64,000 nt of DNA from the NCBI GenBank assembly GCA_965279515.1, contig CBDIID010000003.1, positions 2,400,001 to 2,464,000 of the forward strand. Direction: 5' to 3'. The notes beneath the pieces were generated by a model. It was not told where the DNA came from and did no database searches. It saw only the letters and a list, made by a program, of their open reading frames with translations. The first letter of the stretch is position 1. Each line of letters opens with the position of its first letter. Below, piece by piece: positions 1 to 64,000 of this stretch. Position numbers and translations under genes: made by a program. This DNA comes from Turneriella sp. (GTDB lineage Bacteria; Spirochaetota; Leptospiria; Turneriellales; Turneriellaceae).

Positions 1-1016
1 AGCGGCGCCGCGCGGCCTTGCAGTTTTTTATCTATACATTTGTATCGTCAGCCTTTATGGTCGCGGCCTTCGCTGCGCTGGTTTATTATACACCCCGCAT
101 CGGCGGTGATTTTGATTTTCGCTCGAACTTTGCTGGCGAAATCAATATGATGCAGCCCGAAAAACAGCAATTGCTGTTTTTGTTCTTTATGGCCGCATTC
201 CTTGTGAAGATGCCGGTATTTCCATTCCATGCATGGTTACCGCTCACGCACACCCAGGCGCCGCTGGGCACGTTACTGCTTTCCGGCCTGTTTCTAAAGC
301 TCGGCTCTTATGGTGTGCTGCGTTTTGTAACGCCGAATTTTTCCGGAGTTCTCGCCGAATGGGGATCCCTCTTCACGATCCTGGGCCTCATTTCCATGTT
401 CTACGGAGCCTTTGCTGCATACCGGCAGAAATCTTTTCGTTATGTTATCGCCTATTCGTCACTGGCGCACATGGGACTCTTGCTTGCCGGCGCTTTGACG
501 CGGCACGAATACGCAACCAGCGGGGCTATTATTCAGAATGTCGGGCACAGCCTCGCAAATGCTTTGCTCTTTATCATTGTCTGCATGCACCTCGTACGGG
601 GCAAATCGGACGATGTTGCCGCTATCAATCCGCCGAAGAGCTTTTTGTATTGGGCGGCATTTTCCATCGCGCTTTTTTCTGCCATCGGTGTACCGGGAAC
701 CATTGGGTTTGTCGGGGAATTCATGATACTGTTCGGTTTATCGTTCAAGTCATGGACTTTGACTATCGCGGCGGTGCTGACCCTGGTTCTCAGCGCCGCA
801 TACATGCTGCGTCTCTTCCACAAGGTACGTGCGCGCGCAGCCGATACCAGCTGGAGCCCAACGCTACTGGAACGGGCCTGCCTTGTCCTCATTTCAGTGG
901 CAATTTTATGGTTCGGTATTTACCCCTCGCTGTTGGGTGAATATGCGCGTGCCACATCAAAAACTCTGAATGTCAATGTTATCAATTCCCCTGCACCGGA
1001 GACAAAGCCCCGATGA
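1..1016 (+). CDS. nuoM: NADH-quinone oxidoreductase subunit M (5' end probably outside window)
   Basis: Multi-TM protein with motifs AFLVKMPVFPFHAWLP, LKLGSYG, IAYSSLAHMG, GVPGTIGFVGEF; frame is open back to the window start; precedes nuoN. Confidence 0.9.
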   Translation, partial: RRRAALQFFIYTFVSSAFMVAAFAALVYYTPRIGGDFDFRSNFAGEINMMQPEKQQLLFLFFMAAFLVKMPVFPFHAWLPLTHTQAPLGTLLLSGLFLKLGSYGVLRFVTPNFSGVLAEWGSLFTILGLISMFYGAFAAYRQKSFRYVIAYSSLAHMGLLLAGALTRHEYATSGAIIQNVGHSLANALLFIIVCMHLVRGKSDDVAAINPPKSFLYWAAFSIALFSAIGVPGTIGFVGEFMILFGLSFKSWTLTIAAVLTLVLSAAYMLRLFHKVRARAADTSWSPTLLERACLVLISVAILWFGIYPSLLGEYARATSKTLNVNVINSPAPETKPR

Positions 1017-2554
1017 CGCTCTCATGGAATGACCTGATCGCGATGGCGCCACAGACATTGCTTGTACTGGGCGGTCTCGGTGTGCTGATCAGCCAGATGT
1101 TATTGAAATCGGGCAGGGCGCGCATCGCCTGGCAGTTGACAGTTGTCACCTTAGCCGCAGCGATACTGGTTGTTGTCGTCGGCCTCAGTGACAGCAAAGG
1201 TGTCACGACATTACTGCCGAGGGCATTTCTGGGCACAGATGTTGTCTCGGCAATCAACGGAACATACCGGTACTCCGTTTTCAGCGCCAATGCCATCCTG
1301 CTTTTTCTGGTTCTGGCGCTCGTCGCCGTCCTGTTCATGCGGCAGATCATGCCGGCGCTGGAACTCAATTTTCCGGAGAACTATTTTCTGATTCTCATGA
1401 GCGTAGCAGGGTATAGCTATTCTATCTGCGCTGAAGATCTGATCACACTGTTTATCGGCCTTGAACTGGGATCGCTCCCTTTGCTTGTGCTCATCGGTCT
1501 TAACCGCCAGGATAAGGCGACTAACGAGGCCGCCCTCAAGTACCTGCTGCTTTCTGCTTTCGCGATGGCGTTTTTGCTGCTCGGCATTGCCCTCGTCTAC
1601 GGCGCCAATGCCACTGTCAGGCTGCGGGACATCAGGGAAATTGGACCGCATTTCCTCAAAGTCAGGGTGATGACGCTCGCCTATGCGTTTATCTTCACAG
1701 GATTCTTCTTTAAACTGGCGGCATTTCCGCTGCACAGTTATGTCGCAGATGTCTACGAAGGCTCGGTGACGGTATTCACCGGTATTCTCGCCTCGCTGTC
1801 AAAAGCCGCAGGCGCTCTGATTCTGCTGAAGATTTATTACGGCGTTCACGACGGTTACCGGCAGTATTTCGCGCCAATTCTGATGTTTGCTGCAATCGGT
1901 TCGATGCTCTTCGGGGCTTTTGCTTCACTCGCCACACAGAACCTCAAGCGGATTCTCGCATACTCGTCGATCGGCCACGCGGGCTTTATGTTATGCTTCT
2001 TTATCACGCCCGCAGCCACAGATGGCAGCATTATCGGAGCGCTGAAGCAGGAAGCGGGGTCTGCGCTTTATATCTACCTTGTCGGATATACTTTTGCCTC
2101 TTTGCTCGCGTTCGGGACGATTGCATTTATCGAACGATCGCTGCCTCCGGGTACGCCAGTAACTTTGGATTCCTTATCAAATCTGTACCGCCGCGACCAA
2201 GGTGCAGCAATTGCACTCGGTATCAGTGTCTTATCTTTTATGGGCATGCCTCCCCTGGCCGGTTTTCTGGGAAAATTCTTTCTGTTTAAATACCTGGCGT
2301 TTTCGAACAATATGCTTTTGGCTGCTGCTGCTGCTGCTGCGAGTGCAATCTCCGTATACGCATATATCCGCATTCTGCGGCCGGTCTTTTTCAGCGAAGA
2401 TACAGCGGAAACGGCAGATAAGGCACGGCCATTCGTTATCCGCGATGCGGCGCGTCTAGCCGCCGGTTTTCTCCTCGGAGCTCTGTGTTTTTTTGCAGCT
2501 TTCTCGTCTTTTTTATACAATAATGGCATTCCGGCCATTCAAAAAATTTACTAA
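1013..2554 (+). CDS. nuoN: NADH-quinone oxidoreductase subunit N
   Basis: Motifs EAALKYLLL, FKLAAFPLH, KRILAYSSIGHAG, GMPPLAGFLGKF; ATGA overlap with nuoM. Confidence 0.92.
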   Translation: MTLSWNDLIAMAPQTLLVLGGLGVLISQMLLKSGRARIAWQLTVVTLAAAILVVVVGLSDSKGVTTLLPRAFLGTDVVSAINGTYRYSVFSANAILLFLVLALVAVLFMRQIMPALELNFPENYFLILMSVAGYSYSICAEDLITLFIGLELGSLPLLVLIGLNRQDKATNEAALKYLLLSAFAMAFLLLGIALVYGANATVRLRDIREIGPHFLKVRVMTLAYAFIFTGFFFKLAAFPLHSYVADVYEGSVTVFTGILASLSKAAGALILLKIYYGVHDGYRQYFAPILMFAAIGSMLFGAFASLATQNLKRILAYSSIGHAGFMLCFFITPAATDGSIIGALKQEAGSALYIYLVGYTFASLLAFGTIAFIERSLPPGTPVTLDSLSNLYRRDQGAAIALGISVLSFMGMPPLAGFLGKFFLFKYLAFSNNMLLAAAAAAASAISVYAYIRILRPVFFSEDTAETADKARPFVIRDAARLAAGFLLGALCFFAAFSSFLYNNGIPAIQKIY

Positions 2555-2569
2555 ATTTCAGAGGGAAAA

Positions 2570-3754
2570 ATGTTCAGAAAATTGAACCAACGTAAATTCA
2601 AATTCTCCACTATGGGGATAGCCAATCTGACGATGTTTGTCTTTCTCATCGGCGTGGCGTTCTCGCCGTTTGCAGGCACCTGCGGTAGCGGCTCGATCGC
2701 CGAAGCGGCAACGGATAACCCGCTCCTTAAGTCCGATGCCGTCAGCTATGCGCTGAAATTCCAGGATGCAATCCGTGAAATTTACAAAGAAGTGAATCCT
2801 GCGGTGATACGCATTGAGACTGAACAGACCGTCGAAGTCAACCACCCCTTTTTCAACGATCCCATGTTCCGCCGCTTCTTCCAGGTACCCGAAGGGCAGC
2901 AAAAACAAAAACGCGCCGGCCTGGGTTCGGGCTTCATCGTTTCACCCGACGGCTTCGCGGTAACAAACCACCACGTCGTGCAACGCGTTGACAAAATCAC
3001 CGTGAAACTCACCAACGGGAAAGAATACCAGGCAAAGCTGATCGGCTCTGACCCGAATTCAGATATCGCGCTCATCAAAATCGACGGCGCAAAAAACCTC
3101 AAGACGGCGCACCTCGGCGATTCGGATAAGATTGAGGTCGGTGATTTCGCTCTCGCGATCGGAAATCCCTTCGGTCTCCAGTCAACACTGACAACGGGAA
3201 TCATTTCCTCCAAAGGTCAGGACGTGAACTCCGCCGACGGCGTTAGCCGCATCCAGACCGATGCCTCGATCAACCCTGGTAATTCCGGCGGGCCGCTCCT
3301 CAATATCCGAGGTGAAGTTATCGGTATCAACCAGATGATCTATTCACAGTCGGGTGGCAGCGTCGGTATCGGTTTCGCGATACCCATCAACCACGCAAAA
3401 CATATCATCGATAAACTGAAATCCGGCAAGAAAATCCGCCAGGGTTATGTCGGTGTCTCGGTTGACCCCGAGGCGACGGATGAAAAGCTCAAACACCTCG
3501 GCGTTTCCGGGAAAACAGGTATTATCGTTGCCCAGGTGGTCATCGGCTCACCGGCTTTCAAAGCAGGCATTGTCGCGAATGATTTTATTACCCATGTCGA
3601 CGGTAAACCCGCCGATAAATTTTCCGTGCTCAAGTCAACGGTGCTGCAAAAAGGTGTCGGCGGAGAAATCGAAATCAAGCTGCTGCGCCAGGGGAAAGAA
3701 ATTTCCGTCACGGTAAAAATCGCCGAAGCGCCACAGCAGCAACCGCAGCAGTGA
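2570..3754 (+). CDS. htrA: HtrA/DegP-family serine protease (trypsin domain + one PDZ)
   Basis: GSGF, TNHHV, DIAL, IQTDASINPGNSGGPL; C-terminal PDZ-like region (GSPAFKAGI). Confidence 0.92.
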   Translation: MFRKLNQRKFKFSTMGIANLTMFVFLIGVAFSPFAGTCGSGSIAEAATDNPLLKSDAVSYALKFQDAIREIYKEVNPAVIRIETEQTVEVNHPFFNDPMFRRFFQVPEGQQKQKRAGLGSGFIVSPDGFAVTNHHVVQRVDKITVKLTNGKEYQAKLIGSDPNSDIALIKIDGAKNLKTAHLGDSDKIEVGDFALAIGNPFGLQSTLTTGIISSKGQDVNSADGVSRIQTDASINPGNSGGPLLNIRGEVIGINQMIYSQSGGSVGIGFAIPINHAKHIIDKLKSGKKIRQGYVGVSVDPEATDEKLKHLGVSGKTGIIVAQVVIGSPAFKAGIVANDFITHVDGKPADKFSVLKSTVLQKGVGGEIEIKLLRQGKEISVTVKIAEAPQQQPQQ

Positions 3755-3800
3755 CGCTGACCGGTGCGACAGGATGTCGCCGGGTTAACGTCCGGCACGG

Positions 3801-4577
3801 ATGCCGTCTATGACGTTAACCGTCGACGTCGGTAATTCGCATACCGTCGTCGGCTTATGGAAAGACGGGGGGCTCAATCAAACCCTGCGCCTTTCCACCG
3901 ATGCGCGGCGCACCGCAGATGAATGGCGCATTCTGCTCTCGGCCTGGCTTAAAGAGGCCGGGAACGACGGCAGAGTATTGCGTGCGGCATTTTGCTCCGT
4001 CGTACCTGCAGCGAGTTCGGCGCTCGGTGACGCCGTCAGGGTGCTCGGCGTCAAAGAGCCGCTGTGGGTTTCATCAGAAATTAAGCTAAACTTCGGTTTT
4101 AATTATCCCCAGGCCCAGACATTAGGCGCAGACCGTATTGCTGATTTGATTGCGGCAAAACATTTTTTCGGCGACAACTGCATTGCCGTGGATTTCGGCA
4201 CGGCAATTACCTTCTCTGTGCTGACCGCAGGGATTTTCCAGGGCGGCGTCATCGCCCCCGGTATTACCTCTTCGCTCGAGGCGCTGTTCAGCTCAACGGC
4301 AAAACTCCCGAAGATTTTATTCCACCAGACCAAAAACGGTATCGGCAAATCAACGGGTGAATCCATCGAGATCGGCGCCTTCGTCGGCTGGCGGGGCGTG
4401 GTGCGGGAAATTCTCGCGGAAATCAAACGGGAGCTTCCGGGCTCCGGGATAAACCACAAGGTAATCGCAACGGGGGGAATTTCAGAGAGCCTCGAATTCG
4501 CCCCGGATTTTTTTGACGTCGTGGACAAAAACCTGACTCTGAAAGGGCTTTACCTTGCGGCCGAAGAAACGCTCTAA
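3801..4577 (+). CDS. coaX: Type III pantothenate kinase
   Basis: DVGNS, LGADR, VDFGTAIT, GGVIAPG, IATGG motifs. Confidence 0.93.
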   Translation: MPSMTLTVDVGNSHTVVGLWKDGGLNQTLRLSTDARRTADEWRILLSAWLKEAGNDGRVLRAAFCSVVPAASSALGDAVRVLGVKEPLWVSSEIKLNFGFNYPQAQTLGADRIADLIAAKHFFGDNCIAVDFGTAITFSVLTAGIFQGGVIAPGITSSLEALFSSTAKLPKILFHQTKNGIGKSTGESIEIGAFVGWRGVVREILAEIKRELPGSGINHKVIATGGISESLEFAPDFFDVVDKNLTLKGLYLAAEETL

Positions 4578-4589
4578 GCCGAGCGGTTC

Positions 4590-5804
4590 ATGAAAATCAG
4601 AATCCCCCGCATCTATAGCCTCGACGTTTACCTGTTGCGGCATTTTCTGCCCTCGCTTGCTGTCGCCTGCGCATTCTTCACTTTTATCGTCCTGGTCTTT
4701 TTTTTGAAGGAGACCATCAAACACGCCGTAGAGAAGAATCTTGATTTTTGGATCATCCTGGAGCTCTGCTGGTATGCGCTCGGCTGGACACTGACGCTGA
4801 CGATACCGATGGCTTTTCTGCTTTCCACAATTCTCACCGTGGGCTCCCTGAACGCCGATTCAGAGATTATCGCCATGCGCGCGGGTGGTATCACATATCC
4901 GCGCATTTTGCGGCCTTTTCTGACCGTGGCGATTGTGATCGGCGCGTTTCTCGTCTGGTTCTCCAACTTCGTCGTGCCTGCGTTCGCCGACAACATGGAA
5001 AACATGCGCAATTTTATTCTCACGACCGACCCGATCGCCGCGATACAGCCGGGTCAGTTCATCACGCTCGACAAACGCGAGAGCTTTGTGCGCAAAATCT
5101 ATATTGAAAAGACGACGAAGAACAAACTGACTCCCGGCGAAACTCTCGAAAATATCCAGGTGCGCAAAATCGGTCATGTCGGTAAGATACGCCAGCTCAG
5201 CGAAATCATCATCGCCAAGGAAGGCCGGAAAGTCCTGAAACAGACGACGCAGGGCGAATGGGTAAAAGCGCTCCGGCTCACCAAGGGTTATCTCTTCAGT
5301 ACGGGCAGCGACGGGACTTTTCAGCGCATCGATTTCTCAAACGGCATGTTCGACCTGAACATCCAGGAGCCTGAGAAGATCAAGAAAATGAAGAAGATCG
5401 ACGACATGGGTTCACTGACGCTGCCGCAGCTCATGGCAAGCTTCGAGACCATCAAAGCCTATCCTGAAGCGGAGAAACTGAAACGGAAGGCCGAGCTCGA
5501 GCTGCATAAACGTTTTGCGCTGGCATTTTCCGTTATTGTGTTCGTACTCATGGGATTTCCCCTCGCCATAGTCAACCGCCGCAGCGGCAAGGGCATGGGC
5601 CTCGGCATCTCGGTGATTTTTATCTTCGCCTACTTTGCGCTGTTCCTGTCGGCCGATACGTTTGCTATACAGAAAAACCTGGTGCCGCCCTGGCTCGCAG
5701 CGCATGCAGCCAATATTCTTCTGGGTTCAGCGGCGGCGATCTTTGCGCTGCGCCGGCTGATGGAATTTTCATTCCGCAGGGCGCTGGGCTTTAAAAAAGA
5801 GTAA
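4590..5804 (+). CDS. LptF/LptG-family LPS export permease
   Basis: 3 TM + periplasmic domain + 3 TM; DSEIIAMRAGG, ELHKRFA motifs. Confidence 0.88.
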   Translation: MKIRIPRIYSLDVYLLRHFLPSLAVACAFFTFIVLVFFLKETIKHAVEKNLDFWIILELCWYALGWTLTLTIPMAFLLSTILTVGSLNADSEIIAMRAGGITYPRILRPFLTVAIVIGAFLVWFSNFVVPAFADNMENMRNFILTTDPIAAIQPGQFITLDKRESFVRKIYIEKTTKNKLTPGETLENIQVRKIGHVGKIRQLSEIIIAKEGRKVLKQTTQGEWVKALRLTKGYLFSTGSDGTFQRIDFSNGMFDLNIQEPEKIKKMKKIDDMGSLTLPQLMASFETIKAYPEAEKLKRKAELELHKRFALAFSVIVFVLMGFPLAIVNRRSGKGMGLGISVIFIFAYFALFLSADTFAIQKNLVPPWLAAHAANILLGSAAAIFALRRLMEFSFRRALGFKKE

Positions 5805-5807
5805 CGG

Positions 5808-6884
5808 CTAGCCCGCGTGCATCGCAATCATGCGCGCAAAACTGTTGTAAGATACCGAATTTTGTTTGGTGAATTCAACCCCATATTTGAAGGCCGCACC
5901 GGGTACGTCGGTGGCTTCGTGGCGGCGCCAGCGGATTTCGCCCTTCAGGTCGATGATCTTGTCGGGATGCTCTTCGGATATCACCCACACTGACATCGCC
6001 TGGTTTTCCCTGTAATCCATATACGACTGGAACGAAAGACCGCTCTGCGAGATATCGATGAGGAAAGGCGATTCGAAGAGTTCGGGAGCGCCCAACTCTG
6101 CATTGAAGGCGGAGATCCAGATCTGGCTGATGCCTTTTTTCCGCGGGTTCTTGCGCCGGTCGCGCTGAGGCTGGTCAAAGAATGCAAGAATTTTCTCGCG
6201 CAGCGCGCGGCGCGTAACGGGTTTCTGTACTAAGTATGCAATCTCGTTGAGAATCGCAGAATCGAGTACGCCCTGCGCCTGCGGGTCATAGAGCATGAAC
6301 ACGGGGACATCCGCATAAGATGCACGGAACTCTGTGAGCACCGCGCGAAAGGTATCATCGAGGGCAGCCGGTGAAAACACCGCGAGTTCCAGGGGCAGAT
6401 CTTTTTTATCACCCGGCAGTTTTTCGATCACTTCTGCGCCCAGCGCCTTGAGCAGGGAATCTGCAAGGGTATCGCCGCCGTTTTGAAAAACAAAAACGGA
6501 TTTTCCCGACAGTGGCCGAAAACGGAACTGGGTGAGAGCCTTCTCGAGGTTCAGCTGCGTGAATGGTTTCTCCAGCAGATGGTCCGTCGCCGAGAGTACT
6601 CCCATTTCGATTTTGCCGCGATCGACAAATTCATGGAGCAACAAAACGCGCAGCGAGCCATAATCTTGTTTGAGCCGCGGGAGTTTCACCGCTAACCCGG
6701 CATTCGCCGAATAGTGAACGACGAGTATGTTCTCAACATCATCGCTTGGGCGCAGGTCGTCGAGCCGTGCCACTTCGGTCACCTGAGCCCCCTGCGCGCT
6801 GATATAGCGCCCCAGCGCACCGGTTACAATCGCGCTTTCGCCATGCAGGAAAAAATTCGTATCAGTGAGGGGTTGTTGCGCCAT
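5808..6884 (-). CDS. PilZ-domain protein with degenerate receiver-like N-terminal domains
   Basis: RRKNPR (RxxxR), DISQSG (DxSxxG), YGVEF at C-terminus; two KP motifs (EKPF, QKPV) upstream. Confidence 0.75.
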   Translation of the reverse strand: MAQQPLTDTNFFLHGESAIVTGALGRYISAQGAQVTEVARLDDLRPSDDVENILVVHYSANAGLAVKLPRLKQDYGSLRVLLLHEFVDRGKIEMGVLSATDHLLEKPFTQLNLEKALTQFRFRPLSGKSVFVFQNGGDTLADSLLKALGAEVIEKLPGDKKDLPLELAVFSPAALDDTFRAVLTEFRASYADVPVFMLYDPQAQGVLDSAILNEIAYLVQKPVTRRALREKILAFFDQPQRDRRKNPRKKGISQIWISAFNAELGAPELFESPFLIDISQSGLSFQSYMDYRENQAMSVWVISEEHPDKIIDLKGEIRWRRHEATDVPGAAFKYGVEFTKQNSVSYNSFARMIAMHAG

Positions 6885-6929
6885 GGTGTCCGGACTGCGG
6901 CGTTAATATCGCCGGGACAACATGGGGCA

Positions 6930-7304
6930 TCAATTCATTTTAAGCGCGCTGCGCACCGAAGAGATCAGACGGTCTTCGGTAAATGGTTTGATGATAAAAT
7001 CGTGGGCACCCGCGGCCACTGCTTCTTTAATGAAACGGCTTTCGCCGAGGGCAGACACAACGATGACTTTGGTATCGGGTACGGCTTTTTTAACCAGCTT
7101 GGTCGCTTCAATGCCCCCCAGCGTTTTCATCGATAGGTCCATCGTAATCAGGTCGGGCTTTAGGTTTTCGGCCATCGCCACAACCTCGCTGCCATCAGAG
7201 GCTTCCCCTGAAACTTCAAAACCTTTGGATTCCAGATGCCTGCGAATCACCTGGCGCATATAGCCCGAATCATCGACTATAAGCACTTTCTTCTTATCGG
7301 ACAT
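6930..7304 (-). CDS. Single-domain response regulator (CheY-like)
   Basis: VLIVDDS, DLITMDLSM, VIVVSA, FIIKPF. Confidence 0.9.
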   Translation of the reverse strand: MSDKKKVLIVDDSGYMRQVIRRHLESKGFEVSGEASDGSEVVAMAENLKPDLITMDLSMKTLGGIEATKLVKKAVPDTKVIVVSALGESRFIKEAVAAGAHDFIIKPFTEDRLISSVRSALKMN

Positions 7305-7332
7305 AATATATAGTACGAAGGAAAACGCTCGT

Positions 7333-7578
7333 TTACGACTTCACTTTGCGATTTTTTATCGCAATCCAGATTTCAGGGAAATATGCGCCAATGATGATCA
7401 GCGCGAGGCCAATAAAGGTCGGGGTTTGGAACAGGCTGCGCTCGGTAATGCCGCTTGGACCCAGCTTAAAGGAGCCCCGGTCGAGGGCGATGAAGTTGAT
7501 ACTGAGGCCCCAGCCGATGACCATGAACACCAGTCCCAGAAGGTGCGCGAAGAAGTAGGTTTTGATTTTCTGCCACAT
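7333..7578 (-). CDS. Small two-TM hypothetical membrane protein
   Basis: 81 aa, two hydrophobic segments, co-oriented with the regulator genes. Confidence 0.6.
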   Translation of the reverse strand: MWQKIKTYFFAHLLGLVFMVIGWGLSINFIALDRGSFKLGPSGITERSLFQTPTFIGLALIIIGAYFPEIWIAIKNRKVKS

Positions 7579-7707
7579 AGAATAGGATTCATAACGAGAC
7601 TACCGCTGCAAGCGAAATTGTGCCGGCGCTCCCTGATTGAGACATAATTTGCAACAACCAATCGCCTTTTCACTTGACCCCGCAAAGCTTCACTCCGGGA
7701 TTCCGCC

Positions 7708-8208
7708 ATGCTGCCGGTAAAAGTTATTCATCTCGTAAAGCGGGTCGAACAGATTGACCGTGAAATCGCCGAATTACACCATCTTGTCGACGGTATCGAC
7801 ACGCAGCGGTCGTACCGCAACACGATGAAAATCGCCGCCGAGCAGCAGATCAATAACCTCGTCGGCGAAAAAGTAAAACTCATGGAGCTCAAGATTGAAA
7901 ATCCGCCGGATTTTCTCACTAAGCATGTTTTTGAAAGCGAAGAGAAAAAGATACCGCAGCCACGCGTGCCGCTCGACGCGCTGCTCGGTGCCTCGACCTC
8001 AACCTACGCGCCGCGCCATGAAATTCAGCTGAGTGATGAGCCGGCCGCGCCAAGCAATCCGCTGAAAAATTTTGCCCGCATGATGAACGTGGACGAGATT
8101 CTGCCGCGCACGAACTCTGACACGCAGATTAAACCCCGGCGCACCGAAAAAACCCAGGCAAAAACACGCGCCGAAATCCTACGCGATCTGCCACCGCTGC
8201 AATATTGA
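7708..8208 (+). CDS. Hypothetical protein with N-terminal coiled coil
   Basis: 166-aa ORF filling the gap; heptad-like N-terminus. Confidence 0.6.
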   Translation: MLPVKVIHLVKRVEQIDREIAELHHLVDGIDTQRSYRNTMKIAAEQQINNLVGEKVKLMELKIENPPDFLTKHVFESEEKKIPQPRVPLDALLGASTSTYAPRHEIQLSDEPAAPSNPLKNFARMMNVDEILPRTNSDTQIKPRRTEKTQAKTRAEILRDLPPLQY

Positions 8209-8237
8209 CGCGGCGCCGGACACCAGAATCCTGACTT

Positions 8238-9908
8238 ATGTTTAAATTTTCCGCGCGCACCGCCCTGGTCGCCGCAATGCTGCTCTGTGCGCCGCTGCTT
8301 ACCGCCGCACCTTACAAAAAGGGAATCAAACTCAACACGTTCTTTCGCATCAGCTCCGCGCCACCCATTGCGTTTCTGGAAAAGCATGGCATTACCATTC
8401 CCGATCTGATTACAGCCGCAGACCTCAAAGGTGAGCGCAACAAAGATCTGGCGCCGCTGCTCAATTCGCTGAAACCGGCAGATTTCCCGTACGCTTTTTT
8501 CTACACCAATGAATTCATGTTCACGCGCCGTTTTCCCGGCATCGTCGGTGTCAAGGTCGACAGCGCAGCATGGATGGCCCTGATCAAGATCGGCGCAGAG
8601 AAAAACCCCGGCGGGCGCACACTGATACGCAACCGCTTCTACAAAGTGCCGCGCGAAGACCTCGTGATGGAAATATTACCCGACGGTATTCTCATGCTAC
8701 CCAGCGAAGAAGCTGCGGCGATGCCTGAAATCAAATCACTCCGGGAACTGCACGATGCCATTGCCACGGATATGGGTATCAACCCCGATGCGGCGGCGTT
8801 TATTGAATACCATGAGAAATCCGAATTCAGCGATTTGACGGAGCGCCTGCGCGCGCTGATGGCCCGCCGTTCGGCCACCCTGCAATCACCGGGCATCGAG
8901 AAGATCCTGGTGCGCCTGATCAAGAACCCTTTCCTCAATGCCATGCTCAGTACGAAGCAGAGTTCACTACGGATCTCCCTCGCAGACGGCGTAACGCTGG
9001 CATCGGAATACACTCTCGGCGCTGCCAGCCACCGCGACGCTTTCATAAAATCGCTCTCTTCGCTGCAGGTGCTGGGCAGCATCGGTACAACTCTGGGTAT
9101 CGCCGCCTGGGAAGCGCGCGCAGGGGGACTTCCCCCTAAAGATGCAAATCTGAAAATCGCGATGGACCTGTTCCAGAAGTTTTCAGACTCGTTCGAACAG
9201 ATTCGTATCAGCGACCGCGAAGGCAAGGTAAGCCTGAGCTGGCAGTTTGTGAACGGCAAAGATATGATTCCGGCGATGCAACTCGCCAGGAGCATGATTG
9301 AAAAGCGCAAGGCCGAACAGCGCAACAGCGAGCGTATCGAGGCGATGCGCGACGAAGTTTGCGCAGCGCTGCAGCAGAAAGATAAAGAAAAATTCCGGGC
9401 GAAGGTGATTGCCTATGCGGAAATACTGCCTGCAGAAGAACACAAAATCTGGCGTATTCGGCAGTCATGCAGTGACGGTTCCGGCATTCTGCTTTCGGCG
9501 CTGGAATTCGGCGGCGAAGACACATTCCTGAAGCTCGTAAAACGACTGAAGTACCATGTCGGCTACGGAGCGATGGTGAACAGTAAAGGCAAAGGGTATC
9601 TGCACATTGCTGTTGAACGCCGCCACGAGCGGGCGTTGAAGCAGCTGCTCGACGACGGCATTCTGACAAACAGCGCCGATGCGGCGGGTAAGACACCCCT
9701 TATCTACGCGATCGAAAGCAAAAATACGGCGACCGTGAAGTTGCTGCTCGACCGTGGGGTACGGGTGTTCGCTGAAGACGACATAACTTTGGAGAAGAAG
9801 ACGCTTGCGGCGGCCGAGGCTTCAGGAAACGAAAAAATCCTGGAAATAATTCGGGCCGCGATTGAAAGCGAGAAGATGCTCCGCAAGAAACACGAGACAC
9901 AAAGCTAA
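8238..9908 (+). CDS. Secreted protein with C-terminal ankyrin repeats
   Basis: Signal peptide; GKGYLHIAV and GKTPLIYAIE...VKLLLDRG repeats. Confidence 0.78.
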   Translation: MFKFSARTALVAAMLLCAPLLTAAPYKKGIKLNTFFRISSAPPIAFLEKHGITIPDLITAADLKGERNKDLAPLLNSLKPADFPYAFFYTNEFMFTRRFPGIVGVKVDSAAWMALIKIGAEKNPGGRTLIRNRFYKVPREDLVMEILPDGILMLPSEEAAAMPEIKSLRELHDAIATDMGINPDAAAFIEYHEKSEFSDLTERLRALMARRSATLQSPGIEKILVRLIKNPFLNAMLSTKQSSLRISLADGVTLASEYTLGAASHRDAFIKSLSSLQVLGSIGTTLGIAAWEARAGGLPPKDANLKIAMDLFQKFSDSFEQIRISDREGKVSLSWQFVNGKDMIPAMQLARSMIEKRKAEQRNSERIEAMRDEVCAALQQKDKEKFRAKVIAYAEILPAEEHKIWRIRQSCSDGSGILLSALEFGGEDTFLKLVKRLKYHVGYGAMVNSKGKGYLHIAVERRHERALKQLLDDGILTNSADAAGKTPLIYAIESKNTATVKLLLDRGVRVFAEDDITLEKKTLAAAEASGNEKILEIIRAAIESEKMLRKKHETQS

Positions 9909-9946
9909 CGCTATCCGCTTGACAGACCCGGCGGAGTTTATCAGGG

Positions 9947-12900
9947 TTGCCCATGAGTTTTCTGCGCAGTATCTACCTCGACTATTATACTATCGGGGCG
10001 GTCATTCCGGTAGTTTTCCTCTATATCTGCGCCGCAGCATTCTTCCAGATTAAAGACAAATCGAAAGCCACGAAAACCCTCGCAACAGTGATGTTGGTCT
10101 ACGGCACTTTTGTCGCAAGCTATATCGTCGCCTCCAGTTTCTATCATCCCTATGCCGCCTACCACCGTTGGAATACGGTGATTCTCGTACTTGTGACGAT
10201 CACGATGTTGACCCAGATTTTCTACGAGTTCCCCGTTCCGACCGGTGGCAAAAAACACCGCATACTGTTCTGGATCATGCTCATTGTCAGCATCGGTCTT
10301 TCCCTGTGGTTTATGGCGCAGACCATCGAAGCAAACTACATCTACCATTTCGAGGGCCACTACTACGATTTCGACGCGGACGATGCGAGTTACATCATCA
10401 GCCTGGCGATCTTCGCCCTGGTCTTTATCATGATTGGTTCGGGTGTCTGGCGTATCTGGGCCACCAAAGGACCGGGCCGCTGGTCCGTTTTCGGCATATT
10501 GATCGGGATTATTTTTTCAACCATGGTACCGGCATATCTCAATACTCTCAGCCGTGAGGGCGGTATGGATCGCGGTACCTTCCAGACCGCATTCGACCTT
10601 TTCACCATTTTGGGGATGTTTGTCATCGTCATCATCTTTATTAACAACACCAAAGACAAGACCACTTTTATGGCGAAGATTATTCTCGTCAGCGCCGTGG
10701 TTTTTCTTTTGGTCCTGCAGAGCATCAGCTACTTTTCTTTCCAGGATAAAGAGATCGCATACGACGGGGTCAAGAGCGAACAGGCAAACCGCTTCCGCGA
10801 ATCGGGCGTAGAGCCCGAAGCCATGAAATATGCCGTTGCCTATGACCTTGCAAAGAAAACCATCCAACCGGTAAAGGCCATCGACAAGGCAGAAATCAGC
10901 ACCGAGGACCAAACGAACGGCTACGAGTTTACTTATCTCTGGCAGAAAATATATTATCTGAATGAAGACATTGCATTCAAAGACAATATGGAAAAGGTGC
11001 TGCAATCAGCGCCACAGACTTTTGGCGGCTACAAGGCTGCGCTGTTACCGTTGCTGGAGAAAAAAGAGACCTGCAACAGGACAGCGATTCTCGGCAGAAT
11101 TGCAAAACTGCAGCGGCCGGTGATCCAGCGGCGATACAAACTCAGCAAACTACAGAAATTCCAGTTCCGCGAAAAAGCTATGGCGATGCTCAGCAAATCA
11201 GCGCGCGGCCTTGAAACTTTCAACGAGGCAATGCTTGCCTATCTGAAAGAAAACACCACGGACAACGGTACCGAGCTGAAAAACAAACTGTTGAGTTTTG
11301 TCGAAGAGGTCATTCCCCCCGGTGCGCGCCACTACCGCACGGATAAGAACAACGGCGCACACTATACCGCCTATGTCGGCATCGACTACAAAAACGGCAA
11401 AGTCATCGAAGTGGGTTTCGATTACCTCGATTACCGCAAGTATGTACACCCGTTGGGTTTGAAATACCTGATTCTGCTGCTGGCAGCGATGCTGCTGATC
11501 ATTGTCGGCTTCCCGATTTTCTTCAGCCGGGCGCTGGTTACGCCTCTCAACAGCCTGTTATCCGGGGTAAACCAGGTGAATACAGGCAACCTGGGCGTGG
11601 AGCTGCCGATCTATGTCGAAGACGAGATCGGTTATCTCTCGCGTTCTTTCAACGGAATGGTTTCATCGATCCGCGACTCGAAGAAGAAACTCGAAGAATA
11701 CGCGGAAACACTAGAAGAAAAGGTTAAGGAACGCACGGCAGAGCTGCAAAAGGCTTTCGAAGAAGTCACCGCGCTGAAAAAACAGCAAGACGGGGATTAT
11801 TTTCTGACAAGTTTGCTCACGACGCCACTTGGTGCAAATAAGGCAAACAGCCCGAACCTCAACGTCGACGTGCTGGTAGAGCAGAAGAAAAAGTTTGAAT
11901 TCCGTAAATGGGCCCGCGATATCGGCGGCGACACCTGCATTACCAGCACGGTGACGCTCAAAGGTAAAGCGCACACGGTTTTCCTCAACGCCGACGCGAT
12001 GGGTAAATCGATGCAGGGGGCAGGGGGCATTCTGGTTTTAGGCTCGGTTTTTCACTCGGTCATCGAACGCACTAAACTCTCGCCGAAAGAACAGGATGTC
12101 TTTCCGGAGCACTGGCTGAAATACACTTTTGTGGAACTCCACCGCGTCTTTGAAGTGTTCGACGGTTCAATGCTGATTTCCCTGATTATGGGACTGGTCG
12201 ACGACGAATCGGGCCTGCTCTATTACATCAACGCCGAGCACCCGTGGTCGGTGCTTTACCGCGGCGGCAAGGCTGAGTTTATCGAAAAAGAACTCGCGCT
12301 CAGGAAACTCGGCACGCAGGGCGTCTCGGGTCATATCGAGGTGATGACGCTGCAAATGGATCCCAAGGATGTCATCATCATGGGGTCGGACGGTCGCGAC
12401 GACCTGTTGTTGGGTTATGACGCTGACGGCGCGCGTATCATCAACGAAGACGAGATGCAGTTCCTGAAAGTCGTCGAAGAAGCCGACGGTCAACTCGACC
12501 GCATCCACGAAGTGTTGGAAAACTACGGCGATCTCACCGATGACTTGTCGCTGCTGCGTATCGGCTATAAAGAAGATGTGCACCACGATCACTCGCAGCT
12601 CTCGCAGCATGTAATCCAGCTGCTCAACCGTGCACGGCTCGCCGTAAAGGCCGGACAGCTCAAGGTCGCAATCGGCGATCTCGAAGAGGCGAACCGCATC
12701 GACGACTCACAGCCTGAAGTCATGCGCGACCTGATCAAGGCATACCTCAAGGATAAACAGTTCGAGAAGGCGGCAAACCTCGCCGAGGATTACATCCACA
12801 TCAAACCAGCAGATTCCGAGTTTCTCTACATCGCCTCGTATTGCCACAAGGTGCTGCAGAACTTTAAGAAAGCCGCGGATTTCGGCGAACGCCTGCGCCT

Positions 12901-13084
12901 GCGCGATCACGACATGGTGAAGAACCTGGTGAACCTCGCGGATATTTATTACCTGCAGGGTATTTACGCCCGGTCGCGCACGATCATTGATTTTGCCGCC
13001 AAGCTCGATCCCCATGATATCAAGGTGAAGCGTGTGCTCGAGGCCCTCGCGCGCAAGAACGTGGCGCCGACGCCCGCGACTTAG
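9947..13084 (+). CDS. Membrane sensor phosphatase: multi-TM + HAMP + SpoIIE/PP2C + TPR
   Basis: HAMP (DEIGYLSRSFNGM), IGGD, NADAMGKS, GSDGRDD, DDLSL; TPR-like C-terminus. Confidence 0.88.
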   Translation: MPMSFLRSIYLDYYTIGAVIPVVFLYICAAAFFQIKDKSKATKTLATVMLVYGTFVASYIVASSFYHPYAAYHRWNTVILVLVTITMLTQIFYEFPVPTGGKKHRILFWIMLIVSIGLSLWFMAQTIEANYIYHFEGHYYDFDADDASYIISLAIFALVFIMIGSGVWRIWATKGPGRWSVFGILIGIIFSTMVPAYLNTLSREGGMDRGTFQTAFDLFTILGMFVIVIIFINNTKDKTTFMAKIILVSAVVFLLVLQSISYFSFQDKEIAYDGVKSEQANRFRESGVEPEAMKYAVAYDLAKKTIQPVKAIDKAEISTEDQTNGYEFTYLWQKIYYLNEDIAFKDNMEKVLQSAPQTFGGYKAALLPLLEKKETCNRTAILGRIAKLQRPVIQRRYKLSKLQKFQFREKAMAMLSKSARGLETFNEAMLAYLKENTTDNGTELKNKLLSFVEEVIPPGARHYRTDKNNGAHYTAYVGIDYKNGKVIEVGFDYLDYRKYVHPLGLKYLILLLAAMLLIIVGFPIFFSRALVTPLNSLLSGVNQVNTGNLGVELPIYVEDEIGYLSRSFNGMVSSIRDSKKKLEEYAETLEEKVKERTAELQKAFEEVTALKKQQDGDYFLTSLLTTPLGANKANSPNLNVDVLVEQKKKFEFRKWARDIGGDTCITSTVTLKGKAHTVFLNADAMGKSMQGAGGILVLGSVFHSVIERTKLSPKEQDVFPEHWLKYTFVELHRVFEVFDGSMLISLIMGLVDDESGLLYYINAEHPWSVLYRGGKAEFIEKELALRKLGTQGVSGHIEVMTLQMDPKDVIIMGSDGRDDLLLGYDADGARIINEDEMQFLKVVEEADGQLDRIHEVLENYGDLTDDLSLLRIGYKEDVHHDHSQLSQHVIQLLNRARLAVKAGQLKVAIGDLEEANRIDDSQPEVMRDLIKAYLKDKQFEKAANLAEDYIHIKPADSEFLYIASYCHKVLQNFKKAADFGERLRLRDHDMVKNLVNLADIYYLQGIYARSRTIIDFAAKLDPHDIKVKRVLEALARKNVAPTPAT

Positions 13085-13118
13085 CTTACGGCACGTCGCG
13101 CGCTTCGGATGTGACGCC

Positions 13119-13526
13119 ATGTCGATAGCGGAACGCGAGGTGGAACTGCTCGCCGATTTCGAGGTTTTTGACGATTGGGCCGATCGTTACCGGTACCTGA
13201 TCGAGCTTGGGGAGAAACTGCCGCCGCTCGATGATAAGCACAAGACCGAAGCGAACAAAGTGCAGGGCTGCCAGTCACAGGTCTGGCTCGTTTCGAGCAA
13301 AGACGGCGACAGAATTCACTTTGAAGCCGACAGCGACTCGGCGATCACGCGGGGACTCATCGCCTTACTGGTGAAATTATTCTCCGGTGCAAGCTCAGCC
13401 GAAATTGCTTCGGCAAACTTATCATTCATAGAAAAGCTCGGTTTTGCCAAACACCTGTCGATGTCGCGCGCGAACGGCTTTGCCTCGATGATCGCGATGA
13501 TAAAACGCCTCGCCGCAACGCCATGA
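13119..13526 (+). CDS. sufE: SufE-family Fe-S sulfur acceptor
   Basis: DWADRYRYLIELG, VQGCQSQVW, ADSDSAITRG, LSMSRANG; start reassigned to ATG at 13119. Confidence 0.92.
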   Translation: MSIAEREVELLADFEVFDDWADRYRYLIELGEKLPPLDDKHKTEANKVQGCQSQVWLVSSKDGDRIHFEADSDSAITRGLIALLVKLFSGASSAEIASANLSFIEKLGFAKHLSMSRANGFASMIAMIKRLAATP

Positions 13527-14989
13527 GAAATACTGCCACGGGTTTTGCGGGTTATGTTCTCCTGGTAGCGGCGATCTCACCGCTCTTTGCGCAGCGCAGC
13601 AGTCCTGCAAACGAAGTAAAAGCCAAAGACGATCTGGCGGGAAAAGTTGTCTGGCCCAAAGAATATATTCTTGATATCCACCGTCCCGAGTCGCTGATTA
13701 AAGACGGCAAAGCGTATCTGCCCAATGTCGTGCAGAACCTGATCGCCGACGAACTATCGCTGCAACGCATGGCAATCACACGCGAAAAGGTGCGCCCTGC
13801 CGTGATTGAATATTCAGTACAAAAAGATCATGAGCGCCTGCCCGCCGACGAGCGGGGCGCGCTACTGGCCAAACAACCGAAACCGCCGATACTCCCGCTC
13901 AAGATCGTGCGCAAAACATCAGCAGCAAAGGGAGAGTTTCGCTGCGAAGGCCTAAAAGATGAGTATTACGCCCTTCTGACGCGCATCTCGCCGCGCGGCA
14001 ATCAGCTGAAGCTCGAGGTGCTGCTCTGCCAGGGTGCCCAGGTTCTGCTCAGCCAATCAACGACGGCCGACGAACAAGAGCTCGTCGCCGGGGTAAACCG
14101 GCTCATCAATCCTGTGCGGGCTCGCCTGACGGGAGACCAGTACGCTTCGCTCCATATTGAAACGACACCCACGCGCGCTTCGGTCTATCTCGACGGGCAA
14201 TTCCTGGGTAAAACGCCGCTCAAATACTCCTACCTGATTCCAGGAAAATACGAATTGGTACTCAAGCTCGATCATTTTGAGACATTCCGCGCGCCGGTAG
14301 AAGCGAAGGTGGGTGACACATTCGAGGGAAAGTATAACCTGTTACCTGCGAAAGCCGTCGGCGTCATCGAAGTGGAATCCGATCCCGAAGGGGCAAAGAT
14401 TTACCTCGACGCCGATTACAAAGGGCTCACTCCCCAAAAACTTGAAAACGTCCCGGCGGGCACATACCGCGTCCATGTTTTGCATCCCGAAAAAGGCGAG
14501 GCCTATAAGACTGTTACGGTCAGTGAAAAAACGCCGGCGGCGAAGATTTCAGAAACGCTCAGTGAATTTGCCTTTCAGAAAACCCGGGGGTTCATCGGCC
14601 TGAGCTATAAGACATGGTATTGGATTTCCATTGTGAGCGCTGCCGTCTGCTTCGGCACAGCGATCGGCTTCTACGTGTGGCGCGACCAGGCCCAGGAAGA
14701 TATCTATGCGCGGCTCAGTGGAAAATCCACCACGCTTTATACCCAGGAAGATTATGATTTCATCGCCGACCGCCACAGCGCCGGCAAAACCCGCGAAGGC
14801 TTCGCCACCGGCTTCATGGTCGGGGCTGGCGTACTCGCTCTCTCTTCGATCTACTTCTATGTGCAACATCTGCTCTCGGCCGACGAGGGCATTGTCATGA
14901 AAGAAAAGCCGCGCTCCGAAGGGGATGTAGACATCCGCATCGGCAGCTTCACCGGGCAGACATCGGTTTCGGCAAGTTTCCGGTTTTAA
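13523..14989 (+). CDS. PEGA-domain protein
   Basis: Two PEGA repeats (TTPTRASVYLDGQFLGKTP; SDPEGAKIYLDADYKGLTP), signal peptide, two C-terminal TM segments. Confidence 0.8.
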   Translation: MRNTATGFAGYVLLVAAISPLFAQRSSPANEVKAKDDLAGKVVWPKEYILDIHRPESLIKDGKAYLPNVVQNLIADELSLQRMAITREKVRPAVIEYSVQKDHERLPADERGALLAKQPKPPILPLKIVRKTSAAKGEFRCEGLKDEYYALLTRISPRGNQLKLEVLLCQGAQVLLSQSTTADEQELVAGVNRLINPVRARLTGDQYASLHIETTPTRASVYLDGQFLGKTPLKYSYLIPGKYELVLKLDHFETFRAPVEAKVGDTFEGKYNLLPAKAVGVIEVESDPEGAKIYLDADYKGLTPQKLENVPAGTYRVHVLHPEKGEAYKTVTVSEKTPAAKISETLSEFAFQKTRGFIGLSYKTWYWISIVSAAVCFGTAIGFYVWRDQAQEDIYARLSGKSTTLYTQEDYDFIADRHSAGKTREGFATGFMVGAGVLALSSIYFYVQHLLSADEGIVMKEKPRSEGDVDIRIGSFTGQTSVSASFRF

Positions 14990-16144
14990 TCAGGTCGCGC
15001 CGAGCGCCCGCGCCGCCGTCACTTCGCTCATCGAGTGGATATTCGGTTTTGCGCCGGGAAACAGAAAATGCGGAATGCGGTTATCGCGGATTTCGAGGTA
15101 TTCATAGGCATCCCAGGTCGCGGCCTTGAGCAGATCGTGCTCTGAAAATTTTCCTTCGCTGAGAATTGCCTTCATTTCGTTGAGTACCGAGAGATCGGTA
15201 TTTGTGGCAAGCGAATCAGTGCCGATCAGCATCTTCAGCGGCGAGTGTTTCAGCGTTTCCCAGTTGGTGCGCTCGATACCGAGATGTTTATTCGAGCGGT
15301 GGCAGATCACCCACGCAGAGTGCGGCACATACTCGCTGAGGCGGTCGATATCTTCGACGCGCGCGGCAGAGAGATGGACGAGAAGAAGTTTTTTGAACGA
15401 GAGCATTCCCACCGAGTGCAGGTACTCTACGGCCGAACGCCCCTGCATCTCCTGGTGCCTGACATGCTGGCCGATTTTCTTCAGAAATTCAGTGATCGCC
15501 CCGCGGTCTTGCTGAAAATCAATCTCGTCGTGGCTCTCGAGTAGGTGGATAGAAACCGAAGTATGCCGGGCCTTTTCGCGCACGAACATCATTTGCAATG
15601 GCGAAGAGCCATATACCGAATGCACGGTCGGGTAGAATGTTGAATCGATATCGAGCAGTTTCTTGGCGCTGACGATGCGTTGCTGGTCGCTGGGCGACGA
15701 AAAGCCGAGCAGTTCGAGATAGCGGTTGCCATTAAACGACGGCAGGTCGCGTAAAAAACGGATAAAATCGGTGCTGTTGCAGATATCGCAGAAAAAAAAT
15801 GTCCCCTGCCCTTCGGCCTTATGGATTGCGTCGACCGCAGCCTGGCGTATATTCTGGCTCGTCATCTGGCCGCGGTTCGCCTGGATGATTTCACCCATCT
15901 GCGTCAAATGGCTGCCATAGGGAATTTTGCCTTCCATGCACGAAAGTTCAATGTGGCTGTGCGCATTGACGAACCCGGGAACGACAACGCCGGGCGGCAG
16001 CACGCGGTGGAAAAATTCCTTGGGCGGTTTACCGAACCCGGAATCGATGACCTGTTTTCCCGAAATGATATACCATGGGTCGGCACGGAACTCAGCGTCA
16101 CGGGTCAATCCCCACTCGCCCCGCACTACCTCAAAGATATTCAT
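14990..16144 (-). CDS. Amidohydrolase-superfamily deaminase (possibly aminodeoxyfutalosine deaminase-like)
   Basis: PGFVNAHSHIELS, HSVY, IHLLES, LVH, GTDSLATN metal-binding motifs. Confidence 0.8.
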   Translation of the reverse strand: MNIFEVVRGEWGLTRDAEFRADPWYIISGKQVIDSGFGKPPKEFFHRVLPPGVVVPGFVNAHSHIELSCMEGKIPYGSHLTQMGEIIQANRGQMTSQNIRQAAVDAIHKAEGQGTFFFCDICNSTDFIRFLRDLPSFNGNRYLELLGFSSPSDQQRIVSAKKLLDIDSTFYPTVHSVYGSSPLQMMFVREKARHTSVSIHLLESHDEIDFQQDRGAITEFLKKIGQHVRHQEMQGRSAVEYLHSVGMLSFKKLLLVHLSAARVEDIDRLSEYVPHSAWVICHRSNKHLGIERTNWETLKHSPLKMLIGTDSLATNTDLSVLNEMKAILSEGKFSEHDLLKAATWDAYEYLEIRDNRIPHFLFPGAKPNIHSMSEVTAARALGAT

Positions 16145-16150
16145 CGCGGG

Positions 16151-17209
16151 CTAAGACAGAGATTCGTGCGCGTGTTTCAACAAGATTTCAGTTGCAGAAA
16201 AATTCACGCAGGCGTCGGTGATCGAAACCCCGTATTCGAGGGAACCTTTGACTGCGCCATCGAGGTGATTGGGCAGTTTCTGGTTGCCTTCGTTGAGATT
16301 GCTCTCGAGCATCATGCCGATGAGATTCGTGTTCCCGGCGCGACGCTGGCCGATGATGCTGCGCCAGACATTTTCCTGCTTCTCAAACTTCTTCTCGGAA
16401 TTGGCATGCGAACAATCGACGACGATCGCGGGATCGACCCCCGCGAGGCTTAACTTTTCCTCAACACGCGCGATGTGTTCGGCTTCATAGTTGGTCATGT
16501 TATTGCCGCCGCGCAAAATCACATGGCCCCAGGGGTTGCCACAGGTCCGCACGACAGCAGTGCGCCCGTTTTCGTCGATGCCCAGAAAACTATGCGCAGC
16601 TTTCGCCGACTGCATGGCGTCGAGTGCAATCTGCACGTTACCGTCAGTGCTGTTCTTATAACCGACAGGCATACTGAGCCCCGAAGCCATCTGGCGGTGT
16701 GTCTGCGACTCGGTCGTGCGCGCACCGATTGCGGCCCAGCTGACGAGGTCGGCAATGTACTGCGGCACAATGGGGTCGAGAAACTCGGTCGCCGTTGGTA
16801 TGCCAAGCGAGACGATCTGCTGCAAAATATGGCGGCCAAGTTTCAACCCTTCCTGCACATCGTCGCTGCCGTCGATGCGCGGGTCTGAGATCAATCCCTT
16901 CCAGCCGGTCGTGGTGCGCGGTTTCTCAAAATAAACACGCATGACGATCTCAAGCTTATCGGCGTAGAGGTCGCGCAGGTTTTTCAGTTTTCCCGCATAC
17001 TCCATCGCCGCCTTTTCGTCGTGGATACTGCACGGACCACAGATTACGAGAAAACGCGGTGATTTCTTCAGAACGATATCGCAGATGCGTTCACGCGCTT
17101 CGAGCGTGAGCCGCGCCATCACGGCATCGGCCGGGTACAAATGCAGAAGCTCCAGGGGCGAGAGCAGCGGCTCAATCGTGCGGATATGGACGCCGGATAT
17201 TTTCGACAT
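16151..17209 (-). CDS. DAHP synthase, class I-alpha (AroF/G/H type)
   Basis: GPCSIHD, MRVYFEKPRT, IGARTTESQTHR, VDCSHANS, YGVSITDAC. Confidence 0.95.
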   Translation of the reverse strand: MSKISGVHIRTIEPLLSPLELLHLYPADAVMARLTLEARERICDIVLKKSPRFLVICGPCSIHDEKAAMEYAGKLKNLRDLYADKLEIVMRVYFEKPRTTTGWKGLISDPRIDGSDDVQEGLKLGRHILQQIVSLGIPTATEFLDPIVPQYIADLVSWAAIGARTTESQTHRQMASGLSMPVGYKNSTDGNVQIALDAMQSAKAAHSFLGIDENGRTAVVRTCGNPWGHVILRGGNNMTNYEAEHIARVEEKLSLAGVDPAIVVDCSHANSEKKFEKQENVWRSIIGQRRAGNTNLIGMMLESNLNEGNQKLPNHLDGAVKGSLEYGVSITDACVNFSATEILLKHAHESLS

Positions 17210-17225
17210 GACTCAGGCCAATCTA

Positions 17226-17741
17226 TCAGGCGCTGGTCGCCGCGCGGATCACCGCAAGCGCTTCGGCAGCCGTCGATGCCGCGATGACCTTTTGCCGCAC
17301 CTCGGCTTTATAAAAGACCTGGGCGATCGACGCCATCATCTGCAGGTGTTCCTGCAGCGCCGACTTGGGTGCCACCAGCATCACCACGACATAGGCCTTC
17401 GAGCCGTCGATACTATCGAAATCAAGCCCGTTCTTGATGATCGCGCATTCGGTCATAAACTTGCAGGCACCCGGAATTACGGCATGCGGAATCGCCATCT
17501 GCTCGCCGATACCGGTACTCATCAGTTTTTCGCGCTCGATGAGCTCTTTTTCAATTTCTGCCGCAAGCGCAGGTTCGAGCTTTTCCCTGATGCACAGCGC
17601 CTTGTGCAGGCTGGCGATGAGCTCCCACTTGTTGGTCGCCTGTATCGGCGACAGAATTACCCCGTCGGTCAGCGTGCCCCCGGGGTTTGTCGTGCCGTCG
17701 ATGAGGTGGATGTTCTGTTCGCTCAGCGAATCTTGCCACAC
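17226..17741 (-). CDS. PTS EIIA type-2 domain protein (Ntr/fructose-like)
   Basis: EREKLMSTGIGEQMAIPHA with phospho-His; FDSIDG. Confidence 0.87.
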   Translation of the reverse strand: MWQDSLSEQNIHLIDGTTNPGGTLTDGVILSPIQATNKWELIASLHKALCIREKLEPALAAEIEKELIEREKLMSTGIGEQMAIPHAVIPGACKFMTECAIIKNGLDFDSIDGSKAYVVVMLVAPKSALQEHLQMMASIAQVFYKAEVRQKVIAASTAAEALAVIRAATSA

Positions 17742-17830
17742 GCGGAATTATGTCTCGCCGTTTTCACGCGGTCAAGGGATAAAATCAAATTTAAATTGCC
17801 AGAACCGATGAGAGAATTTTTTTCCCCTCG

Positions 17831-18982
17831 ATGCCTGATTTACTTGCCCAAAAACTTCGTGTCGCCTGGGTGGCCGATATCTTCGACGAGGTCTCAGGCA
17901 TCATCACCGACACGGAAGAGATGTACGAGCTCGCGCAAGCGCGCGGCTATTTCTGGCAACCGGTGACAACCTATAAAAAACCGATCGCTCCGTTCCACAT
18001 TTTTGATCCGATTCTGCCCGTACCCACAGGCAGTTTCTATAAGGGCACCAGCATGTATGTGCCGGATTTCCTCCGCGTTGTACAGTTTTTCCGTAAGAAC
18101 CAAATGAACGTGCTCGTCTCGAATACTCCGGGCGTCATGGGCATGCTCGCGATGGCAGCGGCAAAATATCTTTCACTGCCGTGGGTCGACATTTACCACA
18201 CCGACGTTGATTATTACCTCAATGACCTCGGCAGCCGTCTCGTAAAACCCTTCGTCAAAAACCCGGCGCTGTTTTTTTTGAAGCAATACCAGAAACAGGC
18301 TGACCTGATCTTCGTACGCACGCGCGAATTTTATGACCTGATGCTGAAAAAGGGTCACAAAGAAAGCAAACTGCGTTATTACCCGGCCGGCGTCAATGCA
18401 CGGCACTGGAATCCTGAAAACAACGACCGCGCCGTTTTCAGCCAACACGGTATCGACCCCGAAATGACGGTGGTGATTTTCGTCGGGCGGATTACCAAAG
18501 TGAAAGACATTGAATTCCTGCTCAGGTATTTCGCCGAAGAAAAACCTGCGAAGGCGGTTTGCGCCGTGATCGGTTCCGGGCCTGAGAAAGAGGGCTATGA
18601 AAAAAAATACGCCGGTGACAATATCAAATTCCTTGGTGTGCAACGCGGTCCCGCTTTACAGAAACTCTATGCCAGTGCCGATCTCTATGTCTTACCATCA
18701 GCCAGTGAAACCCTGGGCAAGACCGTGCTCGAAGCGATGGCGTCAGGCACAGGAGTCATCGTCTCAGACAAAGGCGGTCCTAAAGACTACGTGACACATG
18801 GCGAAAACGGGCTCGTCTTCAAGGCCCATGACTATGACTCCTTTAAAGCAGCCATGGACTCACTTTTTAGCGATCGCAATTACATGAAGAAACTCGGTGA
18901 AAACGCCCGCGACTCGATCAGCGACCATACCGATGAAAAACTCTTTGAGTCCTTCACCGGCCACATCGCCGAGCTGGTTTAA
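17831..18982 (+). CDS. Glycosyltransferase family 4 (GT-B)
   Basis: YHTD, FVGRITKVK, PSASETLGKTVLEAMASG. Confidence 0.9.
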   Translation: MPDLLAQKLRVAWVADIFDEVSGIITDTEEMYELAQARGYFWQPVTTYKKPIAPFHIFDPILPVPTGSFYKGTSMYVPDFLRVVQFFRKNQMNVLVSNTPGVMGMLAMAAAKYLSLPWVDIYHTDVDYYLNDLGSRLVKPFVKNPALFFLKQYQKQADLIFVRTREFYDLMLKKGHKESKLRYYPAGVNARHWNPENNDRAVFSQHGIDPEMTVVIFVGRITKVKDIEFLLRYFAEEKPAKAVCAVIGSGPEKEGYEKKYAGDNIKFLGVQRGPALQKLYASADLYVLPSASETLGKTVLEAMASGTGVIVSDKGGPKDYVTHGENGLVFKAHDYDSFKAAMDSLFSDRNYMKKLGENARDSISDHTDEKLFESFTGHIAELV

Positions 18983-19011
18983 AGTTTTCCCGAAGGATTT
19001 TTCGGAGCCTG

Positions 19012-19719
19012 CTAAACCGGAACTTCGATCGCCAGAAGACGCGTCGGCGCCGTGAAGATGATATCGAGCGCCTTGTCGTCCATGATGCCGATGGCGTCAC
19101 GCTTTTCCAGTTTTTCGCCGGCAACTTCGAGACCGCCTTCGATGACAAAAAGATAGAGGCCCGACCGTTCGTGCACACGCGTCAGTCGCGTCTGCACTCC
19201 GGCGTCGAAGATGCCGAGCTGAAACTCCGCCCGCTGGTTGATCCACAGGGCATCCCCGTTTTGTTGCGCGCTGACCACGCGTACAAAGTTGTTGCGGGAT
19301 TTCTCCAGGTCAAAAGTCTTCTGCCCATAGCGCGGTGCGATGCCGCGCTTCTCGGGTAAAATCCAGATCTGCAGAAAATTGACCGGCTTCGCCGGGTCGG
19401 GATTAAACTCCGAATGCATAATGCCGGTACCAGCCGACATGATCTGCACATCGCCGGTCAGAATCGTCTCATCTTTGCCGGTGGAATCCTTGTGCGCGAG
19501 GGAACCAGAAATGGGTATGGAAACGATTTCCATATCTGCATGGCCGTGGCGGCCAAAGCCCATGCCGGGTGCGACAATATCGTCATTGAGCACGCGCAGC
19601 GCCCCGAACTGCATGCGCTCGGGATCCATATAGTCGGCGAAGCTGAACGTATGCCGGCTCTGTAGCCAGCCATGGTCCGCGACACCCCGGGAATCCGCGC
19701 GATGTATCACCTTTTTCAT
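19012..19719 (-). CDS. Pirin-family protein (YhhW-like)
   Basis: HGWLQSRHTFSFADY, HGHADMEI, MSAGTGIMHSE, FLQIW; start reassigned to MKKVIH. Confidence 0.92.
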   Translation of the reverse strand: MKKVIHRADSRGVADHGWLQSRHTFSFADYMDPERMQFGALRVLNDDIVAPGMGFGRHGHADMEIVSIPISGSLAHKDSTGKDETILTGDVQIMSAGTGIMHSEFNPDPAKPVNFLQIWILPEKRGIAPRYGQKTFDLEKSRNNFVRVVSAQQNGDALWINQRAEFQLGIFDAGVQTRLTRVHERSGLYLFVIEGGLEVAGEKLEKRDAIGIMDDKALDIIFTAPTRLLAIEVPV

Positions 19720-19851
19720 AGTCCACAGCATAGCTAAAGCCGTCAGAGCCGACAAAAATTTACACTGCGCAAAAAGTGGCCGTTTTCGAAAGCCTGTTTT
19801 TTAAGGCCGTATTTCGCCCGGCCGGCGTATCTCGATAGGTTCGGAGGACAT

Positions 19852-20208
19852 ATGAAACGAGTTTTTATTCTGATTTTAGTGGCTGTTTGCCTCACCAATT
19901 TCGCTTTCGCCCACGACTGTAAGCCCGAGCGACGGGCTCTTTCTGACAAGAATACCGCTGAAAAACGAGCTTTGCACGATAAACATACGGCCGCACGCCG
20001 AGCCTTGCACGATAAACAAGACGAAGAACAAGCCGCGGCGAAAAAGCAGCCGGCCGACGTGAAAACACAACGGAACCTCAACGACAAGCACCGCGCCGAA
20101 AAGCGCAAACTGGCCGATCAGCACCTGGGTGAAAACCGCGCCTTAAAAGATAGCCAGATCAAGGCGAAGGAACAACTGAAAGAAAATTGCGCTAAGAAGC
20201 CGGGTTAA
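19852..20208 (+). CDS. Small secreted helical protein with 11-residue repeats
   Basis: GGAGG RBS, signal peptide, repeats RRALSDK/KRALHDK/RRALHDK/RNLNDK/RKLADQ/RALKDS. Confidence 0.8.
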   Translation: MKRVFILILVAVCLTNFAFAHDCKPERRALSDKNTAEKRALHDKHTAARRALHDKQDEEQAAAKKQPADVKTQRNLNDKHRAEKRKLADQHLGENRALKDSQIKAKEQLKENCAKKPG

Positions 20209-20328
20209 CGGGCGGGCAATTTACCCGGGAAAATCGCTCAATATCGCAAACGCCTTTTTAGTTGTCACCTTGATTCATAGCAAGGCTTAGCCTAAATGAC
20301 GGCATTTTGGTTTAACCTCTGAGGCATT

Positions 20329-21345
20329 ATGATATTTGACTGGTTTCACTCCCTATTTTCGAACGACATGGGCATCGACTTGGGTACGGCAAACACCCTC
20401 GTCTATGTCAAAGGACAGGGCATCGTGCTCTCCGAACCGTCGGTCGTGGCCATTCAAGCCTCTACCGGTAAGGTGCTCGCGGTGGGCCAGGAAGCCAAGC
20501 GCATGCTGGGTCGTACTCCCGGTGAGATCGTGGCGATCCGCCCGATGAAAGACGGCGTGATCGCCGACTTCGAAACCGTCGAAAAGATGATCCGCTATTT
20601 TATTAATAAGGTTCATAACCGTGCGACACTGGTTAAACCCCGTATCGTCATCGGCGTACCATCAGGCATTACCGAAGTGGAACGCCGCGCGGTGCGTGAG
20701 TCGGCCGAACAGGCTGGCGCGCGCGATATCTTCCTTATAGACGAAGCATTTGCGGCCGCACTCGGCGCAAAAATTCCCGTGCACGAACCTGCGGGTAACA
20801 TGATTATCGATATCGGCGGCGGTACCACCGAGATCGCGGTCATCTCACTCGGCGGTATGGTGATCGCAGATAGTATCCGCATCGGCGGCGACGAATTCGA
20901 CGAAGCCATCATCAAGCACCTGCGTATTCACCACAACCTGATCATCGGTGAGCGCACGGCAGAAGAAATTAAACTCGCGATCGGCAACGCCATGCCCGAG
21001 AAAAAAACGGAAACGTTTGAACTCAAGGGCCGCGATGCTGGCACAGGTCTGCCACGCACGGTACTCATCGACAGCGCAGAAGTGCGCAAGGCTCTCAAAG
21101 AACCCATCGACGCGATTGTCGAAGCGACCAAGATCGCTCTCGAGAAGACGCCTCCCGAACTTGCGGCCGACATTGTCGAACGCGGTATCGTCATGACGGG
21201 CGGCGGTTGCCTGCTCAAAGGTTTAGATAAGCATATTTCAAAAGAAACCGGTGTGCCGGTGATCCGCGCCGAAAACCCGCTGAACTGCGTGGTCGAAGGT
21301 ACGGGTAAGTATCTAGAAGAATTGAAATATCTCAAAGGTCGCTGA
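20329..21345 (+). CDS. mreB: Rod shape-determining protein MreB
   Basis: [35 protein letters not shown]. Confidence 0.97.
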
Positions 21346-21461
21346 CCCCACCCCGGCCTTCGGCCACCCCTCCCCACTAACGTGGAGAGGGGTATGTTAA
21401 GATTTCATTTTCCAAAGTAGAAACCTCCCCGTGTCAATGGGGAGGGGGTTAGGGAGCGGGG
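21346..21461. repeat. G/C-run palindromic REP-like element between convergent genes (possible terminator)
   Basis: Hairpins GGCC-TTC-GGCC, CCCCTCCCCAC-TAAC-GTGGAGAGGGG (21367-21392), CCTCCCC...GGGGAGG (21424-21445). Confidence 0.75.
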
Positions 21462-21950
21462 TTATTTACTTGCCCCGCGTACCAGCTGCCAGACATCATT
21501 TAAATACATAACAGAACGCCTGTCTTTGAAAAGTTCGTCCGTCAACGTGTAGGGCGACAGCGATTTTTCTGTGAATACTAACTGCAACTTATACGAATAA
21601 TTTTTTTCCCCGAGGATAGCCCCCGGCACAGAATGCGGCGATGCTGACACAACATTCAGCATAGACACGTAACCGGGTTCCATCCGCACTGCATGCAGCT
21701 TCTGCTGTAGTTTAAAAACCTTTGCCGCGAATTTCGGGAATGCTGAGACGGTGCTGACTTCTTTAAAGGCGAGAAATTTGAACCCACCCTTCTGCCCGGG
21801 TACGGGATGGTTCAGCGGCCGCGATGCATAGTCATAGCCCGGCAGATTTTTCTCAAAACTCTGGATCGCCTGAATCAACTCTTCGTCATTCGTAAATTCC
21901 ACCAGGAGTATGAAACGGCACTGCTGCATGGTTCGACTATTGCTCACCAA
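21462..21950 (-). CDS. DUF4416-like protein
   Basis: MEPGYV...VVSAS and YKLQLVF...SPY segments resemble the family's conserved C-terminal half. Confidence 0.55.
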   Translation of the reverse strand: MVSNSRTMQQCRFILLVEFTNDEELIQAIQSFEKNLPGYDYASRPLNHPVPGQKGGFKFLAFKEVSTVSAFPKFAAKVFKLQQKLHAVRMEPGYVSMLNVVSASPHSVPGAILGEKNYSYKLQLVFTEKSLSPYTLTDELFKDRRSVMYLNDVWQLVRGASK

Positions 21951-21953
21951 CCA

Positions 21954-23378
21954 TCATATTTTTGGCAATTTGCGGCGCATGAGATCGGTGATCAGCACAC
22001 GAATCTGTACGCGCATCGGCTGGTCTTTTTCTTTTGTATAGAGTTCAAAGAGCGGGGGAATCGACGCATCGGTGTCATACTGCTGGATTGATGCCAGTGC
22101 CGCTGAACGGATGAGGCTTGAATGCTTCTCATTTTGCGCCACGGTAAAGAGCACGGGCAAATGTTTCTTCTGTTTAAAAGTGCCCAGCGCGCTCAGGCTC
22201 TCGATCATGATCGCTTCGCTCTGCGGGTTGGTGATGACGGCCGATAGCGGCTCGGCGCATTTGCTTTCATTGAAGCGGTTGCAGGCATAGGCCGCCCACA
22301 GTAGCAGCTCCTGATCGGTTTCTTTTTTCAGCAGCGTCAGCACACCATTCATGCCACCGCCCGAGCCGAGCGTAAAAAGCCCGCGCAGCAGCGCATGTTT
22401 CTGGGCATGCTCTGTTTCATGCGCCAGCTGCTCGGAGATCGCGTTCGCGTATGTCTTATTCTTTTGGAACAGCGCCGATTCGAGGGCCAGGCTGCGCACC
22501 GCGAGATTCTTGTCCGAGATGAGTTTCTGCAGCGCCGAGGTGACGGGGCCGGTTTTAAAATGCCGCAGAATCTCCACACCCTTCAGGCGCACCTCTTCGT
22601 CGCCGTCGCCCTCGGCTGCGTGGATGACCCCATGCTGCGCCTTGTCAGAACCGATCGCATCGAGGGTTTTCAGCGCAAAATAACGGACATTCTTATTCTG
22701 GTTCGAGAGCTGCAAAAGCAGCAGCGGTACCGCGCGTTCGTCTTTGAGCGCCAGCAGGGTTTCCATCGCATAGATTTTATCGATGGTGTTTTCACCGGCC
22801 AAAAGCTGTCCGATCAAAGGGTAGATGCGCTCGTCTTTTTTTACCGCGACCACCTTATTCGCTTCGGCGCGTAGTTTTGCCTGCGGGTGCACGAGAAAGG
22901 GCGCCACGGCATAGATCAGGTCGGAATTTTTATTCGGGGCCGCGGCCGTCAGGCAGGCGATGGTATAATCGAGATCGTCCTCTACCAGATTCTCTTTGAT
23001 GAGGCGCATCATCTCACGGTGGATGTGTTTGCCTGCTGCCGGGCTTGTCGCTGCCTTGTCGCGGATTGCGTAGAGATACCGCTTGCGGTATTTTTCTTTT
23101 TTGTCGCCAAACCAGTCGGTGATTTTGTCGAGATCTTCTTCTGCGAGATCACGCGCCTTGAAGACCTCGATGACCTTGTCTTCGTCTTTGCTCGCAAGCG
23201 CGGCATCGACCTCGGGGTTCGCGGCCTGTAAAGGAAAGAGCAGGCAGAAAAAAAGCAATACCCCACTCCACCAATCGGCGGGTGGCCTCTTGGCCAACGG
23301 CTGGCGTGGAGCGGTGAATTCAAAAGCGTTTTGCCCCCTCTCCATGTAATGGGGAGGGGGATAGGGGGTGGGGTTCAT
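21954..23378 (-). CDS. HEAT-repeat protein
   Basis: Tandem HEAT/PBS-like repeats (VPLLLLQLSNQNKNVRYFALKTL etc.); ATGA-coupled to folC. Confidence 0.8.
   Translation of the reverse strand: MNPTPYPPPHYMERGQNAFEFTAPRQPLAKRPPADWWSGVLLFFCLLFPLQAANPEVDAALASKDEDKVIEVFKARDLAEEDLDKITDWFGDKKEKYRKRYLYAIRDKAATSPAAGKHIHREMMRLIKENLVEDDLDYTIACLTAAAPNKNSDLIYAVAPFLVHPQAKLRAEANKVVAVKKDERIYPLIGQLLAGENTIDKIYAMETLLALKDERAVPLLLLQLSNQNKNVRYFALKTLDAIGSDKAQHGVIHAAEGDGDEEVRLKGVEILRHFKTGPVTSALQKLISDKNLAVRSLALESALFQKNKTYANAISEQLAHETEHAQKHALLRGLFTLGSGGGMNGVLTLLKKETDQELLLWAAYACNRFNESKCAEPLSAVITNPQSEAIMIESLSALGTFKQKKHLPVLFTVAQNEKHSSLIRSAALASIQQYDTDASIPPLFELYTKEKDQPMRVQIRVLITDLMRRKLPKI
23334..23374. repeat. G/C-run palindromic element, copy 2 (inside 5' end of HEAT gene)
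   Basis: CCCCCTCTCCA-TGTAA-TGGGGAGGGGG followed by ATAGGGGGTGGGGT. Confidence 0.72.
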
Positions 23379-24568
23379 AAAGCGAATCTCGACCTCATTT
23401 CGGCATAAAGTGCCATGCTACCCGTGAACAGGTGAAGCGCACCGGAGTTTTGGAGTATTTCTGCGATACCAGTATCGGTAGTTGTTTGCATGCCGCTTCC
23501 GGCAGGGGCGGCATCATAATACTGGGCATTGGCCACTGGCAGCAAAAAGAGCGATAGCTTCTTCTGAATACCCGCCTTCAAGATCCCGCAAAACCCGGCC
23601 AAATCACGCTCGCGCATGGTGTTCAGAAAAATATTGCATTCGGCTTCAGGCTGTCGATTAACTAACGGCACCAATGCCGCCATCGCCTCGGCATTATGCC
23701 CGCCGTCGAAAATAATCCGGGGCGCTTCCCTGAGACTGCTCCAGCGGCCAAACACTGCTTGCAACAGCACACGTTCGATTTGGGCCATCGCATCCGCAGT
23801 GGGATGCATCGCGTCGGCAATAACCTGGCTCGCAAAGTCGCGGTTGGCTTCGACAAAGCTAGCGCCGCTATTTTCGATGACAATCAGCTCAGCTGCCTTC
23901 TCAGCGGCCATCTGACGCAGCACGCCCAGGGCTTCGGCCGATTGGGGGGGCGAATACACGCGCTGCCCCTTCTGGATGATACCGGCCTTTTCGGCGGCGA
24001 TTTTCTCTAAGGTGTCGCCCAAAATATTCTGGTGATCGAGACCGATACGCGTGATGACCGCAAAGGCCGCTTTCAGGTTATTCGTCGAATCGAGCCTGCC
24101 GCCAAGCCCCGCTTCGACGACGGCCCAGTCACATCCACTGCGCGCGAAGTACAGAAACCCCAGCGCCGTCATAGCATCGAAGAAGGAAAGCGTATGTATG
24201 TCGCCGTCACTCTTCAGCTCGTGCCAGAGTTCTGTCAGAGCCATACCCGCCATCGGGTGGCCATCGACAGTAAAACGCTCGGTCAGACTCACAAAATGCG
24301 GCGAAAGATACGCACCGGTTTTGAATCCCATGGCGGTGAGCGCGCGCGAGAGATACGTCGTGGCGCTGCCTTTGCCCACCGTGCCCACAACATGAATCGT
24401 TTTGTACTTTAGCTGAGGATTACCGATCTTGGCCAGGAAGGTCCTAAGATTTTCGGGCCGGTAAGCATCGGGTGCAAAACGCCGGCTGCGTTCGAAATTG
24501 CGGTCGGCAAAAAAATCGAGAATTTCTTTTTCGACCGGAACGGCATCGGGAGGCAAAAAAGAGCTCAT
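23375..24568 (-). CDS. folC: Folylpolyglutamate synthase/dihydrofolate synthase
   Basis: IHVVGTVGKGS, SPH, VEAGLGGRLDSTN, IGLDH, EKAGI, DGGHN. Confidence 0.93.
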   Translation of the reverse strand: MSSFLPPDAVPVEKEILDFFADRNFERSRRFAPDAYRPENLRTFLAKIGNPQLKYKTIHVVGTVGKGSATTYLSRALTAMGFKTGAYLSPHFVSLTERFTVDGHPMAGMALTELWHELKSDGDIHTLSFFDAMTALGFLYFARSGCDWAVVEAGLGGRLDSTNNLKAAFAVITRIGLDHQNILGDTLEKIAAEKAGIIQKGQRVYSPPQSAEALGVLRQMAAEKAAELIVIENSGASFVEANRDFASQVIADAMHPTADAMAQIERVLLQAVFGRWSSLREAPRIIFDGGHNAEAMAALVPLVNRQPEAECNIFLNTMRERDLAGFCGILKAGIQKKLSLFLLPVANAQYYDAAPAGSGMQTTTDTGIAEILQNSGALHLFTGSMALYAEMRSRFAL

Positions 24569-25569
24569 AACGGCGCAGATAATTCAGGCGGCGCTTTATC
24601 CTGTGTCAGCGCGCGCGGCGGACGCGCAAAACCACGCCAGGTATTGTAGATCAGCCGCAATGTTTCGCGGTCGGCCTTCATCTTGACTGCGCGCGCCCAG
24701 ATGCGCTTCAACACCGGCAATTCGCGTTCGCCCGATGCGGCAAGGTAAGCCTGCCAAAGCAGTTGCTCGGCCGATGGTTTGGAAAAATTCTCGGCGCAGA
24801 CAAATTCCAGAATATCAGCTAATTGCACCGAATATTGACGCGGCTTATTTTTGAGCAAACGCGCAACTGCCTCGGAGAGAATTTCGGCAATAAAAGGCGT
24901 AGGCTGCCTCTGCTCATGGAGAAGACGCGCCAGCGGAGCGCCGAATTCGCCGCGGCTGTCGATCCGCCGGTAAAAAGCGATAGCATCGGCCGTCCCGGAT
25001 TCTGCACCGTTTTTTAGCAGCGCAGAAATATAATCGCGGAAGCCCTCCATGGCGCTGGCATCGGCACCGAGCTCTTCCAGAAGCCGCATTGCCCGCGCAT
25101 ACGCTGCTTTTTCGATCGGAGCTTCTTTCGCATGGTGTGCCGTGGCCATCGCAAAGAGATGCGCGGCGGAAGTGCAGGCGCGGATAAAGAGCATTTTGTC
25201 GGTGGCGCTGCGCAGAAAATCCAGCGTGTAGAAATCCTGCCTGCCGAAATTCCAGTAGCTGATGCGCGTCACAGCCTCGCTGCCGGGCGGCGCGAGAACT
25301 TTGCCCTCGCGGCTCAGCAAACGAAAATGCGCGCGGAACGAGACGGCAAAACGCAGCTCGGCCGATTTATTGTCTTTTTGCGACAGGATTTCCAGGTCCT
25401 GCATTTCCAGGTATTCGACGCTGATTTTTTCCGGGGAGGCATGCGCCCGAATGGTCTTGAGCTTGCCATAGAGCCGTTTGACTTCGGCGCTGACAGCCCC
25501 CCTGGCAAAATCGAATTCTTCGAAATCACCGAAGGGTAAATTATCCGGATTCGCCTCAACCTTGCGCAT
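24565..25569 (-). CDS. Hypothetical protein
   Basis: 334-aa ORF, ATGA-coupled to folC. Confidence 0.6.
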   Translation of the reverse strand: MRKVEANPDNLPFGDFEEFDFARGAVSAEVKRLYGKLKTIRAHASPEKISVEYLEMQDLEILSQKDNKSAELRFAVSFRAHFRLLSREGKVLAPPGSEAVTRISYWNFGRQDFYTLDFLRSATDKMLFIRACTSAAHLFAMATAHHAKEAPIEKAAYARAMRLLEELGADASAMEGFRDYISALLKNGAESGTADAIAFYRRIDSRGEFGAPLARLLHEQRQPTPFIAEILSEAVARLLKNKPRQYSVQLADILEFVCAENFSKPSAEQLLWQAYLAASGERELPVLKRIWARAVKMKADRETLRLIYNTWRGFARPPRALTQDKAPPELSAPL

Positions 25570-25625
25570 GGGACACCCGCAAGTCGCCCGCGCCCTTGCG
25601 GTTACAAGCCAAAATAGAACGGCGG

Positions 25626-27449
25626 CTACTTCAGCTGCGCTTCGATTTCCTGCAGCCGGTTGATCCAGAGCTGCGTGCCGGCGGGATCGCCCTTCGCCGC
25701 CTCAATCTTACGCTTAATGCGCTTGATCTCGTCGATGCGCCGGTAGGTTTCGGCGAGCGCAGGGTCGGCATCGACATCGAAAGGCGTAGTGAAGAACAGG
25801 TAATGCGCGACGGGGCTTAACACGCGGCTACGCGGATCGCGGTTTGCAATATGCAGGTAATATTTTCCCGCGCCTTTTCCCGTCTTAAAGGCAAAGCGGC
25901 CCGTCGCAATCTTGAGCTTCTTTTTCGGCACGGTATCAGATTTTGTATCGACCTCCGCGAGATATTCGCCCGGCGCCAGGTTCTCCAGAAGGAAATCCGC
26001 CTGGCCGGGTCTTACCATACGCGGTGCGATCTGGTTTTGCAGCAGGACTTCAGGTTCCGGCGGCTGGTATTGCCAGACCAACGGAATATGGTAGATACGC
26101 GAAAGTGACCCGGTGCGAACATTGCGTACCTGAAGATGCAGCGCATACGCCCCTTCCTTGCGCGCCGAAAACTGCAGCGTATCAGAAGGAATGAGCTTGG
26201 CTTCGTTCAGGGGCTCGGAGTCGGGATCCTGGTTGAGCAGATAGCGGTATGCGTATTCGCTCCCCTTGGGCCTTGCCCAATTGACGATCATCACCGGCGG
26301 GTTGCGTTTCACGTCGAGCCGCCAGTCGATGTCGGTGATGATAGCGGTGGGAGCGCTCCACGTTTCCAGGAAAATATGCCTGAGATCGGTCTCCAGCAGA
26401 AAGTTGAGCTGGTTCGTGTTATCGATCAGCGGATAAACCCGCCCCGGCCAAAACAGTTTGCGCTCTTCGAGCTTGGGCTTCTTGCGGGGTCGGGGAAAAT
26501 CATCGTATACCAAACGATAAGCCGAAGACATCTGCTCGCCGGTTAAAATGATATTGAGTTCTTTATTAAAATTGACCGGTATCACACGTTCTGCAAGGGC
26601 GAGGCGGCGATCCTTCTCGAGCAAATTGCGCCGCAGTTCTCCCGCAGAAATATCGAACTGCCAGAGGCCGCCCTCGTGGTCGATGCCGATGAGGTGCATT
26701 GTATTGCGGTAGTTATAATAACGCGCGTATTTGACCGGGAAAGGCAGGGGGTAATGCCGGTACTCCCCGTTCTTCCAGAAAGTCCAGGTCATGCCGGCGG
26801 GTGATGAACTGACATAATGTATGCCGCCGTCGCCCCATTGCAGAAACATCCTTTCGATCGGGTCGCGGCTCACCATAATATCCTGCGTGCGCTGCTCGCT
26901 CCAGTACTTGATGGCATAGGTCTTGCGATCGTAAGCGTAGAACAGGCAGGATGGATTGCCGTAGGTAATGTTCACGCGCGCGTCGACATCATAGACATTG
27001 TAACCCAATGCAAACTCATTCGAATAGCGGATCGCCCCGGTGAAATCCATCGCCACGAACTGCATGATCTTTTCGGGATTATAGACGCTGACGACAAGAT
27101 CGCCGTCTTCCATCGGAAAATGTTTCACGAGATCAGGATTGCGCCGGAAACGCATGATTTTCTGCAGCGTGTTTCCCTGATCGACGACACGGCCATAGAT
27201 GAGGTTGTTCTCATCATCCATCGCGAAAAAGCGCGTGATCCAAGAATGCCACTGCGTGCGTATCAGGCGCAGCTTACTGATCGGCCAATCGGATTCGGCG
27301 TGGAGGGCAGTAAGGGAGAATATAAGCAACAGAGCAAATCGCCCCACCCCCTTTCCCCCTCCCCAATTCTGGGGAGGGGGGATAAGTCTCCCTTCCCCCA
27401 GACTTGGGGGAAGGGTCGGGGATAGGGGCGAATGGGGATTCACGTCCAC
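25626..27449 (-). CDS. Secreted beta-rich hypothetical protein with Ig/FN3-like C-terminal modules
   Basis: Signal-like FALLLIFSLTALHA; modules similar to those of the upstream 857-aa protein; start may be GTG at 27443. Confidence 0.65.
   Translation of the reverse strand: MDVNPHSPLSPTLPPSLGEGRLIPPPQNWGGGKGVGRFALLLIFSLTALHAESDWPISKLRLIRTQWHSWITRFFAMDDENNLIYGRVVDQGNTLQKIMRFRRNPDLVKHFPMEDGDLVVSVYNPEKIMQFVAMDFTGAIRYSNEFALGYNVYDVDARVNITYGNPSCLFYAYDRKTYAIKYWSEQRTQDIMVSRDPIERMFLQWGDGGIHYVSSSPAGMTWTFWKNGEYRHYPLPFPVKYARYYNYRNTMHLIGIDHEGGLWQFDISAGELRRNLLEKDRRLALAERVIPVNFNKELNIILTGEQMSSAYRLVYDDFPRPRKKPKLEERKLFWPGRVYPLIDNTNQLNFLLETDLRHIFLETWSAPTAIITDIDWRLDVKRNPPVMIVNWARPKGSEYAYRYLLNQDPDSEPLNEAKLIPSDTLQFSARKEGAYALHLQVRNVRTGSLSRIYHIPLVWQYQPPEPEVLLQNQIAPRMVRPGQADFLLENLAPGEYLAEVDTKSDTVPKKKLKIATGRFAFKTGKGAGKYYLHIANRDPRSRVLSPVAHYLFFTTPFDVDADPALAETYRRIDEIKRIKRKIEAAKGDPAGTQLWINRLQEIEAQLK
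27341..27440. repeat. G/C-run palindromic element, copy 3 (double hairpin, inside 5' end of gene)
   Basis: CCCCCTCCCCA-ATTC-TGGGGAGGGGG (27355-27380) and CCCTTCCCCCA-GACT-TGGGGGAAGGG (27390-27415). Confidence 0.78.
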
Positions 27450-30013
27450 GCCCCGGCATAAAACGCAATCCGCTTACGCTGCCAGAGCGCAAGCAAAGCC
27501 AGAACTGCCAGCAACGCACCCAATGCCATATAGACCTGTTTGCGGAACTCTTTGCGCACGTCGGGCACGTCGACCGTGCGCGAGTCATAGGCAAACTGGC
27601 GCCGCTCAGGTCCCTTGAAGAGTGTCTTGGCGTTCAGGAAATATTGCCCGGGTTTTTGCAGGTAGATGAATTCGACCTTACCCGAAAAATTGATCTCGCC
27701 CTGGGGTACGCGCTCGGCATCGGCGATCTCCCAGACATAACCCTTCACTTTCACCTTCGCGGCATCGAGGCAGGGTTTTGCAAATGCCGGGTTACGTATC
27801 GCACCGCAAATAGCCGCAACATCGTAGTTCAGGCGGATTTCGAGAATACCGCGGTCAAAGGTCGAACTGATGAGATCGGCCCTGCCCCCGACCTGCATCG
27901 CATCGCGCTCTTTCTGGGGGATAACCTTCTCATACTCGACGTCGGTGAAGGCGAACTTCTTTTTCGCGCGCGGGTCGTTCGAATCAAAATAGAAATGCCG
28001 GGGCGCCGCGCGCGTGCCGTCAGCATAGACGATGCCCAGCGAAATCACGCTGATGCCGCGTTCGAGTTTACCGATACGCGCAACGTAGATATTTTCCAGG
28101 GCCTCGGTCGCAGCTTTCTTGCCGGCAAACGGATCCTTGATATCGAAACCAAACTGGTAATAGACTTCTTTGATGCCCCTCAGCCCGTTATCCTGGATAG
28201 TGAAGGCGATGTCAGGGCGCGTGATGACGTCAGCCTCGGCGTTATGGCGGATTGTCAGGTCGTTGCGCTCATTTTGGCCGATCTCGATTTTATAAAACGC
28301 GCGCTCCGAGACGTTGCCGCCGAGATCGACCGCCTCGACCGCAAAGACATAGGTGCCGAACGGCACATTGTTAAAGGCCAGCTCTCCCTTTTCTGTCGTA
28401 TCGGTAAAGACGCGCGGCAGCTTCTGCCCCATCGCAAAACGGTAAAACTGAATGCCGCTGTCGTCGGATGAATTGAATTTCACGATCACGTTCTGCCGCG
28501 CGTCGGGAATCCCATTTTCGTGTGTAGGGCTCGTGATAATCGGCCGGCTCGGCGCCACAGCATCGACGACAAAGGGATAGTGAGCGATCGGCGACACATT
28601 ACCCGCCCTGTCGCGGTACTTCATGTGCATATAATACGCACCGCCGTTCAGACCCGGTATCGTGATCTGCGTCGCTTTTGCGTTGAGATTGAAAAGATCG
28701 GGATCGGTGTCAGCAATGTCATCAATCACCCAGGCATAACTTTCGACGCCCGAGACATCTTCAATCTTCGGCCAGTCGAAAATCGCATCGCTCGATTTAG
28801 AGATCATGCCCATCGCATGTGTTTTGGAAGTAATCTTCACCGCCTCAGCAGTCGTATCAGCCTCGCGCATGCAGAGCCCTGGTCCGCAGCCGTACATGAG
28901 ATACGGGCGTGAGCCCCAGCGCACAAATTCAATCGGCCGCGCGGCGATGCCGTCCTTGGTTACGCGGTGGTCAGCGCCGACAAAGGTGTTATCAGGGCGG
29001 TCGAGAAATTTCGCATAAATCTGCGGGCTGCCTGAACGGGTATCCTGCCAGGCGGCGACCACAGTATCTGAACCCGCGACAATCGCCGGCAGGTAACTCG
29101 GCGAGGTATTCTCGCTCACCTGCAGGGGCTGCGTGTCTTCGGGCGCAGCAAAGATCGTCCAGATTTTATTGGGGTTGGATTGCCACACGAACACGAGCTT
29201 TTCTTTCGTATTGGTAATCTTTCCCGAAAAGTTCTGCAGGCCGTTCTGCGTGACGCGCAGATTTCCCGACCAGGTACCGCCGCGGTCTACGCTGAACGCA
29301 CGGAAGATATCATCGATCAGAGTGGCCTCGGCGCGGTTCTGGTAGAGAATGTCGAGACGGTTGCCGCGGCGCAGCACCGAGGGAAAAAGCGCCCCCCGCG
29401 TGCCCCCGGAGATTTCCGCAACGGAAGACATCCCACTAAAAACCCCGCGAGCACCGAGCGCAGCCGTCAGGTGAAAACGGTTTGCGGCTGAAGGTTCCTG
29501 GTAGAGAATAATATGCTGGCCTGTGCCCGTCATCTTCGCGAGCGGCAGAATCGCGTTGAGCTTGCCTGCGGTCGCAGGCAGCACGCGCTTTTCGCCAAAG
29601 CCGGTGGGCCCTGAAGCACTGTAGGCATAATAGACGCCCGAAGCATTGCCCTGCGGCGATGTCTCTTGCCAGGAAACCAGGATCTCATCGCCGAGCGCCG
29701 ACACCGAGGGATGCAGCGGAAAGAGTTCTGCCGACGGCGCAAGATTCACTTCGCTGACCACGCGACGCACGAACTTGCCGCCTTCGGTATAGGTCAGCGC
29801 AATCTCAACGACGGTCGGTTGATCTTTTTCGAATGGCGCCTTTAGGGCCGAGCTCGCGGCATAGAGACGGCCCTCGCCTTCGTGGCAGCAGACACCGAAT
29901 TCTTCGAGTTTACGCTCGACGAGAATCGGATCGCCCCAGCCGACTGGTTCGGCAAAAAAAGAACGCGGAGTAAGTGACAATAAAAAAAGCGCAACGAGCC
30001 GGCGCAGCTTCAC
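27440..30013 (-). CDS. Membrane-anchored secreted protein: propeller-like N-terminus (Asp-box) + Ig/FN3-like repeats
   Basis: Signal peptide, SVDRGGTW Asp-box, repeated DRAGNVS/DLGGNVS, C-terminal TM followed by basic residues. Confidence 0.68.
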   Translation of the reverse strand: MKLRRLVALFLLSLTPRSFFAEPVGWGDPILVERKLEEFGVCCHEGEGRLYAASSALKAPFEKDQPTVVEIALTYTEGGKFVRRVVSEVNLAPSAELFPLHPSVSALGDEILVSWQETSPQGNASGVYYAYSASGPTGFGEKRVLPATAGKLNAILPLAKMTGTGQHIILYQEPSAANRFHLTAALGARGVFSGMSSVAEISGGTRGALFPSVLRRGNRLDILYQNRAEATLIDDIFRAFSVDRGGTWSGNLRVTQNGLQNFSGKITNTKEKLVFVWQSNPNKIWTIFAAPEDTQPLQVSENTSPSYLPAIVAGSDTVVAAWQDTRSGSPQIYAKFLDRPDNTFVGADHRVTKDGIAARPIEFVRWGSRPYLMYGCGPGLCMREADTTAEAVKITSKTHAMGMISKSSDAIFDWPKIEDVSGVESYAWVIDDIADTDPDLFNLNAKATQITIPGLNGGAYYMHMKYRDRAGNVSPIAHYPFVVDAVAPSRPIITSPTHENGIPDARQNVIVKFNSSDDSGIQFYRFAMGQKLPRVFTDTTEKGELAFNNVPFGTYVFAVEAVDLGGNVSERAFYKIEIGQNERNDLTIRHNAEADVITRPDIAFTIQDNGLRGIKEVYYQFGFDIKDPFAGKKAATEALENIYVARIGKLERGISVISLGIVYADGTRAAPRHFYFDSNDPRAKKKFAFTDVEYEKVIPQKERDAMQVGGRADLISSTFDRGILEIRLNYDVAAICGAIRNPAFAKPCLDAAKVKVKGYVWEIADAERVPQGEINFSGKVEFIYLQKPGQYFLNAKTLFKGPERRQFAYDSRTVDVPDVRKEFRKQVYMALGALLAVLALLALWQRKRIAFYAGAWT

Positions 30014-30966
30014 AGCTCGATTTCAAGACCCTCGTACGCCGCCGCGATCTGCAACGGGTGGTTGGGCGCCATCATGCTCTTGTACTTAATGGCCTGTAAG
30101 GTAAGGCTATCCATCTTGGCGTCGTCGTATGACGGGTCATGGTGGTAGAGAATCAGTTTTTTGACCTCGCTCTTAATCGCGATGTCTGTCGCAATCGCGG
30201 CAGATGAATGGCCCCAGTCAATTTTTTGCAGGCTCTCTTCAAAGGTGTATTGTGTATCGAACACGAGTACATCCGCGCCGAAGAAATAATCGATGTAGGG
30301 ACCGATGTCTTCGAGCGTCTCCAGGTTGAACTCGGCGTCAGAGCAGAAGATGAAAGTTTTGCCGTTAGGTTGTCTGAACTTATACGAATAACATCCGCCT
30401 GGGTGCCGTACGGATTTGGCCGAAATATTCAGGCCATAAACCTCGGCGCTTTCGGTTTCGGGAAAATGGTGAAAAATCTTTTTAGCGTTCAGCTCGTCGA
30501 ACGTTAAGGGAAAGTGCGTCGTCACCATCTGGTAGCGCAGGCGCTCCTCGATGTCGGGGAAGCATGAATAAAAATGAATCGTATTACCGGGAATAAAGAT
30601 CGGGATAAAAAACATCAGGCCCTGGATATGGTCCCAGTGCGAGTGTGTGAACAGGAAGGACATTTCATCCTTGCCGGTCAGCTTGCCGCGCGCCATCAGC
30701 GCGTTACCGAGAGTTCTTAAACCGGTACCGGCGTCGATGATGATCGTCTTATTCTCGCTTGTCTGGATCTCGATGCAGGTTGTGTTGCCGCCATAGGTAC
30801 CGCGCAGCGAGAGTGGCAGGTTTCCGAGAAAGTTTTCAATGGCTTCTTTGGATAACAGGTCGGCCGGGCTTGCCAGCTCCAGCACTTTGCGGATTTTTTC
30901 CTCAACCTGTTTGGCGGTAATCGCGGTCGCGAGCGAACCCCTGACCCCCCAAAAGCGGACGAACAT
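30010..30966 (-). CDS. MBL-fold metallo-hydrolase
   Basis: FWGVRGS, YGGNTTC, IDAGTG, THSHWDHIQG, WGHS, HHDP. Confidence 0.92.
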   Translation of the reverse strand: MFVRFWGVRGSLATAITAKQVEEKIRKVLELASPADLLSKEAIENFLGNLPLSLRGTYGGNTTCIEIQTSENKTIIIDAGTGLRTLGNALMARGKLTGKDEMSFLFTHSHWDHIQGLMFFIPIFIPGNTIHFYSCFPDIEERLRYQMVTTHFPLTFDELNAKKIFHHFPETESAEVYGLNISAKSVRHPGGCYSYKFRQPNGKTFIFCSDAEFNLETLEDIGPYIDYFFGADVLVFDTQYTFEESLQKIDWGHSSAAIATDIAIKSEVKKLILYHHDPSYDDAKMDSLTLQAIKYKSMMAPNHPLQIAAAYEGLEIEL

Positions 30967-31061
30967 TCTCCCTAAGTCTATTCGCCGTACGCGTCTGCAA
31001 TTAATTTACTAGGCGGCCCAAAGGCGGGCATTTTTTACGGGCAAATTGCTTTAAAGTGTTT

Positions 31062-31631
31062 TTAGGCGCAAGAATGCAATAAATCCCAGATTTGCATTGG
31101 CCCACAATCCGCTTTTGAAATAATTTGCACGCTTTGAAGGTATTCCAAGCCGTTCCCATCATTGCTTCTCGTTTGGCATAGGTAGTTAATGAAAAAATCC
31201 GGATATTGACGAACCCGACGACCATACCTAGCCATCCAGTACCGAGAATTGGGTGAATTGACCGAACGCAACAGATCCTCAAGCATGCGCGGCAAATAGA
31301 CCCGGATAGCTACATCCAGCATACGCGAGATCGATTCGCCGGAATGCAACGCGCGCTGCCAAAGGGCGGCATAGAGAACTTGATTGATGTAGAGCGGATG
31401 GATCTCGTAAGCCTTACCATCGGCATTATAACGGCGCAAGCTATTGGCCTTCTTTCCATGCCCGCGCCAGTTCTTCAGGAAGTCCTTGAAAAGGCGACGA
31501 TAGATTTCCTGTTCTGAGTAGCGAATACCATTGCGGGCAAAGACCTTGCGGGCGGCGCACATACGGCGGTATGATACTCCGGGGAGTGATATCGATGTTT
31601 TCTTGTTCTTCAGCGGATGAATTTCTTTCAT
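31062..31631 (-). CDS. Basic hypothetical protein, DUF1564-like (possible ribbon-helix-helix DNA binder)
   Basis: GAGG RBS before MKEIH; KTSISLP and LWQRALHSGESISRMLDVAIRVYL resemble RHH strand-helix-helix segments. Confidence 0.5.
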   Translation of the reverse strand: MKEIHPLKNKKTSISLPGVSYRRMCAARKVFARNGIRYSEQEIYRRLFKDFLKNWRGHGKKANSLRRYNADGKAYEIHPLYINQVLYAALWQRALHSGESISRMLDVAIRVYLPRMLEDLLRSVNSPNSRYWMARYGRRVRQYPDFFINYLCQTRSNDGNGLEYLQSVQIISKADCGPMQIWDLLHSCA

Positions 31632-31699
31632 AGAACCTCTATAATAGAAATACCCAAAAAGCCCGCATTTTTCTCGCCACTTTAAGACATTCTGCACGC

Positions 31700-32296
31700 T
31701 TGGCCGCCGTGGAAGAGCTCTTCAAACAAATCGCCATCACCTTTATCCCCATCTTTGTCGCGATGGATGCTGTGGGTATTTTGCCTATCTTCATCGGCAT
31801 GACGCGCAAGCAGAAAAAAAACGAGCGCCTGCGCATCGTGCGCCTGTCGATGCTCACGGCATTCATCCTCACTGCAATTTTTACCGTGCTCGGTAAGGCC
31901 ATCTTCCGCTTCATGGGCATCACCGTATTTGACTTCATGGTCGCAGGTGGCGTAATTCTATTTATCCTGGCGATTCTCGATGTCATGGGTGCGCGGCACA
32001 CAAGTGACGAAGAACCCGACACAATGGGGATTGTTCCCCTCGGGACGCCCATGGTCGCAGGTCCGGCCCTGATTACTACCTGCGTATTGATGGCGAACGA
32101 ATATGGCGTCATCATCACGCTCATTTCGCTGACGCTGAATATTCTCGCTGCGGGAATTATCTTCTCTTACGGGCAATTGCTTACAAAAGTTCTCGGTGAA
32201 TCAGGCTCGGCAGCGCTATCTAAAATAACCAGCTTGTTACTCGCATCCATCGCCGTGATGATGGTGCGGCGTGGCGTACTCTCGATGGTCTCTTAG
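31700..32296 (+). CDS. MarC-family membrane protein
   Basis: FVAMDAVG, FMVAGG, IVPLGTPMVAGPA, six TM. Confidence 0.9.
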   Translation: MAAVEELFKQIAITFIPIFVAMDAVGILPIFIGMTRKQKKNERLRIVRLSMLTAFILTAIFTVLGKAIFRFMGITVFDFMVAGGVILFILAILDVMGARHTSDEEPDTMGIVPLGTPMVAGPALITTCVLMANEYGVIITLISLTLNILAAGIIFSYGQLLTKVLGESGSAALSKITSLLLASIAVMMVRRGVLSMVS

Positions 32297-32337
32297 TGAA
32301 CTGATTGACAGCGCTGGCTGACGGTCTCTGATACGAC

Positions 32338-32829
32338 ATGCCATGGCGCCTGATGCAAGTTTTCTCGCTGGTGGGAGGTATCGCACTCACGATTCTTCTA
32401 TCGCGTTTTTTGCCTGACCGCGTCGCGATCCATTTTAATATTTCGGGTCAGCCTGACGGCTGGGCTTCCAATGGAATGAATACGGTTTTCTTTTCGGCGA
32501 CATTCCTGATTTTGAACGCCTTGTTCGCGGGGATAGCCCTGTTGATGAAAAAGATTCCCGTCTCGCTGATCAATATGCCGAACCGCGAGTACTGGTTTGC
32601 GCCCGAAAGGCGGGCTGCCAGCGCTTACGTATTGGGAACCTTTTTTGCCGAGCTGTGTTTTTTCCTGAACATCTTCCTGTCCGGCATTCTGCTCATGACC
32701 TTTTTTGCCAACCGCACTCAAGGCCAGCTACCGCCGGCTATTATGTTTAGCTGGTTGGGTGTTTTCCTGATCTTTGTTGTCCTGTGGATTGTGCATTTGC
32801 TCAAGGCATTCCGGTTACCAAAAGCCTAA
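32338..32829 (+). CDS. DUF1648-domain membrane protein
   Basis: LPDRVAIHFNISGQPDGW; INMPNREYW. Confidence 0.82.
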   Translation: MPWRLMQVFSLVGGIALTILLSRFLPDRVAIHFNISGQPDGWASNGMNTVFFSATFLILNALFAGIALLMKKIPVSLINMPNREYWFAPERRAASAYVLGTFFAELCFFLNIFLSGILLMTFFANRTQGQLPPAIMFSWLGVFLIFVVLWIVHLLKAFRLPKA

Positions 32830-32837
32830 GGAAAAAT

Positions 32838-34097
32838 ATGAATAAAAAATTACGCTATGTGCTGATCTTTCTCGCCGCTGCGGGTATTTCGATCTACGTG
32901 GGACGCGAGTATATCAAAGGGAAGTTGATCCATATTCTGGGCAGCGCCGATAAATACAAGGCAGAGGGAGATCCCAATGCGTTGCAGCCGAAATACACCG
33001 ACGCCGACGCGGCGCGCGAAAAAATCGAAATCAAACTGGTTCAGGTCGCGTCGGGTTTCACACAACCGACCGATATCCAGTTCTCACCCGTTGAGCCCGA
33101 CGTGGCACTTATCGCGGAAAAAACCGGCGCGCTCAAGTGGGTTAATCTCAACAGCAAGGCATCAGGCACCTTGTACAAATTCGCAGTCATTTTTGAAGCC
33201 GAAGAAGGGCTTCTGGGGATGGCATTCCATCCGCAATTTAAGACAAACGGTAAAATCTACTTCAACTATACGGTGAGCGAAAACGGCAACGATGTCAGCC
33301 GCATCGCCGAGTGGGTTGTGACTAAACCGACCGATCTCGCGCATGCAAAGCTCGAGAACGAACGCATACTCATGCGTGTAGTTCAGCCTTATGCAAACCA
33401 CAACGCGGGCCAGCTGCAATTCGGTCCCGACGGCATGCTCTACATTGGCTGGGGCGACGGCGGCTTCAAGGATGACCCCCAGGGAAACGGACAAAATACC
33501 AAAACACTGCTGGGCAACATGCTGCGTGTGAGCGTCGAGCCCGATACATCAGGGAAGCCTTATACAATCCCCGCGGACAATCCCTTTGTCGGCAACGCAG
33601 CCTATGCGCCGGAAACTTTTGCCTATGGCTTCCGCAACCCGTGGCGCTATAGTTTTGATCCCAAGGGCCGGCTGATCGTCGCCGACGTTGGACAAGATCT
33701 CTGGGAAGAAATCGACATCGTCGAGAAGGGCGGTAACTATGGCTGGAATATCCGCGAGGGTGCGCACTGCTTTGAACCGAAAGAAGGTTGCAGAACTGAA
33801 AATTTACGTGACCCGGTCTATGAATATGGCCGCAAAGAAGGGCAATCCCTGACCGGCGGCTATGTCTATACCGGCACGGCAATCGGCGCCCTGAAAGACA
33901 AATACGTCTTTGCGGATTTCGTGAGCGGACGCATTTGGGCCATCCAATTACCTGATTCCGCTCAGGGTAAAGCGGAGAAAGCCTACACGCTCGGGCAATG
34001 GCCCGTACTGATCTCTGCCTTCGGCAGGGACAGCGGCGGCAATCTTTATGCGGCAGATTTTGGCAGCGGAAAGATTTTGCGCCTCGCAGCGAAGTAA
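32838..34097 (+). CDS. PQQ-dependent glucose/sorbosone dehydrogenase family
   Basis: GLLGMAFHPQF, NHNAGQLQFGPDGMLY, YGFRNPWR, GGNYGW; start at MNKK. Confidence 0.9.
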   Translation: MNKKLRYVLIFLAAAGISIYVGREYIKGKLIHILGSADKYKAEGDPNALQPKYTDADAAREKIEIKLVQVASGFTQPTDIQFSPVEPDVALIAEKTGALKWVNLNSKASGTLYKFAVIFEAEEGLLGMAFHPQFKTNGKIYFNYTVSENGNDVSRIAEWVVTKPTDLAHAKLENERILMRVVQPYANHNAGQLQFGPDGMLYIGWGDGGFKDDPQGNGQNTKTLLGNMLRVSVEPDTSGKPYTIPADNPFVGNAAYAPETFAYGFRNPWRYSFDPKGRLIVADVGQDLWEEIDIVEKGGNYGWNIREGAHCFEPKEGCRTENLRDPVYEYGRKEGQSLTGGYVYTGTAIGALKDKYVFADFVSGRIWAIQLPDSAQGKAEKAYTLGQWPVLISAFGRDSGGNLYAADFGSGKILRLAAK

Positions 34098-34121
34098 TCT
34101 CGTTCGTGCCGGGGCGTCCGG

Positions 34122-34559
34122 TTAGTTATAAGTATATTCTTTGCTGCGGGCTAAAGTGGTGCCGAAATGGGAATTCCCGCTATCCAGTTTTTCTATGGTG
34201 TAGTACACCCTGAAAGGTAGGGCGGCCTTCCGTACACAACCGAGGATACAATTGTAAAAATTCCTGCCCGAATACGAATCGGTTTTTGTACCTGACGCGG
34301 GATTTAAATCAAATGCCACAGCCCATTCCGGAGAACCCTGATTCGTATCGTAGAGCAGTACCTGCATGACGTATCTTTTCGCAGCATCGTAATTCTCGAT
34401 TTTCCAGGAATATGAGACCGATAGGGTGCTGTTATCGTCGACGTTAGAGAGCTCGGCCGGGGTCGTGGCGCTGATAGTTAAATCCGCTTTGGGCACCTCG
34501 GGTATCGACAAAGCGCATCCAGACAAAAAAGCCACAGAAAGAACCCAAAGGACTCTCAT
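34122..34559 (-). CDS. Putative lipoprotein
   Basis: AGGAGG RBS; MRVLWVLSVAFLSG-C lipobox. Confidence 0.7.
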   Translation of the reverse strand: MRVLWVLSVAFLSGCALSIPEVPKADLTISATTPAELSNVDDNSTLSVSYSWKIENYDAAKRYVMQVLLYDTNQGSPEWAVAFDLNPASGTKTDSYSGRNFYNCILGCVRKAALPFRVYYTIEKLDSGNSHFGTTLARSKEYTYN

Positions 34560-34584
34560 ACAACCTCCTGATAGCTGAACCGGC

Positions 34585-35241
34585 TCAAAATGCATACCCC
34601 AGGGACACCTCAAAGTCAATGCGGAGTATATTGTCGAAGAATTTGCTAAACGCGTCCCGGTTCGCCGCGAAATCTTCGGTGCTGTACTTATAGTTGGAAA
34701 TAACAGGACCGGCGCCCATGCGCAGCGTCAGCGCAATACCCGGATACCAGATAAACCGGTGGCCGACATTCAGGCCGATAATCAGATACGAAGTTGTGAA
34801 TCCCATTTGAGGCTGGCCGATCGTTGAGTTAAAAAGTACGGCCGCATTGCTTACCTGGTAGATCGTCCCGGCGACACTCCCATATTTCAAAAATGCCCCC
34901 AGGAAAAGTGAATTGAGGCCTTTCCAAAAATGAAAACGATATTGGGCGCCCAGGGTATATCCATCGTGGGTTCTCCAATCTGTGCCATTGATTTTCAGGC
35001 GGTAAGCACCGACCTTTCCCACCTCAACGACTAACCCATGCCGGTCGCCGACCAGGCGCTCGAAATTAAAGAAAAAAGAACTAAAAAAAGCATCAGGTAT
35101 CCGGAAACTGATAACGTTGCGTTCCGGCTCTCGCTGAGGCTTCGCTACGGAGGGTTCTGCAGCATTCACCGCAAAAAAGCTGAGCATACCGGTCATCAAG
35201 GCCAGAAAAAGCACTCTGCCTGTTGAGTTTTTCTGACGCAC
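34585..35241 (-). CDS. Putative outer-membrane beta-barrel (DUF3575-like)
   Basis: Signal peptide, amphipathic strands, terminal VSLGYAF. Confidence 0.65.
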   Translation of the reverse strand: MRQKNSTGRVLFLALMTGMLSFFAVNAAEPSVAKPQREPERNVISFRIPDAFFSSFFFNFERLVGDRHGLVVEVGKVGAYRLKINGTDWRTHDGYTLGAQYRFHFWKGLNSLFLGAFLKYGSVAGTIYQVSNAAVLFNSTIGQPQMGFTTSYLIIGLNVGHRFIWYPGIALTLRMGAGPVISNYKYSTEDFAANRDAFSKFFDNILRIDFEVSLGYAF

Positions 35242-35339
35242 CCGGGCCGGATATGGCGCGGGGGGTATCCTCTGTCAAGACAATGAAGATGCATAAAACT
35301 TGACGGAAGCTTACCAACAAACAATCTGCTGGCAGCGGA

Positions 35340-36110
35340 ATGAGAATCCAGTACGCCTCTGATCTGCATCTCGAATTTCCACGTAACCGGGAGTACCTCG
35401 ACAAGAACCCTCTGATTCCCAAGGGGGATGTCCTCATTCTCGCCGGCGATATCGTCACCGACAAGCAGCGCGATAAAATCGAGCCGCTCTACGCGAAATG
35501 GCGGAAGGAATTCCGCTATGTCATCTCAATCCCAGGCAACCACGAATTCTATGGCGGCGACGTCATGTACTGCTACCCGAATTACCGCAGCGAGCTCGCG
35601 GAAAATCATATACTTGCGAATAATGAAACCATCGTGTTTGAGAATGTGCGCTTCATCGTCAGTATCCTGTGGACGCATATGCCTGAATCAAAGATGGCGC
35701 GGCTCGAAAAGGCTTCGAATGACTACCGCTTAATTCAGTATTATAAAGACGACAATATGCAGCGCAAGATCACAGGCGAAGCAGTCAACGAGTTCCATGC
35801 CCTTTCCCGTCACTTTCTCGAGTCCGAGCTTGCAAAACCTTTCGCAGGCAAGACCGTCGTCGTCACCCACCACCTGCCCAGCTATGCGCTGATGGGTTTT
35901 GCCGCCTATTCAGACGTACTCAAATATTACTGCGCGTCGAACCTCAACAAAGTCATTAAAGAGCATGATATTGATCATTGGATCTTTGGCCATTGGCACC
36001 AGAGTGTCCACAAGCGAATGTTCAATACCACGTTTGTCTCCAATCCACTGGGCTATATGACAGAAGATCAGTACCGGGAATTTTCTCCCACAGCGCATTT
36101 CGAAATTTAA
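35340..36110 (+). CDS. Calcineurin-like metallophosphoesterase
   Basis: SDLH, AGD, PGNHEFY, VTHHLP, FGHWH. Confidence 0.92.
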   Translation: MRIQYASDLHLEFPRNREYLDKNPLIPKGDVLILAGDIVTDKQRDKIEPLYAKWRKEFRYVISIPGNHEFYGGDVMYCYPNYRSELAENHILANNETIVFENVRFIVSILWTHMPESKMARLEKASNDYRLIQYYKDDNMQRKITGEAVNEFHALSRHFLESELAKPFAGKTVVVTHHLPSYALMGFAAYSDVLKYYCASNLNKVIKEHDIDHWIFGHWHQSVHKRMFNTTFVSNPLGYMTEDQYREFSPTAHFEI

Positions 36111-36196
36111 CTGGGCCACGCGCTAACAAAAAAAGAGCACTTCAGGCGCCCAGGATGACTCTCCCCTATGACGGCAAAAATGCCAAGGAGAGATTC

Positions 36197-36676
36197 ATGA
36201 AGAAGATATTTTTTATACTGGCTGCACTGACATGTGCTTTTTTTATCGGATGCCAAAACACGACGGAAGCCGACGGCGGTAAGGATTCGGGTAAAGGACA
36301 GAACCCGTCGGATTTACCCGCCAATACGATCAGCTTCAAGTTTAACGGCAACCAGGTTACGATTTCAAACTCTGTTTACACAGTCGGGGGTGGGGCAACC
36401 GTCATGGGAAAAGAGCTACAGGGAGAGTATATCCAAGCTGCGACACCGACAGTGTTAACCGGCACGTATGACAAAAACACTAACCCAAAGTTTTCCATGT
36501 TCTATGCGGAAAACGGTACCGCATACCTGAGCGATGTGGGCGCCGCAAATATGACATTTAATGTCACAGTAACCGCCACTGAAGTCACGGGAACTTTCTC
36601 GGGCACTTTGCGTAAAAACACCGCCCCGAACGACATCCTTCCGGTCACAGACGGGACATTCCGCGTAACCAAATAA
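36197..36676 (+). CDS. Putative lipoprotein
   Basis: AAGGAG RBS; MKKIFFILAALTCAFFIG-C. Confidence 0.72.
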   Translation: MKKIFFILAALTCAFFIGCQNTTEADGGKDSGKGQNPSDLPANTISFKFNGNQVTISNSVYTVGGGATVMGKELQGEYIQAATPTVLTGTYDKNTNPKFSMFYAENGTAYLSDVGAANMTFNVTVTATEVTGTFSGTLRKNTAPNDILPVTDGTFRVTK

Positions 36677-36700
36677 GGGTTAAATGCTGATTCGGGGATT

Positions 36701-37546
36701 TTATGGAACTGTACTCCAGGCGGAAATCGCTGTTGTATAATTCGTCAGGGCACCGCTCGCCACAAGATCCCCGGAATTATAGACACCGCCGCCATCGGTA
36801 TCAATCCAGCAGGCATACCCCAGCAGGCTCGCCGTCGTTAGGGTGACGCGCGGCGTTGTTACCGCCGTCGTATTGCCACCCGCATAAGGTAAAATGCCCT
36901 GGGAAAACCCGAGAGTTGAACTTGTGTAGATGGTGGGGTTTGAGATGCCGCCATCCACAATACTACAGTAGGTATTCCGGTTAACGCCGTTCAGTCCCGT
37001 CCCTGAAATATTGAAAGTGACTTGCGATGTTGTATTCATCGCGGTCACGGAAAATGTAGCGTTACCAGAGGCCAATGTCACGGTAAAATCCATACCTAAT
37101 CCGGCATCGGAAAGGAACCCCGGACTCGCGGGGCATCCGGCGGGAGATACCAGGTTGGCCGAACCCGTATTATCCACGCGGTAGTGCAGGCTGTAAGTCC
37201 CGACGGCGCCGTCGTTGAAGAGTTGATTCGTAATACAATTGCTGGCGTCGACCTTATAGCTCCTCGCATAATACTGCCCGTTTGCATCCAGCGTCGTATT
37301 GGAGAGCACAGCGCCCTTCAGCACGCCGCCCATAAAGACATAGGCCGAAAATTTTTTATTCGCCTGCGCCGGCAGGTTGATATTAAAATTGATATTGGAA
37401 AGATTCCCGGTAGGAGTACTAAACTCTGAAAAACTATTATTACTGGAGCAGGCAGCGCAGATCGGCGCTAAAAAGAACAGCTTGAGACTCAAGCGCAACA
37501 GTGCCCCACCCACGGCCTGAAATCCTCCGGAGCAGTGCAGCGCCAA
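36701..37546 (-). CDS. Putative Thr/Ser/Asn-rich lipoprotein (start uncertain)
   Basis: LFFLAPICAA-C lipobox-like; beta-rich with paired Cys; DTDGGGVYNSGD possible Ca-binding loop. Confidence 0.62.
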   Translation of the reverse strand: MALHCSGGFQAVGGALLRLSLKLFFLAPICAACSSNNSFSEFSTPTGNLSNINFNINLPAQANKKFSAYVFMGGVLKGAVLSNTTLDANGQYYARSYKVDASNCITNQLFNDGAVGTYSLHYRVDNTGSANLVSPAGCPASPGFLSDAGLGMDFTVTLASGNATFSVTAMNTTSQVTFNISGTGLNGVNRNTYCSIVDGGISNPTIYTSSTLGFSQGILPYAGGNTTAVTTPRVTLTTASLLGYACWIDTDGGGVYNSGDLVASGALTNYTTAISAWSTVP

Positions 37547-37639
37547 CCATTATCTAAAAATGCCTGCATGCTTCAATCTTCACACTCTCGCAACAAGCTA
37601 ATACTTGACCTTTAGAGAGAAAATCTGGTTTCAGGGCAA

Positions 37640-39604
37640 ATGTTCACACGTTACGCAATTCTGGGCACGCTGCTGCTCACCCCGCTCGTTCACAGCGAGA
37701 CAACGGATAATCTTCAGGTACTCAAATCGGTTAAGAATGCCGTCTATGAAGTGGTCCTCAAGAAGCCCGAAACCGATACCTTATCCTATGCTGAAAAACT
37801 CCCCCATGAGCTTTTGTCGTTCCAGCAGCGTAACGATAAATATTATTCTATCGGCTCTGCCTTCCCGATTAACGAAACGGAGATGATCACGGCCTGGCAC
37901 GTCATTGTTCCCGGCAGCGGCGGTCTCAGCAACGGTTATGCAATACGTGACGCCGAAGGGAAAATTTATGAAATCGACAAGATCACCGGATTTTCAAACC
38001 GAAAAGATTACCTGATTTTTACGCTGAAAGACAAAAAATTCAAGACCTGGCTGAAACCGGCGGCGAAACGGGAAGTGCAGCAGAAAATCTTCGCCATCGG
38101 CAATGCCCTGGGCGAAGGCATTATCGCCCGCGACGGTATCTTCACATCCGAAACGCCGGAAACGTACGAAGGTAAATGGAATTACATTCGCTTTACGGCG
38201 GCCGCATCGCCAGGCAACAGCGGCGGCCCGCTCGTTGACGCGAAGGGAAATTTTCTTGGCATCGTGCTGCGAAAAAGCGAGAACGAGAATCTTAACTACG
38301 CGCTGCCGTCAGAGATTTTCATCAATACGAAACGCGAGGGCAAAATCCAGTATAATCTCGCGTACCGGTTTACCAATACCATCCTGCGCGACCGCTCAGA
38401 TTATGCCAGGGATTATTCCGTTCCGGCATCGTTTGCGGAAATCGACGCCAAACTGATCAAGGCAAATACAGAACTTTCGCAGAATCTGGTGAAGAATTTC
38501 TTTAACAACCATAAGAAAGATTATTTTCCATACGGGCCCGGCGGGATAAAAATCCTGAATAATGCGGGCAACAGCCTTTTTCCCATGATGGTCGCACAGA
38601 CAGACGACGGGGTCTGGAGTCATTTTGAGCCAGAAAAAAAGGAGCGGGTGGAAACGGAAGATAACGGCCTCATTGTCTACGGTTCGCTCCGGGGTGTTTA
38701 CGTGCAGTATATGCGCACCCCGCGTAAAATCAAACCCGCACAGCTGATGGCAGATCAGAAACAATTTCTCGACCTGTCGCTGAAACATGTGCGCATTGAG
38801 AGAAAATTTGCGGGGCAGAAAATCCGCGTCACGTCATTCGGGCAGCCGGCAAAGTCTTACACCCATGCGGATCGCTACTCGCGCAAATGGCAGATCTCCG
38901 AATATCCGATTCACTACGCCGATGAAAAGATGATCACTTATTCGTCTATGGTGCCCGACGGCATTGTCACCCTGATTGTGCGGGATAGTACCGGAAAGAT
39001 CGATATGGATCTGCGTTTTGATATGCTCGAATTGCTGAATTATATGACATTCAGCTACTACGGCCGGCTTTCAGACTGGAAGGATTTTTACCAAAGCACC
39101 AACTATATCCCCGATGAATTCAAAACACACCGCCTCGAATTTAACGACGGCAAAGAGCTGAAATTGCAGACACGCGAGATCAGTTCGACCCTTAGCGGCA
39201 ATGACTTTAAGCTCAGCGCCGATAGCGACATGCGTATGGATTTCGGTTTTACGCTAAACGGCAGCGAACTCCGGTATGTGCATATGGATACGATGTTCGG
39301 TGAGAACGTCAATACCAGCACCTCGCTTTCTGTTTTCCGGGTTTCGAAACCAGCAGCCGAATTGCCCGAAGCCATTCACCATGGCTGGGGAAATATCATC
39401 AACCAACGCTTACCGTTTGACCGTTCGGTCAGGTATTCCGATGGTAAATCCAGTCTGAACCTGGTAACGCCGGCGCTGTTTCTTAAAAAAGGCAATGATG
39501 TGGATACAGCCTTTTACCTGCGTTATGTCATCGACGGAAAAGCAGAGGATGCGATTTTAAAAACAAAAGTCGAAAGAATCTCGACCGGAATTAAACTCAA
39601 CTGA
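37640..39604 (+). CDS. Secreted trypsin-like serine protease with long C-terminal extension
   Basis: GSAF, ITAWHV, KDY, ASPGNSGGP. Confidence 0.82.
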   Translation: MFTRYAILGTLLLTPLVHSETTDNLQVLKSVKNAVYEVVLKKPETDTLSYAEKLPHELLSFQQRNDKYYSIGSAFPINETEMITAWHVIVPGSGGLSNGYAIRDAEGKIYEIDKITGFSNRKDYLIFTLKDKKFKTWLKPAAKREVQQKIFAIGNALGEGIIARDGIFTSETPETYEGKWNYIRFTAAASPGNSGGPLVDAKGNFLGIVLRKSENENLNYALPSEIFINTKREGKIQYNLAYRFTNTILRDRSDYARDYSVPASFAEIDAKLIKANTELSQNLVKNFFNNHKKDYFPYGPGGIKILNNAGNSLFPMMVAQTDDGVWSHFEPEKKERVETEDNGLIVYGSLRGVYVQYMRTPRKIKPAQLMADQKQFLDLSLKHVRIERKFAGQKIRVTSFGQPAKSYTHADRYSRKWQISEYPIHYADEKMITYSSMVPDGIVTLIVRDSTGKIDMDLRFDMLELLNYMTFSYYGRLSDWKDFYQSTNYIPDEFKTHRLEFNDGKELKLQTREISSTLSGNDFKLSADSDMRMDFGFTLNGSELRYVHMDTMFGENVNTSTSLSVFRVSKPAAELPEAIHHGWGNIINQRLPFDRSVRYSDGKSSLNLVTPALFLKKGNDVDTAFYLRYVIDGKAEDAILKTKVERISTGIKLN

Positions 39605-39612
39605 AACCGGGG

Positions 39613-40749
39613 TCACTGCTTCTGCAGTGACTTCTCGAGAATGGCGATTTCTTCCATCAGCCGCGGCACAATTTCCGCTTCAGAAATTTTACCCTTGCTC
39701 TCGCCCTTGACATAGAGAATCGCCGAACCCGCGCCGGCAGAGATGCCGATGTCGGCTTCTTTGCTCTCACCCGGGCCGTTGACGAGACAACCCATCACCG
39801 CCACCTTGAGTGGCGTCTTGATGTGCGCTACCGCCTCTTCGACTTCTTTCGCAATGCGGAAAAGATCCACTTCGAGGCGGCCGCAGGTCGGGCATGAGAT
39901 CAGTGTTACGCCAAAGCTCACGAGACCCAGCGACTTCAGAATCTCTCGGCCGACTTTGACTTCTTCGGCGCCGTCGGTGGTAAGGCTCACGCGTATCGTG
40001 TCACCTATACCCTCAGAGAGCAATCCACCAATGCCGATCGAAGATTTGATCGTGCCCTGCCAGCTTGTACCGGCTTCGGTAACGCCGAGGTGAAACGGAT
40101 AGTCGCACATCTTCGCGAGCTTGCGGTAAGCCTCCATCATCATAAAAACATCGCTCGACTTCAGTGAAACGATGACGTCGTCAAAATTATGTTCGTTACA
40201 GATGGCGATGTGCCTCAGCGCCGACTCGACCATACCGTCCGAAGTGGGATATCCCACTTTGCGCAAAATATCTTTTTCGAGTGAGCCGGCGTTCACGCCG
40301 ATACGGATCGGGATGCCGTTGTCTTTGCAGGCGCGCAGCACTTCGGAAACTTTTTCTTTGTTGCCGATGTTGCCGGGGTTGATGCGGATTTTATCGACGC
40401 CGCTCTTCACAGCAATGAGCGCGAGTTTGTGCTGGAAGTGGATATCGGCGACGAGGGGAATGTGGATGTTTTTTTTGATCTGCGCGAGTGCGAGCGCGGC
40501 ATCTTCATCGTTCGCCGTGCAGCGGACGATCTGGCAGCCGGCTTCTTCATAGCGCAGAATCTGTTCGACCGTCGCCTTCCAGTCGGCGGTCTTTGTTTTG
40601 GTCATCGACTGCACGGGTACGGGGTGTCCCGAACCGATCGGCACACCCGCCATCATCACGGTGCGGGTTTTGCGGCGTTCGATTTTGTCGTGCACGGTGG
40701 CGTCGCCGATTTCGGCGGGCGTTTTCTCCGGCAGCTCTGGGGCAGTCAT
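39613..40749 (-). CDS. ispG: HMBPP synthase
   Basis: [53 protein letters not shown]. Confidence 0.97.
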
Positions 40750-40905
40750 GCACCCTCGTCAGATGCTCAAATCAGGTTGAAAAGAGCTTTCCTGCATTGT
40801 TTTCAACTCGAAAAAGGGGTATGTTGGTTCCGCAGCTGTTTCCCTGAAAATTAACCGTGGCTTGAATTCAATTCACCCCCTGTCAGGTGATCAAATTCCG
40901 GCTGC

Positions 40906-42258
40906 ATGGAATTCGAGCGCACCCCCGATAATTTAATCAAAAACCTGCGAGTCTACATCACCGACAAACCCGGTTATCTCGGCAAAGTCATGACGACGAT
41001 CGGCATGCACGGCGGTAACATCGGCGACCTGAAGCTCATCAAGCGCGCCGGTAAAAGTAACCTGCGCGAGATCGAACTCTATGTGCGCGACCAGGAACAC
41101 ATGCAGGAAATCCTCCACGCCGTCGGCGAGCTCGACGGTATCCAGGTGGCTTCGGTTTCAGATGCGGTACTTGACTTGCACAAAGGCGGTAAGATCGAAA
41201 TGCGCAGCCGCGTTCCCGTTGAAAGCGCCAGCGACATCCGGCGGATCTACACTCCCGGCGTCGCCGCTGTCTGCCGTGCGATCGAAAAAGATCCCGAACT
41301 CATGTACGACTATACCTATGTGCGCAATACCGTCGCGATCGTCACGAACGGCACCGCGATTTTGGGTCTCGGCGACATCGGCGTGCGCGCGGGTATGCCC
41401 GTCATGGAAGGTAAAGCCGTGCTGTTTGCCAAACTCGTGGGTCTCAATGGTATACCGATACTCATCGACAGCAAAGACATCCAGACTTGCGTCGACACCA
41501 TCGTCAATATCGCGCCGTCTTTCGGCGCCATCAAGCTCGAGGATTTCCGCGCGCCGGAATGTTTTGCCATCGAAGAGGCGCTGAAAAAGAAACTCGACAT
41601 GCCGATCATGCACGACGACCAGCATGGTACCGCAACCGTTGTACTCGCAGCTTTACTCAATGCGACAAAATACGTCGGCGACGATCTGCGCTCGCTCTCT
41701 GTTGGCATCATCGGCCTGGGCGCGGCAGGCACGGGCATAGCCTGGCTGCTGAAAAGTTTCGGCGTAGAGAAAATCTACGGCGCCGATATTGCAGAAGATG
41801 CGAAACAGCGTCTTGCAGCGGCGGGCGGTACGCCCTTGCCGCTCATGGAACTCATGCGTGAAGCCCAGGTCGTCGTGACGACAACGGGAGTTCCCAATCT
41901 CATTAAACCCGAAATGGTACGTCATCGCCAGATTATTCTCGCGCTCTCGAACCCCGACCCCGAAATCAAGCCAGAAGCCGCGCTCGAGGCCGGTGCCGCT
42001 TTTGCCGCCGACGGGCGGGGTGTGAACAATGCACTCGCCTTCCCGGGCCTCTTTAAAGGCGCGCTCGATGCGAGAGCCTCACGCATCAATAACCGCATGA
42101 AAATTGCCGCGGCGCAGGCCATTGCCTCGCTGGCAAACAGCGACCGCAAAGAACTGGTGCCCGCCCTGCTTAACCCCGATGTGCACATGCGTGTGGCCGA
42201 GGCCGTCGAACGCGCGGCCCTCGAATCGGGCGCGGTAAAAAGACTCAGCGAGATGTAA
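40906..42258 (+). CDS. NAD(P)-dependent malic enzyme with N-terminal ACT domain
   Basis: YTPGVA, PVMEGKA, LEDF, HDDQHGTA, GLGAAG, LSNPDPEI, NNALAFPG. Confidence 0.92.
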   Translation: MEFERTPDNLIKNLRVYITDKPGYLGKVMTTIGMHGGNIGDLKLIKRAGKSNLREIELYVRDQEHMQEILHAVGELDGIQVASVSDAVLDLHKGGKIEMRSRVPVESASDIRRIYTPGVAAVCRAIEKDPELMYDYTYVRNTVAIVTNGTAILGLGDIGVRAGMPVMEGKAVLFAKLVGLNGIPILIDSKDIQTCVDTIVNIAPSFGAIKLEDFRAPECFAIEEALKKKLDMPIMHDDQHGTATVVLAALLNATKYVGDDLRSLSVGIIGLGAAGTGIAWLLKSFGVEKIYGADIAEDAKQRLAAAGGTPLPLMELMREAQVVVTTTGVPNLIKPEMVRHRQIILALSNPDPEIKPEAALEAGAAFAADGRGVNNALAFPGLFKGALDARASRINNRMKIAAAQAIASLANSDRKELVPALLNPDVHMRVAEAVERAALESGAVKRLSEM

Positions 42259-42308
42259 ACGCGTGACGCGGCCGGGGGCGTTGGCGGAGTTCCCCGGAAG
42301 CAATCCCT

Positions 42309-44798
42309 GTGAAGAAGCTGTCTCTGATTATTGCCGCAGCTTTGCTGCTCTTTGCCTGCGCCAGAAAAAACCGGCCCCTGATGGTGGCGCAGGGTGGTGT
42401 GCTTGACCTGCGCGAGAATAAAACATCCGGGCAACCCGCGTGGGATTTCGAACAGCACGGTACACTCGAACTCAATGGTGAATGGGAAATTTACTGGAAT
42501 CGCCTTCTCGATCCAACCGATTTCACACAGAAGGCACTACCTAAACCTTCTGCGCTTGTAAAGGTTCCGGCGCGCTGGAACGGCATGCAGCTCGACGGAG
42601 TCACGGCCGCTGGCAATGGGTTTGCAACCTACCGGCTCAAGCTCATCTTGCCGGGCAAAAGTTATGTGCAGAGCGAGCTTTTAGCACTGCGCTGCCGTTA
42701 CCAGCAATCTGCTTACCGCATTTTCTGGAATGGGATCTCCATAGCGGGCAACGGCGTTGTGGCGACGCATAGGGAATCATACCGCCCGGAATACCGGCCT
42801 TTAACTGCAAAGGTGCCTGGGGGCGAGAAGCATGAGATTGAAATTATTGTTCAGGTTGCCAATTTCGCGCACCGTTATGGCGGGTTTTCTATCCCCCTGG
42901 AACTCGGCATGGCGCCGGCACTCGCCGCATACACGCGCACACGCCAACTGACAGAAGCGTTTCTGCTGGGTGCGGCGCTGCTCATGTCTTCGTATTTCTT
43001 CGGCTTATTTTTCACGCGCCGGCAAGATCGCGCACCGCTTTGGTTTGCAATCTGCTGCTTCGCAATGTTCATCCGCATCCTGATTACCGGCGACCGTCTC
43101 GTCATGCAGGTTTTTACCGAACCCGACTGGACATTTTTACTCCGGCTGGAATATATTTCGTTTAATATCGCGACCCTCTCGGGGCTCATGTACCTGCATA
43201 ATCTTTTTGTCGAAGAAACCAATCTCCGCATCCGGAACATCATCGTCGGTGTGCTTATACTGCTGACCTTACCTGTGTTGATTCTGCCGCCGGCACTCTT
43301 TACCCATACCTTGCTCTACGGGCAGCTCGTGATTCTCGTCACTCTGCTCTTCGCCTACTACGTCTCCATCAAGGCGATGATCAACCGCCGCGAAGGCGCG
43401 CAGGCTGTCTTCCTGGGCTTTGCACTACTTTCCATTACGGTCGTAAACGACATCCTCTACAACCAGTTTTTGGTTGGCCCCGGTTATCTTGCCCCGTATG
43501 GTATTTTCATTCTCGTACTTACCCATTCGGTGGCCCTGTCGCGCCGCCTTGCCGCGGGGTTTCGCCAGACTGAGAACATGAAAGAAAACCTGGAGATCCA
43601 GGTTGAACTGCGCACCATAGAACTGCAAGAAGCGATCAACATTGCGGAGCAGGCGACTAAAGCCAAGTCAGCTTTTTTTGCGATGATGACGCATGAGCTA
43701 CGCACGCCGCTGAACGGCATCATTGGTATGTCGAATATTCTTAAACTGACTCAGCTCAATCCGGAACAGGAAAAATATCTCAACATTATCCACGGCAGCG
43801 GCTCGAACCTGATGTCAGTTATTAACGACATTCTCGATTTTTCCGTGATCGATGCGGGAAAACTCTCTCTCAATAAATCGGTATTTTCACTTTCCGAGTG
43901 CCTCGAAGAGGTCATGACGCTGGGCAGGACGCTCATTAGGGATAAAAATGTAACGCTCACCCGGGCGCCGCTGCCGCCGGGCGTTCCGGACAAAGTCATC
44001 TCTGATCAGGCAAGGTTGCGCCAGGTTCTGCTGAATCTCGTCGGCAATGCTGTAAAATTTACCGAACAGGGATACGTCCACCTGAGCTTCTCGGTTCTCC
44101 AGGCGTGGCATAATATCTACCGTATCGAGTTCTGTATTGAAGATACGGGGATTGGTATTTCAGAAGAGGAGCAGCAGTATCTCTTCAAACCTTATACACA
44201 GGCAGACCAGACCATCTCACGGCGTTACGGCGGAACGGGACTCGGACTCGTCATCAGTTCGCGCATTGTCGAGGCCCTGGGGGGAGCGATCTTTTTGAGT
44301 AGCCTGCCCGGAAAAGGGAGCTGTTTCTTTTTTTCGATTCTGCTGCAGGCGGCAGAAGAAGCCGATGCGGCGAACGAAGCGCCGCACAGCCCCCCGATGC
44401 AAATCGGCACGGATTTCGCATTGCGTTATCCGTTAAAAATTCTCGTGGTTGAAGATGATGTTGTCAACCAGGTCGTGATCACCGAATCGTTGCGGGTTTT
44501 GGGATACCGGGCGACGCTGGCCGACCACGGCCGGGCAGCGCTGGATATTACCGCGCACGAGAGTTTTGACCTGATACTCATGGATGTGCAGATGCCGGAA
44601 ATCTCGGGTATCGAAGCGACGCGGGAAATCCGCAAAAGGGAGAACGGCAAGACCTTCACCATTATTGCGCTGACGGCAGATTCTTCGGTCGAAAACCAGC
44701 GCCAATGCTTCGATGCGGGCATGGACGACTTTCTCATGAAACCTTTTAACCTGGCAGCGCTGCAGAATATGTTTATTAAGTGGTCGAAGAAAAGCTGA
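42309..44798 (+). CDS. Hybrid sensor histidine kinase (7TM-DISM-like sensor, HisKA, HATPase, receiver)
   Basis: [45 protein letters not shown]. Confidence 0.92.
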
Positions 44799-44859
44799 TC
44801 TCAAATTATTTACGGCACGTCCCGTTAAAACACACAGCCTCGGGCTATTTGGCCCAGCA

Positions 44860-44931
44860 GCCCTCGTAGCTCAGTGGATAGAGCGTTGGTCTCCGAAGCC
44901 ATGTGCGCAGGTTCGATTCCTGCCGAGGGCA
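44860..44931 (+). tRNA. tRNA-Arg (anticodon CCG)
   Basis: Acceptor stem GCCCTCG/CGAGGGC, D arm AGCTCAGTGGATAGAGC, anticodon loop CT-CCG-AA, T loop GGTTCGATTCC; CCA not encoded. Confidence 0.95.
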
Positions 44932-45026
44932 CATATCGATGCTTCGACATTCGGCTTGCGGCATTACTCGGGATCGTCCCACTGCTTTTGCCCGCTTCGA
45001 TCTTGCGATTTGTATCGCTGGGCGCC

Positions 45027-45160
45027 CCCGTCTCATCCGCAATCCAGCACCGAAAGCCGTTGTTGTGCTCGAACTTGCGCAGAGGAACCGACTCGGTTTC
45101 TCTTCATCCTGTGCTGCGCGAAGACGCTTCTTTCGGAATGCCCGGCGAAAAGAGTTGCCT
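45027..45160 (-). pseudogene. Internally deleted relic of the DUF3024-like gene at 45635-46000
   Basis: Four collinear blocks match that gene at DNA level (QLFSPGIPKEA; AAQDEEKPSRF; KFEHNNGF; WIADETG); ATG changed to AGG. Confidence 0.8.
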
Positions 45161-45178
45161 ATTGATTAGCCTACTACC

Positions 45179-45613
45179 TCACCATCCGGCACTGACTAAC
45201 ACTGCCAAAGCATCGCGCTCGATATCCGCGTCGGAAACCCGTCGGCGCTTTCCCGTCACCAGCCGCGAACGAAAGATGCCCGTGGCATCGTCCTGAAAAT
45301 GGCGCAGTACGGCTGGAAAGCGCTCTGCCGCTGGGGCCAGGGCAAAGCGCCGCCACTTGCGGCTCGCATCGATGCAGTAAAGGTGCCACTTGCCGTCTTG
45401 GTAGAGAAACTTGGCCGCATCACGGCCTGTGAAATCCCCGTTTTCCGCGACGAATTCTTCCGCAATGATAAACGCATTGCCGCGACGAAACCAGTAAATC
45501 CGATCTCTCTCTCCGCGGCGCTTTCTTTGCGCATGGCGCACGTATGCGTCGAGGTGTGCAGACACGATTACCATTAGGTCGGTAGGGATGGACGGGCGAA
45601 AGAGTGTAAGCAT
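45179..45613 (-). CDS. DUF3024-like protein, paralogue 2
   Basis: WHLYCIDASRKWRRF and DDATGIF motifs. Confidence 0.72.
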   Translation of the reverse strand: MLTLFRPSIPTDLMVIVSAHLDAYVRHAQRKRRGERDRIYWFRRGNAFIIAEEFVAENGDFTGRDAAKFLYQDGKWHLYCIDASRKWRRFALAPAAERFPAVLRHFQDDATGIFRSRLVTGKRRRVSDADIERDALAVLVSAGW

Positions 45614-45634
45614 ATTTTCAATCTTGCTGCGGGC

Positions 45635-46000
45635 CTATCCCCTGAATATCCCGGTCTCATCCGCAAGCCAGTGCCGGAACACAGCATCAAAACTCTTCGC
45701 CGCCTTCGCAGGCACATACCTTCGCCAGGTACGGCTGGCGTCCAGACAGTAAAGCAGCCAGAAACCGTTGTCGAACTCAAACTTGCCCGAGTCGCGCCGT
45801 GTCAATTGACCGTCTTGTGTGACAAACTCTTCGGAAAGTATCACCGTCTTGCCCTTTCGCGCCCAGAAGAACCGACTTGGCTGCTCTTCATCTTTCGCTG
45901 CAGCGCGGCGTTTTTTCTCTACCCGCTTGCAGTAGGCATCGAGCCGTGTCATCGCGTCGGTGAAGGCTTCTTTCGGAATGGATGGCGCGAAGAGTTGCAT
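45635..46000 (-). CDS. DUF3024-like protein, paralogue 1
   Basis: WLLYCLDASRTWRRY and DETGIFRG; start reassigned to MQLFAPS by alignment with the paralogue. Confidence 0.72.
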   Translation of the reverse strand: MQLFAPSIPKEAFTDAMTRLDAYCKRVEKKRRAAAKDEEQPSRFFWARKGKTVILSEEFVTQDGQLTRRDSGKFEFDNGFWLLYCLDASRTWRRYVPAKAAKSFDAVFRHWLADETGIFRG

Positions 46001-46016
46001 CGGTGTCAGTGTCAGC

Positions 46017-46610
46017 TTACTTAAACTGAATATCCCTTTGAATATCTTCAACGGACTTCATGACCGTTGCGTCCGCGATCTTCTCTTCGACGGAACCCGG
46101 GAAAGCAAAAGGCATGCCGAAGATTAGTAAAATCTGATTCAGCTGCGTCATAGGTTCGGTATATACGTATTCTTTTAAAACCTGATTTCCCTTGTATACT
46201 TTCACTTTGGTGACAATATCCTTACTGTTCCAGGAGGGAATGATGCCGACAGTGATAATACCGAGCCCGTTCAAAAAGCCGTTAAAAAAAGTATCCTTGG
46301 AAACCGGCTCCCATTTATACGTGATCAGGTAGCCTGTAGCCATACTGTCTTTATCCGTAATGCTCACCGACAGATTGGCCGCTTTAAAGTGTTTTTCAGC
46401 GGATTCTTTGAGTGCTTTTTCCTGAAAACTTCCGGCGATGCCGGCTTTCACATAGATGCTGACAGGCTGCTGTACTTTAGACTGAATTGGCGACAGCTTT
46501 TCCGGCGCCTGAATGTTGTGTCCGCGCCAGCCGATGCAATTTGCGACTAACAGAATAGCCCCAAACAGGCTAAAAAAGCCGTAACGCTTTAAAAAAGATC
46601 GGTTTTCCAC
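46017..46610 (-). CDS. Putative lipoprotein (cassette-like gene)
   Basis: GGAG RBS, GTG start, ILLVAN-C lipobox, LGIITVGIIP hydrophobic segment. Confidence 0.72.
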   Translation of the reverse strand: MENRSFLKRYGFFSLFGAILLVANCIGWRGHNIQAPEKLSPIQSKVQQPVSIYVKAGIAGSFQEKALKESAEKHFKAANLSVSITDKDSMATGYLITYKWEPVSKDTFFNGFLNGLGIITVGIIPSWNSKDIVTKVKVYKGNQVLKEYVYTEPMTQLNQILLIFGMPFAFPGSVEEKIADATVMKSVEDIQRDIQFK

Positions 46611-46630
46611 ATATTCTCCATAGTTTTCTC

Positions 46631-46648
46631 TTTGTATCTTATGATACC
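46631..46648. promoter_or_regulatory. Shared 18-bp leader motif TTTGTATCTTATGATACC (operator-like), copy 1
   Basis: Identical to 48279-48296; contains inverted repeat GTATC-N4-GATAC; about 20 bp upstream of a start codon. Confidence 0.65.
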
Positions 46649-46662
46649 TGTATATTCATCGC

Positions 46663-46731
46663 GCCCAATCGCTCGCTTACCTGAAGTTTTCGAAGGCAAC
46701 TTAGCCTTGCGTCAGGTAAGCGCGGTTGGGC
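46663..46731 (-). mobile_element. attC-like recombination site 2 (69 bp, damaged R' core)
   Basis: Minus strand: GCCCAAC-CG-CGCTTACCTGA...TCAGGTAAGCG-AGC-G(A)TTGGGC; begins 18 bp after a stop codon. Confidence 0.68.
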
Positions 46732-46749
46732 TGATGCGCGGCCGGGAGC

Positions 46750-47478
46750 TTACTTCCCTTTCTTCTTCGCTGCAGGTTTCTTGCCTGCTGCAGGTTTCGC
46801 CTCTTCGGCTGGTGCTGCATACGGATCAGCGTTTGTTGCGGCTGGTGCCGGCGCAGCATACGGATCTTTGGCGCTGTCGTTTGAAGATGTTGTTCCAAAC
46901 ACATAACCCGCACCAAACTGCGCATACAGACCAGACTTGAAATCACGCGTGCTGCCGACTCCGCCTATGTCAGCGCCGAATTCAAAAACCTCGTAAAGAA
47001 ACGTGCCTTTCAGAAAAACACTGTCTACAGGAAACACTTTGATACCGCCGCCTACAACAATGCCAGTACCAAAGCGGCTTGAACCCGTCACCTCCGCACC
47101 ATTCAGCGTTCCCTTAGTAGCGTATTTAATCTGCGAACCCGGGCTGAAGAAGAATGCAAACCGTGAAATGCGGTAGTTGAATTCGAAGAGCAAGCTCAGC
47201 ATATATTCCATCTGTGAAAAACCACTCAACTCGCCGCTGCTCGTAGTCGCCTTGCTGACCGTGTTTAAAAGCAGAGAATAATTCATGCCAAAATGGAAAC
47301 CCTGCTTAGTGGGTTCATCCGTAAATGAAATACCTCCGCCGAATTTGGTAAACTTCTGTGAAGGTGTCTTATACTCAGTTTCCTGATAGTTACCCAGAAC
47401 ACCCAGGCCGAAATTAGCAAACACCAGTTGTGGTGCGAGTAATGCAGCACACAGAATTAATTTTTTGATTTTTTTCAT
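46750..47478 (-). CDS. Outer-membrane beta-barrel protein with Pro/Ala/Lys-rich tail
   Basis: AGGAG RBS, signal peptide, amphipathic strands ending YAQFGAGYVF, then DPYAAP x2 and KPAA x2. Confidence 0.72.
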   Translation of the reverse strand: MKKIKKLILCAALLAPQLVFANFGLGVLGNYQETEYKTPSQKFTKFGGGISFTDEPTKQGFHFGMNYSLLLNTVSKATTSSGELSGFSQMEYMLSLLFEFNYRISRFAFFFSPGSQIKYATKGTLNGAEVTGSSRFGTGIVVGGGIKVFPVDSVFLKGTFLYEVFEFGADIGGVGSTRDFKSGLYAQFGAGYVFGTTSSNDSAKDPYAAPAPAATNADPYAAPAEEAKPAAGKKPAAKKKGK

Positions 47479-47502
47479 ATCTTCTCCTATAACTTATTTT
47501 AA

Positions 47503-48255
47503 CTATTTTGCTTCTTTGAGCTTCGCAAAGATCAGATCAACCGTGCGCGCATAGACATGCTTCTGCTTGATTTTTGTGAAATTTGCAACATCACCGGCAC
47601 CCGTGACGTCGAGCGGCGGATCGATCGCACCGGCACCGCTAAAAATGCGTTCTCCCGTGCGGTCGTAGATCACAATACCCGTGCCCATAAGAGCCTTGTC
47701 CTGTTGAATAACAAACACAACCTTGCTGAACGACAGCGCAATCGCATCAACATTCAGTTTTTCGCAAAAATAGACCGCGAGTTTTGACAAGTCCGCTTTT
47801 TCCAGATGCTTGCCGAATTCACCCTCCGGCGCATCGATGAAATTCTTCTCTCCGCTGGCTTGTGTTACGGAAAACTCGTTTTTGTAGGCGGCAACCGGGA
47901 AATCTTTAAAACCATCGTTTTCAGCTGTTGCATACGCTTTTGTCAGTTGCTTGCCCGACAAAACCGTCGCGTTTAATTCTGTCGCCAGTTTTTTTGTCGC
48001 AATGTCGCGGTACTGATCCACCACACCGGCATCGACCTTATTGAGCTCGCCTGCTATTGCGGCAAATTTTGCCTCCGTGGCACCCTGCTGAAGGCCCGAC
48101 ATGCTTGTAACGGCAGCCTTTTCTATCAGCGTTTCCAGAAGCGCGATTTTTTTGATCGCTACCAGCTTCTCTTTCGAAGCCACGACCTTAACAGTCGAAC
48201 AGCCCATGAGCGCAAATAAGGCAACTGCGCCGGGAATCCATAGTCTTCTCTTCAT
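47503..48255 (-). CDS. Putative lipoprotein
   Basis: GGGAG RBS; MKRRLWIPGAVALFALMG-C lipobox. Confidence 0.75.
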   Translation of the reverse strand: MKRRLWIPGAVALFALMGCSTVKVVASKEKLVAIKKIALLETLIEKAAVTSMSGLQQGATEAKFAAIAGELNKVDAGVVDQYRDIATKKLATELNATVLSGKQLTKAYATAENDGFKDFPVAAYKNEFSVTQASGEKNFIDAPEGEFGKHLEKADLSKLAVYFCEKLNVDAIALSFSKVVFVIQQDKALMGTGIVIYDRTGERIFSGAGAIDPPLDVTGAGDVANFTKIKQKHVYARTVDLIFAKLKEAK

Positions 48256-48278
48256 TCAATTCTCCCTTGATAAGTTTA

Positions 48279-48296
48279 TTTGTATCTTATGATACC
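48279..48296. promoter_or_regulatory. Shared 18-bp leader motif TTTGTATCTTATGATACC, copy 2
   Basis: Identical to 46631-46648; about 23 bp upstream of a start codon. Confidence 0.65.
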
Positions 48297-48379
48297 GTTT
48301 TCACAACCGGAATATATTCAAATATTTTTCGCCAGCCACTCTCCGAAGACGGAGACGCGAAATGCGTCACCATCATGGC

Positions 48380-48469
48380 GCCCAACGTTGGTTTACGCGA
48401 AGTTGCGTAGCAATTTGCGGCGATGGGTGAGCGCAGTCGAACCCGGAGCCCGCGTAAACCCGGTTGGGC
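48380..48469 (-). mobile_element. attC-like recombination site 1 (90 bp)
   Basis: Minus strand: GCCCAAC (RYYYAAC)-CG-GGTTTACGCG...CGCGTAAACC-AAC-GTTGGGC (GTTRRRY), with central hairpins; downstream of a gene 3' end. Confidence 0.78.
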
Positions 48470-48541
48470 GACGTGATGACGCGCGGGAGGGTTCGGATAT
48501 CCGAACGATTTGTCTTGTTTTCGCGTGGAATGTGCTGCGCT

Positions 48542-49669
48542 TCATTTCTCATACTCTATGTATGCATCAAACACCCATTGGTCTTTGCCGATTTCAACCC
48601 AATGTCCTTTCTTACCATCAATCTCTACATAATCACCAACTTGACCTACTGAAAGTTTAGTTCCCTTGGCAATGAGTCCAACTTTTTCTGCTTCTATGTT
48701 CGGCTTTTTTCGTACATTTAGGCCGCTTTGGGGCACCGCAGTGGCGCGCTGACTATTTTTTTCAAAACCCTGGAAGACTCTACGAAATTCTTCATTGTCA
48801 AATTTCTGGATGCAATACCAGTACTCAGTGCTGTCTGCCAGCGAAGGCACAAACCGTTCTTTACCGGCATATTCGCGCCGCTGTTTTATTGTGCCATGGC
48901 TGCGGAGTTCGCCAGAGTTAAGAAGGGTAAATTTGAAATTGATATTGAAGTCGACGTAGATATCGCTAAAGCCATAATGTTTCAGCTGAGCGGTTTCGCA
49001 AGATCTCCTGCATTCACCGGGTGTGCTCCATTTTTCCCAATCTACGCAAGCGTCTTTCAGAAAATTACCTTTTGGCAACTCCCGGCGACGACCACACAAG
49101 CCACTTGATCCATCCGCGCAACGTGAACATGGTGAGCCGTCTTTATAAATTCCGCTAACAACTAAGCTCTTACTATCATCTGTGTACCATCTGAGATCAC
49201 GCCATTCGTCGTGTTCACCCCAGCGTACAGCTCTGTGATTTGGCAAAAGCCAAAAAGAAGAACTCTGCGAAGCTGATAAATATATGTGTCCAGCATTCAA
49301 ATCCTTTAATGAATCTGAATTCAGACATTTGCTCTTATCAATATCATAATCTGGAACAAAGATATACCCAGCTTTATTCTCGTATTTAGCACTTATCCAA
49401 CGACCCCATGCGCCATTCTTTCTTTCAAAGTTACCAACTATGTTACCTTTTTCAACTTTCGTCCCCTTCGGAATATATGCGAGAATTTTCCGAGGCTGAC
49501 CATTAACAGAACTGATTCGTTTATCACCTATGTTCCAAAACTCTGTTTTTTCGCCAACGGTATAGTAACTGTCTGATTTTTCAGCTCGCAGGCAACATCC
49601 CAAGCTGATAAAAAAAAATATCTTTGTCAACTTTAGAAAAATTAACTTACTACGATTTCTACCGCCCAT
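48542..49669 (-). CDS. Exported protein with two SH3b-like domains and a Cys-rich core; candidate immunity protein
   Basis: Signal/lipobox-like FFFISLG-C; GLNVRKKPNIEAEKVGLIAKGTKL...WVEIG...WVFDAY; AT-rich; 11-nt overlap with the giant gene. Confidence 0.75.
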   Translation of the reverse strand: MGGRNRSKLIFLKLTKIFFFISLGCCLRAEKSDSYYTVGEKTEFWNIGDKRISSVNGQPRKILAYIPKGTKVEKGNIVGNFERKNGAWGRWISAKYENKAGYIFVPDYDIDKSKCLNSDSLKDLNAGHIYLSASQSSSFWLLPNHRAVRWGEHDEWRDLRWYTDDSKSLVVSGIYKDGSPCSRCADGSSGLCGRRRELPKGNFLKDACVDWEKWSTPGECRRSCETAQLKHYGFSDIYVDFNINFKFTLLNSGELRSHGTIKQRREYAGKERFVPSLADSTEYWYCIQKFDNEEFRRVFQGFEKNSQRATAVPQSGLNVRKKPNIEAEKVGLIAKGTKLSVGQVGDYVEIDGKKGHWVEIGKDQWVFDAYIEYEK

Positions 49670-52600
49670 AATACCCGAGCCCCCAGACTACATTTTTTCG
49701 ATTTGGTGACGTTGGTACTCGGTTTTCAAGGGTACCGGTTGAATTCCGGTGATATAATTGCCATCCCCTGTCTTCGCTACCATGACTGCCACCAGGCATT
49801 GGAGTTGAAATAACTGTGCTGGCATCTAAATGTGTCCAGCCACCGTTTTGGTCATTGGATACCTGATCCCAAACCTTAAAGTATTGTTGCCCATTAATTG
49901 TTTCGTTACCCACGATGTTCATTGTGTGGCCAGAAACGCGAATCATCGGATAGCGGCCTTCAGCTAGTTCATTCTGAACAAGCTGTCTCCAATGATCAGG
50001 ATTATCGGCCACACTGCGGAATTCCCATGTTTGACCCGCAGAATTCGTTTCTCTGCCTTGCCATCTCAGATCACTGCCCAACGCATCGGCAAAAAGATCG
50101 TAGTTGCTCAGGTAGCCGTCGCTCGGATTTATTGAACCATTAGCAGTACCTAGCCCGTAAGCTTCTGGCAAGGTGATGTTCCTACCCATCGCCGATGCTA
50201 GATTGGTTCTCGCTCCATTCAAATTGCATGCTTCAGCACCCGCACTGCTAGGTGTCAAATTAAACTGATTAAAGTACTCCGGCGTAAATCCGTTTGCCCC
50301 TGTTGCCAAGCCATCAACAACCCTCGGCGTACTAGAGCCAAATATAGAATTCCATGCACGCTGAAATATGTTCGGCCTATTTGCTTCCGCAGCGGCTCGC
50401 TGCGCTTCTCCCTGCCATGCTGCCAGACTTGCCCGCCCCTCAGCTTGAAGTTGCGTCTGCTGGGCTGTTGTCATCTTGCCACTATGCCAGTCGCTATAAA
50501 GCGTATCCAGAGTTTGGTTCAATTGTGCCTTCTCTTTGTCTGAAAGATTCATGCTCTCTATCATCTTCTGTGCTGTTGGCCGATCTTTCGCATGATAAGC
50601 AGCTTTAACAAGCTCCGCACGTTTCTGCATCATTTGCGCTTGTGCCGCTGCAGCTTCGCCAAACATGACGTTCGTCAATTTCACTTCTTTGCCGTATAGT
50701 TCATGGTTTGCAACAATCAAATCGGTCTCACCAATGTCTTTCCATGTGCCATCAGGGAACATAACTACCAAACCACCGTCGATGTTTGAAAGCGTACCAC
50801 CAAGCTTTGTGGCTACGTAAGCGTGCTCCCTTGTGCCACCGACTTTCTTTGCGTATTCGGTATTTCCTTGGGCAAGTGCACCGTAATCCACCTTATTCCC
50901 GGTGCTGCCGCTCAATGCGGCGATTTTCATCGCCTCAACTTGTGCATTTGTATTAAATCCTGAACCAGAAACGAAGTTTACCGTTTTTTGGAAGGTGTTG
51001 CTGATTCCCGTGCCAAGATCAGAGAAGAAATTCTTCGTCGAATTCCATGCACTGCTCGCACCCCTTCCAATAGCACTTCCCGTATCGCCAACCGCGCTTC
51101 CTATCGCTTTGAACCCATCCAGAATGCCACCCAGCACATCGTTATCCTTCCCTTCCTCACGTCTCGCCGCGATGATCGCACCGCCTCCGATCAGCTCACG
51201 GAATGGTTGCTGGTTGGCCGGTAGACTATTTCGATCGGCACCGCGGTTATTTACCATCTTTGCCATCTCACCGCCCGCATAAGTCCCCAGCGTATTGAAG
51301 ATACCTTCTGGCCCGTACGCATTCCACGCGTTCTTGTCTCCCAAGAGCGATGCAGTAATCGTATTCGCGAGGCGACCCACCTGCGTACCGACCAAATCTG
51401 ACTTGCTCATGTTACCTGCGTAACCCGATGCCACCGTCGATGCCATATTTGCCGCGAACGATGTGCCTGCCTTTTCCCAATTGTAGGCTTTCATCGAACC
51501 GTCATCGTTAAACTGGAAGCCGGACCCCAGTGCGTTGAAGGTCGTTGAAACAGTAGAGCCGGCAGTGCCGCCGCCTAAACCGTATTTGGCGTTGATGCCC
51601 GCACCGAGCATAGAGAAGCCACCCTGAACCAGTGCGCTGAAACCCGCCCCGCGGCTGGGGCCTGAATAGCCCACGCTGCCGTCGGATTGCATCTGAAAAC
51701 CGCTCATCAGATAGCTCGTTGTCTGCTGCGCAGCCGCGCCGACAACCGCATTACCTACTTTAGCTAGATTACTTGTCTCGCCGAAATAATTCAGACCACC
51801 CAGAAAACTGCCTGCAAAGGCGCCCGCTCCCTGAATTAGGCCCATACCCAGCTGACCCCAGCCATTGTTACCCGAAGCAAACGCGGCGCCGGTCTGTACT
51901 ACTGTGTTGGCGCTAGCCATAGCCAGGCTTACCCACATATTGCCCGTCAAGGCTCCGGTAACCGCGCTCGCAACGTTCATCGTTGTGTAGACGACCTGTT
52001 TCTTATCCGCAAGCCGTGTTTCTTCTTCATGTAAACCGCGGTAGGTGAGCTTATTCCATTTACTGCCATTAGCCCAACCACCCAATTCTCCAGAACCTTC
52101 GCTCAACAAATCGCCACCCGGACCTTTCCACTGCGCGATATCGCCGACATAGTCGCCATAGAGGCCCTTTTTGCTGCCGTCGCCACCGACAATCTTGAAC
52201 GCCTGCTCTAACGCCATCGTCTGTACCTCGAAGAACAGTTTCACGTCGGTATCGCGGCCGGTTTCAAGAAATTTGACCATATCGTCGCTCGAAAGCCGCG
52301 TCATACCCGCTTCGGTCATAGCACGCTCCATCATGCCCTCGATATTGGCGTTGCGGTAGGCGACAAATTCGTAATCACCCCACATACCTTCGTCCTTGGT
52401 GTACGTACCACCCTGTTGTGTGTAGCCCGAAGATACGGCCTGTGCCGTAAGCGCGATAGCGACTTTCTCGTCATTTTTCCGGAGCGATTCCTTGAAACTC
52501 TCTATCATCTTCTTAAAGTTTTCGTAGAGTTTGACGTTGTTGAGGATCGCCATTTTCTTTGAAAACTCTGCCATATTCTGTGTGAAGTTTTCTTCCAGAT

Positions 52601-55600
52601 TGCCGTTGTTAAAGCCCTTGAAGTGCGTCGCGTTACCTAATTCCAGCGTCACGTTAAACGCATTGATCGATTTATTGATTTGGCTGAAGATCTTCTCCGA
52701 AGATGGGCGGGTGCTCTCGAAATCGTTCATTGCCTGCGCAACCAGATCAGTTACATTAATTTCGGGTATCTCCGTCTGAATATTGGCGTTGGCTGCCAGA
52801 ACGCGGAGTCTCTCATTCAGGCTTGAACCTGTTGCAGCCAGCATCTTATCCAGCGACTGTTCCATAGCCGCAGTCTTGATCTCTTGCTGCCAGTTTTGTT
52901 TTTCCGCCATGAAAGTTCTGATCTTGTCGTCCCACTGTTTCTTGCCGGCTTCGATCTTGCGGTTCGTGTCGATCTCCCACTGGCGCCACGCCTTCAGGAA
53001 TTTCTGTTCTGACGCATTGAAAGATTCTGTGCCCCGGCTTTCGATGGTTGTCGCCAGATTCTCCCAGCGTGCGCGGGCAGCGTCGAGTTCAGCGCGACGT
53101 AAATCCCACTGCTGCGTCACAAGAGAGGCATTTTGCTGCTGTTGTACCTGGAAGACATTCGTCGAGTTTTCCTGGTAATCGCCCGCAAGAACCTGAAAGC
53201 CCTTGAACTGCTTGCCTTGATTGTCCGCATAGTCCCAAAGTGACCACATGGTTTTCTCGCGCTCGTTGAGCATCAACGTCTGCTCGTGCGCTCCACCTGC
53301 GGTCAAATAGCTTTGTTTCAGGTTGGCACGGAGTGAGTCAGTGTGGTTTGAAGTCAGATTCATTACACGACCCAGATCGTAAGTATCCCACACCCCACCC
53401 GCCGCGATCGGCGCGGTGATGTATTTCGCATAGGTATCGGTCATCGTACCATTATGCGACATCTTCTTGATTTTTATGTACTTATCTCCGTTCAGCCAGT
53501 AGAAGCCACCCTGCATCGTCGACTCCAGATTCTGTGTCGTCGTCTGTGAGGGATCATAAAGGTCTCCGGCTGCCGTCGCGAATTCAGGCGTCTCTGTCAG
53601 CGCCGTGATATTTGAAGCCCGCGCCGCGTCGTTAGTGCAGCTACCCGTCGGCGGGCAGTGCGCGCCCGCCGTGTAAGTTACGCCGGTCGAGTCGATGTAG
53701 TTTTGCTTCGTGTCCCTGACATAGCGCAGGTCGCTGTCTGAAAGGGCGTATTTCGCGTTCTGCCCGCCCCATTGCACAAGGCGATCTTTCAAGACCTGTT
53801 GGCTGGGCGCCTTCGTAAAATAATCCACCGCCGCCTGCGCGATCAGATATTCTTCTTCCTTTTGTTTGATGACGCCTAGTTTGTTACTGATCTGATCCCG
53901 CTGGAAGTTCAGGCCATTAATCTTATTCTGCCAGGTATTATCCTGATCGTTATACTGCATCACCGCCACTGTAATTGCGATGGTGGCCGGAATAATCAGG
54001 CCAAACCCAACTTTCGTATTAAAAGCGCCTGCGGCAAGAAATGGCCCCGCAAAAGCCCCGCCAAAGAGCGAAGCCGCCAATGCAGCAGCCGTCGCGTACA
54101 TACCCTTGGCTATGGCTAAGAATACGCCACCTGCAGCAATGACCGGGGTCATGACGCCTATCGTCCAGTTCATGAAATGCCGCTTTTCTTCCCGCTTCTC
54201 CCATTCCTGAATCATCGAAGCATTGGCGGCTTTAAAAGCGCCGTAATCGCCGGAGTTCAGCTGGCCAGCGGCAGCATAGGCTCTGAACTGATCTAAAAGA
54301 GCTTTATCTGCGGGGTTCAGCCCGTTATAGGCTGCCAGCTTCTGATTTCGATCGTTATGAACGGCAGCCTCATTCATCCCGTTTTCCGTCGTGCCCGCGA
54401 TGAAAATATTTCCACCCGATTCGTAGGCGCCCTCGGTATAGAACATGCCTGAAAGTACATCCATCAAGGCCCCATTGCCACCTGATGCTTTGATTGCCAT
54501 CAAAGTCGCAATGGACTTATCCCGATTGTAAACCTGCGGCTTGTTATTGGGGTCGGTTGGTTTAATCAGATTATCTTTGGCTTCATTATACGCTGCCAGC
54601 TTTAGTGCCGCGATGGCTTTACGTTTTTCGATTTCAGCATTCAGTATCTCCTGCGCCTTTTTGACGCGGATCATCCGCTCGCTTTCGAGTACGTATTCCT
54701 TACGCGCATCGATGAAATTCTGGTACGTCGCGCGCATTGCTGTTTCCTGCGCGGTTAAAGGCAGGCCCTGGTCGATCTTGGTGATCAGGTCAGAGAGCTG
54801 CGTCAGGGTATCCTGCGTGCGTACTTCGTCCGCTTTCGCCGTTAGCTGCGCCTGTGTCTGGTCGTAGCGCTGCTTCGCAGAGAGATACATCTGGTAAGCG
54901 TCGGCTTCGTTGGCGCTCGATGCCTGCGTTGATGAAGCGAAGAGGTAAGCCGTGGTGGCGAAATCTTTCACCGCCGCCTTTTTTTCATAGTCGGAGTTCT
55001 CTACCTGGAAGTTTTTGAATGCCCCCGACATGGTATTCAGCGCATCCGTATAGTAGGTAAAATGCTGCACATAGGTATTCTTCAGAGCCGTTTGCGCCGC
55101 AATCTGTGTATTGTATGCCGCTTCGGCCGCGTTCAGGTCTGCATAGACCTGGTTAAACTGCTGGTTGAGAAACCCGCGCGCGTTCGAACCTAAGAGCACA
55201 TCGCGGTGCGCCGCTTCGGCGAGCTTCTGCCGCGAATCGCGCACTGCAGCGGTGTTTTGCTCGATCGCTTTCTGTTTACCCAGGACGACATTTTCAGAAA
55301 GCCCTGTGGTCGCGTTATCGTCGAGTAACTGCGTATTGCGGCTGTCTTTAACCGCCGTGACCGCGTTTTTCAGGTCGTCGATACTACCGCCACCCTTGAA
55401 GGTAGTAATCGCACCAAGAAGGCCAGCCACCACCTGCGCGCGCCCGTTATTCGCAGAGGCAGCGTCGGTGGTCTCGGCCATCGCGAAGATACTCGCTAAA
55501 GCACGGTTCATACCCGACACAGCGGTAAGATAGTTGTTGGCAAGGTGCTCGCTGAACGCGACGGTTAAATCGGGATTTGCATCGGTGTTTACCTTATTAA

Positions 55601-58600
55601 TCGATTGCAGGTTGGCATTGAATGTGTCGGGGCCGACAGTCCACGAAACCTGATCTGCGGGTAAAACCGGCGCAGCGTCGCTCACAAGCTGTGCGCCATA
55701 GGTACCCGCTGCAAACATCGCCTCCAGGGCTGCCCCGGCATAACCCGCGCCGCCATTTAAGACATTCTGTTTGAGAGTCTTGCCCTGAAGATAAGCGGGC
55801 AGTGTTGCCGGAGTTTCATTGGGGAAGAGTACCCGCTGCTTATCGGCAACTGATTTTACGAAAGATCGGTAATCGAGAAACAGCGAGCCGCCATTCGCAA
55901 GGTTTGCCGTATCGCCGCGCAGCGCCGCAAAGCGTTTCAGGTTATCCGCAACAGCATAGTTGCGGCCGAAGACGCGCTGCCTGCCCGTCGTCACTGCCTG
56001 GTTGTTTTTTAGCTTCTGGCCTATGGCATCGGTGACAGCCGTTAAATTCGCCTGCGCGAGCGCCTCGGCGACCTTGATTTCATAAGATACGTCGGTCGCA
56101 AAAGTCGCGTTCGTCAGCGAGGCATCGCTCATGAGCCGAGCCACCTTGTTACGCTGCGCGGTGGTTTCCTGAATCGTGTTGAAAAACTGTGTCAGGCGGG
56201 ATTGTTCCGCTTCAAAAAAACCCTTTTCCTGCGTGTTGAGTTCCGCCGCCATTTTGGCGAAGTCGGCCGCCGTAATGGTGGTCGCCCCCAGGGTTACGCC
56301 AGTACCACTGCCCTGCATATATTGCGCAAAGGCTTTGTAGAATTCGTTAAAATTCTGCGTCGCGGCAGCTCTGAGCGCCGGCGTCGACAGATGCTCCGCG
56401 GCCGCGCGCACCGTCGTTTCTGATTTAGAGAGATCGCCCTTAAAAAGTATGCCAGAGACACTAACAGGCAGGCTTACATAGGTCGTAAGTTCCGTGAGAT
56501 AATCACCCATGAACTTACGGTTTTCCGCAGAGAGCTTCGTACCCAAAGATAGCGCATAGTCGTCGAAGGCCGTTTTATTCTGGGGATTAAGTCCGTTGTA
56601 GAAAGTATTCGCTGCGGCATTACCGGCGAGGGATAACCCAAGCACAGTCATCCATGCTGCGAGCATGAAGCCTGCTTCGTTATTCTGCGCCAGGTCGCGT
56701 ACGCGCGCCGATGCGCCTTCCAGCGCCGAGTAAGAGGCGTTCTCTAAAGCAGAGAGATTGGCGCGATTTGCAATAAATCCCTCTTTTGCTACCGGATCGG
56801 CAGAGAAGACATTTTCTACCGTCGCCGTCAGGCGCAGGTTAAAGAGCGCCTGTGAGGGTGAGGGCGGCTGACCCGCCGAACCCGCCGCGACCTTTGTCGC
56901 CAAAGCGATGTCGTTGAAATAGGTATTCAGCGTTGCTTCCACGGCGGCACTGATCGTGTAACCGCTGGTGGAGATCATCTGCGCAATTTGCGCGTTCGTC
57001 ATCATACCGGCATCGAGCGCAAGATTCTCCGAAAGTTTTTGTTTCAGATAAACTGTCTTCAGTGCATCCGACAGCGAATTGGTATATCCCTGTCCGGTTG
57101 TCTTATAGTTTGCAATTGCGGTGAGCGCCGCAGGTAACAACGTGTCGGCGTTCACACGCGCATCGCTGGCAAACGTCGCCGCACTCATCACTCCTGAATA
57201 AAGAGACGGCATATAGACAGAGAGATTACCACCACCGTTGTTATTGAGACCGTAATATGCGAAGGCCTTGTTCCTGAAATCGACAAGTTCGATATTGCCA
57301 GAGAGCTGGTCTTTGAGCTCTACCCCGCTGATTCTGTAGGTATTATCGTTAAGAAACGTATCGAAGAATGTTTTGAATGCTGCGGCGTTCATACCAGCAG
57401 CGGGATTATTCGTCTGCAGATAATCGTCGAATTTCGCCATAAGAATTCGTGTTCTGAACTCTTTGGCTTCTGTGTTGACATCAACCTGGTTGGCGAGACC
57501 CGGATTCAAATCCGTCCCGAGGGCGCTGTGCCGTGCGTGCAGAATAATGTTTCTGAACTCATTTAAGAGATCGGAACCTGTTACCGATGCATCGATTTTG
57601 CGGCTCAGGAGATACTGTGCGATGAATCCGTTTGTATCCTTAGCACCTCCGCCTGCCAGGTAATCCTGAAGCGCCTGGCCTGAACCCGCCGCGCCGCCTT
57701 CGTCCAAAAAGCTGTAGAAATCATTCAGGTAGAAATGCCGCTGCATTTCCTGCGGATGCCCCGAAAGGTTGAGCGATGCGCGGTTCTGTTCGTCTGCAAT
57801 AGTAGAGTTCTTAAGCCTTAGGAATTCCTGATATGCGGCATTGAGGTCGTTATAACCCCGGAGCAGAATAAAATTCCTGACTTCAACGGGATAATCTGCG
57901 GCGGTAAAATTCGAAGCATAGTGGTATCGGTTAAGCGCCGCTGTCAGCTCTGACTGCCGTGCAAGGTCGGTGAATTTTTGCTGTTCCGTTGCCGATGGGT
58001 TAGCCAGTAAAGCCGTAAAATTCGTGAGCTCTGTTCTGAACTGGCCGAGTGGCATGCCGGCATTCAAGCCCTGCATCAGGTACTTAATCTCTGCGGCATA
58101 ATCCTGCTGCATTTCAGGCACGTTGGCAGTATTCGCCATCCAGGTATTAACCAGCCCGATCGCTGTTGCCGTCGTCGTCGCACCGGGAATGGAGTTCAAG
58201 TAAGCATCCAGCGCAGTCCTGAAACTGTCGGCACGTACCGCCTGCTGGGCGATAAAGGCATCAATCGACGCCCCGGCACTTCCGGCCGCCTGATACAGAT
58301 CGCGCGGCGAAAGCGCGTTGAGTTCGCTCTTGACCTGCGTTGTAAAGGCGTCGCCCTGCAACGCATTGAGCAACATGCTCTTGAGGCTCCCTGCATGAGT
58401 CACAGGGTCACCAACGACAGGGTTAGCTGTGACAATATCCCATAACTTCGATAAGTAAAGTTCCGATGCGCTGGAGCCCGTCAGGTATGCGGTTACTCCC
58501 GCGACAAAGTTGGCATCAGCTGTGATGTTGGTGATACTCGTCTGTATCGCGGCGGTTTTCAGTACATCGACGCCCGCGATGAATTCAGAGACGGAGAGCA

Positions 58601-61600
58601 CCTTGTTCTGCGCATACGCGGCCTGGCGCGCTTCTAAGAATTGCTTCTGAATCTTTGCACTGTAAAGTTGCTCGCGCACTTCCTTGAGCTGGCCTGATAA
58701 AGCAAAGAGTTCCGTCAGTGAATCGTGTACCGCTGCATCGGGCCCGACCGCAGTCACGCTAAAGAGATTCAGCAAGTCTTTGTTCTGTGTTTTAGAGAGT
58801 TCCGCAACAAAAGCGGAATACGCGCCGAGCGGAGAGGTGCCGTTTGCCGTGTCGTAATTTGACATCGCATTATTGATGTTCTGGTAAAACGCCAGAACCT
58901 TGGCAATATTCTTTAACCGCTCGGTTTCCAGAGTGCGCGTATTATCGGTGTTGGTATTGATCGTTGCAACAGCAGTTTGGCGGTTCGCAATATAGGCCTG
59001 TGCACTTAAATACTCAATTAGGGAGCTTTCCAGGCCAGAGATCGCCTGTTTCAGGTTGTCTGGTACGGTTTTGCGTTCAGCCTGCGCACGATCGACGTAC
59101 TGCGTCAGCACCGCCACCCAGTTCTCCAGAGACGAACCAGACTGATTACCCCCCAGAAGCACGGAGATATCCGCACTCGCAGGTGTTGTTCCGGGGAGGT
59201 TATTCGCAGTTAAGAATGCCGTATCGACCAGCGGTTGACCCGACACGTCGCGGCGAATATTACCATATGCATCTTTCTGGTAAAAGCCGATAACCTGCTT
59301 GATGGTATCCGCAAGGCCTTGCTCGGCCGCAGCCTGTTCTGCGCGGTAGCTTGCATCCTTAACGGCAGACCATTCGGAGTTTAAGCGGCGGTAACCTTCT
59401 TCTTCAATACGGTACTGCCAGAGCGAGTTTTGCACGAACGGCGCCATCACAAGAGATGATCCCCGGCTGATAAGCTCTGACGCATACGCCCGTAGTGGAT
59501 CGATCGTTGTGCGTAGGGCACCCGCGTCGATATTCAGTTGATCGATGTCATTTTGTAGTGCCGTCTTCTCATTTGTCTTCTGCGTGATTTCGTTATTAAT
59601 AGCGGTCAATTCACCACCAGATACCGTGAGCGCCAAAGCTGTGAGCGTTGCGATATCGCCGTCGATTCCCTGTATCGCGACGGCTTTTGTTTGAATCTGA
59701 CCGATCTTGGCTGCGAGCTGCGTTTCATACGTACGCGCTTCGCGGTCTTTGGAAAGGTATTGTTCCTTCGCCCAGATTGCACCGTAATTCAGGTTGAGCT
59801 TCTGCAGCTCTTGCGTCATGCCATTGCGGGCATTGGTCAGATCGGCGACCAGATTCACCGTACTGCCTTCGTTAACGTAATGGCCGATATACGACTGTAT
59901 GATGAAACGCGTGTCATCCGCCTGCTGTGGCGTCAGGGAATTCAGGTAACTTGTAAGAGCTGCCTGCGCAGCCGTCGCATTCGGCGCGCCTAAGATCGTT
60001 GTCAGTTGATTGCGCAGAGCACCGCGCGTTGAATTAAAGTTGGTTACCCAGGCATCTGTCGCTGATTGCGGCGCCTGGCTCGTTACGTCTGAGAAAATCT
60101 GATTTTTTTGCTGGTAAAACTGCACCTCCTCCAGGAATTTTTGCCATTTTTGTTCGATTGTCTGCCCACCGGGGGGCGGTATCGATGACAGGTTGTCGAT
60201 GCGGGCTTTAACGTTCGCGTCGGTTAAGTAGCTCCTCACGATCCACAGTTTTTCGAGTGTTACATTAAAGCTTGTATCCGTCTTACCTTCGAAGAGACCA
60301 AAATCATAGCTGGAACCATTCACCCAGGCATTGCCGGCATTGTTGCGCTGATTGCCACCGAGAATCTGCGCAATCTGATCGTCGACTGTCTTAAGCAGCG
60401 TTTCGCTGTTCGAAACCGCCTGATTATTGCCGGTGATAACGGCGCTGACGAGGCCTTGCAGGTGATTCACAGCAGCTTCGTTGAGGCGTTCATACTGAGC
60501 ATTGGTACGCGTCACCGCGTCGCCGACTTCTTTCTGCAGCGTCGTCGCATTTAATATGGCCGTCTGCCCGCCCAGGTTCGACTGGGTGTCCAAAAGGTAG
60601 TCCAGGGCTTCGGAGTTAATTTTCTTCTCCATGCGCAGGCTAACGATAAAGCCGTCGATGTTCTGCCGCAGGGCTTCGGTTGCGATCAGTAATTCTTTTT
60701 CTTTCTGTGCTATCGTCGCGGCATTGCCGCCACCAATGGCTGTTTGCAGCGCAGTCTGCGCAAGTACATAGGCGTTCTTGCGTGTTTCAATACCGTCGAA
60801 AAGATCGATCGTCTGCGACCAGTTGACAACAGGGCCCGTACGCTTCAGAAAATCGTTTTCTTTCGCCTTGAAGTCGGCGGCAATCGTCGCAATATCCTTA
60901 CCGGCAAAGCCCGCTGTGAGCATCGTGTCGAGCTCCGCCGTCTGTGTACGCGCGACTTTCAGGTTTTCAATGGATTGAAGTACTTTCGTCGTGAATCCTA
61001 AATCTTTCTGCGCTTCGGTGCGCTCTCTGAGCAGGCGGTAATAATCGAGCTCGGAGGCGGAGACCACGTCTTTCATTTCAGTCACGCCGTTAACGAGCAC
61101 CATACGGTTGGTTACAGCAGCCAGCTGCTGTCCCATGTTCGATATTTCGGTCGCGATAATCGCTTGCGAATTAGGCAATGCGATAACGTCGAAATTCTTT
61201 TTCGTCTGACGATAGATATCCTGTTGCAAATCGTATGCCGCTTTTGCGCCGGCGACAACAACAGCCTGCGCTTCGATCAGGCTCTTATCGGCCTGAAGCT
61301 GCGCGCCGAGTTCCGTCAGGTTCATGAGAAGGGGATTTCCCGGCACCATAGCGCCTTTAACGTCGGCGATGATCGCAGCGAGTTCTGAAAAACGGTAATT
61401 GCCCTGAAGGTCAGTGAGGGATTGATTTAAGGCGTTTGCCGCGGCTTTCAGCTGCGTCCAGCGCTGCTGTTTTTCGAGAAGCGCGTCGCCGGTAAGACCG
61501 ACGGTCCACTCGTTCTTCAGCTGGATGAGCTTATCGGAAAACTGCTGCAGATAATGCACGTTGTTTGCAGTGCCCGAGGGCGTTGCCGGATTTGTTCCAC

Positions 61601-63974
61601 GCCACTGGTCAAACGCGGTAATGAGACCGTTTAAATCTGTACCGACATTCACCGCGCCAGCTCCGATAACAGTACCCAACGCGTTCTTTTCGGTAACAAT
61701 CTGCCCTTCGCGGGTGTAGATGGTATTGAGATCAATGCCGCGCGCCGCGAGCAGGGTATTGAATTCCGTATCGCGTGTTGCCGCATTGGTTTTAACCAGT
61801 GGATTTAAGGCGATATCGCCCTTCAATATCTTGTACTTGATTTCGGCAAGGTCGGTATAGACTTTCTGGATGTCCGCAGATTCTTTCGTGACCTGCGCGA
61901 GTTCAAGACCCGCACCCGAAGCATTCGCTACGCGCGCGTAGTTATAGACCGCTTCAGACGTCGCAAGTTGCTGAGCGAGAAAATTGCGGCGATTCCGTAG
62001 GAGCTCCCACTCATATTCGGCCTGTGTCATGAGGTAGGGATCGTTATCGTTACCCGTCAGATAGTTGCCGCCATAGGGCGTATTGAAGTAGGCCGTGACG
62101 CGGTTAAAAAGCGACTGGTCAACGTTCATGCCCTGCGTGAGCAGGGTCTGCACCTGCGTCTGCAGCGCTGCTTTTTTCGACGCTTCATCGGGGTAGGTTG
62201 CGTTGTCGTTATTAATCGTATTCCAGAGCGCGAGGATATCCGCCTTAACATTGGCGTGTTCATCGCTGTAGGCATTTACTTTCGCAGTGACGTCGGCAAA
62301 GGCATAGGTGCCACTGAACCAGCTTCCTAAATCGGCACCAAGATACTGGCTCGAGACGGCATAGGTATCGGCTCTCTGGATTTCACGCCGGAGATCGCGG
62401 TCATACAGAACATAGGCTTCGGTAAAGGTATCGAGTTTCGCCTGCAACGCGGTCTTGAAGCCCGATGCTCCCAAAGCCTGGATTTCAGAGGGCACAGTGC
62501 CAGCAAAAACACGTCTGTCTACGAGGTAACCGCTGTCGGCATTCTGTGAAAGCATCGTGCTCTGCATTTCGGTGCGCACATTGGCAAGCAGGGTATTAAA
62601 TGTGCCGAGCGCGGAGTTAAAATAGCCGATCTGCTGAGTATAAAAGTCCCTGATTTCCTGTTGTGATGTATCAGGCAAGACAGAGCTGTAGAAAGCAACA
62701 GCATCCTGCGCCTGTGACAGGGCAGAGCCGCCCGTGGTCACCATGTCTATGAGCTTATCGTTATAACCGTTCCAGCGGTCGTTTTCCGTGACCAGAAGGC
62801 GTTGAAATTCCGCATCGGCTCTTTGCCGTTCGTCAGCAAACTGCACATACTTCTGATCCCAGAGGGTGCGGCCTTGCTGAATCTGTGTCCTGACGTCTGT
62901 CATCCATTTCTCTTTCTCTGCGCGTATACGTTCGTACTGCGCCTTCCAGATGTCGCCGCCGTCTTTTAAGAGCTTCTTTTCCTTGTTCGCCCATTCGATG
63001 CGCTTCTCCATCAGGTCTTCTTCGGCGACCTCCCACGATTTTAGCCCTTGACTTACAATCGCCTCAACCTGACGTTGCCAGTCTGTGCCGAGATTGTTCA
63101 TGTCGGCAGATTGCTGGCCTAAAGCGGCGTTCACCGCTTGCTGCAAGGCCTGGGTCGTCATGCCAGTGACACTGTCCCAGGTTTGCTTTAAGAGTTGGTC
63201 GGTGATATACGCTGCGGATTCTTTCTCTGAATCCGATTTAGCACTGCCCAGGTCTGAGCGTTTCTCTGCGATATACTGATTACGTGCGCGGCGCAGGTAA
63301 TAGTTCTGCTTAAGTTCATACTCCGACTTAATCGATGCTTCCACCTTGGCGAGTTCTGCATCGAATGCAGTTCGCTCGGCACCCGAAAGCGCGAGATTTG
63401 CTGATGCAATACGGTTGACCTCTGCGGTCAAAAGAGATTGAAACTGCGTTTCTACCGCTGCATTGTCGCCCTGAACCGTTGCATCCCAGAGTGCAAGGTT
63501 AAGATCGGTGCCCAAAACCGCCGTACGTGCTTTGGTAATAATCTGCCGGTACTTTTCTTCGTCGACTTCGGCAACGAAAGCGTTGCCAACAATAGCCTTC
63601 CACTTGCCCCGCTCCGAGACAACCCTGTCTGCGGCCGCGGAAAGCCAGTCGAGCTTTGCCTGATCGAACACTGCCTGTGCGGCATTCTTCTGCACTAACT
63701 TCTGCGCGTCATCGAGGCCCGTCGTTTCATCGACCGTCTTTTTCTCTGCGTCCAGAACAGAACGCGCTTCGGATTCCCACTGTGCTTCTGAGACGCCTAA
63801 CCCCTGATCGACAAAATTCTGCCAAGTAGCTTCCGTCGACAGCGTCTTGCCGCGGTCGAAGTAATTTTCCATTTGTGTTTTACCGCGCTCGTCGAAGGTC
63901 TTATATTGTGGCGCGGCGGCGAGAGCCGTCGTAAAAGGCAGTATCGCAAATAGATATATAAAGACAAAATTCAA
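49659..63974 (-). CDS. Giant (>=4771 aa) secreted helical protein with C-terminal C39-like cysteine peptidase domain; resembles Leptospira TIGR04388-type large proteins; candidate polymorphic toxin
   Basis: Uninterrupted 14.3-kb ORF; signal peptide; coiled coils; hydrophobic Gly/Ala segments; YFNQ...ACN, GHTMNIVG, KVWD at the C-terminus; frame is open to the window edge, so the true start may be further upstream. Confidence 0.8.
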   Translation of the reverse strand: MNFVFIYLFAILPFTTALAAAPQYKTFDERGKTQMENYFDRGKTLSTEATWQNFVDQGLGVSEAQWESEARSVLDAEKKTVDETTGLDDAQKLVQKNAAQAVFDQAKLDWLSAAADRVVSERGKWKAIVGNAFVAEVDEEKYRQIITKARTAVLGTDLNLALWDATVQGDNAAVETQFQSLLTAEVNRIASANLALSGAERTAFDAELAKVEASIKSEYELKQNYYLRRARNQYIAEKRSDLGSAKSDSEKESAAYITDQLLKQTWDSVTGMTTQALQQAVNAALGQQSADMNNLGTDWQRQVEAIVSQGLKSWEVAEEDLMEKRIEWANKEKKLLKDGGDIWKAQYERIRAEKEKWMTDVRTQIQQGRTLWDQKYVQFADERQRADAEFQRLLVTENDRWNGYNDKLIDMVTTGGSALSQAQDAVAFYSSVLPDTSQQEIRDFYTQQIGYFNSALGTFNTLLANVRTEMQSTMLSQNADSGYLVDRRVFAGTVPSEIQALGASGFKTALQAKLDTFTEAYVLYDRDLRREIQRADTYAVSSQYLGADLGSWFSGTYAFADVTAKVNAYSDEHANVKADILALWNTINNDNATYPDEASKKAALQTQVQTLLTQGMNVDQSLFNRVTAYFNTPYGGNYLTGNDNDPYLMTQAEYEWELLRNRRNFLAQQLATSEAVYNYARVANASGAGLELAQVTKESADIQKVYTDLAEIKYKILKGDIALNPLVKTNAATRDTEFNTLLAARGIDLNTIYTREGQIVTEKNALGTVIGAGAVNVGTDLNGLITAFDQWRGTNPATPSGTANNVHYLQQFSDKLIQLKNEWTVGLTGDALLEKQQRWTQLKAAANALNQSLTDLQGNYRFSELAAIIADVKGAMVPGNPLLMNLTELGAQLQADKSLIEAQAVVVAGAKAAYDLQQDIYRQTKKNFDVIALPNSQAIIATEISNMGQQLAAVTNRMVLVNGVTEMKDVVSASELDYYRLLRERTEAQKDLGFTTKVLQSIENLKVARTQTAELDTMLTAGFAGKDIATIAADFKAKENDFLKRTGPVVNWSQTIDLFDGIETRKNAYVLAQTALQTAIGGGNAATIAQKEKELLIATEALRQNIDGFIVSLRMEKKINSEALDYLLDTQSNLGGQTAILNATTLQKEVGDAVTRTNAQYERLNEAAVNHLQGLVSAVITGNNQAVSNSETLLKTVDDQIAQILGGNQRNNAGNAWVNGSSYDFGLFEGKTDTSFNVTLEKLWIVRSYLTDANVKARIDNLSSIPPPGGQTIEQKWQKFLEEVQFYQQKNQIFSDVTSQAPQSATDAWVTNFNSTRGALRNQLTTILGAPNATAAQAALTSYLNSLTPQQADDTRFIIQSYIGHYVNEGSTVNLVADLTNARNGMTQELQKLNLNYGAIWAKEQYLSKDREARTYETQLAAKIGQIQTKAVAIQGIDGDIATLTALALTVSGGELTAINNEITQKTNEKTALQNDIDQLNIDAGALRTTIDPLRAYASELISRGSSLVMAPFVQNSLWQYRIEEEGYRRLNSEWSAVKDASYRAEQAAAEQGLADTIKQVIGFYQKDAYGNIRRDVSGQPLVDTAFLTANNLPGTTPASADISVLLGGNQSGSSLENWVAVLTQYVDRAQAERKTVPDNLKQAISGLESSLIEYLSAQAYIANRQTAVATINTNTDNTRTLETERLKNIAKVLAFYQNINNAMSNYDTANGTSPLGAYSAFVAELSKTQNKDLLNLFSVTAVGPDAAVHDSLTELFALSGQLKEVREQLYSAKIQKQFLEARQAAYAQNKVLSVSEFIAGVDVLKTAAIQTSITNITADANFVAGVTAYLTGSSASELYLSKLWDIVTANPVVGDPVTHAGSLKSMLLNALQGDAFTTQVKSELNALSPRDLYQAAGSAGASIDAFIAQQAVRADSFRTALDAYLNSIPGATTTATAIGLVNTWMANTANVPEMQQDYAAEIKYLMQGLNAGMPLGQFRTELTNFTALLANPSATEQQKFTDLARQSELTAALNRYHYASNFTAADYPVEVRNFILLRGYNDLNAAYQEFLRLKNSTIADEQNRASLNLSGHPQEMQRHFYLNDFYSFLDEGGAAGSGQALQDYLAGGGAKDTNGFIAQYLLSRKIDASVTGSDLLNEFRNIILHARHSALGTDLNPGLANQVDVNTEAKEFRTRILMAKFDDYLQTNNPAAGMNAAAFKTFFDTFLNDNTYRISGVELKDQLSGNIELVDFRNKAFAYYGLNNNGGGNLSVYMPSLYSGVMSAATFASDARVNADTLLPAALTAIANYKTTGQGYTNSLSDALKTVYLKQKLSENLALDAGMMTNAQIAQMISTSGYTISAAVEATLNTYFNDIALATKVAAGSAGQPPSPSQALFNLRLTATVENVFSADPVAKEGFIANRANLSALENASYSALEGASARVRDLAQNNEAGFMLAAWMTVLGLSLAGNAAANTFYNGLNPQNKTAFDDYALSLGTKLSAENRKFMGDYLTELTTYVSLPVSVSGILFKGDLSKSETTVRAAAEHLSTPALRAAATQNFNEFYKAFAQYMQGSGTGVTLGATTITAADFAKMAAELNTQEKGFFEAEQSRLTQFFNTIQETTAQRNKVARLMSDASLTNATFATDVSYEIKVAEALAQANLTAVTDAIGQKLKNNQAVTTGRQRVFGRNYAVADNLKRFAALRGDTANLANGGSLFLDYRSFVKSVADKQRVLFPNETPATLPAYLQGKTLKQNVLNGGAGYAGAALEAMFAAGTYGAQLVSDAAPVLPADQVSWTVGPDTFNANLQSINKVNTDANPDLTVAFSEHLANNYLTAVSGMNRALASIFAMAETTDAASANNGRAQVVAGLLGAITTFKGGGSIDDLKNAVTAVKDSRNTQLLDDNATTGLSENVVLGKQKAIEQNTAAVRDSRQKLAEAAHRDVLLGSNARGFLNQQFNQVYADLNAAEAAYNTQIAAQTALKNTYVQHFTYYTDALNTMSGAFKNFQVENSDYEKKAAVKDFATTAYLFASSTQASSANEADAYQMYLSAKQRYDQTQAQLTAKADEVRTQDTLTQLSDLITKIDQGLPLTAQETAMRATYQNFIDARKEYVLESERMIRVKKAQEILNAEIEKRKAIAALKLAAYNEAKDNLIKPTDPNNKPQVYNRDKSIATLMAIKASGGNGALMDVLSGMFYTEGAYESGGNIFIAGTTENGMNEAAVHNDRNQKLAAYNGLNPADKALLDQFRAYAAAGQLNSGDYGAFKAANASMIQEWEKREEKRHFMNWTIGVMTPVIAAGGVFLAIAKGMYATAAALAASLFGGAFAGPFLAAGAFNTKVGFGLIIPATIAITVAVMQYNDQDNTWQNKINGLNFQRDQISNKLGVIKQKEEEYLIAQAAVDYFTKAPSQQVLKDRLVQWGGQNAKYALSDSDLRYVRDTKQNYIDSTGVTYTAGAHCPPTGSCTNDAARASNITALTETPEFATAAGDLYDPSQTTTQNLESTMQGGFYWLNGDKYIKIKKMSHNGTMTDTYAKYITAPIAAGGVWDTYDLGRVMNLTSNHTDSLRANLKQSYLTAGGAHEQTLMLNEREKTMWSLWDYADNQGKQFKGFQVLAGDYQENSTNVFQVQQQQNASLVTQQWDLRRAELDAARARWENLATTIESRGTESFNASEQKFLKAWRQWEIDTNRKIEAGKKQWDDKIRTFMAEKQNWQQEIKTAAMEQSLDKMLAATGSSLNERLRVLAANANIQTEIPEINVTDLVAQAMNDFESTRPSSEKIFSQINKSINAFNVTLELGNATHFKGFNNGNLEENFTQNMAEFSKKMAILNNVKLYENFKKMIESFKESLRKNDEKVAIALTAQAVSSGYTQQGGTYTKDEGMWGDYEFVAYRNANIEGMMERAMTEAGMTRLSSDDMVKFLETGRDTDVKLFFEVQTMALEQAFKIVGGDGSKKGLYGDYVGDIAQWKGPGGDLLSEGSGELGGWANGSKWNKLTYRGLHEEETRLADKKQVVYTTMNVASAVTGALTGNMWVSLAMASANTVVQTGAAFASGNNGWGQLGMGLIQGAGAFAGSFLGGLNYFGETSNLAKVGNAVVGAAAQQTTSYLMSGFQMQSDGSVGYSGPSRGAGFSALVQGGFSMLGAGINAKYGLGGGTAGSTVSTTFNALGSGFQFNDDGSMKAYNWEKAGTSFAANMASTVASGYAGNMSKSDLVGTQVGRLANTITASLLGDKNAWNAYGPEGIFNTLGTYAGGEMAKMVNNRGADRNSLPANQQPFRELIGGGAIIAARREEGKDNDVLGGILDGFKAIGSAVGDTGSAIGRGASSAWNSTKNFFSDLGTGISNTFQKTVNFVSGSGFNTNAQVEAMKIAALSGSTGNKVDYGALAQGNTEYAKKVGGTREHAYVATKLGGTLSNIDGGLVVMFPDGTWKDIGETDLIVANHELYGKEVKLTNVMFGEAAAAQAQMMQKRAELVKAAYHAKDRPTAQKMIESMNLSDKEKAQLNQTLDTLYSDWHSGKMTTAQQTQLQAEGRASLAAWQGEAQRAAAEANRPNIFQRAWNSIFGSSTPRVVDGLATGANGFTPEYFNQFNLTPSSAGAEACNLNGARTNLASAMGRNITLPEAYGLGTANGSINPSDGYLSNYDLFADALGSDLRWQGRETNSAGQTWEFRSVADNPDHWRQLVQNELAEGRYPMIRVSGHTMNIVGNETINGQQYFKVWDQVSNDQNGGWTHLDASTVISTPMPGGSHGSEDRGWQLYHRNSTGTLENRVPTSPNRKNVVWGLGYYGR

Positions 63975-64000
63975 CAGGAAAGAAGTAAACCGAAAAAAGC

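Follow-up and report, generated by a model that had tools for sequence, protein, structure and literature searches.

A giant polymorphic-toxin-like gene with a variable tip in a tRNA-Arg island of Turneriella sp., and the two attC-resembling hairpins beside it

A stretch of 64,000 nucleotides from Turneriella sp. (contig CBDIID010000003.1, positions 2,400,001 to 2,464,000; hereafter the window) ends in a giant gene followed, in the direction of transcription, by co-oriented genes, two hairpins, and a tRNA gene. The question raised by this arrangement is whether a giant toxin gene and its immunity gene head an array of integron cassettes, as the initial annotation had proposed, or whether the toxin-like anatomy and the hairpins have different origins. 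The features underlying that proposal (giant gene, overlapping gene, hairpins, DUF3024 genes, and tRNA-Arg) were all found where they had been placed (Table 1), and none of the four PF00589 recombinases of the genome lies inside the window, which agrees with the earlier remark that no integrase is present there. Taken as a whole, the evidence is best explained, with moderate confidence on our part, by an island-borne polymorphic-toxin-like locus whose parts are exchanged by homologous recombination and whose hairpins were not made by an integron.

The giant gene runs past the window: an in-window TTG yields a product of 4771 aa, and an ATG 31 bases beyond the border yields 4790 aa, which is also the length of the database copy of the protein. 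Lipobox-like N-termini (SLGC, LMGC, and VANC) are readable in the window translations. The region of the 375-aa gene, the gene that overlaps the end of the giant gene, has a GC content of 0.43-0.44, against 0.53 genome-wide. Toward the tRNA, the type a and type b DUF3024 genes are 89% and 81% identical, respectively, to their counterparts at a second, paralogous locus of the same genome (locus B), and a third, type a copy is degraded, with both of its ends represented in pieces and its interior deleted in places. The 250-aa lipoprotein candidate has no relative across 400 other genomes of the phylum, and the 242-aa exported protein, for which the initial annotation had put forward an outer-membrane barrel, belongs to no Pfam family, its top NCBIfam match being omptin at 13.8 bits.

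Table 1. Features of the locus in window coordinates
Feature	Position	Strand	Remarks
tRNA-Arg(ccg)	44860-44932	+	3' end towards the locus
Degraded third DUF3024a-type copy	44950-45170	-	direct repeats D1, D3, and D4 against 45635-46051
DUF3024 type b, 144 aa	45179-45613	-	Pfam 39.8 bits
DUF3024 type a	45635-46051	-	Pfam 34.5 bits; likely start ATG at 46000
197-aa lipoprotein candidate	46017-46610	-	weak LIC12231/Lp29 lipoprotein matches, below cut-off
18-mer leader GGTATCATAAGATACAAA	46631-46648	-	21 nt ahead of the 197-aa gene start; then GGAGAAT
Hairpin A	46663-46731	strandless	GCCCAAT...GTTGGGC on + strand, 69 nt
242-aa exported protein, K/A/P-rich tail	46750-47478	-	translation
250-aa lipoprotein candidate	47503-48255	-	translation
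18-mer leader, second copy	48279-48296	-	24 nt ahead of the 250-aa gene start
Hairpin B	48371-48478	strandless	core GCCCAAC...GTTGGGC 48380-48469, 90 nt
375-aa exported protein, C-terminal SH3_3 domain	48542-49669	-	11-nt overlap with the giant gene stop
Giant gene	49659-64000 (window end)	-	4790 aa; start 64031, outside the window
Tip domain, last 215 aa of giant protein	49662-50306	-	invariant Cys, His, and Asp; papain-like predicted fold
Variable C-terminal ~490 residues of giant protein	49662-51134	-	unrelated in all four giant genes under comparison
Glycine-rich stretch of giant protein	51135-52030	-	17% Gly in residues 4001-4400; partly conserved
Three hydrophobic helices of giant protein	53952-54167	-	residues 3289-3360 of 4790

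The window captures one end of a 38.7-kb island of low GC content (0.479 versus 0.531) that sits at the 3' end of the tRNA-Arg(ccg) gene. The last 14 bases of this tRNA (window 44919-44932; CCTGCCGAGGGCAC) recur once more in the genome, outside the window, the two copies lying at contig positions 2444919 and 2483597, 38.7 kb apart. In a relative (genome G023, contig C24), a kinase gene and tRNA-Arg are followed directly by genes collinear with positions 2483823-2495011 of the Turneriella genome (G000), i.e., the corresponding site is empty. A direct repeat of the tRNA 3' end, an empty site in a relative, and a deviating composition together mark this segment as a tRNA-borne island. Among the 22 island proteins scanned there is no integrase, and all four PF00589 matches of the genome lie elsewhere.

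The giant protein begins with a hydrophobic segment (residues 12-41), which is followed by a body of ~3,250 residues that is rich in Ala, Leu, Gln, and Asn, poor in proline, and helical-looking. Three hydrophobic helices and, between these and the glycine-rich stretch, a conserved domain precede the variable end. The giant gene is present in 3 of the 34 genomes of the order, that of the window (G000) counted, and, of 400 other genomes sampled across the phylum, 39 have the domain ahead of the tip, enclosed by open frames that reach 4582 aa; the 4,790-residue protein, judged by its sequence, thus joins a family of giant spirochaetal proteins that look polymorphic-toxin-like. Four giant genes were compared, namely the window gene, its paralogue at locus B, and those of two relatives. 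The paralogue is 86% identical across the first 1400 aa, and the four proteins are pairwise 37-100% identical upstream of residue ~3990. Past residue ~4330, every 50-column window of a pairwise comparison but one shows an identity of 0-34%. At the DNA level, similarity to locus B stops at window position 52153 and is picked up again only by a leader stretch of 51 nt and by the two DUF3024 genes, and similarity to the loci of the two relatives stops at 52008-52073.

The variability extends to the neighboring genes. The next gene 3' of the giant gene is unrelated in all four loci, encoding proteins of 375, 114, 296, and 256 aa between which BLASTP at 1e-3 finds no links, and begins at offsets of -11, -4, +14, and -4 nt from the giant stop. 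Downstream gene order likewise varies, and one relative (G032), whose giant tip contains PF07591 PT-HINT (80.4 bits; cut-off 27.7), carries downstream of its giant gene an orphan C-terminal fragment of 688 aa that duplicates the region ahead of the tip. A conserved N-terminal body joined to unrelated C-terminal domains among close relatives, and a tip-specific downstream gene that varies with the tip (four tips, four unrelated genes), are the marks by which polymorphic toxins are recognized. The toxin reading of the locus is accordingly supported at the level of sequence comparison, and the earlier claims of a tip paired with a partner gene and of variable trailing genes both hold up; the comparison of orthologous loci that the initial annotation had suggested shows that tips and gene order do vary.

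The tip itself belongs to no Pfam family, and its sequence matches no chain of known structure at E 1. Eight relatives were found among 1.84 billion representatives, one of which (P0007) sits behind a Hint-like segment, read by eye, and another forms the end of a 4737-aa protein; in a scan of genome contigs for loci encoding such relatives, none of 33 pattern matches was confirmed. The residues C27, H127, and D147 are invariant in all six aligned sequences. An AlphaFold2 model of the tip (pLDDT 86.7) finds its top PDB matches by Foldseek in UfSP, the C-terminal domain of the type VI effector BtaeB (9jdd_A), staphopain, and cathepsins, with TM scores of 0.35-0.47; one match reaches E<=0.001 and many papain-like chains have E<0.1. 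The tip is thus predicted to place Cys, His, and Asp on a papain-like fold, as expected of papain-like cysteine peptidases. According to the title of entry 9jdd, the fold is that of an antibacterial type VI effector with a cognate immunity protein, BtaiB. The predicted fold and the Cys/His/Asp set are shared with BtaeB, UfSP, and staphopain, but identity to BtaeB and other papain-like peptidases is only 10-15%, at the modest TM scores given above.

The 375-aa SH3_3 protein is the candidate partner (immunity) protein of the tip. No relatives of it were found, its neighbors in the ESM Atlas are exclusively of SH3b type, and it is long for an immunity protein, which counts against the explanation that we prefer. 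Complex prediction for the tip and the 375-aa protein gave a score of 0.01 and a mark of 0.32, values that speak neither for nor against the pairing.

Among known systems, the closest likeness is to the PT-HINT polymorphic toxins (Zhang et al. 2012, PMC3482391) and to LA_3725 of Leptospira interrogans, which a passage of PMC4751964 describes as a large protein with an N-terminal membrane segment and PF07591, so that the polymorphic-toxin-like kind has, on the strength of that passage, already been noted for a large Leptospira protein. In common with these, the locus has a huge protein, predicted to be exported, whose body is conserved and whose C-terminal domain can be replaced, a gene specific to the tip immediately after it, and, in the G032 relative, both the PT-HINT domain and the orphan C-terminal fragment. 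Locus B also has an ankyrin-repeat gene, and Imm-ank immunity proteins are listed in PMC3482391. Unlike those systems, the window protein lacks PT-HINT and any recognized domain for toxicity or trafficking (Pfam, NCBIfam, and PADLOC give no family at E 0.1), its body matches by Pfam none of the repeat types tabulated in PMC3482391, and the candidate partner is an exported SH3b protein of 375 aa. A processing domain ahead of the tip is seen as PT-HINT in the G032 orthologue and as the Hint-like segment in P0007; Pfam finds none in the window protein. In CdiA and Rhs loci, tip and partner vary together, and part of the conserved region ahead of the tip is repeated in spare downstream modules, which makes exchange by homologous recombination possible. 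The co-variation of tip and partner is the same here, and the orphan fragment of G032 resembles such a spare module; in contrast to CdiA/Rhs, Pfam finds no FHA/TPS, Rhs/YD, or PAAR feature in the window giant protein, no conserved short motif was identified at the tip border, and no orphan fragment lies inside the window.

The integron part of the proposal fared differently. The integrase family model TIGR02249, which reaches its cut-off in 41 of the 401 phylum genomes searched, gives at best 93 bits in the Turneriella genome against a cut-off of 265, and none of the order's 34 genomes has an IntI that passes the cut-off; the search for intI elsewhere in the genome that had been suggested thus yields none at this cut-off. 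For the covariance check that had also been suggested, two home-made attC models were used, R1 from 31 spirochaete sites and R2 from 17 sites, six of them from class 1, under which held-out true attC sites score 13.9-77 bits. Searched across the Turneriella genome, they report nothing at E 10 (R1) or E 1 (R2). R1 gives hairpin B 12.7 bits (E 0.36) and leaves hairpin A unreported, and R2 gives them 13.7 and 8.0 bits, respectively, within the noise of that model, under which unrelated places score up to 11.5 bits in this 24-kb segment and up to 13.9 bits in other giant loci. At genome scale the models are blank at E<=1 in three of the four IntI-bearing test genomes, where arrays may be unassembled, a point that weighs against our preferred explanation. 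In the IntI-bearing genomes G141, G143, and G040, whose integrase genes lie near contig ends, neither R1 at E<=0.01 nor R2 at E<=1 reports a site; once the filters are switched off, one of 29.3 bits emerges beside the G141 integrase. A rule scan for complementary RYYYAAY/RTTRRRY ends 42-142 nt apart around a strong hairpin returned three sites in the 4.84-Mb main contig, of which hairpins A and B are two (contigs C1 and C2 were covered by a stricter hairpin scan only). On true arrays its strict form recovered 3 of 15 sites (L030) and 1 of 19 (L035), and a relaxed form did no better; the scan is specific and insensitive, favoring hairpins more perfect than true attC. An Rfam scan of 44000-50500 at E 10 marked the tRNA only, which says nothing about attC, since Rfam lacks an attC family and misses true attC arrays. 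A literature search for Turneriella together with integrons found no paper.

Could the hairpins nevertheless be true attC sites of an integrase-less cluster (CALIN), with the 250-aa and 242-aa genes, and perhaps the 197-aa gene, as cassettes placed by an integron integrase since lost or supplied by another element? The hairpins are intergenic, lie 1.65 kb apart, and are imperfect, and their 69 and 90 nt fall within the 57-137 nt of the collected true sites; attC hairpins in general measure about 57-141 nt. The end boxes follow RYYYAAC/GTTRRRY in hairpin B, with one box of hairpin A (GCCCAAT) departing from AAC/GTT, and GCCCAAC and GTTGGGC are known as R boxes in class 1 cassettes. The extra bases occupy the same arm and the same strand in both, as in true attC, and this observation counts against our preferred explanation, as do the near-uniqueness of the pair and the R-box fit of its ends, for which that explanation does not account. 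Hairpin B has, moreover, the top R2 score in the 24 kb with exact borders, the weakest of four cyanobacterial plasmid integron sites behind cassette genes scores 13.9 bits, the genes between the hairpins are rich in AT and have no relatives, and IntI is present in the phylum, in the 41 of 401 genomes mentioned above. A passage of Cury et al. (2016, PMC4889954) defines a CALIN as at least two attC sites within 4 kb and without a nearby intI, and says that CALINs also occur in genomes lacking integron integrases; the two hairpins lie less than 4 kb apart between co-oriented genes with no intI nearby, a spacing that counts only if they are attC. Their geometry departs from that of true sites. In the 17 aligned true sites, the spacer columns 8-12 and 139-143 are unpaired (5 nt each) and column 16 is bulged within the inner box, whereas in both hairpins the inner stem pairs perfectly and the asymmetry lies in the spacer: that of hairpin A is fully paired with an adjoining 2-nt bulge, and that of hairpin B is unpaired over 3 and 2 nt. 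Pairing also continues past the R box, of which AAC/GTT alone is paired in 31 true sites; the bulges point to the plus strand and the model score to the minus strand; the putative cassette would comprise two genes with a leader of their own; and both sites are absent from all three related loci (the paralogous one and those of both relatives). With scores in the noise and no IntI above the cut-off in the genome or in the 34 of its order, we regard this possibility as unlikely. Rather improbable, too, is a worn but genuine attC origin, in which an integrase acting in trans placed cassettes made up of exported-protein genes and their promoter-leader in the immunity tail of a giant polymorphic-toxin locus, in a lineage without an integron; if true, the movement of integron cassettes would be tied to how toxin/immunity loci diversify. 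The integron reading is not supported: integrase, model score, and comparison of related loci are all evidence against an integron array here, and the earlier idea that modules are added by integron-like recombination is likewise unsupported. The outcome named at the outset as fatal to that idea, i.e., sites that do not score as attC and are ordinary dispersed repeats at a locus of invariant tip and gene order, came about in its first part; its other parts did not, the sites being no dispersed repeats and both tips and gene order being variable.

Alternatively, modules of leader plus gene might have been moved by some different mobile or recombination machinery whose ends or targets are the hairpins; these could then belong to a small non-autonomous element, for example, or be recognized by one of the four tyrosine recombinases. 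The hairpins share just the outer ~20 nt and a flank, with unrelated interiors; at the point where a truncated DUF3467-like gene breaks off, immediately ahead of a third leader copy, lies CAGCCCAAAC, which resembles a half-site, and GGCCCAA stands ahead of a leader copy in G032. Yet the genome holds just two copies of the hairpin, no target-site duplication was seen, no transposase or recombinase is nearby, and the likeness to a half-site spans few bases and may be due to chance, all of which makes this origin very unlikely. A different challenge concerns the giant protein, which could be a surface or envelope structural protein or an adhesin, its end varying for binding or antigenic variation and the downstream envelope genes being unrelated to it. 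The very long helical-looking body with its internal hydrophobic helices would suit a structure that spans the envelope, exported proteins are encoded downstream, and the window protein matches no toxin family. We nonetheless consider it improbable, since an autoprocessing PT-HINT domain precedes the tip of one relative and a Hint-like segment that of a relative of the window tip, the tip combines an enzyme-like invariant Cys/His/Asp set with a peptidase fold, every tip has a downstream gene of its own, linked to it by an overlap of stop and start, and G032 retains an orphan fragment.

Returning to the polymorphic-toxin-like locus, we infer that the body of the giant protein would export and present the tip, that the tip would be the active, presumably toxic, part working outside the cytoplasm, and that the overlapping, equally AT-rich gene for the exported SH3b protein would protect the producer. 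The downstream lipoprotein and exported-protein genes, each set behind the same 18-mer leader, together with the DUF3024 genes, would then be variable passengers, which may be spare protection genes. The break points between differing loci sit in shared sequence (giant body, 18-mer leader, and DUF3024 genes). Tips and downstream modules are most likely exchanged by ordinary homologous recombination in shared flanks, i.e., the giant body, the leader, the DUF3024 genes, and the DUF3467-like genes, rather than by an integron integrase. The hairpins (-23.1 kcal/mol for A, with a 2-base bulge in the plus-strand 5' arm, and -24.1 kcal/mol for B, whose pairing extends outward into 16-nt arms at 88%, both with DNA parameters) are most likely palindromic intergenic elements copied along with the leader segment, and at most decayed relics of attC sites; a scan of the minus strand for promoter and terminator consensus marked neither them nor the 18-mer. 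More generally, a perfect RYYYAAC/GTTRRRY hairpin pair is insufficient for calling an integron array.

The presence in one genome of two paralogous loci with the same body and different tips and partners amounts to a natural experiment on export and tip exchange. In sequencing data beyond the assembly, an 8,887-nt contig spans 45827-50300 unchanged in three of three runs from two samples of one study, and no excision or rearrangement joints were seen in those contigs, which drop rare forms. A drinking-water metagenome run contained two short pieces of the region only.

As far as its sequence goes, the giant gene of the window behaves like a polymorphic toxin gene, and the locus that it heads is best placed among polymorphic-toxin-like loci, a kind already known, in a giant spirochaetal family; on present evidence it is not a new integron-linked system. 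The genes and features listed in the initial annotation hold on gene calls, translations and family scans, apart from the outer-membrane barrel, which stays a putative label. An ATG 31 bases outside the window, which spans G000:C3:2400001-2464000, is the likely start of the giant gene, giving 4790 aa, the length of the database copy. In Pfam scans the 375-aa protein ends with SH3_3 and two small genes match DUF3024; the giant, 250-aa and 242-aa proteins have no match. The 197-aa protein weakly resembles LIC12231/Lp29-type lipoproteins in the NCBIfam/PADLOC scan, below cut-off, and the weak hits of the DUF3024 genes (22.8 and 25.3 bits) are to PDC-S43, a PADLOC candidate family.

Features of the giant-gene locus in minus-strand order, with the leader copy of the paralogous locus B
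Feature	Position	Strand	Remarks
Giant gene	past 64000 to 49659	-	
375-aa gene	49669-48542	-	11-nt overlap with the giant gene's stop
Perfect palindrome	48491-48506		GTTCGGATATCCGAAC; between 375-aa stop and hairpin B (stretch 48490-48545); terminator scan: + strand only
Hairpin B	48380-48469		GCCCAAC...GTTGGGC on +; -24.1 kcal/mol
18-mer leader	48279-48296		GGTATCATAAGATACAAA
250-aa gene		-	
242-aa gene		-	
Hairpin A	46663-46731		GCCCAAT...GTTGGGC on +; -23.1 kcal/mol
18-mer leader, second copy	46631-46648		
197-aa gene		-	
Two DUF3024 genes	45179-46051	-	
Degraded third DUF3024 copy		-	
tRNA-Arg(ccg)	44860-44932	+	
18-mer leader, locus B	G000:C3:2672435		outside the window

The giant protein is modular: it starts with a hydrophobic N-terminus and a long body poor in proline, continues through three hydrophobic helices (residues 3289-3360), a conserved domain and a stretch rich in glycine, and ends in a replaceable C-terminal tip. 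Searches with its first 1400 residues recover the giant gene in 3 of the 34 genomes of the order, the source genome (G000) counted: a paralogue at 86% identity lies in the same genome (locus B), and partial genes are found in the relatives G032 and G023. Up to residue ~3990, most 50-column stretches show 37-100% identity among the four proteins, which are partly similar in the glycine-rich stretch (17% Gly); after residue ~4330 they are unrelated, with 0-34% identity in all but one 50-column pairwise window. At the DNA level, the window locus (locus A) and locus B align from the gene's start to window position 52153, past which only 51 nt round the leader and two DUF3024 genes match; the similarity of the relatives stops at 52008-52073. 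The gene directly after each tip, separated from it by a stop/start overlap or 14 nt, encodes a protein of 375, 114, 296 or 256 aa, and these four have no mutual BLASTP link at 1e-3. The G032 tip contains the pretoxin HINT domain PF07591 (80.4 bits) and that of locus B matches Pfam DUF7587 (28 bits), while 3' of the DUF3024 gene of G032 a 688-aa frame, continuing off the contig, repeats the conserved pre-tip region and is an orphan fragment. The proposal of a toxin-like giant gene is supported by the four unrelated tips and next genes, the PF07591 domain and the orphan fragment, and the variation sought across relatives is found in both tips and genes at locus A, locus B, G032 and G023.

More widely, the pre-tip domain (window 52062-53870) is present at 19-30% identity in 39 of 400 other sampled genomes of the phylum, including 10 of the 75 genomes of family f8, in open frames of 564-4582 aa, and some genomes have two or three copies ~11 kb apart. 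In two of them (G147:C1, G094:C1) a full-length frame is followed by shorter frames ~11 kb apart, which resembles orphan modules. PMC4751964 has already linked polymorphic toxin systems to a large protein of Leptospira interrogans that bears PF07591 and an N-terminal membrane segment; that protein has PF07591 in common with the G032 tip, whereas the window giant is without a Pfam match. Locus B itself (G000:C3:2669600-2688242; extracted locus L014 spans 2664001-2680000) has a 4845-aa giant frame with a different tip, followed by genes of 114 and 146 aa. Next come a DUF3467-like gene that is truncated, the leader's third copy ahead of a gene for a 189-aa lipoprotein, two pairs of DUF3467-like and DUF3024 genes, and a gene for a secreted protein with ankyrin repeats. 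Five clustered tRNA genes lie ~1.6 kb past the locus.

Among 1.84 billion representative proteins, 8 are related to the last 300 residues of the window protein, including short stand-alone forms, the end of a 4737-aa protein and a 598-aa protein with a Hint-like segment ahead of the domain. One cysteine, one histidine and three aspartates (C27, H127, D147, D161, D179) are invariant in a six-sequence alignment. The AlphaFold2 model is confident (pLDDT 86.7, pTM 0.86), and the PDB chains that Foldseek ranks highest against it are papain-like peptidases, namely UfSP, staphopain, cathepsins and, in complex with its immunity protein, the type VI effector BtaeB (C-terminal domain); TM-scores are moderate (0.35-0.47), and a single match reaches E<=0.001. 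No solved chain is matched by sequence. The predicted fold and the invariant catalytic residues support a peptidase-like tip, as had been suggested, which may represent a papain-like family without an earlier description. In the neighboring 375-aa protein, an export signal that includes a lipobox-like SLGC is combined with an SH3b domain at the C-terminus; its gene is as low in GC (0.43) as the tip, and the protein has no relative in a collection of 5.8 billion proteins within the search tool's reach. Its position and co-variation with the tip suggest a partner, and an exported partner would suit a tip acting outside the cytoplasm. In a drinking-water metagenome (run X5), a 267-nt contig is identical to 49067-49333, inside this gene, and a 224-nt contig matches 45127-45350 with 4 differences, two pieces too short to place the organism or locus there.

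The alternative, that the downstream genes form an integron-type cassette array, draws on the two intergenic hairpins. GCCCAAC and GTTGGGC are R boxes of class 1 cassettes, both hairpins have extra bases in the 5' arm of the plus strand, and they are two of just three sites in the 4.84-Mb contig that combine complementary RYYYAAY/RTTRRRY ends with a strong hairpin. Clusters of attC sites lacking an integrase (CALINs) are by definition without a nearby one and, according to PMC4889954, are also found in integrase-less genomes. The search for an integron integrase elsewhere in the source genome (99.99% complete) was negative at the TIGR02249 cut-off (best 93 bits vs 265), as it was in all 34 genomes of the order, with 41 of 401 phylum genomes passing as a control; the four tyrosine recombinases of the genome are all distant from the locus. 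Our literature search found nothing linking Turneriella with integrons, and neither "integron" nor "DUF3024" appears in the 300,000 characters searched of the 2012 polymorphic-toxin paper (PMC3482391).

Rfam has no attC family. We built covariance models from 58 true sites of three families adjoining integrase genes in five spirochaete genomes and six class 1 cassette sites carried by two plasmids: R1 from 31 spirochaete sites, and R2 from 17 sites of all four kinds with R- and L-box pairs set by hand. These home-made models miss some true attC families. Over a 24-kb stretch, R1 scores hairpin B at 12.7 bits (E 0.36) and returns no hit for hairpin A; R2 finds both with exact borders on the minus strand, at 13.7 (B) and 8.0 bits (A), with unrelated places in the same 24 kb at 11.5, 11.1 and 10.1 bits and one in another genome's giant locus at 13.9. 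At genome scale nothing is returned at E 10 (R1) or E 1 (R2). Held-out true sites score 20.6-77 bits (24 sites in G077), 29.3 (beside the G141 integrase), 47.6 (aadA22 cassette) and 21.5, 20.9, 18.9 and 13.9 (four sites in a cyanobacterial plasmid integron, immediately following cassette genes). The geometry also differs: in true sites, spacers of ~5 nt are left unpaired and a single base bulges out within the inner box, whereas the inner stems of the hairpins are perfectly paired, with the asymmetry in or beside the spacer. Their pairing extends past the R box (16-nt arms, 88%), unlike the 31 aligned true sites, where the R box pairs only at AAC/GTT, a restriction to be expected if the following cassette supplies the outer half of R'. 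The strand evidence conflicts, the bulges marking plus as "top" and R2 favoring minus, and the hairpins are absent from locus B, from both relatives' loci and from giant loci totalling 93 kb in three further genomes. With scores within noise, a geometry unlike that of true sites and absence from related loci, we think it improbable that they are true or relic attC sites. In the true arrays of G349 (L035) and G355 (L039), each cassette has an R'' complementary to the R' of the preceding site, the expectation for integrase-made junctions, and the flank GAC[CG]CTTCG, located a few bases past R', is conserved at the start of many cassettes. Judged by array side, integrase gene and cassettes point the same way in G316 and G349 and diverge in G364.

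The 18-mer leader contains the palindrome GTATC-ATAA-GATAC and is not part of an attC site. Its three exact genomic copies all precede lipoprotein genes, of 250, 197 and 189 aa (locus B), which are not mutually related, in a common arrangement of leader, about 15-20 nt, GGAGAAT and start codon; with 1-2 changes it precedes an orthologous secreted-protein gene in G021 (L088) and G032 (L089, G032:C105). Across the order outside G000 the pattern has 11 matches vs 6 for a reversed control. Its occurrence before these orthologues and three unrelated genes makes it a genus-level cis element, with promoter or operator as its probable role. The DUF3024 genes are of two types, a and b, which share about 45% identity; between the two loci of G000 each type is 81-89% conserved. 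In locus B and G023 the DUF3024 genes form repeated pairs with an 88-aa DUF3467-like gene, which in locus B precedes each of them. They also lie at L014 5621-7829 and in the extracted loci L028 (2092-2529) and L029 (309-1792). The leader and 189-aa module of locus B is placed at the break of a truncated DUF3467-like copy, and all break points between loci A and B are at sequence common to both, the pattern predicted by exchange through homologous recombination.

These features suggest a scheme in which the giant body would export and display the tip, which would harm the envelopes or other extracytoplasmic targets of competitors, with the 375-aa protein protecting the producer, downstream genes including spare protection genes, and new modules entering via homologous recombination at shared flanks. 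Taken whole, we regard this reading as somewhat favored.

Of the supposed array at a tRNA, the adjoining tRNA-Arg stands, and the "array" proves to be the left end of an island. In G023 a single contig runs from a histidine kinase gene through tRNA-Arg(ccg) directly into genes collinear with G000 2483823-2495011 (74-95% protein identity); the last 14 bases of the tRNA have one further copy in G000, at 2483597; and the 38,678 bases between the copies have a GC of 0.479 vs 0.531 for the contig. The empty site, the repeat and the low GC therefore identify a tRNA-borne island, on which the giant locus arrived or was assembled; no integrase was found in it. The rest of the island (G000:C3:2464100-2483610; L009, L064) encodes, among others, an RND efflux set of two AcrB-type pumps, an HlyD-type adaptor and an outer-membrane efflux protein, two Big_5 proteins, and FGE-sulfatase-like, TPR, RDD and FHIPEP-like proteins.
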